Of a stretch of 64,000 nt of DNA, positions 1-64,000 are shown in pieces. The notes below the pieces were generated by a model. That model worked only from the letters and a program-made list of their open reading frames with translations. It was not told where the DNA came from and ran no database searches. Both the position numbers and the translations under genes were made by a program. The stretch is from Leucoraja ocellata (lineage: Eukaryota): assembly GCA_036785375.1 (NCBI GenBank), contig JAWMAR010000079.1:3224001-3288000 (forward strand), written 5' to 3'. The number at the start of each line of letters is the position of its first letter. The stretch's first letter is position 1.

Positions 1-803
1 ACCCATGGTCAGTCATGACCGAGGGGGGCCTACTACATATGAAAGTTTGTTTTCTAACCCATCCGTAATGTTAATTTATTGTACGAGCTGTTAAAAGAAC
101 AATTAGAAGCTAATTGGATCACAGCCCCTTTAGGAAGTCGGAGTATTTTAGGGCTCTTTGGCTAGGCTTGCTATCATCTGTCCTAGATTATTCTTATGTG
201 GCACAGTGCTCATTTTTGATTAATGAATCTTATGAAATATTTTGAGATTGCTCTAAACTGTCGTGATTGGAGATTTCGTTGGAAATCAGTGGGAAATTAA
301 GCACTTTTTTAGTCATGTAGCTGTACTCTCGTGAAATTGAGGCTTTTGTGGATAGTAAAAAAAAAATTGTATTAAATCACATTATACCTAATTTTCGAAT
401 ACTTTGTCAACCAAGCGCTAAAAGTGAGAAATGCATGTTTCCTAAGTAACTTTGGCACAAAGTCTGCTTTTCAATGCAATGCACAAGATACGGGCTCTGA
501 GTTAATTGTGCTTCTTTTGTGAACCTTGGCTCCAATTTCTCAACGTGGCAATGGATGCTTCTCTATATTTCCGCATTAAGCTTGACAGTGTTTAGTTGTA
601 AATAAAACATGAGGGAGAGAAGGTGGAAAGACTGCAAATGGGAAGAACAGAATTTGTTTGATTTCACACAGCTTTGAGGTAGTGTTGGTGTGAAAGAGGT
701 GAACAATTGGTGAAAGGGTCACAGTTCACTACATTCAAATTGATTAAATCTTCTGAATAGTTCACTGTCAATTGAAGGATAGCAACTTCCAGTATCCTAT
801 ACT

Positions 804-1391
804 GTGTGTAGGAAGGAACTGCAGATGATGGTTCAAACAAAACATAGACACAAAATGTTGGAGTAACTCAGCGAGATAGGCCGCATCTCTGGATAGAAGG
901 AATGGGTGACGTTTCCGGTCAAGACCCTTCTTCAGGAGAGAGGGAGATACAGAGATAAGGATGTGTTAAAATGTAAACAAGGACAGTTAGACTGTTCGGA
1001 GAACTGGGAAGGGGGAAGGGATGGAGAGATGGGGAAAGCAAGGGTTACTTGAAGTTAAATAAGTCAATATTCATATCGCTGGGGTGTAAGCTTCCCAAGC
1101 TAAATATGAGGTGTTCCTTCAATTTGCGCTGGGCTTCACTCTGGCAAAGGCGGAGGCCCAGGACTGAAAGGTCAGTATGGGAAGGGGGAGTTAAAATGTT
1201 TAGCAACCGGGAGATCAGGTAGGTTTAGGCGGACTGAGTGGAGGTGTACAGCGAAACAATCGCCGATATGTGGAACAGCGGATACAGTAGATGAGGTTGA
1301 AGGAGGTACATGTGACCCTCTGTCTCACCTGAAAAGACTGTTGGGGTCCTTGGAGGGGAATGGTATAGGAATAGGTATTACATCTCCTGCG
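804..1391 (-). mobile_element. Penelope-like retroelement 3' fragment (GIY-YIG C-terminus, 3' UTR, terminal repeat with hammerhead motif)
   Basis: Minus-strand peptide [27 protein letters not shown]; reverse complement of 908-935 reads CTGAAGAAGGGTCTTGACCGGAAACGTC. Confidence 0.8.
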
Positions 1392-4300
1392 TCTGTGTAT
1401 TGTGTTAATGCTTTCAGTTTTGGTTTCTTTGTGGAATCTCATGATATTCTTGTCATGGCAATTTGGTATCAATTATGTTGTATTTTGCAAAATCATTATT
1501 TCAGTTAATTTCCTGGAATATTGTTTATATGTTGAGTTCATACGTTTAGGAAAAGGTGCTGTATCGAACATCATTGAACATTTTATGAAGTTGATAGATA
1601 TTTCTGATGCTGGAGACTGTTGATTAATTATCTTTTTATGCAGTTTTGGACCTGAAGGAAAAGAATGAAAAACAAGTTTTGTTTTTGTTTAGTTTTGAAT
1701 GTTACAAGTATAGTCATTGCAATAAGCTTGTACTGGTGTATTCCAGCTGCCAGCCCCGACGTCCTGCTCTGGTGATCATTTGAAATGATTACAAGGTCAA
1801 AATTTCAAACTTCTCCATGTTGTAAAGTCGAAAGTGTAACACACTTCATTTGAAAGACCGTAAATGCACTTTTGAAAAATGTTTATCGCTTCAGAATGGT
1901 TTCAGAATGTAATGCAGAGCTATATGTTAAGAAGGTAGACAAAAATGCTGGAGAAACTCAGCGGGTGCAGCAACATCTATGGAGCGACGGAAAAGAAGCA
2001 CCTGCAGTCCCTTCTTAAACATATATTTTAAGAAGGTTGTTTTATCACTTTGAAGCTGATATATTTTCCACACCCTAATGTTGATGCATAACAATGGACA
2101 GTTAGACTGTTCGGAGAACTGGGAAGGGGGAAGGGATGGAGAGATGGGGAAAGCAAGGGTTACGTGAAGTTAGAGAAGTCAATATGCATACCGCTGGGGT
2201 GTAAGCTTCCCAAGCTAAATATGAGGTGTTTTTCCTTCAATTTGCGCTGATTTGTCCAATGCTATCACGTTGTTCCACTTCCCAGCTCTTTAATGTAAGA
2301 AAGTAATTTAATACTACGGAAATTATTTTTAATGTTATGTCAAAAGATCAACTTTGAAAATGCAAGTAAAAATTGAAGTGTGTGTTTCTTAGTGATCATA
2401 AAATAAAAATATTCTATGGAGGAAGTCAGGCCTATATACAAGACAGAATGGAATAGACTGGTAGGGATTAGTTGGGGGGGGGGGGGGGGGGGGTGTTGGG
2501 ACAGTTAATGTCGAATAGAAACTATGGTATATGAATGCTGTAAACTCTGTGCTTTTAAAATAACTGCTTAATGTGAGAACTTTTTTTTGACAAGCTGTGG
2601 ACTGAATTGGCAACTAGAATTTGAGTTTGGAAATATGTTTCTAATAGTTTAAATAATTGGCTTGGGAGGATAAACTTACCGTTGCTCTCGTTTTGATACA
2701 AATGAACAAAATACCAGTTGTCTTGTCCTCTGTGTCTAAAGAAAACTGAAAGTTTGAATGTGAGCCAGACTTGAAGATTCTGGTGTCCCTCCTTTGTCTC
2801 ACCAAAATCTTGGCAGTAAAAGCAAATGAAGCTAAGTTGCAATATATTTGGAAAATGTATGTGCTAACTGAAATATTAACTGAAAAATCAAATGCGTCAT
2901 TTTTATCTTATTGAAATTGGAACTTTTATTTCTCCTGAGGCACTTCATAAGTCCATGAAAGAGGTTTACATTTGAATAGTATCACTCTCAGCCTCGGGAC
3001 GTCCCAGAAGACTCGCTCACAATCTGCCTTTTCTTAAGGCTTTCACGCTGTCCAGGTCTGCTATTGTAACATTTATTCTTTCTTTCTCTCCTTAAAGGTT
3101 CAAGTGTTTAATAATTATTTTTGCTATACATTATTACCATTAGGTCCGTAATGTCACAGCACAGCCTGTCACCTTGCAGTAGCAGCAGTTTCCTAATAAC
3201 ATTGTTATGGTGGCTGCAAGTAGGGCTTTCTGACAGGGCATACTCAAAGTTCATTGTGGTCTGGGTTGTAGGGATGGCTTGCTTTGTTTTAATGAAGTTT
3301 TGTGCAATGTGCTGCACACTCGAGCTCAAATTGACTGAATGACTGCTTCATCGGAAATGCACCTTGTGCTTCATAGCGGAGAACTTTCACTGACATTGAG
3401 CGGTCATGTACAATTGACAATTAGATTGCAATTAAATCTTGTTTAAATAAAAAAGTGGCAACAAAATTCTTAAATGACCTGACCTGAGCATAACCAACTT
3501 TATATCTTTGTTTTAAATTTCTAGCATCTGCAGTTTTTTTACTCAGACCACTGGTAATGTAACATGCATAATTGAAAAAGCTAGATGTTAGATCTATTAA
3601 ATGTGCTAAATGCGAGTACATTATTGCATTTCCTGTCTAAAGATAATACAATGGTGAACTATTTCCTTTTGTCGGTAATTTTGTCTGAAGTAACCGTAAT
3701 TATTGTTACAGCACTGACAGTTAGTTACATGCTATGTTTCTTCTGTTTGGTTAATCTGCTTTCATGTTCAATGCTGAAGTTAAACTGAAGGAGCTTGATG
3801 TCATTGTACAGCTGGAAATCAGCAAATGCACGGCTCTGCTAAATCAAGTTGCAGTTGAAGATTTTAGTCAAATCTTAACAAGAATAGTTTGGGTTGCATG
3901 CAGCTGAAGGTAGAATATATACACTTTATGGGGCACTAAGGATATTTAAAATCAGAGCCCCAAATATTATCCAGCAGAAATGAATAATTTGGATATACAG
4001 AAGTTATTTATTTTTTGATATAGAATGGTAAGCAGGAATTCTATTGATATCAGATACGAAGCAGGATTCCTACTGTAATTGGATTAGAAGAGGTCCAATG
4101 TGATGCAAGCTAAATAAGGATATAATATTTTGGACCATTGAATCAATTTATCAGTTTATATTTACACCAGTTTTTATAATAAATGCTAATGCTAAGGTCA
4201 TTTACTCCTTCCAAATTAGTATTGTTTCTTCGGAGTTGATTTAATACGTTAACTCTGGGTTATAGCATCCTTTATGAAGTTTTGATATAGATTCTTTAAC

Positions 4301-4555
4301 CTGAGGCGTTGACTGTTTCTCTTTCCACGGATGCTGCATGGCCTGCTGAGATTTTCGCCCTTTTTACAGATTCCCAGCATCGGCAGTATTTTTTTCCATT
4401 TTGAATGGTTTGTTTTAATTTGAAACCTTGAATTGATTTGTGCTATGGTACGGAATTCGCAATATAAGCATTGCTTAAATTCATCGCATCATCATTTCCC
4501 TATTAATGGTTTTCTTTTTCTCCTTTTTCCCCCATCCCTTTTATTCTTCCTAAAG

Positions 4556-5006
4556 CAAATGGTTATGAGCCTTAGAGTGTCAGAGCTCCAAGTGTTATTA
4601 GGCTATGCTGGACGGAACAAACACGGGCGTAAACACGAACTCCTGACAAAGGCACTGCATTTATTGAAAGCTGGCTGCAGCCCAGCTGTTCAGATGAAAA
4701 TTAAGGAACTATATAGACGGAGATTTCCACAGAAGATTGTGACTCCCACCGATTTGAGCCTTTCTTCTGTCCATGCAACTTCAGCTTCCATGACCACGCC
4801 ACTGTCGCCATCTGCTATCCCACAGCTCTCCTATGATGGGCATGCAACAACATCTCCGCTGCTTGCAGTTTCACTGCTGGGACCTAAACACGAGCTAGAT
4901 CTGCCACATCTGACATCATCACTCCATCCTGTCCATCCTGATGTAAAACTGCAGAAATTGCCCTTTTATGACATTCTCGATGAGCTGATCAAACCGACTA
5001 GTCTAG
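4556..5006 (+). CDS. PIAS1: PIAS1 exon 2 (SAP domain with LxxLL, start of PINIT region), 451 nt
   Basis: Polypyrimidine tract + taaag|CAAATGGTTATG; ends CTAG|gtaaga; peptide [30 protein letters not shown]...DELIKPTSL. Confidence 0.97.
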
Positions 5007-8000
5007 GTAAGAAACAAGTAAAAAAAGTATTGTAGCAATCACTGTAGAAATAAAAGGCATAATTTAGTAAATACAGAAATGGGAATATTGTATCCTAAAT
5101 TGAAGTCTCTGACATTTATGAAAGATAGAAATGAGGTATGATAAACATATTTTGTGATTTTTAAGATAAATGAGTGCAGATTGTAACTTTTGCATAGCAG
5201 TTCTAAATTCAGCTGTGTTTCAAAATAATGAATTTAATTCTGTGCTATACTTCTATATTTATGGCAAAACACATCAGTTTTGTATGCTGTTTTAATTCTG
5301 ATCTTATTATTCCAGAATTGAAATTGGCCAGTTTTTTGCAAAATATGCATTGTGCAACCTGAGCTATGTTCACAACTTTTACTTCTTGTCTGAGTTATGT
5401 TTTGAAGTTTACATGGATTCTTGTTGGGGGGGGGGTTAACAATATTTTACGGAACAGAATCTGAGTGACATGGTTGCGTATGAAGGAAACGTGTTCCAAA
5501 GATCCAGGCTCGATCCTGACCTTGGATCTGTGGAATTTGCATGTTCTGGTTTCTCCAGGTATTCCGGTCTCAACCTGCATGTCAAAGATATGCTCAGAAG
5601 TTGATAGGTTGACTTCAAATGTTCCTTTGTGACAACCAAAAGGGAAGTTGCAACTAAGAATAGTTGCAGGGCATCGGGGCAAAAAGAATGGTGCTAATGG
5701 GATTGTTCTGCGAGGAGTTAGCATGGATCCAATGGGCTGAATGGCTGCCTTCCATGTTGTTTTGATAAGTGAAGCAGGGAGTTCTCTTCGTGGAGGAGGG
5801 GTGGGGTGTTGGACAGAGGGTATGGGATTTATAGTTGCAATGATCTTGCTATGACCATATTGAATTATTTTACCTGTACCCTGTCAAATAAAACAGGACA
5901 ATTTTCCCCTTCTGGGATTTGGCCTGGATTTAGTAGTTGTTGGAACTAATATATTAGCTTGACATTTATTCCCAGATCTCATATGATTTCAATTGGAAAT
6001 TAAACTGCATTTTTTTCCAAAAGCTTTATAGTGCACAGTTGAAATCTTCAGCCTCTCTTTAAGACAACCAACTGTTCTGGTATGTCTTTGTGATTTCATA
6101 GAGTGGGATCAGTCCCTTCAGCCCACGATGTTGCTGCCACCTGTGATGCCATTTTGAACTGACCATCTGCCTGCATGCAACACATGCAACAGATAATCCT
6201 CCGATATTTTCGCCACCTCCAACGGATCCCACCTCTGGACACATCTTCCCATCTCCTCCCCTTTCAGCTTTCCGCAAAGATCGCTCCCTCCGTAACTCCC
6301 TGCTCAATTCATCCCTTCCCACCAAAACCAGCCCCTCCATGGTACTTTCCCTTGCAACCGCAGGAATGGCTGCACTTGTCACTTTAACTCCAGCCTCGAC
6401 TCCATCCAAGGACCCAAGCAGTCTTTCCTGGTGAGTCAGAGGTTCACCTGCACCTCCTCCAACCTCATCTACTGCATCCGCTGCTCTAGGTGTCAACTGC
6501 TCTACATCGGTGAGACCAAGCACAGGCTTGGTGATCGCTTCGCCCAACACCTCCGCACAGTTCGCATTAACCAACCTGATCTCCCGGTGGCTCAGCACTT
6601 CATCCCACCCTCCTATTCCGAATCCGACCTTTCTGTCCTGGGCCTCCTCCATGGCCAGAGTGAGTCCCACCGCAAATTGGAGGAGTAGCACCTCATATTT
6701 CGCTTGGCCAGTTTACACCCCAGCGGTATGAACATGGCTTCTCTAATTTCAGGTAGTCCCTGCTTTCTCCCTCCGTCCCCTCCCCTTCCCAGCTCTCCCA
6801 CAGCCCACTCTCCGCCTCTTCCTTTCTTCTTCCCACCCCCCACCCTCACATCAGTCTGAAGAAGGGTCTCGACCCAAAACATCACCTATTCCTTCGCTCC
6901 ATAGATGCTGCCTCACCTGCTGAGTTTCTCCAGCATCTGCCTGCATGTGATTTATGCACCTCAATTACATGCATATCTAAATTTATTTTAAAGACGTTGC
7001 TACCATATCTGCATCCACCACTTACCCTGGCAGCACAGTCCAGGTCGCTACCATTGTTTAAGCAAAACTTGCTTGTATATTTCCTTTAAATTTTCCTTCT
7101 CTCACTTTAAAGCTATACCTCCCAGCATTTGATATTTCCACCATGCAAAATTATTTCAGGTAAATATTAGTCCACTCTTTAGTAAGTTTGCAGACGACAC
7201 AAAAATTGGCAGGTATGGATTTTCTCCAGCTCCAGGCATTAATTCCTTCTTTGTCCTTGAGTGATCCTACACTCTCTTGTTGCCCTCTTGTTTCTAACGT
7301 ATGTGTAACGTACCTTGGAATTTGCTTCAATCCCAGTTGTCAAGGATGTTTCATGGCCCCATTTAGCCCTCCTGATTACCTGTTTGTTCTCTCCTGCTTT
7401 CTACATACTCTTATGCCTTGTCCAATTTCAAGTTTCTGAACCTTGCATATGTTTCCTTTTTTTTCTGATGGTTTCCTTTGGGTAGATTTCAACATCTAAA
7501 ACTTAAGATAAACCTCTTTCCTTCCATCATACTTCTACACAGTGTCAAATTTTATTAATTAGTCACGCTTCAATTCTTATTTACAACCTTTCCCTCATTG
7601 ATTCCACAACATATCTAGAAAATCATCTAGTACACATTTCATAAATTCTAGCTTTATTAAAGCAAAATTGGTTCAATTAATCAAAGGTTAAAGTTTTCAG
7701 TGATTACTGTAGACACCTGTTAAATGTAAGTTTCTTGATTATTTCAATATTTGAAACACACATTGGTAGCCTGTAAATATGTCTTATCAATGTTTGCTGT
7801 TTTCTTAGTTCAACTCAAATTAATTCTAGTTTTATATAATCTCCCAAACCAATATTATTTTCACTACTTCACTCTAATAATCTCTCCCTACATAATAGTT
7901 CTGCATCTCTCTTTTTGTCTGTGTACCCTTGCCAAATGGTATGGGTGAAATGCGGGCAGGTGGGTCGAGTGTACACAGGGCATCCCGGTCGACGTGGGCA

Positions 8001-11000
8001 AGTTAGGCTGAATTGCCTGTTTCTGTGCTGTGTGAATCCATGAAGCTATGACACCTTGAAACCATGTTTCCATGACAATTGGAATATAGTTTGCCTCTAT
8101 TTGTGCCATTAATTAATTTATCTAGTAGAATTTGTCTCAGGTTTTGTGTGCTGTAAAATGAATCCTTTTGAATTTCTTTCATTTTCAATGGTTCATTGGT
8201 CTTTTATTATCACATGAACTGAGGTTCTATGAAATTCTTTATGTGCATTCAGGTCAGTACAAACCCAAGTACAATCCAAGTTCCTCTTACTGGGCATTTG
8301 TTCTTGTGTTTGCTGACTCTATCCAGTTCTCCTGTCCTCAGGGTCGAGCAGGGGAGGAGCTCAGTGGCTTCCCTCTTCAGGCGGGTTTCTCAGCTCTGCG
8401 ATGAGCGAGCCAGGCCCTGCTACTGGGGTATGGCTGTTTGCACTGATGGCATCTGTTATGTGGCCTGACAGTGTCTCTCCCCCACCCATTCCAGCAAGGC
8501 CCGACGCTGCGTGCTCCCACCTTCATCCCCTCCCGGCCCGATGGTGCATGCAACCTGACAGTTCCCCTGTTGTTTTGGGAGCAGATTCCCAATCTCCACA
8601 TATGCCCTTTTTGAGAAGTAGTTTTCCGTTAACATGTGTATAGGAGAACACATGTACAGCTTTCTGTTAGTGAAGAGTTAGGGTGGCAGGATAGGGGAAT
8701 CCTAACTGACCAAGGATATTGAGTTTCTGGTAGGAATAAGGAAGAAATTGTGTGCAGTTTTGGTCTCCTAATTTAAGGAAGGACATTCTTGCTTTTGCGG
8801 GAATGCAGCATAGGTTCACCAGGTTAATTCCCGGGATGGTGGGACTGACATATGATGAAAGAATGGATCAACTGGTCTTATATTCACTGGAATTTAGAAG
8901 GAGGCACATAAAGGTTGATGAATCTCCAGCGTGACCAAGTGTATCCTAGGATATTGGGAAGCAAGGGAAGAAATAGTTGGGGCCCTGGCAAAGATTTTAG
9001 TTTCTTCCTTTTTCATGGGTGAAGTACCAGAATATTGGAGTGTGACTAATATTATACCTTTAAGTAGAGCAGCTAGAAAAATCCAGTAAACGACAGACCA
9101 GTGAATCTAACATCAAGAATGATTGTTACTCGCGGGGTTTCTGAGGATTTGTTTGTGTGAGATTATCTAAAATTTGATTTCTGACCAAGAAGATTGAGGA
9201 TTGAGCAGTGGACATTGTGTTCATGGAATTTAGATAGACCTTTGACACCATCCTGCATGGTAGACTAGTGCAGAAGGTTAGACTACATTGGGATCCTGCT
9301 TGAGAAAATTTGCTTGGTTGTAGGTAACAGAGTGGGTATGCTGGGACTGTTATCTCTGGAGTGAGATTGACTGAGGGATTGGCCTGTTTCTGTACTGTGT
9401 AACTGAATCTATATATAGTTTGACAATTAAAACCATACCTTTAATTGTACTAGCTTGCTAAATTCCTGGTGGAAGATGCATGTAAAATTTGGTTGAGGAT
9501 ACTGTGGCTGACAGAAGAATAGCCTCATGGCTCACCACTTACACAAGAGGAATGATCATTTGAATGAGGAACCTGAAGGAGTGTCGGTAATTGTGGGGCT
9601 TTTGTCTTAAACTTGGCCAAAATGGTGGAAAAATATTCAAGAACTTAGCGAGAAAGATGATTTTATTTTTTTAATTCTCAATTGCCGATGTTTTCTCTCA
9701 ACCTGTTATTTAATGCAGATTATGAGCTGCAGATGTATTGTCGACATAAATAATTCTTGAAGCGTGCCATTTGATCAGATTTGTGTGTAATAGGTTGGCC
9801 TCACTTTAGTTTAAGACTTTAGTTTCCAAATTGGGGGTGGATTGCAGCACATTTCACCATGTAAAGAAAAAGCACTTTGCCCTAATTTTCTATTGAAGCA
9901 GACTGCAGCATATTCAATGTTGGTCCTTTAGCTAAATGGTAGAGAGGACAGGCTAGACAAGTGGCTGAAATGTCAATGGGGAGCACTTTGGGACCAACGA
10001 CCATAAATCTATTAAATTAATTATGGAAAAGGATAGGACTAGGCCACAAGGAAAGTCCTGAATCAGAGAAAGGTTAATTTTGATGGCATTGACAGATGCT
10101 TGCAAAAGTTCATTAAGAGAGGCTGTTATCAGGTAATGGGGCATCTAGCTAATGAAGGCATAAGAATTTTAAGAATGAGATGGGAAGAGTTCAGCATTTA
10201 TTTTTTGTAGTGAAGAGCAAGATTAGGGGACCATCGCTGACAAGCTCTGGCCAGGAAAAAGGCGGTATATGTTTGCCACAGGCAGCTGGACTCCAGCACA
10301 TCCCTTAAGTTCATAAGTCATAGTAGCAGAAATAGGCCATTTGGCCCATTGAGTCTGCTTTGCCATTCGATCTATTTTTCCCATTCAACCCCTTTCTCCT
10401 GCCTTCACCTCATAACCTTTGACGTCCTTACCAATTGCGCTGAGGCCTAATGGAGCTGACGACCTCGAGGCTCCGGAGGCAGAGCACCGTCAGGACTCGC
10501 TCTGAGCTCGCTCCTGTGAGGGTGGTCCGACTCAGGGCTGGAAGAGGCTGGGACGCTCCCGTGAGGACGGCCAGCCCGAGGGTGGAACGAGGCTCCCGTC
10601 AGAGCGGCCGAGCTCGGGAAGGTGCGGCGCTGGCAGCCCGAGGGAGGTTCGGCGCCCAAGTCGGGGCGGCCCGGTCCGGGGGGAGAAGCGACGCCCAAGT
10701 CGGGGCGGCCCGGTCCGGGGGAGGTTCGGCGCCCATGTCGGGGCGGCCCGGTCCGGGGGGAGAAGCGACGCCCAAGTCGGGGCGGCCCGGTCCGGGGGAG
10801 GTTCGGCGCCCATGTCGGGGCGGCCCAGCCCGAGGCTGAAGACGGCACAGTACTCACGTGAGGGTGACTGGGACGGTGTTCTGGCGGCGGTGGCCTGAGT
10901 CCGGGGTTCGGCCGCGGGCCAGCAGCTGTTTCTACAGGACTGGTGGGCGGCAGCTTCAACCACCCCGGGCCGCGGTGTTTGAGCCGCGGGACTGTTCTTA

Positions 11001-11229
11001 ACATCGCCCGGGGGGGGGGGGGGGGGGGGGGTGGGTATCGCCCCAGCGCAGAGGGAGAAGAGGAGGGAAGAGACTGTGACCTAAGACTTTTGCCTCCACC
11101 ACAGTGAGGAGATGCTGGGTGGACTCACTGTGGTGGATGTTAATGTGTGTTTATTGTTGTTTTATTGTATTGTATTATATGTTGACTGCTGCAATTTCGT
11201 TCAGACTAAGTCTGAATGACAATAAAAGG

Positions 11230-11277
<48 letters not shown>

Positions 11278-14200
11278 AAGAACCTATTAATCTCTGCTTT
11301 AAAAATACCCAATGGTTTGGCCTTCACAGCCATCTGTGGTAACAAATTAAAAAGGATCACCACTCTCTGGCTAAAGAAATTCCTCCTCATCGCCATTATG
11401 AAGGTTCGCCCTTTTATTCCAAGGCTGTGCTGTCTGGTCCTAGGCTCTCCCTTTATTGGAAATGTCCTCTCCATATCAATTCTATCTATGCCTTTCATTA
11501 TTTGGTAGGTTTTAACGAGACTCCCTCCTCTATACTCCAGAAAGTACAGGCTCAGAGCTCCTCGTATGTTAACCCAATCATCCCCAGGATCATTCTGGTA
11601 AACATCCTATGGACCCTCTCCAATGCCAGCACATTCTTCTTCAGATATGGGACCCAAAACTGCTCTCAAGATTCCAAATGTAGCCTGATCAGCACCTTAT
11701 AAAACCTTTGCTTTTATATTCTATAATCCTCTCTAAATGAATGGTAACATTGCATTTGAATTCCTTATTGCCAACTCAGCCTGCAAATTAACCTTTTGGG
11801 AATCTTGCACCAGCATTCGCAAATCCCATTATATCTTCAATTTCAGAATCCTCTTCCCATTTATAAAATAGTCTCTGCCTTTTATTCTCTATCAAAGTGC
11901 AAATCCTTACAAAGAGTGCAGTTCTTTTGATCATAGCTGCACAATGTGGGTAGGTAGAGAAGAGTCTGTATAATCCTATTCGTACTGGATGATGCTGTTG
12001 ATATATAGCTTTTGTGGGTGTAGAAATAATCTACTATGCTACACATTGTCGTGTTGCTTTTGTATCTATTTAAGCATTAGGGCTCTGTTTCCAGCACTTT
12101 GTTTTAATCACAAGGAAGATTCTGCCAATGCTGGAGCAACTCAGTGGGTCCGGCAGCATCTCTGGAGATCGTGGACAGACAACACTTTGGGTCGGGACCT
12201 TTAGACTGATCTTATGATGCTGCAGATTACAAGCTTTAAAAATAATTAAAAGTGTATTGATTTTTTAAAAATCTAATAGTATGGAAAAGTCTGTTAGTTC
12301 AACAGCACGAATGACCTGAGGTTGCTGAATTGTCAAAGTGTAACTATACTTCAAAGTTGCACAAAAAAGTCACATCTGCCAGATTTTTCCATAAGCCATT
12401 AGGGGAGCAATATTTGCTTTTATCTGAAGATACCAGATAGTGCTCATAAAAATAGAAACCTGGCCCCTGTTATTTTAAAGGGAGCACATGAAACAAAAGA
12501 GCCAGATGCCGATCCATCTGGCTTTCCAGACAATTGGATATTGAATGATTGGAGTTTTACTATCTTGCAGTACAGTTTTGAACATTTATCTTTTGGGGAA
12601 AGTCAAAACTTTCTGTTTCTGAACCCTATCCAGCATTGGCAAAAAGAAAATGCTTATGTACAAGGACTTAGGGGAAGGGCGGCACCCTGTCAAGTTGTCT
12701 TGGATCCTAGACAAGGAATGAGTGTCCATAAGGCACAACAGATTGACTGGAGAACCTTTGTCCAACCTGGTGTTGGAGCTTCGCAAAAAGAGTGGACTGC
12801 TGAGAGCATATGATATGGAAGAATTTAGAAAAATAGTAACCTTTTTCTAATTATATTTACATAGTGGAAGTTAGAACATTGCATGCATTAATAACTTGTA
12901 TATTAGTATGCTTTCAATCTTGGATTCCAGTTTCTAGACGAGAAGGGTAAAATGAGCCTAGCTGCTCAATTTTGTGCTCAACTGCAGTCAAATGATTCCA
13001 GCTGGGCATGAAACCTGCAGTCTTCCAAGGTTTATGGAAATTTGCAGTGCAGTTTCCTGAAAAATATCTTTAAAATTGCAACATTGTCTGACTATGTTTG
13101 GATCAATTAAATAGGATCTAAACAATCTTGTGCATCCTAACTAACCATACTGAAGAATCTTTAAGAGTATAGTGTACAAGGCAGGAAGTTGCAAAAGAAT
13201 GTTCAGTCATAAACATTTACAAATTTGGCTCAGAAAACAAAATAGAATGATTGATTTTTTTTTAAAGGAACCAAGAGGCATAATTTTTTAATTTGTTACT
13301 TTTAAAGGTTCAATAAAATTGGAAGGAATTGGGCATTAGAGGGCTTCTTACACTAGAATGTATAAACTTAAATGGCCTGGCAAATCTATTTCCAAACTTT
13401 CACCTACCCATTTGTGTGGTATGTTGGGTGGTATTTACATGTTATGGAGGAGCAGGGAATTTGTGGATGCATTTTGATGCCATTATCCAAACTGCACATA
13501 AATAATGGTAAGGACTTCATTGCTACTACGAAATCAGTCCAATATTTAATTTGTTTAGAGTAATTGCATTGTTCCAGAACTTGGAAAAGTTATTTTATTT
13601 TTGTTTGTAATTTGACAAGAAATGTGAGATTATGTGGGAGGGAAATTCACATGCCTTTCTTTCACATAATATTTTACTATGAAATGCTGGGTACACCTAA
13701 ATTTAGACAAAAAGCGTGCATATCAAAAGTAGAGCATTTTGAAATTATTATTGAGTTCATGGATAATTGTGCTGTGGTGGACTGCTTTCCAATTTTTGAC
13801 CCACCGAGCATTTAGTTTTACAATTGTTGTTCCTGATTACCCTATAATTCTCCAGCCATGAGCTCCTTACCAGTTTCCATTTTCTTTTATGATTCCAGTT
13901 ATCCGCTGGTTTGCCTGAAGTTTCCAGTTACGGGTGGAATAAAATTGCTTTGTGTTGTCCACCTTGTAATTCCTTGGAAATCCAAAATAATTACTTCCAA
14001 GCTCTCAATTGTAACACAGTAGGAGGATGATTAGCTTATAGATTCCATACTAATTCTAAGACCAGTGCACACTGCTTTAACCATCCCCACCTCACACCCC
14101 GTGGCCTTTCAATTTTTCCCTTTCTGGTTCTTCTATAGCTCTCTTTATCAAAGTGATTTAATAGTGACCTGACAGTGCATTCCAAATGCTAACAACTCAG

Positions 14201-17200
14201 TTTTAAAATAAAATATACTTGTCTCATCTTCGGTTATTTCACCATTCGCCTTCGTTCTAGATCAAGGTCCCCAATCTTGATCTGTTTATAAGTGGAAACA
14301 GTTACTGTATCAGATGCCTTTGCAACTTCCTTGTATGGGGAGAACAAACCTATCCTGTTAACCAAAGGCCTTCTGTTCTCTTCATAGTTTACCATGCCTC
14401 CAAATTTTGTCTGCAAATATGAAAATTATATCCTGTGCAACTAAATACAAATTATTTATACAGGTGGCTCCTGCAATCCATCTGGAAATTTGTCCCTACA
14501 GAACTCACATATCAGTACCCCAAAATTTGAGATGCGGAATAACATTCTCATGGAATTTATGTAGGAAGAAGTAAACGGATCAGTACAATTTGGTTTTTCA
14601 ACTTTTTCAACACGAGGAAGTAATGTGATCACTTTACAGAAAAGTTGCAATGTGTCCTGATTTATAGGAATGCCACCCCCCTGTAAAATAGGGATTGTCT
14701 GTATATATTCCAACAATTGGAGGCCTCATGTTTAAATTATTAGCACAAAAATCCTGTTGGGTTACTCCACTGTCCTCAGTTCAACAATCTTTCACTCCAT
14801 CACACCTCTCTTTAGATTCCCTTTTTGTTTACTGCCAGTCTTTTTTTCATACTTGGTGTCTCGTCTTGTCAGTCATCTTGTTTTAATTCCTATCAGAACT
14901 TCCTGCAATCAGCTTCGTTCTCACTAAGGTTAGTAACCCGATGCATTTCATATGCCTTTTCTTCCTGCCCTTTCCTATTGTAAATTGCTCTCTTGTTTTC
15001 ATCGTCCATTGAACTCTGGCTTTAATTTCCATATCCTACTCCTTTATGGGTATGTACCAAAACTGTAGCTGAAGTATTTCCAGCTTCAAAACCTTCCATT
15101 GTTCAGTTATGTCTGACAATTTGACTACCCATGACAGATCATTTCACATCCCATTGTAATGGACCCTTTTTAGATGAACTGTTTTTACTTTGGAATTGTC
15201 TGTCAGAATCCATTATCATTTTACTTTGGACAATAATGGATGCTTCCAATGTGAAGGGAATTGTGTCAATTTGCACACTGTGTGTTGCCTTTCCCTCCAA
15301 ATCTGTTCTTTTGATCTTTCCCTCATGGGTTGCACAGTGAGTGTTCCTCTGGGACCCAACAGAGGTATTGTTGAAGCCTTGCAATATTGGCACAACATTA
15401 GATTTCTTCACCGGGTGCTTATTTTCTTTGGCAATAGACCAGATGAATGGACAATGCAGCTAACATATTAACATCAGTGTGAAATTAATGCAATTTTTTT
15501 GTATTTTCTGTACTTTGCCTGTCAGCATTTGAAAAAATAAAATTGGTCAGTTATTGGGCCTTTTTAAATCCCAGCAAGTTCACTATCAGTTTTAACCTAA
15601 GCATATCAAAATACTAAAATGGGATAAGGTTGACAAGTGATGTTAGTTGTTTGAGAGATTCCACATGATAAATTGCTCAATCGGTTGAGAAATTGTGGTT
15701 GGACTCACTTAGCAACCAACCTAAGTATTGCCAGTTTTTCTGTTTTCATTTTAATGAAAAACTCTGCATCTTTTAAACATTGTGTTTGATAATTTCAAAA
15801 GCAGTCTTCCTATTTTCTCTCCCTGCAGCAGCTGCTTATAATTGTTCTGCCATTCCTAATTACATCCCCCAAATCCACCTTTTTTATCATGTCCCATCAT
15901 TACCACCCCCTCCTCCCTGCTGTTTAGCTTTCTGCATCATCCCTTTTATCATTTAATCTTCTCTGTTTTCGATCACTGAACCCTGCTGTACCATGCTGGG
16001 TCTTCTAACTTTTCCAGTTCCCGCCCAAAATGTTAATTCCCTCTTCTGCCATGTGCCCACTTAGAGTAATAGTTCTAATATTCTGAACAGATTAACTTTC
16101 GATTCCTAGATTTGTTCAATTGGGCTATCACTTTTTGTCTTTTCCAAGTATTTCAGAATGTTGAAAACCTTTCCAAAGCATAACTATCGGTGGCCTCCTG
16201 CTGTTCGATGCAAGTGTGGGTAAATTCCTGTGTCCTGTCATCCTTTTTCATATAATTTCTCTGCAAGATCTCTATGTAGAAACAAGGAACTGCAAATGCT
16301 GGTTTACCAAGGAAAGGCACAAAATGCTGGATGTAACTCAGTGGGTCAGGCAGCTTCACTAGAGAACATGCAATAGTTGACCTTTCAGGTCGGGACCCTT
16401 CCTCAGACTAAAAAAGTTACAGGACCCAAAACGTTACCAATCCATGTTCTCCAGCGATGCTGCCTTACCAACTGAGTTACCAAAGCATTTTGTCTTTCCT
16501 AATCCAACTCTAATTCCATCCACCATGCCCGTCACTTTAGCCTGCAGGTTGTTCTCCATGATATCTATTCAACTTCTTGGAGACCACAACTCAATTTACA
16601 TCCACCACATCTACGGTCAGTGCGTTCCAGATGCTTCTCCTCCAGTTCCTCATTATTCTATTTTCCCCTTTACTTCCACCTGGCACCTGTCCTTTGACTG
16701 CTCCAAAATGAACAGCTGCAAAGTCCCGATTTGTGCATGCCTTAAACTGTTTTCTCCACCTGCTCTTTCATTTATTTGTGTATTCGTATTACATTCCTTT
16801 ATATTCAGTACTCTATTGCCTCTTATGCATATTTCAAATTTCTCTGCTTTAAACTTTGTCCATTACACCAGCCTTTTTATCCAGCTACAATCAAAATATC
16901 CTCTTGAACAATACTCTGCGCTCTGTATCTTTCCCTTTGCTCTGCCTATTGTACGGAATTTGACTTTCAAATTTCCACTTCTCTGGGAAAACAAATTTAA
17001 ATTCTTGCCAACAGCACTTGCGAATTTCTCAACAGGTTCTCAGATTTGTTTCTCTCCTTCTGTCCCTTACCCCTCATTTCTTCTGTAGCCCAGCAATGTA
17101 TTCTCTCGCGTGCATATCAACCTCCAGTTCTTTTGCCTTTGACAATCCTAGGGTTTAAATAACCTGCCAGTGCTTCTTTTGTACGTGGACAGAAACCAGA

Positions 17201-20200
17201 CGTCCTGGCAGAAATCCACAGAGCATGGGGAGAATGTGCAGACTCCTCACAAGCAACTTTGGAGATCAGGATTAAAGCTGGACCCTGGAGCTCTGAGACA
17301 GCAGATCCAAGCACTGCACCGTATCACTCCAAAGCAACTATCCTCCTTCCTACCCTCCTTTCCTGTGCTCCATATTACAAATTTTAAAGTCTTAATTTTA
17401 TGCACAGGTCTACCAGTGATATTTTATTCAAGTACATCTTACAATTTAAGTCTTGAATGCTCAACTCAACTTACTACTTGAGTGTGAAGTAATATAGCTT
17501 TGTCAGACTTCAAAGGTTTAAAAGCAACCCAAATCATTGTGAATATCTCGTAAGAATATTTAGGTATTATATTGTGTTACATTAAATAATGCGAGTTTAG
17601 CAGGAGATGTCTTCAGTAATTCTAGATTTATTTTATTTTACCGTGCATTCTCGCAAATATTTTTCCACTTTGTTTCCTTTCAAGAAAGCCATGAGATATT
17701 CGAATAAAGTTCTAAATGGATTTACTTCTAGGTTACGACTTCATTCTTCCACTGGTCACTTTGATTTCCAAATCTGTCTAGTATTGGAGTCAGGCTATCA
17801 CTAGCTCTATTACATATTCAAGAATTTGGAAACTTTTCCTATAGCATCTTCCATATGGTTAAACAAAGGCATCAATTCTTCATGCCTTTATAACTGTAAA
17901 CTTAAATTCTTGGCATTGTTTAACTGAATCCTTCCATGGCTCTAACTTCCTTCCTGTTGCATGATGCCAAAACTACACACAATGCTCCAACTGTGGCTTA
18001 TTGAGTGGGAAACTATCCAAAATAATCAAAGCCTAACGGTGACCTTTTGATGCCCTAAACATGCCATTTGTGAACAGTGATATTCTTGCACATGTGAGTG
18101 AGAGGTTGCCTGCGTGTTGTTTCACCTGTCTTCAGCTTCTGCTATGGGTTGTGACTGCAGTTTAGTTTAACTTGAAGGTATTTGAATAGATTTTGACACC
18201 CTCCCTTAAATATTTTACTTCCTTTGTGTGGAGATTCAGCCAGAATGATGCTTTCCACTCCATTGCAATCTCGCAAATGTATAACATTTCAAACAGTCAA
18301 ACCTCCAGTTTCAGGACCTCATTCTTTTTCATTCATTCTGTCTGTTTATTTGAAAGATTTTTGAGGCCCCAAGAGATAGATGGATGTTCACGATTCCATG
18401 ACACTATTTGAAGAGCAGGTTCTTGTTCTGTGTCAGAAAAACACGAGTCTTGTTCAGTGTTCATTCCACAGTGAACATCTTTCAACGATTGGTCACTTTG
18501 CTCCAGGCCGTCGCACAACCTGCTCAAACGTGGTCCATAGAATTTATTCCAGTGACAAAATAAGAGTAGCTCCTTGCTGTGGAGGCAGAATTTGGATGAC
18601 TGGCAGTAAGGATTCTGACACTACCTTCTGTAGACTTGGGGGCCAAACAATTCAATGGTTGGAATCTTACCTCACACAAAAGAAATTGGTGTGGTCGTTC
18701 AAAGCCAAACATAGCAACCCAAGAACATCACTACAGAAGTACCTCAGAAAGATCCTAGTTTTCTACTGTTTCATTAGTGACCACCTTTCCATGACGACCC
18801 ATTAAGACAGAAGTGGTGGGAAGGTTCACTGAACAATGTTTAATGTCATCTGCACCATTCGAGCAAGTGAGACAATCCATGCTTACATACAACAAGACCG
18901 TGACAACATTTGGGCATGGGCTGACAATTGGCAAATAGCATTCACTCCAAAACGTGACAAAAAATTGTACACCTTACACAAAAAGTGAATGTGTGGAATT
19001 CTCTGCCTCAGAGGGCGGTGGAGGCCGGTTCTCTGGATACTTTCAAGAGATAGCAAGATAGGGCTCTTAAAGATAGCGGAGTCAGGGGATATGGGAAGAA
19101 GGCAGGAGGGGGGGTACTGATTGGGGATGATCAGCCATGATCACATTGAATGGCGATGCTGGCTCGAAGGGCCGAATGGCCTCCTCCTGCACCTATTGTC
19201 TATTGTCTAAAAATCTAATTCACAAGTTTTGACATCGATTGACATTACCATTGCTGAGTCCACCACCATCAACATCTTAAAGGTCACCAGCAACTTAGCT
19301 GGACCAGCAACAAACACTGTGGTTATAAGAACAGTTCAGAAATTGTATATCTAGATGCGGGTGAGTTGCCTAATGACACTCAAACACTTTCACAGTTTAG
19401 GGGCACAAATCAGGAGTATGATGTAATGTACTTTGATAGTCTGGATGAGGTGTAGCTCCAGCAACATTCATATTCAACACAATCCAGGACAAATCATCCT
19501 GATTGATTGCTACCCTATCTGGCACTCTATTCATTCACTCTATCGCAGTGGCTGCAACAACAGCATTTGTAAAATGCTCTGCCCAAGGTAGTCTGACAAC
19601 TCTAGTCCCAAGGAGGACAAGGGCAGCAGGCTTGTATGAACACCATCACCTGGAGGTTACACATCATGTTGGCTTAGAAGGAAGGATACAAAATGCTGGA
19701 GTAACTCAGCCAGTCTGGCAGCATCTCTGGAGTAAAGGAATAGATGACGTTTCGGGTGCTGAGTTAATCCAACATTTTGTGTTGATCTCCAGAGTTGAAA
19801 CGTTTGTGTTGAACAGGTTGGGGTTGAAACCTGGTTTCTGGCATTGTAGGGTGGTGTGTCTACCAGCTGCACTGTGGTGCAGCCCTATTAACCTGCACAG
19901 AGCCACGATGGAAGGAAATACTCAGAGCCAAGTCCCTCCAGAAGATGTCACATATTCCTTTCCTCCAGAGATGCTGCCAGACTCGCTGTGTTACTCCAGC
20001 ATTTTGTGGCTCTCTTCGGTATAAACCAGCATCTGCAGTTCCTTCCTACACGTATTAGTTTAGAAGGATATCACTCTTTCATTCATTGTTTCATCTAAAT
20101 CCTAGATCTCCATCTCCCAATAACAATTATGAGTATCTTCATAAGAAGGATTGTGGTAACCTGAAGACAACACCACAGGGGATGGATTAATAAAATGTTC

Positions 20201-23200
20201 ACCTTCCCAGCAACAACTATATCCTGAAAAATATTTATTTCAATGTTTTCAAAAAAGGTTAAAATTCTATCTATGCTAACAATTATTCAGTTACAAAATG
20301 ATTACTTTTATAATTACAATTTTCCAGTTGAAGAAATTGATGTTGTGCATAAGGTGTTTGCCAGTATACTCCTGACAATCTGAGCAAAAATCAGTGAGAA
20401 ACTTCCTATTTCTTTCCCATGGGAGGAAGTGTTTTACTGCTCTACTGTTTTTGCAGGTCAGTGCTCATACTGGCGATTTAAGTGGGAGAATCATTCATGT
20501 TTGCAAGCAATTCCAGTTGCTTTATACCCCTCATCTTTTGCAGTGACCTGTCTATCTGAAATTGGTTCTGGGTGCCATAAAATTTTATCATCATGGGAGA
20601 GAATGGGGATCTAAACGTAACCCTGGTCTGACCTTCCCCATATTAATATTTTTTAACCAGCTTTAGTGAAACCTGGTAGATCAAGAATGGATCCGGTGCT
20701 ATTTTTGTCCCTTGTGGCTCAGAGTTTTGTCAAATGGTACACTTTCCCACCACAGTGAGCAGTTCTAAAGGAGAAGCTTTGATTAAAGTGGTGTATGGTG
20801 ACGACAAGGGGGAGACTTTGTACTTTTGCCAGGTCTATTCATTGGAGTCACTTTTGTTGTTTTAATAATGCATTTTTTGGCCACCAGGTTTGAGAAGTTC
20901 CCGGTTGCTAGTTGTACTTGTTGCTCTCTTGTGATCAACCTTGACCAGAATAATACAGTTCTAATGTTTTTTTTAGCTATGAACGTGGAAATAAATTTAT
21001 TGAGAAGAAAAAAGACCTAAGTGATAGCAGAATTTTTAGCTTGGCTGCTTGAGAATTTGAAATGTATACATTTAAAAAAAATCAAGTGTGCACTAAATAG
21101 TAATGTGATAGATAGGGGTAAGAGTAGGGCACTTGGTTTTGCAAGTCAGTGCTCCCATTCAGTATCACAGCTATACCCTTCTGCTCCAATACCCAATCCA
21201 TTTAAATATTTTTGTATTTGAAAATCCATCGTTTGGTGTTGAATTGACTGAGTGAGCAACCATATCCTTCTGGGATGAAGAATTCCAGACATTTGTCTTT
21301 GTTTGAATCAACAAATCTCTCATGAGTCTTTAATGGTCAATTGTTCGTTCTTGACTTGGCGGTGAAAATATTCAGCAATTATCCTCAAAATTTCCTTTTT
21401 AATTTTGTTTCAATGAAATTGCCTCATTCTTTAAACTCCTTTGAAATGTAATTTGAAAATAAAACATTGTAGTTGCTGGAAATTAAAGCAGGAAGAAGTG
21501 GAATTTTTCAGTTTAGGCAGCATCTGTGGAGTGAAACAGTTGATGTATAAGGTTAATGGTCATTCATCAGAAACGTCTTGTGCTTTTTGGCATTGTCTAA
21601 AACTCTAAATTATCATTTAGTTTCTTTAGTTTAGTTTAGAGATACAGCGCGAAAACTGACCCTTTGGCCTACCGAGTGTGCACTGACCAGTGATCCCCGC
21701 ACACTTACACTATCCTACACATACTGAGGACAATTTCCAATTGTACCAGGCTGATTAACCTACAAATCTGTATGTCTTTGGAGAGTGGGAGGAAACCGGA
21801 AAACCCACACAGATCACGGGGAGAATGTACGAACTGGCTCTGTAAGGCAGAAACTCTACCGCTGTGCCACCGTGCCTCACATTTGGACAATCGCACAGTA
21901 TCTGAACCACTAATGAACGTTCATTTTAATCTTGCAAAGGGAAATATGTTCTTCAATCAGTCCTTGAGCTTTCATAGTACTCCCTGAAAGTCAAGTATAT
22001 GCTCGTCAGGTGTAGGCTCTCGCCCTGGCCCTGTATAATTAAAGCAATATTACTTAAATTTTGAATCCGTAACACGAGGCAAACAATTTGCAATCCTAAT
22101 TCCTAATTTTGGTTATTTTTTGCTCCACACCTACCTAATGTCTAAGCAAGCTCCAGAAGGATTCTCTGGATCATATTGTGAGATCGAGCAAATTTAAGTA
22201 TATGGGTTAAATTAAATATGGTTTAGCTTTTGAATTCCTGTGTGAAATAAATTGGCTAAGATCTGCATTAATTGTTTCAATAAAAGTGAAATTGGGGCAG
22301 TGAATATTATGCACAATGAGTTCTTAAGATGTTTCTGAAATTCAAAATTGTAACTGTTTCTCTTTGCTGCCTGACCTAGCTAGTGTTTTCTTTTCAATTT
22401 TTTTAGATTTCCAGCACTTGCAGTTCTTTGATTTTGTTCAGTCTTAGATGACACGAGTCCTGGATCTAAATTTTTATTAGCTTCACTGGTGACATATGGT
22501 TAAATTCAAAGAATCTGATACTTGCTATTTTCAGTAACAAAATAAAATGATCTGACTTTAACTGTGCCAAGTCCATCTGAAGAGTGCTTGACATTGACTG
22601 GAAAACGTGTAACGTATCTTGTTAATCGGCACTGTCACACATACACACTCATCTGTTCTATCTTCCACCCAGCCAAGACGCAGCTTAAAATAGCAGGACA
22701 CCTAATTGAAGAACTCTCTAAGGGCTGCAAATATCCTGCAGCTATTGCAGCGATACAAAAGTAAATTTCTTGTACTTTGATATTCAACAATAAATTCCAT
22801 GTCTTCATTTGGCTTGGGTATTATTTCTGACCATCTGTGGATGATTGGAAAATTCATTGCTAATTAATGTATATAATAATATCCCCTATATAGGTCCTCC
22901 ACAGGTTATGACAATTCTGTTCCTGTGAGCTGTTCGTAAGCTGGACAGTTTACAGGTCGCAATTGCGAGTAAAAAAAAAACGATACTGCAGCCTCGCAGC
23001 AGCCAGCGAATCCAACCAATCTGTCTCCCAAATGCTTGCACGTACATCCAGGGTGTATACAAGTTAGGCCTTCCTCATCTGAGGAGGACTGGCAGTGGGG
23101 ACTGGCAGTGGAAACTGACACCTTAAAGTGAACTGACACGGAATACTGTAATTCATTTACGTGATGTAGATGTAGTTGGTAGGACCAGTAGTTATTATCT

Positions 23201-24611
23201 GTAATAATTACCTCTTCACTTGTGTTGTTGGAATAGTCCTAGTGCAGTAAGGGGGTCCAAGGTTTTGACCTAGCAATCATGAAGGAAAGGCAACATATGT
23301 AAGATAGAATAGTTTAGAGACACAGCATGAAATAGACCGGCCGTTCAGCCCACCAAGTCCATAGTGAACAAAGATCACCGATAGACTATTTCTGTTATCT
23401 TACTTTCACATCATACACGCAAGTGGCAATTTACAGAAACCAATTATCCTGCAAATCTGCACTTCATGTAGGAGGAAACTAGAGCACCAGGAGAAAATCC
23501 ATGTGATCACACAGTGATCAGGGTGGCATGGTGGCACAGCTGGTGGTAGTTGCTGCCTTACAGCGCTTGATCCCGGGTACGGGCGCTGTCTGTACAGAGT
23601 TTGTATGTTTTCCCCATGAGCTTGTGGGTTTTCTCCGTGATCTTCGGTTTCCTCCCACACTCAAAGACGTACAGGTTTGTAAGTTGATTGGCTTGTTTGT
23701 GTACTTGGTGTAAGAGTAAATTGTTCCCAGTGTGTGAAGGCTGTGTTAATGTGTTGGTCGGTGCAGACTCGATGGGCCGAAAGGCCTGTTTCCGCACTCT
23801 ATCTCCAAGCTAAACAAAACACAGGATGAACGTACAAACTCTGCATGGACAGCACAATGGTCAGGATGGCACCCGCGTCTCTAGCGCTGTGAGGCAGTAG
23901 CTCTACCACTGTGCTGTTCTAAATGGCGATAGCATGAAAACCTAAGGAGCGTAGGAGGAAAGTTCTGGATTTTTGCAAAACGCCATTCAATCTTTGAATC
24001 ATTGAATAAACTTGACTTTTGACTCGACCCCTCCCTGTCACACACTTTCCCCCCGTCACACACTCCCCACCTACCATCACACACTTCCCCCCGCCCCCCC
24101 CCTTGTGCGGCCCAGACGGACTGATGAAGGCGTGCAGCATTCTCTTTCAAGCTTATGCTGCCGTTACCATTGGCAACCCCAACGCAATATTCCACCACTC
24201 ACCAGTTTTCCCCCCAACGCAACTCGTTTCCACCACTCACCAGTTTCCCCAACGCATCCCTCTCCCTCTCGATGGCGGCGAGCAGCATTCTCCTCCAAGT
24301 TTCAGCTGCCGTTACCATTGGCAACCTCTCTTTCAACGCCCCATTGTGATGTCATTGTCGCACTCGGTAGCGTGTGTAAATGAGAGCCCATTGTGATTGG
24401 TAGACTGCAAGATGGCATTGTGACATCATCACTGAAAGCTCGCTCAGAAGCCATTTTGGGCTTTTGTTTAACTTTAAGCATCAATAACTTTTGAAATATA
24501 GCATGAAATCTGAAGGGAACTTGATTATGGTGTGGACGGGAAAAATACGAGTAAGAATGTGGAAATTTTTCAGCGCTACCGTGTAGAATTTTGACGAAGA
24601 TACAAAAAAAA

Positions 24612-24682
<71 letters not shown>

Positions 24683-27600
24683 TACACACATACATACCAG
24701 ATGAGATGAACTTTGCAAATATAAAAATACAACTGTCTTTTCTGAAGTGGAACGTTCCTGGGATTGTCAAACCCCTTCAACTACAAATTCAGGTTTTGCT
24801 GATTCATTTCACAATCCAACATTCAGATTCAGATTCAGATTCAATTTTAATTGTCATTGTCAGTGTACAGTACAGAGACAACGAAATGCATTTAGCATCT
24901 CCCTGGAAGAGCGACATAGCAAACGATTTGAATAAATAATAATAAGTGTCCGGGGGGGGGGGGGGGGTGGTGATTGGCAGTCACCGAGGTACGTTGTTGT
25001 ACAACATGTGAGCCATTGAGTGGGAACAATTGAGTTAAACCTAAAATCACCGAATGCTGTATTTATATCATTCAAAACCCATAAAATGCCCAGGTTAAAA
25101 AAAAAAAAAACCACACTGACTGTAAACTTGACCTTTTTTTATCTATTTAAGCTTCGGATAATGGCCAGCGATTTCAGGAGACTTGTTTTGCGTTCGCACT
25201 GACGCCGCAACAAGTTCAACAGATTAGTAATTCAATGTAAGTAATCATTATTCTTCTTACATAGTTTTGATTGTTGGAATGGAAAAAACTCGAGTGACTG
25301 AAGTAAATATTGCGATTTAAATATAAAGGTTATAGACCAAACATTCAAAATATCAGTTTTAATATATTGACTGCTAGAATGGGTGGGGGGTGGGGGAAGA
25401 AATATATTTACGTTCAAGTTGAATATAATTTTGCCTAAGAATACATTTAAGTGGCAAGTTATTTTAGACTGTTTTAATTCAACTATTTAAGTTTTAAATT
25501 GTCAGTTTATGAATGATTTGCAATGTTAAATTAGTCACAGAGACGACAAAAGTTTGTATGCACTTAGTTAAGTTAGGATCCTCTCATTGTAGGAATAGGA
25601 GGACCCAGTTAGCTCCTCCTGCCTGTTGCTCTAGTCAATTTCTATCTGATATTTAAAATGCCCCATCTACCTAACATCAACTGTTGCTTGCAAGAGTTCC
25701 CAAATTTCTACCATCCTCTGCACATAATGGTTTCCCAACTCCTGAGAGGCTTGGCTGCAGTTTTTAGATGCATTGTAGACTGAGAATAGTTGCAGCAAGA
25801 ATAGTTTCTTTTCATTTGCCCTTCATTAGTCTCTTGTAGCTTGAAAGCTCAATTAACTCGTCTTAAACTTTCTAAATTTTAGGTTACACAACCATAGTTT
25901 GTGTGATCACTTCTCTTGATTTAAACCCTGGAAACGTTATCATTTTGGAAACATTATACTACATCCATTCCCATGCTCAGAATTATTTTTCTCTTCAACT
26001 GTAGTCTAACAAAAGCTTTGTATGGATGTGGCATATAATTTCTTGGAGCCCACTAGCTTTCAATTACAAAGGCTCGATTTCCATTAAAAAGTTGTTTTCA
26101 ATTTCTACACCCATTTGACATTTTAATGATCCATGTGCATTGAACCCAAAGCCTCCTTGAAACCACATTGCTTCCAGATTGTCACAATGTATTACACTTT
26201 CGAAGTCCAAAAATTATGACCACTCTAATAAAAAAAATTGAAATGCATTCACTGCCATTTTGGTCATTCACAAACTAATATCTCAGAATTTAATATTTCA
26301 ATCCATGTTGCTTTAAACCACCCCTATTGTGATATCATTGGCAAACTTTGAAACTTGTATTCATCATATCACTGTTATATCATTCTCCTCCTTGTGTTCT
26401 CATTATTATCAATCCCCCTCTCACTTTTAATTGCTGGCTTTGGTTTTTATGTGTGTCATTTCTGTGTGTAATAACTTTGCTTTAATTTGAATATCAACTC
26501 ATCCACCCTTATCTTACAAGAAAAAAACATTCATTACTTCATTTTTAATTCTCCAGCTTGTCAGTATCTTGGTCTGCAGGTTATTTAGCCACAGTTTACC
26601 CATTTGCAATTTCAGTCTCTTTGTCCAAATATTTTTTTGGGTGAATTATTGCTGGAATTCAGCCAAGGACTACATATAAACATCTACCATGGAGTCCTGA
26701 GCCATTGTAGCAAATGGGGCTTGACTGACCCTCAGTACATAACAGTAGTGGCACTTTGTCTGCTTTTGATTTCTAAGTGAAAGCCAAAACAATCTTTTAT
26801 GTTGCAAAAATACTGATGTTTTTGATTTAATGGATCTGATCTCACTTCTGGAGTCAAACAATAGTCAAGTGATATATAGCCTTGGATTCAGTTACTAGCT
26901 TTGAGTCCTAAATGTTTGCGTTTCTCCCATAACACACTCGGACGGCTAGCTATGTTAAGTTATGTGCACTAACCAAGAAGTTACGACATACTTGTATCAC
27001 ACTCCAACCATCTCTGCTAATTATAGTTTCTGTAATGCAAGAAAAGTTGAGAAGTTTTCCAACACAGAATTAAAAGTGAGTGCAGTTTTTTAATTTGTTG
27101 AAAACTATTTGATTTAATCCCAATTTTGAAACATAGATGAATACAGATTATGGTGGGATAGTGGTTAAATTACTAGACTAGCGTCTAAAGGTCTGGACTA
27201 TTCATCCAGGGTCAGGAGTTCAAATTCTCCGCGGCACATGTGGATTTTAAATTTGAGTAATTAAATCTGGAATTTAAAACAAACTATAATCAAGAAAGTA
27301 GAAGATTTGTTTTTTTTATTCTTCTGATTAAAGTCCTTCAAAGAAAGAAATTGGCCATCCTTGCCACCCATGTGTGGCCTCCACGTGACTGCAGTGTCAC
27401 CAATGCTGTTGACTCAAATGTCAGGAGTAACAGTGATGAATAATAAATACTAGCATTGCCAGCATCAGCCACATTCTGTGAACAAATAGACCTGTGATTG
27501 TCATCCGTTTAATTACTCAGTTTAAAAATAGTTTGGCTTACAAAGTCTGGGCTTTTTTGGAACTAAGTTTTGTAAATTGTTACTATCAATTTAAGTTATA

Positions 27601-30600
27601 ATGTAAATTTGTAAGTGAAATATGTTTCATTCTTATTCAGGGACATATCGGGGACCAAGTGTGACTTCACAGTTCAGGTTCAGTTAAGGTAATGCATATT
27701 ATTAGTTTAACTACATTTTGCTTGCTATTCTGTTTGCTCTCTCTCCTTCCCTGTTTTGGCTTTCCCTCTTTTTTTTATGTGACTTGCGTAAAATGTTTAA
27801 GCAATTTGTTAAATGAAATTGGAGGAAAAATACAGCCATGTTAGAAAAATACTTTTTGATTGTTTTCTGTAAGCTGTTTATTTAAAATACTCAACGCAAC
27901 AGTTTTTGTTCAAAGCAGATCATTAGTACACGGGCTTGGTGGCATTGTAAAATTACTGGATGGAGTAAATAGTAGACCTTGAATGAACCAAGAGTTCAAA
28001 CCCAGGTCTGCAACTGGGGAAGTTATATTCATTTAGTTAAATCTGTATACAACCTGGTTGGTACAAGAGTTTGCAGATGCTGGAATCTTGAGCCCAAAAC
28101 AAACAATAAACTGCTGGAGGAGTAGGAATCACAGACGGGTAGTAGTAAAAGAGTCACAGAACTCCCATTGGAGTGACGAGATCTTTTTCAGTGGGCAGAC
28201 TGAGGAGATTTGAAAACGCTGAGGGGGAGTGCCGTGACAGGGTCTGACAAAACGTCTGTTGGAGAGAAGGAGAACTTCTTCCAAGAGGGCATACTTTAAA
28301 GAAATTAGCAGTGTGTTTTTTGCCCTTGGTTTCTGTCGTAGTGGCATGGAATTACTGGATTATTGTAACAATCCATCTGGTTCCTTGATCACTTCAGGAA
28401 GGAAATCTACAATCTTTACCTGGCTTGCTTATGCCAACTGAAATTGGAGAATATATTAATGGTGTCATTGTACAAGTTTGTACTTAAATATTATTTAATC
28501 TTACCTAACATTATCCATGTGGAGAATGCGTTGGTTCAGAATGCATTAATAATGCAAACTGTATCCATTGTTGGTTAAAGAATGGATTTTCAAAATTATG
28601 GATCACTGGAGATAATTTGATATTTATAACTTTGTTTTAATTTTCAAGGTTTTGTTTATCAGAAACCAGTTGTCCACAGGAAGATCATTTCCCCCCAAAT
28701 CTATGTGCGAAAGTTAATGGAAAAACTTGTAATCTTCCAGTAAGTATTGGTGCTGTTGGTCTAATGGAGCTTTTCTTGGTTTGCTGTTTTGGGAAAACTT
28801 AGCAATTTTGTTTTCGCCCTAGGGCTATCTACCACCAACCAAAAATGGTGTTGAACCAAAGCGACCCAGCAGACCAATCAACATTACCTCACTAGTCAGA
28901 TTGTCCACAACGGTGCCGAACACGATTGTGGTTTCGTGGTCAGCGGAAATCGGCAGAGTAAGCTTTGCATAATACATCTTTACAAAGCAGTTAATTAAAG
29001 CGGTATAATGCATATGGCCCAAAAGCTGGGTTTGATATCAGTCAAAGGCAAGTTTCAGAAGCTTTGTTCAACTATAATTAAACTGGCCCGAGTGCATTTC
29101 AGGCATGGTCTTTGGCATCAAATGCTAATCCCACTTAAAACTTTCATCAGTATCATTCTACAATTTAACAAATCAATTAAGTGAAAAAGCTTCATGCCAT
29201 GTATGTGTTAAAGTATACCATGATTGTATTAAAATCATCTAGTAATGCTATTTATATGGCTTGACTTCTCAGAGTTGTGACTGAAGATTGCTTTAATCTG
29301 AAAAACAGTGAAGTACTAATGGCTCCTCGGTTGTCTCGCTTTCTGGGAGTTCAATGAACTCTCAAATTGCCCCAGAAAGCGAGTTTTCTTTTTATCTTCC
29401 TTTCAGTAATGAGAGACACTCTAAAACATTCCAGCTAAATTTCCTGCACCAAATATCCTTACAGATATATTAAAAAAAACTGAAGTAACTGAAGGAATGA
29501 AGTGCCTGAAAATGCAAGTGATAAAAAAAATCATTGTTATTTCACGCTGCTGTATTTTGTAGGGGTTGTAGAAAGCTGATTGACCTGATGGACTGGGCTT
29601 CAGCCACAACTCTAATTTCTCGTGGTCATGGGCTGAGCAGTTGCCATACCATGCTGTGATGCATCCAGATAAGTGCTTTCCATGGTGCATCTGTAGAAAT
29701 TGTTAAGAATCATTGGACTCTTACTGAACAAGTGATTAGCCAAGTGAGGAGGTAGAGATGTTGGTGTGCCATCTTGGCTGGAGCATCAGTGTGGTTGGAG
29801 CAGGACAAATTGTTGCACCTGGGAACTATAAGTGCTCAACCATATCTACTTTGACACCGTTGATACATAAAGGCATGTGCTTTACCATGCTCCTTCATTT
29901 TGCAGACACTGAGTGAGAGATTATTGTCTGGACACGATGCAACTAAGCTCCCTATCTCTTCCTATACTCTATTTCATTGTTTGTGTTGCGGTCCGCTACT
30001 TGTAAATGGAGTTATATAGAGCTTGGCGGAATAGTAAGTCCACAGAGTGTATGATAAGGGGCTGAGTATGCAGTCTTGCTTGATACAGGTGTTGAGAATT
30101 ATCGTGAAGGATGTTCTGCCACCTTTATGATTGCAGACTGGGGGTCAAGAAGAATGAGTTCTCGGTCCCAGGAATTTGGAGATAAGTGGTTAGAATTATG
30201 GTGTTATAAGGCAGAGTCAATGATTAGTAGTCTGGTGTAGGTGACCTTGTTATCCAGGTATTCCAGGGATGAATGTAGGGACAGGGGAATGGAGCCTGCC
30301 ATGGACCGATTGTAGCAATAGGCAAATTACTGTGGATCAAGGGCTGGAGCTGATGTGTGCCATGGTCAGCCTCTGAAAGCACTTCATTGTTAGATATCAC
30401 AGCTACTGGACAGTCATCATTAAGGCACATTATCTTGTTTTTCTTTGGCACCAGGATTATGGTGATCCTATTAGAGTAGGTGGGATCCTCAGAACAGCAT
30501 AGAGGGGCGGTTAAAGATGTCCATGAATGCTCTCGCCAGCAGGTCTGTGCAGCTTTTGAGGACATGGCATTGGACTTCAACAAGGTAACGTGCAGGTTCA

Positions 30601-33600
30601 CTCTCAGGATGGCTGATCTGACATCTGCAACGGTTACCGTGTGTACTGTTGCATGCGAGGCTGTTGGGGCAGGTGATGTCATTTCCATGATCCTCTGTCC
30701 AAAACGAGTATAGAATGCGTTGAGTTCTCAGTCCCTGGAATTTGGAGATAAGTGGTTAGAATTATGGTGTTATAAGGCAGAGCTATAGTCAATAAATAGT
30801 AGTCTGATGTGGCTGTGATGCCTTGTTGCCAGCAATTCTGCCTGACTTTGCTTTGAATTCCGTTATGTCAGCCTTGCTGTAATAAACAGATGGCTGCGTG
30901 GTTAGTCGGGGACTTGCATGATCTGGTATTGTCTCTTGGCGACCCTGATGGCTTTGCAAAAGTAGTTTCTAGATTTCCTGTACCGGCCGGGGTCACCCGA
31001 CTTGAATGTGCATCAAGTGAATCACATGGCTCTTCCATAGTTTCCAGTTGGGGTGCACTTAAATTGACTTTGACACAAAGTCCTCTATACACTTACGGAT
31101 AAAGTCTGTGATGGAAGTGGAATATTCATTTAGATTAGCCACTGAGTCCTTCAATGTGGACCAGTCCACCAACTCAAAGCAGTCACATAGGAGCTCACAG
31201 GAGCCGGTCTGAAGAAGGGTCTCGATCCGAAACATCACCCAAGATGTGGACTCGTACATCGGCGAGACCAAACGCAGACTGGGCAATCGTTTCGCGGAAC
31301 ACCTTCGCTCAGCCCGTGTGAACAAACCTGATCTCCCGGTTGCTGGACACTTTAATTCTCCTTCCCATTCCTACACAGACCTTTCTGTCCTCGGTCTCCT
31401 CCATTGTCAAAGTGAGGCTAAATGCAAATCGGATGAACAGCATCTCATATTTTGCTTGGGCCGCTTACAGCCCAGTGGTATGAATATTGCTTTCTCTCAC
31501 TTCAAGTAGCCTCGGCATTCCCTCTCTCTCCTCCCTCTCCCACGTTGCACTAGCTTCTCATTTTCACCCTACAAACAGCTTACAATGAATGGCCTGTTTC
31601 CTTTATCATCGTTACTTTTTTGCAAATCTTTCATTCATTGTTCTTTATCTCTCCACATCACCGTCTATATCTCCCATTCCTCTTATCCCTAACCAGTCTG
31701 AAGAAGGGTCTCGACCCGAAATGTCACCCCTTCCTTCTCTCTAGAGATGCTGCCTGTCCCGCTGAGTAACACTAGCATTTTGTGTCTTATCTATTAGTAG
31801 CAATGTGCCGTTCATCCTGTGCAAGCTTCACATCCACATGGGCTGGGATATAAACTGTTGGGTAATAGTGTTACAAAATCAACTGAGCTTTTTTGATGCA
31901 GGCAGCTTGCAAGTTGTTAATTACCTTTCAGGGACTCCCAAGATCTATTTACAGTTAATGTTTGTCATATGTATTTCTTTTTCTTAAACATTTTCTGTTG
32001 CGAGTTAGCCCAGAATACTTAAGGGAATTGTAGGTAAGTGTGGTTTTATGGTGTGAATCCACCTCTTGGGATGAAGCGTCTTTTGGAAATTTGTGGTTAT
32101 TTTTGTGAGACCTTTGAGTGTGCTAAATGTCCTTTTTTTGGAACCACCTTTCCACTTTGAAATGTGTAATGTTTGTGGCACTTCCATTACAATCCAGCAC
32201 AACGATGGAAGATCAAGGATAATTTCATTAACTGTAGGCAGCGGAAAGTCATACCTGGATTGCTTTGACTTAATCTTGTAATTGTTTCTCTTAGAAAACA
32301 AGTCCAAACGGGACAGCATACTTTGTAACTAACTGCACCATCTGTCAGAATTCTCAGATCGAAACTTTGTTGACAGATGTTGTAGCAGTTTTTGGCAAGT
32401 TCTGTCTCTTCAAATGCATAATAGGGTAGAGCTTTAATAGTAAATTGTAATTGTATCACGTAGGGCAATTTCAGTGGAAATCAAAGGTTATGTTTAACCA
32501 TCCCCACAATGGTCTTTAGCTTGATCTCCTACCGCAGATATTAATTCAGATGGGTTAGAATGCAGTGGTCTTTAATATTTTTAGCGAGATGAAATGGTCG
32601 GAGAGAAATCTAAAATTTGGTTTGAGAGTAAGGCAAAGTAGTTCAGAGATTATACATCCCTCACTTTAATAATAATATATTCCAACAAACACACTGCTTC
32701 CAGGTCTATTTATATACTTTGATATGAAAGATACAGTTGATGGGCCGAATGGCCTAATTCTACTCTTATTCCTTATGACCGTGTGACCTTATATGTCAAA
32801 AGCAAATCAATGCCTGATAACTGAGAGTACAAGTTTTTCTAATTTATTATACGTCAATTACTTGATGTTGTGTTGCTTTTAATTTGAGATCTTTGGGAAA
32901 CTGATATTCCTTTCCTCTGTAGAGACAAAAAAATGCTGGAGAAACTCAGTGGTAGGGCAGCATCCATGGGGAGAAGGAATAGGCGATGTTTCGGTCTGAA
33001 GTAGAAGAAGGGTCTCGACCCGAAACGTCGCTTATTCCTTCTCTCCATGGATGCTGCCTCATCCGCTGAGTTTCTCCAGCATTTTTTGTCTACCTCTGAT
33101 TTTTCCTTTCCTTTATAAATTATGATTAAGCATTTTACTACGTGAACTAATACTCCTATGTTTTTAAGATGAATAAGTTCACATTTGAAGTAAATAACAC
33201 GTACAGATTTAACAACTACGATATAGTCGCACAACATGAAAACTGCAGACCGTGCATGGATTAAACTTTCAAGGGTAGTCGCGATATCGCATTCTGTTTG
33301 GCCTGGAGCAATGAATGTGGTGTGCTACAAATGTAGACTCAAGTAGTTGACCTGCTAATATTTATGTTTCAAATGGCAGTTCAAGCAGCTAATGTACTTT
33401 TAACAGGCAATAAGTTGAGACAATGAATCCTAGGCATATGTCGTTATTTGTTGGGGTGCCCACACAAGCCTTTCAAACCACTTTTCCAAATTGAGTGGTC
33501 TTAACTAAACAATTATTGAATTGCAGTGGGATGCTAGTTTGAAATGGTCTTGGCTTTTGGGTTTAATATCTTGGTATAGGAGCCTATACGATCAATTGGG

Positions 33601-36600
33601 CCCTTGTTTTATCAATACACATTTTTTTCCATAATACATGAATGAGAATGAGATATATCAGCTTCTTTCAAGAAGTGGACAACTCTGGAGTTTATTGCCT
33701 AGTTGTAATTAACCATTAAAAAAAATTAGAATGCTGGTAGGTGATCTCAATGTTGATTATTATAGTCAAGTCCAATCCGTTTCCCTTCTGTCTGACGAGA
33801 GTGCGATAACAGCTTGAAGTCGAGATCAACTCTGTTATTTCCATCTTCCCCCATCAGGCATAATAAATGTACTTTATAGTCTGACAGCTAATATAAAATC
33901 AGAGACTAAAATAAAGTTCAGCTAAGTATTGTGACATGATGACATTTTAAATGACCAAAAATCTTCAATGTATTTACCCCCCCACAAGAATGTTTTCATA
34001 TTTTAGACAGGTATTCTGAAATGTTAATGTATACTTTATACATTAAGTGCAAATTCCAAATTTAAATTAGTACAAATATATTCTGATGCAAGCTTTGAAA
34101 TCAATCAAATATTTATATAGCTAGATTGTGGTTGATAAACATGCATATTTTCTTCCACCAGAGCTACTCCATGGCAGTTTACCTTGTAAAACAGTTGACT
34201 TCTGCTGTGTTGCTTCAACGACTACGAGCAAAAGGAATAAGGAACCCAGACCATTCCAGAGCATTAAGTAAGCACAAAGATTGACAAGTAAAATATTTGC
34301 ATGAGTAACCTGGCAGTGTCTTTGTGTGATTTAAAAACTCATCCTATCTGGTTAGTACTTTTGCTATTGGTAGCAGAATTTAATGTGAGTATAGCTAAAA
34401 ACTTACCATTAGTTAATTATATGCTGAAAGCACCTGCTGGTTCCATGTACATGGGACCTATGTGTCTTAGCATTTTATCTCTCACTTCCCCAGTGAGTGT
34501 ATTCTTTCCTTACCCATCCTGAAAGTATGATGGGGGATATCTTTATAGGTTACAGCAGCAAACAATTGTCATTGATTTTCCTCTCTGACTTGAACAATGA
34601 GTACAAGCATGCCGTTTGACAGCAAAGGGGTGGATGGCGCTGCTGAAACCGATTCTATACATGACTATGGTAGTCATGTATACCTTCTACCACGGTTCAT
34701 TGTTCATGCATTTGAAAGCCCTAATTAGTTTTCTCTTCCTTAAATGATATCTCTGAGAAGGGCAACAAATTCTTTGCAAACAGTACAGCTAAGCTTTCAT
34801 GATGACAGCTCATTAGAGATGTAATTACTCATTAGCGATCTAAGCCTTGGGCCGCTGTGAGCTATGTGATGCTCAGTCACACAATTTGAACCATTTTATA
34901 AGGTATCACCAAAGATGATTTCTGGACAGCAACCCATTGAATGATCCCATGTTGCTTGGCTTGTAGAATGATACTTCAAATGGTAGAGTTCTCCATCTTT
35001 AAATGTGTATACACATACTCCCCAGATTACAGTAGGGTTCTGTTTCTGAGAACTATTTGTAACATGAACTGTTCACAAGTTGGAAATGAGGCCACGAACT
35101 TAGTTCCCATATGACAGAAGATGCCTGCAGCCTCGAAGCAGCTGACAAATCCATGGCATATAGGTCAGACGATTGTAAACCTGGGATGACCTGTATGGAA
35201 GACATTGAATTATAAGCATGCGGTACAATGCTTTTTGAATAGCTTTAAAATGTTAACCTTTGACGTCAGTTTTCTTCTCTTTGAGCTTCCCAATTGATTC
35301 TACATTTGCCAGTTTTTGAGAGTTTTGCCAAATTTTTCACGTAATTACCACAGCTGAGCTCGATTCTGCCCTTTTCCAATATTTTGAAATGCATTTTGAT
35401 TAATAATCGAAAGCTGATTGATTTTTCTCCTGTTATGTGAAAGAGTCACGTTGAGATTAATTGCCCAATGCAGCATCTGGGGCCTTTTTTGATCTGAATT
35501 TTACCTTCACTGAGCTATCTGACAGATTGTGTAAACTCTTGGTTGAAATCTTTCAGGAGTTAAATCTTGAAATTGGTATTACTTTTTTTAGAAGCATGCT
35601 AATTTTTGTTTTTGTAGAAGCATTTTCTAAATGCAGGCTGCTATTTAATTTTTTTGAAGTGTGTTTGTTAGAATATGCCAAAATTGTATTTGTTCTTCGG
35701 CATTTAATTGGTGTGCTGACTTCTACAGTTGATGTTCTATTTAAAATGTAGCTGCAGCAATTTTGGCCAAGCGCCTATGTAGCCACTAATTGACTGATCA
35801 GGCTAAGTGATTTCTGTTTACAATGCAATTCAGCTTTTGAAGAGCTCAAAGCATTGCGAGATTAACATTGAAAATGAGCAACAACAAAAAAAAACACCAT
35901 TGCAAGTTTTGCTTTGGGGGTGGGAGGGCCCTAAGCATTTGTTTATAACTAAATTAAAAATGACTGGTTCTCAAAATAAAAATGAAGACTAGTACATTAA
36001 CCAGTGGAAACTCATAATTAACAAAACTGCAGTTTTTAAAGTTTTTGATCTCAACATTCTAGGCTCATCACAAAGCAGATTCCACTCTAATGTCAGTTTT
36101 TAATTTCAAAAGAAAAGTTAGGAGCCTTGTTATTCAACAGCTGACTTATCATGTCACTCTCGAAATGTTTCAAGTTCTTTAAAAACTTAGCTTGTTACTT
36201 TTGATGTGTAGTCGTGATTGTAATTTGGTAAATGCGGCGTCTAATTAGCTCATGGCAAGCATCACATCCAGCAATGTGATATTGGCCAGGTTATTTGAGG
36301 GAGAAATATTGGCAAGAACACAGATCAGAGGATAGTCAAGTTATGCAGGGTTGCCAGTAAATGTAACCAATTTGTTTCCAAACACCTTATTCTGTGAATT
36401 GGTGAATTCACAACTTCAATTACAAACATTAGTTTCTGCATTGAATGAACTTGTCTAGTGGCACTGAACTTGATAACCTGGCAAGCCATCCCTCTTTACT
36501 TTCTACACGATTATGTGACCAACTTCTTTCAAAACGTGTTTTGCAATTTCAATACAAATATTGGAAGTAGCTTTCCAATCGAGCTCATTGCCACAAAGAA

Positions 36601-39600
36601 GCGATCAGGAGAGCAACAGATTCTGGGATCAAAAATAAGTAGCATTCTTTGGTTTTAAATTACTTTCCTCATGAATGTTCTGGCTGATTGCTCACAATTT
36701 ACTAATGGCTTTTGGCACACAATTTCAGCCATTTTTGAGTATTACTTGTGAAAAGCTGCCCAAGGGGCTATTCTTGACATCTGAACCCCAATAGCGAGTG
36801 CTCAAAGGCAGATCGTTCTCCATGATTTCTGGTCAAGCAGGGGTTAGTGAATGGTGATTATGAATGGGATCCATTAAGGGCCTGTCCCACTTACGCAACC
36901 TTTACAGACGACTGCCGGCACCCCTGATAGGTTGCTGGAATTTTCAACATGTTGAAAATTCAGCAGCGACCAGAAAGACGATACGACTCTTTGGAGACCT
37001 CTCACAACCATAGGAGACCTCTCATGACCATACAGGCTGTCGTAGCGTAGCTTAGCGTAGCGTCAAAGAGTCGTAACGTCTTTCTGGTCGTCGCTGAATT
37101 TTCAACATGTTGAAAATTTCGGTGCCCTATCACGGGTACCAGCAGTCGCCTGTAAAGGTGGCGTAAGTGGGACAGGCCCTTTACTTTGATTTGTTTTTAC
37201 TTTACCAGGCTAAGCAAATTTTAGTTGAATGTTATCCAAACCGGATGGGAAAGCACTGACATGACTCGCTGAATCTTGACTTTTTACATCGGTCAATGTC
37301 AACCCACTTGGTTTTGGAGAACCGTGGAACATTTTAAAAGTTAATCAGGGATACAATCCTTAAATCCTTACATTTTCACAAAGTTTTACAATATTTTGTT
37401 GAATATTATCTGAAGTTCATTCTCTAAAGTCATTTCCCTCTCATGGAACTCACTACCTCGTTCTATATTTTTATTCCTATTTATTTATGGAATATAGGGA
37501 TTGCAAACAAACCTAGTATTCATCCCCATCCCTCGTCGCATTCAAGTAGGTGGTTGTGAATTACCACCTTTCATTACTGGAGGTTCTGAAATGACAATCT
37601 CAGTCGACTATGTGGGCAGCAAAACCCCCTGTGAACTCGATGACCTGAATAAACACCAGTAAGTTTGCTTTAGGAATTCATGAACGAATACCACTAGCAG
37701 GAGTCTAACAGTACAAAACAAGCTGGTGCAATTCTTACTTGTGTAAGACATTTGGATGGATATACGGATAGAAAGGGTGTAAAGTATGGGCCAAATCTGG
37801 GGGAATGGGTTGAGCCCAGAATGCCAACTTGGTCGACATTGACCAAAGGTCCTCTTTCCATGCTGTATCACTAGCACTCTAAGCTTAAAGTACTCTTGAC
37901 AACATCAAGTAGTCTATATTCAGCAGTAATTTTTAATCCTCCCACATTATAATAAATGAGAGCTGATATAACCCGTAATTAGTCTGCCATTTGTCGCTAT
38001 AAATGTTGATTTTATTTTTCGGCACAAGCTTTCAGAAGACCTACATTTCTGGATGGAGTCCAGAAGTGAAAGGTCCTGTGTTGGTGCTTTTAGTTAACTG
38101 GAGGGCCAGTGCCAAAAGTGGCGTTGACCCAATAAATATGATCTGGGAGCACAGTGGATATTGACGCTGCCGCAACAGCTCAAATAGAAATCAAACCCAG
38201 CTAATGAAATATTTTTGCCCTTGGGCCAATTTGTTTAAAGAATGAACTGGCTGATCTCTGCCTGTGCCTCCCTCCCTTTCCCTGCCTTGTGGAGGGTAGG
38301 AATGATTTACAACTGTGATATATTTGACAGAAAATATTTTGTCATGGTCTTGGCAACTAGGTCTGGAATGCTGGGTGTGAAAGAATTGAGACAATGACTT
38401 TCATGTACATACCCAACCTGGTAGCTATGCTTTTATTTTCCCCTTCTGTCTCTTAGGGTGTGGTTGGCTTTGCACCGTGTTTGCTGTATTTTTTTTAAAG
38501 TCTGGTAAGGAAAAAGGAGAGAGTAGATATTGTTCCAAGAGCTATAATACGTAGAAATGATCTGTTAGAAGCAGAATTACCCGCCACTTAGATCACTCCA
38601 AGCCAGAAACTTCCTATTTCCTTTCAGCCCCATGGTGTTTATCCTGTGTAGGCCGATCATGCACAGTGCTTTTTTGGTGCCTTGATTTTTAACAGGAAGG
38701 GACAATTGAGGAAATGTGGGCTAGATTCAGACATTAAATAAATGTTTGTGTTCACACTTTCAGGCTGTAGTGAAACAAAACAGTAAGTCGGCTGCTTTGC
38801 CTGTCAAAGTGAGTAACCCCATTCACGGCTGCATAATGGATGTTTCAGATTGTATTAAGATAGTCTGTTTCCGTCACTGGTAGCCTCTGTGTTGCATAGT
38901 ACTAAACTATGCCAGATCAGAAAGTTACTTTGTTATGTGATCTCAGATAATATGGCAGTGGGGTTATTACAATTAGCCATTGCGCTGCAGACTGAGGAAG
39001 TAAAATACCATTTTAAACATGATTATATTTACTCTGCATTAGCTCCCATTGTAAAGTTTGTGTACATACACGCGGATTGACTGTGATTATCACAGAGGTT
39101 AAAAAGCAGTTCACTACTTACAGCTGCAGTTCACTACTGACTTGTATATGAGGAATGACTTCTGAGGGTGCGATGCCTATGGATATAAGGCGAGGGGGGT
39201 TGGGGGGCAGTATGACTTGTACAGTGTTTTGTATTAAAATAAAATCTAGTCATCTTAAGTAATTTGGAAAATATTCTTCCACATGCAGTCAAAGAGAAAT
39301 TAACAGCCGATCCCGACAGTGAAATTGCCACAACCAGTTTGCGGGTGTCTCTGTTGTGTCCTGTGAGTACAACCACATCTGAATTATTAATGATTACATT
39401 ACCTTCTCTTCCTCTTGCCGTCCTCTTGCCGTGTTTATTAACTGTTTGGGATCTAAACCACAAATTGAATTTTATTGATTAACAGCACCAAACGGATGTA
39501 ATTCATAGACTTAACAACTTGCTTGTGGTGCTGCATGGATCCTGATTATTGTGCTTTGCTCTGAAAAGTTCAGTTTAGAGATACAAGCACGGAAACAGGC

Positions 39601-42600
39601 CCTTCGGCTCTCCTAGTCTAAGCCGACCAACGATGCCCATGCACTAACACAATCCTACACACACTTGGGACAATTTACAATTATACCAAGCCAATTAACC
39701 TTCAAACCTGTACGTCTTTGGAGTGTGGGAGGAAACCGGAGCAAACCCACGCAGGTCATGGGGAGAACATACAAACTCTGTACAGACAACACCAGTAGTC
39801 AGGATCGATGGCGCTGTAAGGCAGTAACTCTGCTGCTGCGCCACCATCCCGCCCAGGTTGTTGAAGTTAGAATTAGAATTAGAATTTCCTCTATTGTCAT
39901 TTAGACCTGACGGTCTGAACGAAATTTCGTGCCTGCAGTCATACATACAATAATACAATAATAAACACAAATTAACATCCACCACAGTGTATCCTCCAAG
40001 CACCTCCTCACTGTGGTGGAGGCAAAAATCTTAGGGCTGCAGTCTCTTCCCTCCTCTTCTCCCTCTGCGCCGAGGCGATACCCCACCGGGCGATGGTACA
40101 AACAGTCCCGTGGCTCACCGAACCCCGCAAACGGGCCGGCTCAAACACCGCGGTGGGGGTGGTCGAAGCTGCCGCCCTCCAGTCCAGCGGACGCAGCCGC
40201 TGGCTCGCGGCTGAACCCCGGACTCAGGTCACCGCCGCCAGAACGCCGTCCCAGCCACAGGAGCACCGTTCCAGCCCCGAGCCGGATCGCCCTCACGTGA
40301 GTGCCGTTCCTCCCTCGAGCTGGGCCGCCCCGATGGGAGCGCCGTATCTCCCTCGAGCTGGGCCGCCCCGACAGAAGCGCCACAGCCCCTCACGAGAGAG
40401 TCTCAGCCCCGCGCCAGGCCACCCTCATGGGAGCGTCACAGCCCCTCACGGGAGCGCCGTTCCAGCCCCGAGCTGGACCGCCCTCACGGGAGCGAGCCCA
40501 GGGCAAGTCCTGACTGGCTCTGCCTCCGGAGTCTCGAGGTCGCCAGCTCCGCCATTAGGCCTCAGCACAGACGGAGGCAGAGAAGGGGGATACGACAAAA
40601 AAGTCGCATTCCCCCGAAGGGAGAGACAGCAAGCCCCCCCCCCCCCCACATAAACACACGCTAAAAAACAAAAACTTAACTAGACAAAAGGAAAAAAAAA
40701 CAACACAAAAAAGTAAAAACAAACGGACTGCAGGCGAGCCGCTGCTGCCAGGGCAGCGCCGCCACTTCCGTTAAAATAGAATTCGCTGTAGCAGCTAAAA
40801 CTGTGAATCCAATTTATCTATCTTCTAAGTGCAAAAGAAGCACAGAAAATGCAGATTCGGGTTAGGTGGTAATGTTTTTCTTCTATTAATGTTAACTGAA
40901 ACAGGTTTTCAATGTACCTATTATGCAAACGAGTTATAAAAATAGCTCATTTTTATTCAATCATCTAACACTTGGTGTCATTTAAATGATCTGACCCACT
41001 GAGTTATTGCAGCACTTTGTGTTTTGCCAGAGATTCCAGCATCTGTAGTACCTTGTGTCTCTCATTTATCTTGTTCTGGGTTCCCGTGACTTCCCCCAAA
41101 GAATGTTTTTTAATTTTATCATGTGTCCTCCCTTCCTGAAGTGGGTGGCTTATTCTATGCCAAACTGTATGATTGCAGGAAGCCCAAGAAGCCATCTTCA
41201 GGTGTTAGTGTGTTCACAGCTAATCCAGCACTTGCCTCTTATATTATTAATGTACACTCTCCAGCGGGTATCACTCTATTGTGGTTAGGAGTAGGAATTC
41301 GCAGCGAGAGAAATGAGAGTGCAGTTGGGAAAGGAAAATAAGTCAAAGGAGCAGATAGTTGTCAGAGGACTAATACGTGCTGAGGAATAGAGAAGGTGGG
41401 TCCACTGATTCCCGAGGAGAGCCTGCACATAGACAAGCTATCTGAGATACTTTCCTTTATTGGCTGAAATGTAGAAGACTAAAACACAACTACCATGCTT
41501 TAATCGGATAAAACTTCAGTTGGATAAACCTCTGGTCACCACATTGGAGAACATTTTCCAGAAAGGGCATAGGGATTGTGGATATTGTCAGAGCTAATGA
41601 AGTATATTTAATAGGCTGGCATTGTTTTATTAGGAATAAAGGGTGGTGGGGGTGGAGTGGATGGGGGGGGGGGGGGGGGTGGGGGGGGGTCCAGAGAAGC
41701 TGAGTGGCATAGGCAGACTGTAAAGACAGACTTGGTTTGGTGAGGGGAGGGGGGGGGGGGGCGCAGAGGGAGGATAAGAACAGGAGATGTATAAAGGTAC
41801 ATTCTAAATATTAATATTAATAACTATAAACTAAATATAATCAATGATTGGGGGAAGTTAGGAAGGATATTTTCACACAGAGCGGTTCTCTGCCATTTGC
41901 TGTCCAAAAGCCTGGTAAAGGCACAAAGCTTTGTCACACTTCAGAAGTACTTGGATAAGCACTGGATTGCCAATAGCCTGCAATGATACCAGCCGTTAAA
42001 CTTGCTCTGAACATATACCAAGCATGGACATCATGAGCCAAATGGCTTTCTCTTCCATAGATCTATAATAGGAATTGCATTTATTCTTAAGATTTTAAAA
42101 TTGACGATAGACACGTGTTTGGTATCTACATTGATTTACTTATTGAATGGTAATTGTTTGAGATACCTCCATATGTATGATGTACTTGGAAACTGTTTGG
42201 CTTTGTGTTTCTGAACATGGGTGCAAGTACAAATGTGGACAAGCAGCAGATGAGTTAATTCCAGAGAGATAAACTGATATATTAGAGTGTTTTCAGATTA
42301 TCGTATAACAATATTGATAATTAACAATTTAAAAACATCTTGCCTTCAGACAAACAGTGTACTGTCAGCTTTCCAGCATCCACAGGAATGAGGATTGCTA
42401 ACTGCGTGAATTTGCTGGTTGTATGAGATCTTCTCAGTTACTGTACGTCACACTAGTATTCTGTACATAAACATTTATTGAAATTGCCTAATGATATGAC
42501 ATCACCTTACCCTTTTCAGTAACAATCTTTTATACTATTTTATATTTTGAGACTAGATAATATTAATATAAAACAGAGCAAATATAAGTGAATAACTCCA

Positions 42601-45600
42601 TCCATTATCACATGATGCCTCGTCTTCAGGGGATGTTGCTGCTGATCCATCTACAACTGCACTGCCCATATGAATAAATGTAAATAAACTAAAAATACCT
42701 CTTATGATGCTAATTTTGCATCATTTGTGAAATAAGATTCTGATCTGAAATAGTGGATAGATGAGAGAAAGACGGTACAATTTATGAAAACTTGATCAAA
42801 CTGCCCATGTGTAAACATTTGCGGGGCCAAGGCCAAGCTACGGTGCTGGAGGCTGAACAAAGTTGCATCGCAGTGAACAAGGCAACATTCATAGTTAGGG
42901 CGGCACAGTGGCGCAGCAGTAAAGCTGCTGCCTTACAGTGCCAGAGGCCCGGGTTCAATCCGGACTACGGGTGCTGTCCGTACGGAGTTTGTACGTTCTC
43001 CTGTGACCGCATGGATTTCCTTCGGTTTCCTCCCACATTCCAAAGAAGTGCAGGTTTGTAGATCAATTGGCTTCTGTAAATTGTTCCTCGTGTGTATGGA
43101 TGATCGCTGGTTGGCAAGGACTCTGGGCCGAAGGGCCTGTTTCCCCGCTGTTTCTCTACACTAAACTAAACATTGAAAACAATTTTATGAAATCGCAAAG
43201 TCTTTACATTTTGGCTAGTTGCATTAGAATTCTGTACATATAAATAATGGACAAGTGGAAAATTACCTAATGTGACCTTAACATGTCATTTGTTGCAGTT
43301 TACAAAATAGACAATATTTAAGATGTCAAGCCAGAGTAACTCGGCAGGTCAGGCAACATCCCTGGAAAACTTGTATTGGGTCGAGACTCATCGACAGAAT
43401 AAGGGTTCGACCCAAAACGTCACCTATCCTTGTTCTGCAGAGATGCTGCCTGACTAACTGAGTTATTCCAGCACTTTGTCCTTTTTTGTAAACCAGCATC
43501 TGCAGTTCCTTGTTTCTACCAGGCAATATTAAAGTTGTTTTTTATTCATTCATTATTATAGCCTGCATAAAATGTTTATTTCACTAGGCTTCATGAAATT
43601 GAAAGCTAGCTTTTGTTAATACAAGTGTGACGAGTGATAGTACTGGTGATCTGGATTAGTTGGTCATGAATGCATACATTTATTTTTACAGCTGGGCAAA
43701 ATGCGATTGACGATCCCATGTCGTGCTATAACCTGCTCGCATCTACAGTGCTTTGATGCAACTCTTTACATTCAGATGAACGAGAAAAAACCTACGTGGG
43801 TTTGTCCAGTGTGTGATAAAAAGGGCCCTTACGAACATCTAATTATTGATGGGTGAGCAAATGATCCTACGCTCAAATAAAAATTCATGTTTTGCTTTGA
43901 GCAGTATTTATACTAAATACACCATTATGTGAATGTATTTACCATTTAAATTGCGTGCCTTTGTATGGAGAATGTTTAGAGACTATGACCTCATTAGAAG
44001 GTGGTACATTTAGCAACTGCTCTACATTTTCAATATTGTATATTGCACCTTGATTAAACAGACTCTTGGTATATTTTCCAACCTTGATCAAGAAAGGTCA
44101 AAATATTATTTACAAGAGAAAGCCTGTTTCCTTTGCAGGTTTGAGTGACAGCAAAAAAAAAAATTCATGTGGCGGTTAGCATTGAGGATGAATACTAACG
44201 CTGCTTACTAGCCTAGTGGTAAATGTACTGCATGAGTGAGGTGAAGAAATGAGAGCAGAATCTGTGATTGTTCTTCTGTTTCTAGTTGATCTTGACCAGT
44301 TGTGAAATGGCATACCTTCTGCTCCTATGTGAGGAAGAGAGAAGAATAATTTAGGATCCCCATGCCAATAAGTCCTCTTGGAAAACAGCTTTTCTGACAT
44401 TGAAATAGTCATATTTGGCTGCAATACAACCCACACTTCCTGTGTGTCTGCCACATAGTCTTGAACAATAACAAGAGTTGCATCTTCTTTCAGGGGAGAC
44501 AAATTAGATCTGATTGAAAAATTGTGCTGGTGGAGGAAATTCTTTAAATTTTGAGGTGGAATCTTAAGCCGTTCGTCAGATTGTCTGGGGTCTGTCTGTT
44601 TATCCATCCCAGGCCCATTTACTTTACATGCTCTGTTTTTGTATGAGCTCTATTTGGGTCTTCTGCACTTCCTTACCTTCAACACTATCTCGAGCTTTTT
44701 TATGTTATTATTCTGCTTCAAGCACAATTGACTCATATTTAAAATCCTGGTGCTATCTGGTGTTAGATAAATTATTGCTGCAAAATATTTTTCCATTGCC
44801 CTTTTTCTACGGCTGCAGTGGTGGATCTGATGTTTTGATTAAATCAATTTTCTAACGGTCCCACTATAGATGTTGTTTATTCAGAGGCATGCTTTGGATG
44901 TCATTCTTGGCTGCATGTTGACATGTGACTTTGGTGAAAGTTACAATTGGCATATGCTAGAAGCTCTTTGTGTTAGCGATCATCCTTTTAAATATAAAGT
45001 GTGGTCAGAATGAGCTTTGAAGAGGCAAGAAAATTGGGGCAAGGGTAAAGATTGTGTGAGGTACAGGCTGTAAAGATTCAAAAATAAAATCATTGGTCAG
45101 TATTTGATGGATTAGAAAGACCTGATGTTTGCTATACCTGATATTTTGGCAAAAACCTTGGTACTACAGGCTGAATCGTCCATAACTTGCTTTTGTCATT
45201 GGATGTTAGCACACGAAATAGAATGTTTTCTATCTTTACACTAATAAAGTTAGGATGCTGTAAAATTTTCACTGCCTGAAGGTGGGTTTGATAAAAGTCA
45301 CCGGTGTATTCCTGCAGCAAAATGCAGAGGTTCCCTAATGTCTATCGAGTATTGAATCCCAAGGTGAAATGATGAAGACTTGCTTTTTTTTTAATCGGAA
45401 ATGAGGGAGATTTTTTTACGCGATTGCGTTGGGCTTGGAAGTTTTAAAAAAAAAAGGAGTACTGGAGTAACCCAGTGGATCAGGCAGCATCTCTGGAGAA
45501 CATGGATAGGTGACATTTTGACTCGGGACCCTTCTTCAGACTGTTTGTGGTTGAGGAGAGAGTGAGGTAGAAACCTGGACGAGAGGAGGGTCAGGTCAAA

Positions 45601-48600
45601 GCAACTCTACCGCAGCGCCACCGTGCCGCTCTGTGCTGGGTGGGTATTGGCGAGGGGGCTTTTATATAGTCAGATGGTTGGGAAAAGGCCAGACATAAAA
45701 AGACGAAAGGTGTGAGAGGATAGAAGAGAGTGAATTGTCAAGCAGAGGAAGGAATGTAGATGTTGGGGGAAGGGAGGAATGGGTGCGTCCAGCTGTGGCA
45801 CAGCGAAGGGGGGTAGGGGGTTTGGCAACCTACCTAAAATCGGAGAATTCAAAATTCATTCCGCTGTGTTATAACCTACCCAAGCAAAATATAAGGCACT
45901 TATTCGTGGAAGTGTTGAAAATGGGTATATTTTGTAATTATGTGGGGGAAAAAAAGCTTATTGGGAAAGAGGCTTTGTGATGTTTGTTGCAAATGTATAT
46001 CTGAAACATTATATAACTAAAACTAAGCATTAAATTTCCAGACTGCTCATGTGGTCTACATTAACCAAATTAACTGCCTGCAGCCAAAGTATTTTACATT
46101 CTATGAGATCAGTAGAATCCCAGTGCAATGTTTTTCTGATTTGTGTATAATTTAGATGACTTCTGCATTTCAGCTTTCAAATCTATATTACACAGCATGA
46201 AGATCATTATGTGTAACACAATTAAATCAGAAAAAATAAGTTTTGCCATTAATTTGGTGGTTAGTATACAGTACTAATTCTATTCAGCGCACTGTTTTGT
46301 CATTTGTGCAAGTTTTTAAGTGTTGGCTGCTAGAGATTGCCTTGAGGTTTGCTTAACTTCTCAAGCTGGCTATCAATTGGGAGAGTGAGCCCCATTTAGC
46401 TTATTGCCACATTTGAGTTTTTTTGTCCAGCAGGTTGAAACCTTTTTTTGCTGTGTATTTTGCTCTTAAATTCAACCATTATCTAGGCTTTGAGCAGAAT
46501 TCATTTGCAGACAATGGACAGAGTAGCAAAAAGTGTAGGTTTTGGATTTGTATCACTTAAAGGCATCGGTGTCTGCTTATTCTATGGAGTAATCTGTTGC
46601 TGTTTATAATAGTTTTATAATGGTCTTCATCTATTGAACATAGCGGGAGTCCTAGGTGACTGGAAAATGCCTTACTGCTACATTACTGAGTGATGAAAGT
46701 GGAAAGTAAGATGTGCATGAGGGAGGGGGAGGGGATCAGGATGATGGGGGAGGGGGTGGGGTGTAACTTGATATTTTGAGAATTCTTGCCATTGTGTTGC
46801 AGCCTACCCAAGTGGAATATGATGCGTTGTTCTTCCAGTCTGTGCGTGGTCCAACTCTGGCAGTGTAGGAGGCCACGGTCAGACTGTTGGTATGGGAAAG
46901 TGACGAGGAATTAAAATAGCGAGCAACCAGGATCTACAGCTGTCCTTTTCAGACAGAGAGCAAGTGTTGCTGGTCAATAAAATTGAAAACACATCGGATA
47001 TAATCCAATTCAATGGACAACAAGGTCAAAAAATCTTTCTACCCTAATGCTTGAAATCTTGCGGTTTATAACTGGATTCAGAGATGCTTTCTAGGACCAT
47101 TCTATTTGCAAAGAGAAACTATTTTGGTTCTGTAGATGGAGATGCAGTTCAGATACACTTCCACGAGCTGTTGCACATTGCATCTTTAAGATGGAACCAT
47201 TTCAGAAACTTCACAAATTTGCAGGTGATACAAAACTTGGAAGCATTTGAGGTGGTTAGTATAAAGACTTCACTAATTAGGTGAAAATCGGGCTGATTCT
47301 AGAAAACGCAAAGAAAGTAAAAATAAAGATATGGCAGAGATATGGCCATTAGATGAATGATTAAATTTCAGCGTCAAAACAAGCATGGTTTGCATGAGTT
47401 ACTGCATCCTCACAGGAGATTAACCAGCTTCTGACTATTTTTTATCATCATTAGCAACTGATATTCTGCACCAAAGTTGAGGAAAGTCATAGAATCTCTT
47501 GCTTTACAAATTTTGCAAATGAAAAGATAAAATAGTTTTAATATAATTTGTGATTTAACAAACACAGAACATCTTGGACACCTTCAAACGCAATAGTACA
47601 AGACATTGGCCTCACTTGGAGTATTGTGTTCAGTTTTGAGTGATACTTTATTATCACATGTGACTCGTTTTGGCCGCCTGTTCTAAGAAAGAGTACAGGG
47701 ATGGTTTACAAGAGGTTGCCATGACTTGAGGGTCTATGCTATAAGGAGAGTTTGGGCAGGTTAGGTCTTTATTCCTTGGTGCACAGTTCGCTGAGGGGTG
47801 ATCTTATAGAGGTGTATAAAATCATGAGGGAAATCGACAGTGTGAATGCACAGTCATTTTCTCAGGCTCGGGGGAATTAAGGAATAGGGGGCATATGTAC
47901 AAGGTGAGACTGGAAAGGGTCAACACTAACCTGAGAGGCATCCTTTTCACACACAGGGTTGTGGGCATGTGGAACAAGCTGCCCAAGGAAGGATTTTGGA
48001 AAGAACTGCAGATGCTGATTTAAATCGAAGGTAGACTCAAAATGCTGGAGTAACTCAGTGGGACAGGCAGCATCTCTGGAGAGAAGGAATCAGTCTGAAG
48101 GAGGGTCTCGACCCGAAATGTCACCCATTCCTTCTCTCCAGAGATGCTGCCTGTCCCGAAGAGTTACTCCAGCATTTTGTGTCTGCCCAAGGAAGTAGTT
48201 GAGGCAGACACAATAACATTCAAAACATTTGGACAGGTTGGACAGGAAGTGTTTTGAGGGATATGACACATACATGTTCAAATGAGCTTAGATAGGGCAT
48301 CTTGGTCGGCATGAAGACTTTGTTACTGTATTCTGACTCTATGGCACTAAGACTCAATGATATTAAGACAGACGAGTCTTCCACTTTTTCTCCTGGTCTG
48401 TGAAAACCCATCATAATGTTTTAAAATGTTAAGTGAGCTTTGTAAACCGCAATATAACATATAATTCAATCAATATTGGTGGGCATCCTATTTTTTTTTG
48501 GTATTGCAAATGAGCCATCTGCTGACAATGTGGAATGCTTTGTTAAATCCACTGATGATATACAGCAGAGAGATTTGATCTCTACATGATGCAGAAGAAA

Positions 48601-51600
48601 TATCACATTTCGTTGATCTAGCAGACCTACATGCACACTAATTCAGGGGCGATGCTACTCACTTGCTGATGTGGATGTGCCAAATTGACTCTTGGGTTAT
48701 GCCTGTCTTGTGGTAGCTTATCCTCAATCTAGTATTTAAGTGGGAGGTGAGGGCATTATGGTAGTAGATGTCCTTTGCCTCATTTGAGGGTTTCCACTAT
48801 ATTCCATTTGATGCAGTAATTTTGCCACTTGCATTGAGCCAGTCTCTTTTGCTTATCTTTCCCACAGTAGGGTTAATAACTCTGGCGTGACTCGCAGAGT
48901 TGATAATTAGTTCAGTGATTAGCTGGTGGTGATTCTTTTTGAGTGTAGCCTTTTGACTCTGCACTTTCTGGCTTTCATCACCAACGGCATCAAAACCATT
49001 CAATGAACTAGTTTGTAGAAAACGTAGAACTATTATCTCCCCTCGGGAACATGGTCAACCTGGTGCATTAAAAAAGGAAGCTAGCAGAGAGGATGAAAGC
49101 AATGCCTTAATTAGCTAAAGCAAATGCTGCACCAATCAGTTTTCGATCAGTCTTTGTGATGTGCTAACACAAACTGCCTTGGGCCCCACTATCAGAAGCT
49201 TACACCTCTCAAATGGAGCATTGGTGAAGTCATCACAGCAGATTAATTTGTAAAAAAAAAATCTATTATATAGGCAAATGTATTTATTGTTCAGCAATGA
49301 CCAATTTGTCTGTTTTTACTGCTGCAGGCTCTGCAGTAGTATTGGAGAAAGCTGAGAGAAGGTAGACAGGTTGCCAACAAATGTGCTTAATGTTTTGAAA
49401 AGAAGCACACCAGAACGCAAGTCCTGTAATTCCATCATCACTATCATTCTAATTATGGCAGGAACATGCACCATTTTCCATTTGAGCTATCTCCACAAAT
49501 CTGTTTACATCAACCACAAAGGTTGGCATGAAATGTGAACATCTGGCCCATTCCACCAGGTGCCACAATTCAGGAATGATGCAGTTGCAAGATTTACATG
49601 AGCAAATTTAATTTTACACTTATTATTTGAAAGATATTTAATTCTTCCAGAAAATTCTTAGAGGCCAGTGATAATGTGAATTCTGCATTTTACAACCAAA
49701 TCCAAAAATGCCAGCAGTTTGTTTGAGTAGCCTGGCAGGTATTTATTTGCCGGAGGCACCAGGTAATATCTCTTCCCAAAGGTGGCCTTTCTAATCAATT
49801 GTTTATGCTAACGCCTGTGCCATAACGCAAAGGACTTGATGAATAATCTACAAGGTGACACAATTTACAAAATTGTGCCAAAATATTTTTCAATCTAGTT
49901 TGAATTTTCCATAATGATAGGATTGATTCAATGATTTTAATTGGAGAGGCTGAGTGGGATAAAGAAATCAATGCACTTAAGCCACTTAGTTGCAGAAGTA
50001 AATTTGTATCCTTTTTCTTCTGCCAGTTTGTCGGCCGGTTTGTTGGCTTGCTAAAAATCAGTTCACAGTGTACTTCGAACATGCAGAAAAGCAAATAGTA
50101 GCAGCATTAACTAATTTTGCCTGGGACAGTGAGAAGTATTTTGTAGCATTTAAAATGTAACATTGAAACAGATAAAATGTGAAGAAGGTAATGGAGTATA
50201 CTATTGATGTGAGGAGAGTTGACTATGATTCATTGACAAATGTAAGGCAGAAGACAAGCAGTGGTTAGCACTTAAAGAAAAAACATATGAATTGTAAAAG
50301 AAATATGTTCCTTCAAGAGCCAAAAACCCATAAGGGAACGTGGTTCTTCCATACCTCATGGGATAAATTAGAGTACTAAATCAAAAGAGACTTATGAAGT
50401 CACCTGAAATTTCAGTGCATCTGAGATTGGGAGCATTTTAGAACTTGGGGAAAGAAATAAAGGCATATAGAATGCAAGATAGATTATGAGAAGCATAATA
50501 ACACTCAATTAGGTTTTATAGGTACGTAAAAAAAAAATAGACTAGCAAGAGCAAATATAGCCCCCTTGTAGACAGGACAATTTATAATGAGAAATAAAGA
50601 AATGGTAAAGGCATTAAAAGAAACGATAATCTACATCCCATAGCCATGTAACTAAAGTCACTCCCATTCAGTGGATGTCTCAATAGTCAACTTTCAGTGT
50701 CCTAAAGCTTCTGGAATTGTCCCTGTGGTTTGGAGAGCAGCAAACGTGACCCCCAATATTTGAAAGAGTCATAAAGAAAATATCTACTGACCTGTTTGCC
50801 CAAAATCTATAATAAAAGATAAAATTAAACTACAGAACACCTTGAAAGTGATAAGGAGGTTAAAGCGGGGTTAGCATAGATTTACAAATAGAAAATTGTG
50901 TTTGATTTATCTTTTGGATTATTTGAAGATCTGACCAGTGAAGCAGATGTAAAGGAAACAGTGGATGGAGCATATATAGAGCTTTGGGTGAACAAGGTTA
51001 GAGCATGTGGAGGAGAGAGAAATAAACAGGTTATCGAGCAGAGAGCAAAGTGGAAATAGATCTTTAATGGGTTGACAGGCTGTGACCAATTAGATTCTGA
51101 GGGGATTGTGGTTGGGCCACAGCTATTTGTAATCTATATCAGTCACTTGTATTTCCAAGTTTGCAGCTACTACTAAACTGGGCATGATAGTCAGTATGTA
51201 AGTGGGCTTTGGAGGAAATGGTCAAACTGGGTAGGTGGGTGCACACATGGTATATAATGTGGGAAAAAAAGTGAGCACAGCCAGATTGAGCAACTTCAAA
51301 CAGTATTTGTCAATGCTTAGAGATTGTGTGGGACTGTGTTTCAAGGCCATTGAATGCAAAATGTAGGTACAGTAGGAGATTGGAAAGACAAACGGCATAT
51401 TAACTTTTATAGCAGGAGGATTTAGTTATAGGAGTAAGGAAATACTACTGTAGTTGCACAGGGCCTTGGTGAGACTGCGATGAGAATATTGCCTGGTTTT
51501 TGTTTTCTTTCCTTAGTGGAGGACCTTCGTTGCTGCCCTACATGCCAAGAAGCATAATAGGCAGTAAGAAAAGTAAGAATAAGAATTCAGACTGAGGAAG

Positions 51601-54600
51601 GGTCTCAACCCGAAACATCACCCTTCTCTCCAGAGATGCTGCCTGTCCCGCTGAGTTACTCCAGCACTTTGTGTCCAACTTCGAACCAAGCATACCAAAT
51701 GTCTATCTACTTGTGTTGCCACTTTCAAGGAGTTTTAGACTTGGACTAAAAGATCCCTCTGTACGTCAGTGCTTTTAAGAGTTTTGCCATTAATTACGTA
51801 TTTTCCCTTTACAATTGACCTCCCAAAGTGCAACACCTCACACCTATTTGGATAAAACTCCATCTGCCCATTCTCAGTCCATTTGTCTGCTCCAACTTTT
51901 ATTAAAAAAGTAATCTAAACTAAAATGTTAACTCCTCTCTTCACAGATGCTGCCTGACATGCTGAGTATCTCCAGTATTTTCTGATTTTGAGTTCCAGCA
52001 TCTGCAGCTTTTTTACTCTCAGTACAATATAATGATGTTCTCTTTGCTCAATGCTGATGTATGGGGTACCTTGAAGTATCTTTTGTTAGAGTGAATCAAT
52101 GCAGTTCACACTTAAACTTTAGAACCACTCTTGAGTATAGGAGAACAGAAGGGAAAATTACACATCAGTATTCAAGCAATAATAAGAAAGAACGTTATTG
52201 AAAATTCTAATGTAAAAATAAAATTGTGGAATTGATATGTGGCAGATAGTTGGCTTACTTAGTTATAGAATTTATTGCTGAACACTGACCTGTTTCAGTT
52301 TCCCATCTGTATGGAACTGTTAAGTGTGAGGTTATTTTTAAATCTATGGTTCTTGCTGCACTACAGTTAAAAGAATGGTATTCAAGTTGGAAAAGCTATT
52401 GTAATTTTAACCTTGCCCTTTGCACCTTTCTCACAAACGTTTGCTCTTGGTTACTTGCCAGTTTGGCTTGAGATTTGATTCATGAAGTGACTGCAACTCT
52501 TGTACGCTGCAACAGTGAAGACTGCCATTGGGATGTTTAATGTTGCAGCAAGGGTATTGCAGTGACGTGTCCCTTTGATTATCTTGAATTTCCATTGATA
52601 TTCAACGAATATCAATCATAAGAGGCCATTATTGATTGTCCCTTTCTTCATTATTGTTTGGCTGATCCTAAAACCACCAAAGTAATATAGCATATTAGAT
52701 TGGGGTTGAGTCTAATGCATTTTTTTCTAAAGAAAGATGCTTGATTGTAGTAAATGAAAACTAAATTGGCAGGCATGCTGACTACTTTAGTTTTGAGGTT
52801 TACATTGAAGGTTGGTGATTATTGAGGAAGCTAAAATGTTGCAGTGCCAAAATTAACAAGCAACATAATGATGACTACAATAATGGCAGCTGAAGGTGGT
52901 GGGATCCCAGAGTTGTAAAGGACTTAGAGAGAGCATATGAGATGCTTTAACTAAAATCGTATCAAACTCTTGAACCAGGATCTATTCATATTCATATTAG
53001 ACAATTGTAGTCCTTCACCAAGAAAGATGTTTGGGGGGGGGGGGGGGGGGGGCAATATATAGTTTACTGATAACTCACATTTTAGATTTTAGAAAAAATG
53101 GAGTTGGGGAACAGAAACAACATGAATTATTGCATGGCAAAATGGGCTTGAGGGGTTAAGTAGCCAATGTTGCAAACTTAGAAATGAAACTGAGACTTTT
53201 CTCAACTGTGTGATTTATTTCTGTCCCATATGCGATGATTGGCTGCAACTAGACCGTTGGTTTTTGTATATGTAAACATTAGAAGTACAAGATCAAGTAC
53301 AGAAAGTGCTTCACAATTTACAGTTGGCAGAATTAGAGATATGATAGTTTGTAGTTATAAATACTGAAGTAGTAATCTGAATTCACGATACCGCAGTGTG
53401 TCATATCCAACCATGGCAGCTGTGAAGATTATATTTCGTGCATCTGGAATGAGCGAGTTTCAGTAATGTCGACCTTTATCATAAATGGTTGTGTTGGACA
53501 ATTGTAAGTTCAGTTTAATAGTAAGTAACAAGTATATCCTGCAATAACCGGATTGTCATTAAACATGTTTGATAATTTCCTGTGCTCAACTATCCCGTAA
53601 TATCTCTCTGAGGCACTCTCTTTAAGGACAATTTAAGTGGAGAGCAAGCAATGTCTTCAGCTATTGCTAGCTTCAGCAATGTCTTGTAAATGAATAATTA
53701 ATTATTGGGGTGTGTATGGCAATATTAAGCTTGTTGGGTGTTTTTTAGTTGTATAATTCTGCTTATTAAATTCTTCACATAGCGCATTGAATAAATTGCT
53801 CATTGTATAAATGTAGAGAGGTGTGATATCAAGACCAAAGGTGGCCCAGCTTGCATTGAACAATTCTTCATTGCAGGTTAAAGTTTAGAAACGGCCATGA
53901 TCTGGCAAATTCCTAGAAATTCAAATATTGCTAACAGTTGAATAGCTTCGAGATATAGTTACAAACGGTTTAGTAATGATAGTTGGAGAGAATAACTTCA
54001 TTGATCTGTGAATTATTTTCATAAAACAGATTATTCATGGAAATCCTCAGTTGTTGCACGGACTGCGATGAGATTCAGTTTAAGGAAGATGGGGCGTGGT
54101 CACCGATGAGAACGAAGAAAGAAGTTCAGGAAGTGAATTCTTCTTATAATGGCGTGGATGGTACGTACTTTAGGTGAACAAATATGCAAAGTAAATGCAA
54201 AGAACAAAGGAGGAGTCTGTGTGTGTGTGGGGGGGGGAGGCGTAGACGACAAAGGGGGACCTTGCGCGGGATACTTTGTAACATTTGTCAACACCCTTTA
54301 TGTGGCAGCTATTTGCATACCTTGGGTATGCAAACATAGAATTCCACTGACTTGTCATGTGACAATAAAGGAAATAGAGTATTCATTCATCTCAAGGAGT
54401 GAAGTTAAGTTATAAAATGATAATTACATTAAATCCTATGCTGGAGAAGGATTCTGTTGTCTAAATCACGTGGGATGATAACTAAAGTGAAAGGCACCCC
54501 ATCTTACATTCCTGCAGATGAACAAAAACTGCTATAATAATCACCCAGGAAACAAGCTAAATGTCAAGCCAGCCTTGGATTGAAATAAGACAAAAATGCA

Positions 54601-57600
54601 AGGGATATTAAAATGCAGAAGATGGAGACAAATTATAGTGAAGCTGACATATAGTGCACTTCACTAGTTTACAGCAATATTTGTGAAACTGCACCCCAGA
54701 ATTAGTGCAAACACAAAAAATAAATGTAATTTCCTGATAAAGATTGTGTTCCTCAATCTCTGATTTTCATTGCAGTTTCAAATCCTAGAAGAGTTTGTTA
54801 TTATTACATGAAATTCAAATAACAATCATATTGTGTTTTGGAAGTCCATTAAATTTTGTTTGAGAGCCAGATTTGTTGACGGAGAAAGTCCACAACGGGA
54901 ATGAACCTGCCCAGAGATGAAAGCAGCATATATACCAGGAAAAGTGAATATTTATCAAAATCATCGGCGCCTATTTGCTGACAATTAAATATCTTTGTTT
55001 CAACAAAAAAAATATGGACTGTTTTCATTTATTTGTTAGGTGCATGTCCAAGCTTATCCGACCAGAGACATTCGTCACATAATAGTAGGAAAGTTGAAGT
55101 GATTGATCTGACACTTGACAGTTCATCAGAAGAAGAAGATGATGAGCCACCGGCAAAGAGATACCCAGCAATTTCTTCTCCGTCACCGCCCATTAACAAA
55201 GGGTAAGCTTTGGGAGGGATCTCAGTCTTGCGATGCTTTTTATATATTTGAGATGAGTTTGTACTTTGGAAAAATAAACTCCATGGCAATTTGAAAGCTG
55301 GAAATGCATGCAAAATAAATATTTTTTTCCTTTTCAAATACGGATTGCTGCTACATACAGTGTTCATTATCCCCCTCCACACAGGGATTCTCTTCAACAT
55401 GGTTTTATTAGTCTTTCCAAAGCTTAAGGACTTTGTTCTTGTATGCATTTGTCATTCCTATTTAGAGCATCTTGGAACGCTTTACTGTATATATGTCAAT
55501 TGCAGTCTGCTGTTTCTGTAATTAAAGCGATTGCAGCAAAATTATCGGTGTGTTAAGCTTAACTGCTGATAATTAGGGGTTTTCTTTCTCCACTCAAACT
55601 CCAAGGCACTGACATTTGGTGTTAACCATTACTAACTTGATTTTCCTAAAATGTGTCCTTAATTTTCCCTCGTCTCCTCCCAGCAGAGTACTTTGCTGTG
55701 ACATAACTCCATGCTATCTGTTCAAATGAGTTGTGTAAATCCAGGCAATAATTGCATGACGTTTATAAAAGAAGGCTCTTTGATTATTTAAATCTAACTG
55801 CAGTGAAAATCTTTAAACATATGCATATATGTAATGCTGTTTAAATTAAAGATGATCAAACAATCCGGCTGCATCTTTAGTCATCTAATTTAACCTTTGC
55901 TAAAAGCACTTGAAAAAGATCAAAAGCTTTCCAAAAGAAGGCTCTAATCAGTTGCATCAGGCGTAAAGATTATACTTGTAGGACAACTTCATAGCCACGA
56001 CTGAAGCACACACAGTAACAATGTTTTTTTTGCTCCTGGTTTTCAGAAAATAGAATCACACAGCAATACAGTACAGAAATAAGTCCCTCAGCCCATCTTA
56101 TATGTGCCAACCAAGTTGCTTACTAGTCTAGTCTTATTTGTCTGCTTTCGACCCATATCCCTCAGAACCGTTTCTATCAGTATTTATCCATTGTAAAACT
56201 ATTGTACCCATCTTTACTACTTCCTCTGGCAGTTCATCCCACATACCCACCACCCGCTGTGTTGGGATAAAGGTTTTGCCTTGGGTCCCCTTAACTCTCT
56301 CTCCCTCCACCCCCACCTTCACCTTAAATCTATGTGGTCTTCACCACCGTCCTGGCACCTTCTCTGCTAGAACTACCACCCTATTGGTGTTCAGAGGCAC
56401 CACTGGGTCTTTGACACCATGACCAAGTGACCTCTCGTACACTGACTGGATAGTTGTCAGACTAACTTTCAAGTTTATATAGTTGAACAGAGGTAACTAA
56501 TAGACCAGCGTTGATATTAGTATGATATTAGCTGATATTATATAAATGACTTGGATATAAATGTAAATGAACTGGTGAGTAAATTTGCTGACGACATTAA
56601 AATTGGAGGAGTTGCAGACAGTGAGGAAGTCTGTCAGAAGATACAGTGGGATATCGATCAGCTGCAGAAGTGGGCAGAGAAGCGGTAAATGGAGTTTAAC
56701 CCAAACAAGGGCAAGGTGGCGCACTTAGAGGTTGAATGTAAGGGGAAAGTGCACAGCCAATGGCAAGACCCTTAACACCTTGATGTGCAGAGGGATCTTT
56801 GAGTTCCAAGTTCATAACTCACAGCACAAGGAGATAGGGTGATATAGAAGGCAATTGGTATGTTTGCCTTCATTGCTAGGGGCATTGAATATAAGATTAT
56901 GATGCAGTCCATAGGGTTTTGTTCTGGCTGCATTTGGAGTATTGCCTGCAGTTCTGGTATCCCATTAGATGTGCAGAGGTGCTTTACCAGAATGCTGCCT
57001 GGATTAGATGGTTTCATCTGCAGTTTTGGATTGTTTTCTCTGGAGATTGAGGGTAAACGATAGAAGTATATAAAATTATGAGGCCAGAACCCTTTTCCAC
57101 ATGATGGAAATGTCCAACACTAGAGGATATATCTATCAGGTGAGAGGGGGAAAGTTTAATGGAGATGTGCAGAGCAAGTTTTTCTTTTTATTTTTACATT
57201 GTGGTGGCCTGGAACACATTGCCTGGGGTGGTTGTGGAGGCAGATATGAGAGTGGCGTCTAAAAAGCTTTTAGCTAGGCACATGGAAGTGCAGGGAATAG
57301 TGGGATTTGGATCGTGTACAGGCAGATGAGATCAGTTTAACATGGAATCATATTCGCCACAAACATTGTGGGCTAAAGGTCCCGTTCCTGTACTATTCAG
57401 TGTTTGTTATTTAACCTATTTCATCAGTCTTGTTTCTGGTCTTTTGTATAAATTGACCTTGATTTTCGGCTTTCTTTCATGTAGGGTTTTAAATCTGCAC
57501 CATCAGACATCACCAGTCACGAGAACTCCCAGCATACCTACTCTGGACACAAACTTTATTTCTGCTCCTTTTCAAGACTACCGTCATTCTTACCATTTAC

Positions 57601-60600
57601 CAACGCTGCCGTATGAATTACAAGGTAAGCTGCTTGTAGCAAGGTGTGATTGTTGTTGAACAAATTAACAGCATTTAATGAAAAATCAATAATGGAATGA
57701 ATGTCTGCTCAGAAAGTGCTCCATTTTATTGACGTCTCTGTGCAACTTAAATTTTTATTTTCATTGAAGCCAACAAAGGAACAAAATCATTTTTGTTTGA
57801 ATGTTGGTGTGATTCTTTGAAATATTTTGTTTTAAGTCATAAAATGTAGGTGCCCGGTTCCATTCGGTTCTCATTTCTCCCTCCCCTAAAGCCATTAACA
57901 ATTTAGCTCACTTAAGTAGTTCTCAGTGGCTGCCTTACCTCACTCTCAGTGCATCATTAGGTGTTGGAAAACTGTTTGACTTCTTCATAAGCTTGGCACA
58001 ATGATTAGTCATATGGACATTCATCTATGACTATGGCCTGCACCCCAAAAATGACCCAATCCCTTTCCCAGATGCTGTATTGTTAACCAACACCATATTT
58101 AGTTTAGTTTAGAGATACATCACGGAGACGGGCCCTTCGACCCACCAAGTCCGCACCAACCTGTGATCCCCCGACACCAACGCCATCCTATAATTTTACA
58201 ATTATATCAAGCCAATTAACCTCAAACCTGTACGTCTCTGGAGTGTGGGAGGAAACCGGAGCTTCCCGGAGAAAACCCACGCAGGTCATGGGGAGAAGGT
58301 ACAAACTCTACAGATAAGCAACCATAGTCAGGATCGAACCCGGGTCTCCGGCGCGGTAAGTTAGCAACTCTACCGCTGTGCTGCCCATGCCAACAATATA
58401 TTGTGTATAGTGTTACTGATACATAGAACAGTACAGCACGAGCAGGCTGTTCGGCCCAGTAATGTCTGCTGAGAATGATGCATCTCTTATCTACCTACAC
58501 ATAACCCATATCCCTCTATTCCCTGCATATCCATCGTCCTATCCAAAAGTTTCTTAAATGCCCAAACAACGTATCTGCCTCAACCACACTCCTAGCAGCG
58601 CAGCCAGGTACTCGACATCCTCTGTAAAAAAAACTTGCCCCACACATCATCTTTAAACTTAGCTCCTCTCACCTTAAAGCTATGCCCAGGAGCGGAAAAG
58701 ACTGCAAAAAGTAGTAAACAATGCCCAGTCCATCATCTGCTCTGACCTACCTACCATCGAGGGGATCTATCGCAGTCGCTGCCTCAAAGGCCTACAGCAT
58801 CATCAAGGACCCACACCATCCTGGCCACACACTCATCTCCCCGCTACCTTCAGGTAGAAGGTACAGGAGCCTGAAGACTGCAATGTCCAGGTTCAGGAAT
58901 AGCTACTTCCCCACAGCCATCAGGCTATTAAACTCAACTCAAACAAAACTCTGAACATTAATAGCCCATTATCTGTTTATTTGCACTTTATCTGTTTATT
59001 TATTCATGTGTGTATATATTTATATAATGATATATGGCCACACTGGTCTGTTCTGTATTATATTCTGTTGTGCTGAAGCAAAGCATGAATTTCATTGTCC
59101 TATCTGGGACACATGACAATCAACTCTCTTGAATCTTGCCCTCCAGTATATATTTTTTCCATCTTGAGAAAAAGGTTCTGATTGTCTACCCTATCTATGC
59201 CTCTCATAATGCTATTTACCTCTATCAGGTCTCCCTGCAAACTGGCATACCAGAGAAAACAGTCCACATCTATCCAACCTCGCCCTGTAGTTAATACCCC
59301 AGAATCCAGAGATCATTATGGTAAACATCCAAAGACTTTGCATCCTTCCTGTAATAGGGCGACCAGACCCTCAGGCAATACTCCAAATGTGGCCTAGCCA
59401 AAGTCCTATCAATCTGCATCAAGTTACATAAATGCTAAACATTGTAATTTTCAAACTACTTAGTAAATAACTTTTTTTAATTTTCCAATATGGTTTTTGT
59501 TCTCTCACTTCAATTGAAATTGTTAACCTGCTCCAAAATTTTGTTGCCAAAAACCATCTCGTAATCTCTGATCCCTAACCAGTCTGAAGAAGGGTCTCGA
59601 CCCGAAACATCACCCTTTCTTTCTCTCCAGAGATGCTGACTGTCCCACTGAGTTACTCCTGTTTGTGTCTATCTTCAGTTTAAACCAGCAACTGCAGTTC
59701 CTTCCTACTCATAATCCCAGTAACAAGAGCACAGTAAACATGTGGCTGTGTTTTGTGGGTTGCTCTCTTGCAATTGGACCTGAACAGCGTAGTTACTTGA
59801 TCATGTTCTCTGATTAATGGTGATGGCGTTTGAATACCAATGAAACCTGGTGTCCACAATTCTTCAAGTTTGTGCACATTTGACTTGTTTTTTCTAATAT
59901 TTTCCTTTCTTTGAACAGGTTTAGATCTATTTCCCTTCCTGCAAGGGGACAATCAGGTATGTAACATGCCAATACGCACTTTTGCAATTGAAACCTTATT
60001 TTAATCATAAATTGATCAATGATTTCTCATTGGCTTCAGCAGATTTTGATTTGTTTAAGTTATCGTAGACATTTTATTAATGAGAACTTTTATAAGGACA
60101 TCTCAGGATAAGGGGGAAGTCTTTTAGGACCGAGATGAGAAAACCATTTTTCACACAGAGAGTGGTGAATCTGTGGAATTCTCTGCCACAGAAGGTAGTT
60201 GAGGCCAGTTCATTGGCTATATTTAGTAGGGAGTTAGATGTGGCCCTTGTGGCGGTGCAGGCTCGAAGGGCTGAATAGCCTACTCCTGGCACCTATTTTC
60301 TATGTTTCTATGTATAAATCTAGGCACTTCCATATGCAGCCCAACATTTCAAAACAAGTTAGATTCAAATAATATTGCACTATGTTTGAAGTATGTAGAA
60401 ACAAAAGTTGATTAGGAGACCTGACTAATCTGGAGAACATGGATAGGTGGTGTTTCGGGTCGAGAGACTGATGAAGGGTCTGGCCTGAAATGTCACCTAT
60501 CCATATTCTACAGATGCTGCCTGACCTGCTGAGTTACTCCTGCATTGTGAGATGCTGCCTTAAAGCAGCAGCTCTTCTGGGGGAGGTTCTCCCCTAATGC

Positions 60601-62749
60601 TGTTCGGGAGGGAGTTGATTATGTAGACCCTCTGGTAGAGGATGAAAAATTAGTTTAGTTTAGAGATACAGTGTGGAAACGGGCCATTCTGTCCACCGAG
60701 TCCACGGTGACCGATGATTACTCGTTCTATCCAACACACAAGGGACAATTTACAGAAGCCAACAAACCTGCGCGTCTTTGAAGTGTGGCAGGAAACCAGA
60801 CCCACGTGGACACGGGGAGAACGTACAAACTTTGTACAGACCATAGTCAGGATCGAATCTGGGTCTCTGGCGCTGTTAGGCTGCAACTCCATTGCTGCGC
60901 CACCGTGCTGGGGCTTGGGAATTACTTTTGGCATATGGTTGCTGAGTGACGGGAATGCATTTTGTAGATTGTACCACATATGGATGGTAGAAAAGCCTTG
61001 AAGTGTCAGGAATCTGGTTACTGGATATCCAACTGCCAACCTGCACTTGTAGCCACAGTATGTAGCAATCGAACCCCAGGTTATAGGTAATGATAATTGC
61101 AGGGATAGGTAGTCCCTGCACTTCCGTAATGATAATTGAACATTGAGGTTAGATGACAGACTTTAGAGATGGTTATTTCTGGCTCTTTTATGTCACAGTT
61201 ATTATTTGCCTCGTCTCAAAGCATGCCTACATATTGCCTGGGGTCATGCATGCAGGCATGGATGGGTTTTTTTAGTTTAGTTGATTGTCACGTCTACTGA
61301 GATATAGTGAAAAACATTTTTGTTGTGTGTTATCCAGTCAGTGCAAAGACTATACATGGTTACAATCAAGATGTCCACAGTGTACTGCCACAGGATAAAG
61401 ATAATCACGTTTAGTGCAAGATAAAGTCCAATTAAAGATAGTCCATGGGTCTCCAATGAGGTAGATGGGAGGTCAGGACCACTGTCTTGTTGTTTATGGG
61501 ATGGTTCAGTTGCCTGATAACAGCTGGGCCAAACTGTCCCTGCATCTGGAGGTGTGTGTTTTCACACTTCTTGCATGATGGGGGAGGGGAGATGAGGGAA
61601 TGACCAGGGCTTCATCGCTGAGGATTTGTGTATAGAATCTAATGTGGTCTCATGACCAATTGTGAATTGATGTATAGAGGGTTTATTGATTAGGGGCTGA
61701 TGATGGTCAGCCCTGTGAAGCATGTCTGAGAAACTCCTTCAGCAGTCTCCAGGGCTGTAATGGTTGGTCTCCGATGACCACAACCATCTTCCTTTTCTTT
61801 CACTGATCAGATCCCCTTCAAAATCTCTCTGGGTCACTCATGTGAATGACCACTGTCCTAAATCTGGCTGGCATGGACACTCAATTGAAACGGGATCTCC
61901 CTTGGTATCTATCAGTGGCTCAGTACATAGTGTACTGAAATAACCGGTTTAGACTAGTGTAAAATAGACTAGCGCATGGAGCTTGGGTGGTCTAAGGCAA
62001 ACCAGTGCTGATTCACAGTAATGTGTCCAAATATTGAATTCCGGGTTCAGCCTACATCACTAAAAACCACCTCCAGCGATATTAAGAAAATGATGATAGC
62101 CGACGTCACTTATCCTGAGAGGTCAATGAGGTTTGAAGAACACTTGTAAATCCACAGTGAAATAATCATAAACATTTGCAGAGCAAAATTGAAAGCCAAT
62201 CTGCAGCAGATGCGAGTTTCATTTTAAGTCAAATAACTGGTTCATTAATCTTTTGGATGCGTTAAAGATATTTAATCAGCTTCATTTAACAAAGCTGCCT
62301 TTTTATGCAGATGTCAAAATTATGTCAATATTTTGAATAGTTTTGCATGTTAATTAATTGGGGCGAGTCAGATGACCGAGTAAATGAATCAACCGATTGT
62401 CTGAAATTAATGTTCCATCCTTGTTTTCTTGCCTCCACTGCAGCATTACAGCACCTCCCTCCTTGCCGCCGCAGCTGCAGCAGCGAGCGCTTCAGAGGAT
62501 CAGGACCTCATTCACTCCTCGCTCAATCGATTCTTTCCGTACAGCTCTTCGCAAATGTTCCTGGAACAACCAAACTCGGCGCCTGTCAACACGCTGGCGG
62601 TGACCAACGGCAGCAGCAGCGGGAGCAACAGCAGCCTCGTCTCCTCCAGCAGCTTGCGGGAAAATCTCGGACATCCCGGGGCGACCCGGAGCGGTGTGGA
62701 AAATGGCACCATTTTTGGCACCATACCAGATGTTATTTCATTGGACTGA
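4556..62749 (+). CDS. PIAS1: PIAS1 (protein inhibitor of activated STAT 1, E3 SUMO-protein ligase), spliced CDS of 13 exons; 5' first coding exon not in window
   Basis: Exons translate to recognisable PIAS1 peptides ([16 protein letters not shown]..., [22 protein letters not shown]...[14 protein letters not shown], ...IPDVISLD*). All junctions are AG/GT, phases are compatible, and the summed length of 1929 nt is divisible by 3. Confidence 0.97.
6095..7150 (-). mobile_element. CR1-type LINE 3' fragment split by the Penelope insertion
   Basis: cccttcagcccacg... before, and gcatccaccacttaccctggcagc...tttcctttaaatt...ctctcactttaaagctat after, the insertion. Confidence 0.6.
6178..6933 (+). mobile_element. 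Penelope-like retroelement, 5'-truncated, GIY-YIG endonuclease region plus terminal repeat
   Basis: ORF 6431-6688 [39 protein letters not shown] (LIY...YIG); flanked by the 14-bp direct repeat CATCTGCCTGCATG (6164-6177 and 6934-6947). Confidence 0.88.
8750..9410 (+). mobile_element. CR1-type LINE fragments
   Basis: [50 protein letters not shown], followed by degraded RT-region sequence. Confidence 0.75.
10644..10828. repeat. GC-rich minisatellite, 77-bp period made of two alternating ~38-bp subunits
   Basis: GAGGTTCGGCGCCC starts at 10644, 10721 and 10798; the core GTCGGGGCGGCCC occurs five times. Confidence 0.9.
11230..11276. repeat. (TATC)n microsatellite (retroelement tail)
   Basis: Direct read. 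Confidence 0.95.
16275..16500. mobile_element. Penelope-derived inverted terminal-repeat hairpin element (older)
   Basis: Same terminal-repeat sequence head-to-head with degenerate hammerhead halves (ggtcgggacccttcctcagact / ggacccaaaacgttacc). Confidence 0.65.
18620..19680 (+). mobile_element. Degraded CR1/L2-group LINE with a younger CR1 3' end nested at about 18987-19209
   Basis: [19 protein letters not shown] (RT region); nested gtggaattctctgcctcagagggcggtggaggcc...gggccgaatggcctcctcctgcacctattgtctattgtct. Confidence 0.6.
19680..20052. mobile_element. Penelope-derived inverted terminal repeats with spacer
   Basis: caaaatgctggagtaactcag...gacgtttcgggt (minus) and gtcacatattcctttcctccagagatgctgcc...ctgcagttccttcctacac (plus). 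Confidence 0.65.
21625..21877 (-). mobile_element. HE1-like tRNA-derived SINE
   Basis: (TAAAC)n tail and CR1-derived 3' end, central GGTTTCCTCCCAC-type box, tRNA-like head GGCACGGTGGCACAGCGGTAGAG on the minus strand. Confidence 0.8.
23521..23815 (+). mobile_element. HE1-like SINE, nested within an oppositely oriented older copy (about 23311-23917, minus)
   Basis: GGGTGGCATGGTGGCACAGC...GGTTTCCTCCCACACTCAAAGACGTACAGG...GGGCCGAAAGGCCTGTTTCCGC; flanks on both sides are minus-strand HE1 halves. Confidence 0.8.
24621..24680. repeat. (AC)n microsatellite
   Basis: Direct read. Confidence 0.95.
24823..25000 (-). mobile_element. Rex1-type 3' tail fragment with (TGAATC)n
   Basis: Reverse complement reads CATTTCGTT-hairpin-AATGACAATTAAA-(TGAATC)3. 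Confidence 0.6.
25152..25236 (+). CDS. PIAS1: PIAS1 exon 3, 85 nt
   Basis: ttaag|CTTCGGATAATGGCCAG...TCAAT|gtaagt; (A)[27 protein letters not shown](M). Confidence 0.95.
27150..27487 (+). mobile_element. Old tRNA-derived SINE of a second family (related degenerate copies near 27935-28440 and 53395-53700)
   Basis: A/B-box-like TAGTGGTTAA...GGAGTTCAAATTC; 3' AATAAATACTAGCATTGCCAGC...CCACATTCTGTGAA tail. Confidence 0.5.
27641..27688 (+). CDS. PIAS1: PIAS1 exon 4, 48 nt
   Basis: ttcag|GGACATATCG...TTAAG|gtaatg; [15 protein letters not shown](R). Confidence 0.95.
28649..28739 (+). CDS. PIAS1: PIAS1 exon 5, 91 nt
   Basis: tcaag|GTTTTGTTTATCAGAA...CTTCCA|gtaagt; [30 protein letters not shown]. 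Confidence 0.95.
28823..28957 (+). CDS. PIAS1: PIAS1 exon 6 (PINIT motif), 135 nt
   Basis: cctag|GGCTATCTA...GGCAGA|gtaagc; [45 protein letters not shown]. Confidence 0.96.
29560..31200 (-). mobile_element. Degraded Rex1/Babar-type LINE, reverse-transcriptase ORF fragments
   Basis: Minus-strand peptides [50 protein letters not shown] and [21 protein letters not shown]; frameshifted. Confidence 0.8.
31209..31236 (+). ncRNA. Minimal (type I-like) hammerhead ribozyme motif
   Basis: CTGAAGA-A-GGGTCTCGATCC-GAAAC-ATC: catalytic boxes intact, stem II with one G-U pair. Confidence 0.6.
31698..31725 (+). ncRNA. Minimal hammerhead ribozyme motif
   Basis: CTGAAGA-A-GGGTCTCGACCC-GAAAT-GTC. Confidence 0.65.
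32920..33096. mobile_element. Penelope-derived inverted terminal-repeat hairpin element
   Basis: gacaaaaaaatgctggagaaactcag...aaggaataggcga mirrored by tcgcttattccttctctcc...ctgagtttctccagcattttttgtc; central gaagaagggtctcgacccgaaacgtc. Confidence 0.75.
34162..34267 (+). CDS. PIAS1: PIAS1 exon 7, 106 nt
   Basis: accag|AGCTACTCCATG...GCATTAA|gtaagc; [35 protein letters not shown](I). Confidence 0.95.
36877..37180. mobile_element. PIF/Harbinger-type MITE
   Basis: Termini AGGGCCTGTCCCACTTACGC / GCGTAAGTGGGACAGGCCCT, imperfect inverted arms of about 115 bp, and a 3-bp TTA duplication at 36874-36876 and 37181-37183. Confidence 0.85.
39289..39362 (+). CDS. PIAS1: PIAS1 exon 8, 74 nt
   Basis: tgcag|TCAAAGAGAAA...TGTCCT|gtgagt; [24 protein letters not shown]. 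Confidence 0.96.
39568..39854 (-). mobile_element. HE1-like SINE
   Basis: Same diagnostic blocks as the other copies, reverse strand. Confidence 0.8.
39868..40770 (-). mobile_element. GC/CpG-rich non-coding retroelement, apparently fuller-length copy of the same family
   Basis: Shares blocks with 10437-11276 (e.g. GCTGAGGCCTAATGG, AGAGGGAGAAGAGGAGGGAAGAGACTG, TTTTGCCTCCACCACAGTGAGGAG); tail (AATTCT)n; 5' end CGGAAGTGGCGGCG. Confidence 0.75.
42898..43171 (+). mobile_element. HE1-like SINE
   Basis: GGGCGGCACAGTGGCGCAGC (A box), GGTTCAATCC (B box), tail CTAAACTAAAC. Confidence 0.85.
43330..43520. mobile_element. Penelope-derived inverted terminal-repeat element
   Basis: agagtaactcggcaggtcaggcaacatc...gacccaaaacgtcacctatcc...gatgctgcctgactaactgagttattccagca. 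Confidence 0.65.
43692..43852 (+). CDS. PIAS1: PIAS1 exon 9 (SP-RING/MIZ zinc finger), 161 nt
   Basis: tacag|CTGGGCAAAATG...GATGG|gtgagc; [53 protein letters not shown](G). Confidence 0.97.
45457..45898 (-). mobile_element. Penelope-like terminal repeat and 3' UTR fragment (degenerate hammerhead motif)
   Basis: ctggagtaacccagtggatcaggcagcatctctggag...ggacccttcttcagactg, followed by a purine-rich UTR and ORF-end sequence similar to 804-1391. Confidence 0.65.
46735..46968 (-). mobile_element. Degenerate Penelope-like GIY-YIG fragment
   Basis: Resembles the reverse complement of 6560-6760 (ccaagtggaatatgatgcgttgttcttccag..., ggtatgggaaagtg...gaattaaaatagcgagcaacc). Confidence 0.55.
47605..48345 (+). 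mobile_element. CR1-type LINE 3' fragment hosting the hairpin element
   Basis: cctcacttggagtattgtgttcagtt...gaggggtgatcttatagaggtgtataaaatcatgagg...tggaacaagctgcc. Confidence 0.8.
47992..48182. mobile_element. ~190-bp non-autonomous Penelope-derived hairpin element with hammerhead motif in the loop
   Basis: Inverted arms ~48038-48090 and ~48128-48179; motif at 48095-48122; 13-bp target-site duplication CTGCCCAAGGAAG at 47979-47991 and 48183-48195. Confidence 0.8.
50150..51520 (+). mobile_element. Heavily degraded CR1-type LINE
   Basis: Remnants such as tggagagcagcaaacgtgacccc, ccaagtttgcagct, gggccttggtgagactgc. Confidence 0.65.
54030..54160 (+). CDS. PIAS1: PIAS1 exon 10, 131 nt
   Basis: aacag|ATTATTCATGGAA...GTGGATG|gtacgt; [43 protein letters not shown](G). 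Confidence 0.95.
55040..55202 (+). CDS. PIAS1: PIAS1 exon 11 (SUMO-interacting motif + acidic tract), 163 nt
   Basis: gttag|GTGCATGTCCA...AAAGG|gtaagc; [53 protein letters not shown]. Confidence 0.93.
56530..57400 (+). mobile_element. CR1-type LINE 3' portion
   Basis: aaatttgctgacgacattaaaattgg (KFADDxK), [24 protein letters not shown]; CR1 3' UTR. Confidence 0.85.
57485..57624 (+). CDS. PIAS1: PIAS1 exon 12, 140 nt
   Basis: tgtag|GGTTTTAAAT...TTACAAG|gtaagc; [46 protein letters not shown](G). Confidence 0.93.
58097..58386 (-). mobile_element. HE1-like SINE
   Basis: tttagtttagtttt tail, ggagtgtgggaggaaaccgg, ggatcgaacccggg (B box reversed). Confidence 0.85.
58420..59420 (-). mobile_element. 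CR1-type LINE 3' portion split by the Rex1 insertion
   Basis: catagaacagtacagcac...gtctaccctatctatgcctctcataat...ctctatcaggtctccc. Confidence 0.7.
58689..59137 (+). mobile_element. Rex1/Babar-type LINE 3' end inserted in a CR1 fragment
   Basis: [46 protein letters not shown]; 3' hairpin then TGACAAT and (TGAATC) tail; TGCCC on both flanks. Confidence 0.85.
59584..59611 (+). ncRNA. Minimal hammerhead ribozyme motif within a solo Penelope terminal repeat (about 59572-59708)
   Basis: CTGAAGA-A-GGGTCTCGACCC-GAAAC-ATC. Confidence 0.65.
59919..59956 (+). CDS. PIAS1: PIAS1 exon 13, 38 nt
   Basis: aacag|GTTTAGATCTA...AATCAG|gtatgt; (G)[12 protein letters not shown]. Confidence 0.93.
60095..60312 (+). 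mobile_element. CR1-type LINE 3' end
   Basis: gagatgagaaaaccatttttcacacagagagtggtgaatctgtggaattctctgccacag...ttctatgtttctatg tail. Confidence 0.85.
60468..60494 (+). ncRNA. Minimal hammerhead ribozyme motif within an inverted terminal-repeat element (about 60430-60546)
   Basis: CTGATGA-A-GGGTCTGGCCT-GAAAT-GTC; canonical CUGAUGA box, stem II with G-U pairs. Confidence 0.6.
60650..60908 (-). mobile_element. HE1-like SINE
   Basis: Same blocks, reverse strand. Confidence 0.8.
61270..61610 (-). mobile_element. Rex1-type LINE 3' fragment
   Basis: Reverse complement ends TTTTCACT...GTGACAATCAACTAAACTAAA; upstream resembles the C-terminal coding region seen at 58721-58954. Confidence 0.55.
62444..62749 (+). 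CDS. PIAS1: PIAS1 last coding exon (14), 306 nt to TGA
   Basis: tgcag|CATTACAGC; [26 protein letters not shown]...[12 protein letters not shown]. Confidence 0.95.
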   Translation, partial: HYSTSLLAAAAAAASASEDQDLIHSSLNRFFPYSSSQMFLEQPNSAPVNTLAVTNGSSSGSNSSLVSSSSLRENLGHPGATRSGVENGTIFGTIPDVISLD

Positions 62750-64000
62750 CATTTGAAATAATGGCTAACTTTTTTTGTGGTGGGTCTGGGAGGGGAAAAT
62801 AAAGAAGGAAAAAGTCTGGTTTGTTTCACCTTTTAAAATAAATTTAGAAGTGTAGAGGCCCTTTTTTTAAATAAACAAAAAAAAATTAAAAAAAGACACC
62901 ATGTACAGAGAACAAAATACTATATTTTCAGTTAACTTTTGTATATAAATTCAAGACTGTCTGTCTTTTAAGGTTATTTCAGTTTACTTTGTGAAAGCAG
63001 AGTTTTTACGATGTATTTGTCTGTTTCGTGATATTCCTTTTTGTATTGTTCGATGGCATTACTTCCACAGTTGACATTATTTGACTTAGAAAATTTTCAT
63101 TGTACTTCACTGTAGAATATTTCTTTTGGAAAGAACTGAAATGTCAATGATTGACAACGATATTTTCCTTTTTTGTGCAAATAATTTTATTATTCTTTAA
63201 GTTATGTAAAGTATCTTGACTGTTCCTCATATCATTCCCTCTGCGTTTGCAGGAAGTAGCTTTGGGGAATGCTCAATACCGTACAGTTTTTCACCTTTGG
63301 GGAGGGTGGTGGTGAAGTTTGTGGACGACCCCTTCACAAATTCCACATCTTCCGTTTTATAAAGTAGCATTTTTCAAGCATTAAGGAATTGTAATAAGGG
63401 AGAAAATGTATCCTTTTGTTGAACCTCTTATTTTCCTGTTTCCCTGAAAAGCTCTAACTGTAGAATGCCTCCAGTTTGTATACCTGTTATTTTTCTCTTT
63501 TAAAAAAAAAAAAACCTCATTTCATACACGTGCACTGTTTGCTCACTGGGCATTGTCCATTGTCATATTACAGCCAGCTTGCTAAGAAAATGCCAGATTG
63601 GGTGTGGAATTTATCCCTGTATTTCAAGTGCCCTGTTTGGCAAAGCACCAGTTTCCACTGCATGCTCCCAGTTGAAACGGGGGTGCCAGAATTTGGGTAC
63701 TTTTGGTGTACTGATACATCGCCCCAACTAACCACACTGCCACTCATGTGACCCTCAGCTTTGTTTTCATTCACGTTTCTTTAGTCTGTTGCTTGTTCAG
63801 TGCATTATGATCTTTGCCAAGCGTGGAAGCAACCAACCAAATTGTCCCCCCCCCCCCCTCTCAATGAATGGTCCATATTCTCTGTTTGGAGTGTGACTGT
63901 CTCTCAGATCCTTGAAACAAACAGAATTCTCAAACAAATAGTTGGTGTGTGCACACAGTCTAGTGTACTAAAGAAAGTAAATATTTTTCACAGCCTTCAC
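62750..64000 (+). other. PIAS1: PIAS1 3' UTR (end not defined)
   Basis: AU-rich, repeat-poor sequence after the stop codon; AATAAA hexamers near 62798, 62837 and 62870; TGTATATA at 62940-62947. Confidence 0.6.

Follow-up and report, generated by a model that had tools for sequence, protein, structure and literature searches.

The hammerhead-like repeats scattered through this 64-kb window (the whole stretch of DNA analysed) are very probably the 3' ends of a highly abundant Penelope-like retrotransposon (PLE), which likely belongs to the Neptune clade and has the known minimal type-I hammerhead motif in its terminal repeat. Under this reading, in which we have high confidence as a whole, the element's own reverse transcriptase-endonuclease likely inserted them as truncated, solo or inverted copies, which have since decayed and are predicted not to cut PIAS1 RNA. 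The copies in the window are likely to be ordinary fossils. The known association of minimal hammerheads with PLE terminal repeats is extended here to a new, skate- or ray-like host group, and no description of this skate- or ray-lineage family came up in a literature search that did not extend to Repbase, Dfam or the majority of subscription journals.

Results

A single repeat family dispersed through the introns of PIAS1

The first-pass annotation had named 14 sites at which the motif recurs. A regular-expression scan, a repeat search and a two-round profile search placed all 14 in one family with a repeat unit of ~95-130 bp. The final profile gave 27 matches at ~20 loci, or one per ~3.2 kb of the window, in agreement with the abundance that had been claimed. 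Seven loci lie beyond the named sites (2016-, 4280+, 19941+, 21571-, 28140-, 40991+ and 51923+), and the reversed window, searched as a control with the first profile, yielded a single 5-bit match. In addition, a minimal-hammerhead descriptor matched the window six times, compared with a mean of 0.035 and a maximum of 1 in 200 shuffles of 2-nt blocks. No hammerhead family appeared among the seven matches of the Rfam covariance models to the window at E<=5, and these models may overlook a motif that lacks helix III. The miRNA families among the Rfam matches fall on inverted pairs, with scores far under the gathering cut-offs. Viral contigs contained no match to the hammerhead core pattern.

The repeats lie in the PIAS1 gene, as judged from the SAP-domain exon at 4559, whose best named matches (96% identity) are PIAS1 sequences from Scyliorhinus and Callorhinchus. 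No exon 1 turned up in the first 4.5 kb of the window. As had been proposed, the repeats are spread through the introns of this gene, with 24 of 27 matches intronic and none within the 13 mapped exons; the other three precede the first mapped exon and presumably fall in intron 1. The matches divide into 15 on the plus and 12 on the minus strand (binomial p=0.70). The features of the window are as follows.

808..1394, minus strand: 5'-truncated PLE with a broken GIY-YIG remnant (1048-1394), pyrimidine-rich 3' UTR, hammerhead (935-908; core and ACGU retained, G10.1-C11.1 pairing and helix I lost) and long tail
1931..2261, minus strand: endonuclease end with UTR (2090-2261), followed by a tail piece (2016-) that lacks a hammerhead core
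4280..4398, plus strand: old divergent copy without the CUGA box, long tail
4556..62749, plus strand: PIAS1 host gene, 13 coding exons mapped, exon 1 not located
6183..6936, plus strand: 5'-truncated PLE with linker and GIY-YIG to 6736, UTR, hammerhead (6856-6883; G12A, G16.2A) and short tail
12127..12214, minus strand: strongly decayed copy, 26% off the majority sequence; its site at ~12185(-) is badly degenerate
16281..16498, both strands: head-to-head pair; the arm 16409-16281(-) keeps its core boxes, carries C15.2G and has a long tail, the arm 16423-16498(+) lacks the CUGA box
19666..19782, both strands: head-to-head pair; 19757(-) begins in stem II, without the CUGA box (site ~19750(-))
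19935..20049, plus strand: copy beginning near the GAAA box, long tail
21455..21571, minus strand: old divergent copy without the CUGA box
28072..28119, minus strand: tail-only fragment (locus 28140-)
31207..31788, plus strand: partial tandem of a hammerhead (31209-31236; ACAU, stops 3 nt past the cut site), endonuclease 3' end (31249-31506), UTR, second hammerhead (31698-31725; AUGU) and short tail
32923..33091, both strands: head-to-head pair; plus arm (~33003) with a 6-nt insertion within the CUGANGA box
40991..41054, plus strand: tail-only fragment
43330..43514, both strands: head-to-head pair with both cores damaged, long tail only on the plus arm; site ~43400 badly degenerate
45462..45896, minus strand: endonuclease end (45830-45896, by DNA similarity), UTR, hammerhead (45539-45512; G12A, C15.2U) and short tail
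47999..48184, both strands: head-to-head pair, core with A9G and C15.2U
51587..51683, plus strand: solo copy with intact core and ACAU, no helix I
51923..52007, plus strand: old copy without the CUGA box, long tail
59566..59708, plus strand: copy with a short UTR piece, intact core, ACAU, 2-bp helix I and long tail
60429..60549, both strands: head-to-head pair; plus arm with intact core and AUGU, no helix I

The repeat is probably the 3' terminus of a Penelope-like element

At four loci (935-, 6856+, 31698+ and 45539-) the 3' end of a GIY-YIG endonuclease (EN), a pyrimidine-rich UTR, the hammerhead and the tail follow one another in this order on one strand, and at a fifth (2016-) EN and UTR lie upstream of a tail piece, again on the same strand. 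These GIY-YIG remnants, upstream on the hammerhead strand, support the suggestion that the repeats derive from Penelope termini. A GIY-YIG endonuclease that is C-terminal and has a CCHH motif is present upstream of the terminal repeat; the Pfam match to GIY-YIG (E 2e-4) falls slightly below the curated cut-off. The EN remnant shares 77% identity with a Leucoraja protein, its best match, which makes the host a cartilaginous fish and probably a skate or ray. Its identity to a 902-aa protein with RVT_1 and GIY-YIG domains, with which it aligns from residue 721 of that protein onward, is 46%. Neither an RT domain nor a full-length element was found within the window.

PMC8557442 gives a CX2-5CxxC linker before a C-terminal EN as the mark of the Neptune clade. 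A CX4CxxC linker is intact in the close relatives P0121, P0122, P0123 and P0129 and partly mutated in the window copies. Since these relatives combine that linker with a C-terminal EN as described, they point to Neptune, to which the element likely belongs on sequence grounds. Features that PMC8557442 and PMC3846280 describe for PLEs include truncated copies in inverted orientation, solo pseudo-LTRs and a 30-40-bp tail that is optional. We also considered the UTR, pyrimidine-rich and ending in CAG, as an intron like that of Drosophila Penelope; this idea is unsupported, no such joint being seen among the 15 matches listed (there are 254 more).

The majority sequence fits a minimal hammerhead motif that no copy preserves in full

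The majority sequence consists of a CUGANGA box, an extra A, a 4-bp stem II, GAAA, ACGU and C17. It fits the consensus in Fig. S3 of PMC4209133, so the earlier identification as the known minimal PLE hammerhead with an ACGU palindrome stands. Calling the copies ribozymes goes too far: none of the 14 that span both core boxes has all four of core, stem II, ACGU and helix I, and the shortness of helix I, 2 bp, had been overlooked. All invariant core bases are kept in seven of the 14, at 935(-), 16406(-), 31209, 31698, 51592, 59584 and 60468, and only 935(-) among these also keeps ACGU. This palindromic 15.1-16.1 segment has been lost from most copies through CpG decay; position 15.2 is C in 66-77% of contigs and reads from public runs.

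Stem II comprises 4 bp, including G10.1-C11.1, with 90% of cells paired and no covariation. Helix I (GU:AC) has only 2 bp, with 46% of cells paired over four positions and, again, no covariation. For comparison, we used 126 metagenome motifs with the same core, from at least 122 loci; helix I has 3-6 contiguous pairs of varying type in 93 of these motifs. These metagenome loci served solely for comparison and gave no blastn match to the tail or UTR of the window repeat.

Decay of sense copies fits neutral CpG loss

Every sense copy had been said to carry at least one change. This is true of all nine core-spanning sense copies, yet it is equally true of all five antisense ones, and the accompanying hint that sense copies had been selectively disabled finds no support in the counts: changes per motif position amount to 21/250 in sense and 27/136 in antisense copies, an antisense excess driven by two old copies, and orientation is balanced at 15:12. 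CpG positions have changed in 39 of 123 cells, and non-CpG positions of the tail in 89 of 660; the decay weighs on CpG sites in copies of both strands. With six CpG positions and a change rate of 31%, ~10% of copies would be expected to remain unchanged, and nine changed sense copies therefore require no selection. Their decay fits neutral CpG loss, and we reject selection against sense copies in this window.

Non-CpG core positions have changed in 11 of 139 cells across all 14 core-spanning copies, compared with the 89 of 660 in the tail (p=0.09). When four junction-damaged or heavily decayed copies are dropped, a partly circular choice, the remaining ten give 1/100 in the core versus 54/462 in the tail (p=0.0003). 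Some stretches of the tail equal the hammerhead core in conservation, and better conservation of the core boxes is suggestive only.

Predicted folding and the activity of the master element

Nearest-neighbour prediction for the majority sequence with its tail pairs the core with bases directly downstream, leaving the closing pair of stem II at P ~0.005 and the 2.1:1.1 pair at P ~0, whereas stem II is predicted to close with P >0.5 in 66 of 89 distinct metagenome motifs. RNAalifold over 16 copies returned no consensus structure, and pair counts for the hammerhead fold and the tail stem revealed no covariation above shuffles. The core-sequestering hairpin had a borderline covariation score (24/500 shuffles), which we do not count as evidence. 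The ribozyme of an anole element, as described in PMC11167929, cleaves only with protein present, and the poor predicted fold of the majority sequence is for this reason no proof of inactivity. It seems reasonable to suggest that an active master element would cleave solely as a dimer, via the ACGU palindrome, and that its motif would probably need protein for refolding, because of the 2-bp helix I and of the predicted pairing between the core and the bases downstream.

Alternatively, the motif could be a relic in this lineage, unable to cleave even in the master element and retained merely as part of a terminal repeat bound by the RT protein, a reading that concerns activity and not origin. 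The master motif may itself be crippled, given a helix I shorter than in 93 of the 126 metagenome motifs. The unfavourable stem II and 2.1:1.1 probabilities point the same way, as do the RNA ends, which do not pile up at the cut site, and the in vitro insertion of the anole element, which is independent of cleavage (PMC11167929). However, the anole ribozyme, too, depends on protein, and a 2-bp helix I has been published for the PLE hammerheads of Drosophila virilis, Culex and Oikopleura (PMC4209133). Furthermore, N7 varies (A/G/U) while the boxes stay constant, and the single change in 100 non-CpG core cells of the ten better-kept copies speaks against a relic, although the difference weakens to p=0.09 over all 14. 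We consider a relic possible, if on balance unlikely.

Copy ends suggest possible uncleaved templates

The 3' ends of the 27 matches, placed by local alignment, form two classes ~35 nt apart: counted from the presumed cut site, 12 lie at +50 to +69 and another 10 at +82 to +99; the interval from +70 to +81 is empty, and five are shorter. A distal tail motif occurs in 11 of the 27. The tail of the anole element marks two sites at which RT starts internally (PMC11167929). By analogy, reverse transcription would begin at either of two tail sites and would mostly halt early, often at the 5' edge of the ribozyme, and the element's reverse transcriptase-endonuclease would insert the truncated, solo or inverted copies, which would decay afterwards. 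The window contains head-to-head pairs at six loci, three of them with a long tail on one arm only, an arrangement described in PMC8557442 and PMC3846280, and a partial tandem at one. The six inverted pairs place long double-stranded hairpins in the host pre-mRNA, as inverted repeats would anywhere.

Among core-bearing copies without UTR in the window, seven start at -5 to +2 of C3, five at inversion junctions. In public contigs, loose 5' ends pile up at 31694-31696, at the CAG just before the core, and the flanks at 31695-31696 are heterogeneous and A/T-rich; none of the best 24 of 2,738 loose ends lay before the cut site. Short copies that begin at the 5' edge of the ribozyme, not at the cut site, suggest uncleaved templates. 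The CAGT just before the core is initiator-like. A speculative and, as a whole, rather unlikely model would place the hammerhead at the extreme 5' end of the RNA of an elasmobranch Neptune-type element, a few bases past CAGT, where the 2-bp helix I and the core-sequestering hairpin would keep it locked until the element protein binds; RT starting from the tail would run off the uncleaved 5' end and generate very many ~100-130-bp solo copies. If this were true, the 5' ends of solo copies would be a fossil record of uncleaved RNA as template, which would bear directly on what purpose PLE hammerheads serve. Only two leads seem worth keeping, the clustering of 5' ends and the prediction of a locked fold.

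Short copies resemble truncated elements

The earlier observation that most copies lack an ORF holds, with ~15 of 20 loci free of any ORF remnant. The interpretation placed on them, as retrozyme-like and non-autonomous, finds little backing: there are no tandem arrays, and short and EN-linked copies share weakly supported groups. None of ten tandem-repeat matches in the window involves the unit, and the sole same-strand pair is split by an endonuclease fragment. A tree of 22 of the 27 copies, which has no strongly supported branch, mixes the EN-linked and short copies, both of which occur in two of its three groups and in the unresolved remainder. The short copies look like truncated or solo pseudo-LTRs.

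We then compared region 31240-31830, at 80% likeness, with two contig runs of related organisms, in which 117,863 and 126,452 contig records matched. Summed contig depth over the hammerhead was ~8x that of the highest endonuclease bin, although such depth is not a copy number and divergent EN is under-counted. In two raw RNA runs (related organisms, 1-6% read, many copies pooled) molecule ends did not pile up at the cut site or at any other place, weak evidence that agrees with the negative finding in the anole element, and the poly(A) run covered the motif about equally on both strands. A single-cell run showed an 8:1 strand skew, which we set aside because oligo-dT priming near 31616 would account for it.

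If the short copies formed a separate non-autonomous family (retrozyme- or SINE-like), transcribed on its own from CAGT and mobilised in trans by the PLE, one would expect the many loci without ORF remnant, the excess depth over the hammerhead and the 5' ends at 31694-31696, together with the few contigs that carry head-to-tail core repeats (joints 31726-31729 to 31694-31695). The depth gradient, however, is predicted by 5' truncation alone, and the 80% threshold under-counts divergent EN and UTR. The lack of a tandem array in the window, the mixed tree groups and a unit of only ~95-130 nt, compared with 170-400 nt in tandem for retrozymes in PMC7229834, also argue against such a family, which we regard as improbable. 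Truncated or solo PLE ends remain the preferred explanation.

No copy is predicted to cut PIAS1 RNA

The hammerheads at 31209 and 31698 are the only close same-strand pair of intact cores in the window, 489 nt apart; with ACAU and AUGU they could share a helix III of four Watson-Crick pairs, with helices I of 3 and 2 bp. On the PIAS1 sense strand, the 47999..48184 pair is predicted to form a long hairpin whose cap consists of helix I and stem II (P 0.43-0.55 and 0.975, respectively, for 48045-48184). Nevertheless, it is very improbable that some sense intronic copies cut or once cut PIAS1 pre-mRNA, with selection removing or disabling them, and that 31209 and 31698 are still a functional double hammerhead: the double-hammerhead fold lies +21 kcal/mol from the free ensemble (computed without an active control), the core at 48095 carries A9G, reciprocal CpG decay yields a complementary helix III pair half the time, and sense copies, at 15:12, show no depletion and have decayed less than the antisense ones. 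The window copies are therefore predicted, from these models, not to cut PIAS1 RNA, and we would be most surprised if any of them were active against it in context.

Comparison with known systems

The family is so large that it would be a good statistical test bed for asking if PLE hammerheads are cleaving in vivo and if RNA that has been cleaved ever gets copied. Set against the Neptune-clade PLEs of Craig et al. 2021 (PMC8557442), the window has no RT or full-length copy, and the linker cysteines are partly mutated. With non-LTR retrozymes (PMC7229834; Li et al. 2026, bioRxiv 10.64898/2026.07.22.740005) the family has in common non-coding repeats with type-I hammerheads and kinship to PLE pseudo-LTRs, and retrozymes are reported there from one chondrichthyan genome. 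Retrozymes, however, are tandem, carry a hammerhead in each unit and are expressed as circles, whereas the window copies are dispersed, shorter, often inverted and partly joined to PLE ORF ends. The Poseidon element of Anolis carolinensis (Frangieh et al. 2024, PMC11167929) resembles the family in its two 3'-end classes, which define a tail, in its pseudo-LTR hammerhead and in the absence of RNA-seq ends at the cut site; its clade is probably a different one, and Poseidon has been assayed, whereas the window family is known from sequence.

The PLE hammerheads of Cervera and de la Pena 2014 (PMC4209133) have helices I of 2-5 bp, mostly 3-5, compared with 2 bp here, and the window family differs from them in the predicted core-sequestering hairpin formed with its tail. 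No chondrichthyan is included in Table S1 or Fig. S3 of that study, which describes the motifs as weakly active even as dimers. In common are CUGANGA, an extra base before stem II, G10.1-C11.1, GAAA, ACGU in place of helix III and the GUC triplet. The published and the present motifs also share their genomic habit: dispersed and mostly single, tied to truncated PLEs, with nearby opposite-strand pairs, and present in thousands per vertebrate genome (~4,000 in coelacanth and ~9,000 in Xenopus, mostly single).

Helix I and the repeat tail

In older copies of the repeat in the window (4280-4398(+), 21455-21571(-), 51923-52007(+) and 16406(-)), the cleavage triplet is followed by RACU(G), which would form 3-4 bp with the upstream CAGU, a pairing that requires the accommodation of one additional base. 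Helix I may be atypical throughout this lineage. Downstream, at about +22 to +54 from the presumed cut site (e.g. window 48145-48177), the best-conserved block of the tail is closed by a 6-bp stem in which 90% of cells are paired. Pair counts detected no covariation in this stem, which is a candidate protein-binding or RT-start element.

Endonuclease remnants and other repeats

The following features were located in the window:

46782-46969(-), decayed GIY-YIG remnant
10444-11170 and 39945-40660, oppositely oriented pair of related GC-rich inserts containing tandem units of 38-39 bp
36876-37181, inverted repeat, 118-nt arms, 89% complementary, 70-nt spacing
21625-21881, 39586-39855, 58098-58395 and 60649-60914, second dispersed repeat, ~250 bp, TTTAG units at its start

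No hammerhead or tail match was found in the vicinity of the GIY-YIG remnant. Two endonuclease-end/UTR segments, 936-1131(-) and 2090-2249(-), separated by 1.1 kb, share 160 bp at 94% identity, reflecting either a local duplication or a partial tandem. The inverted repeat lies outside the hammerhead-bearing Penelope-like family, and the TTTAG-initial repeat is probably a SINE.

Related genomes and metagenomes

Because single public contigs from related organisms join the cut-site region at 31726-31729 back to 31694-31695, very short head-to-tail core dimers are present elsewhere, in related genomes. Among the metagenome motifs sharing the same core, L024, L027, L029, L046, L060, L075, L094 and L116 continue with G/C-U-A/U after the ACGU palindrome and begin helix I two bases later, representing a variant with a longer predicted helix III.
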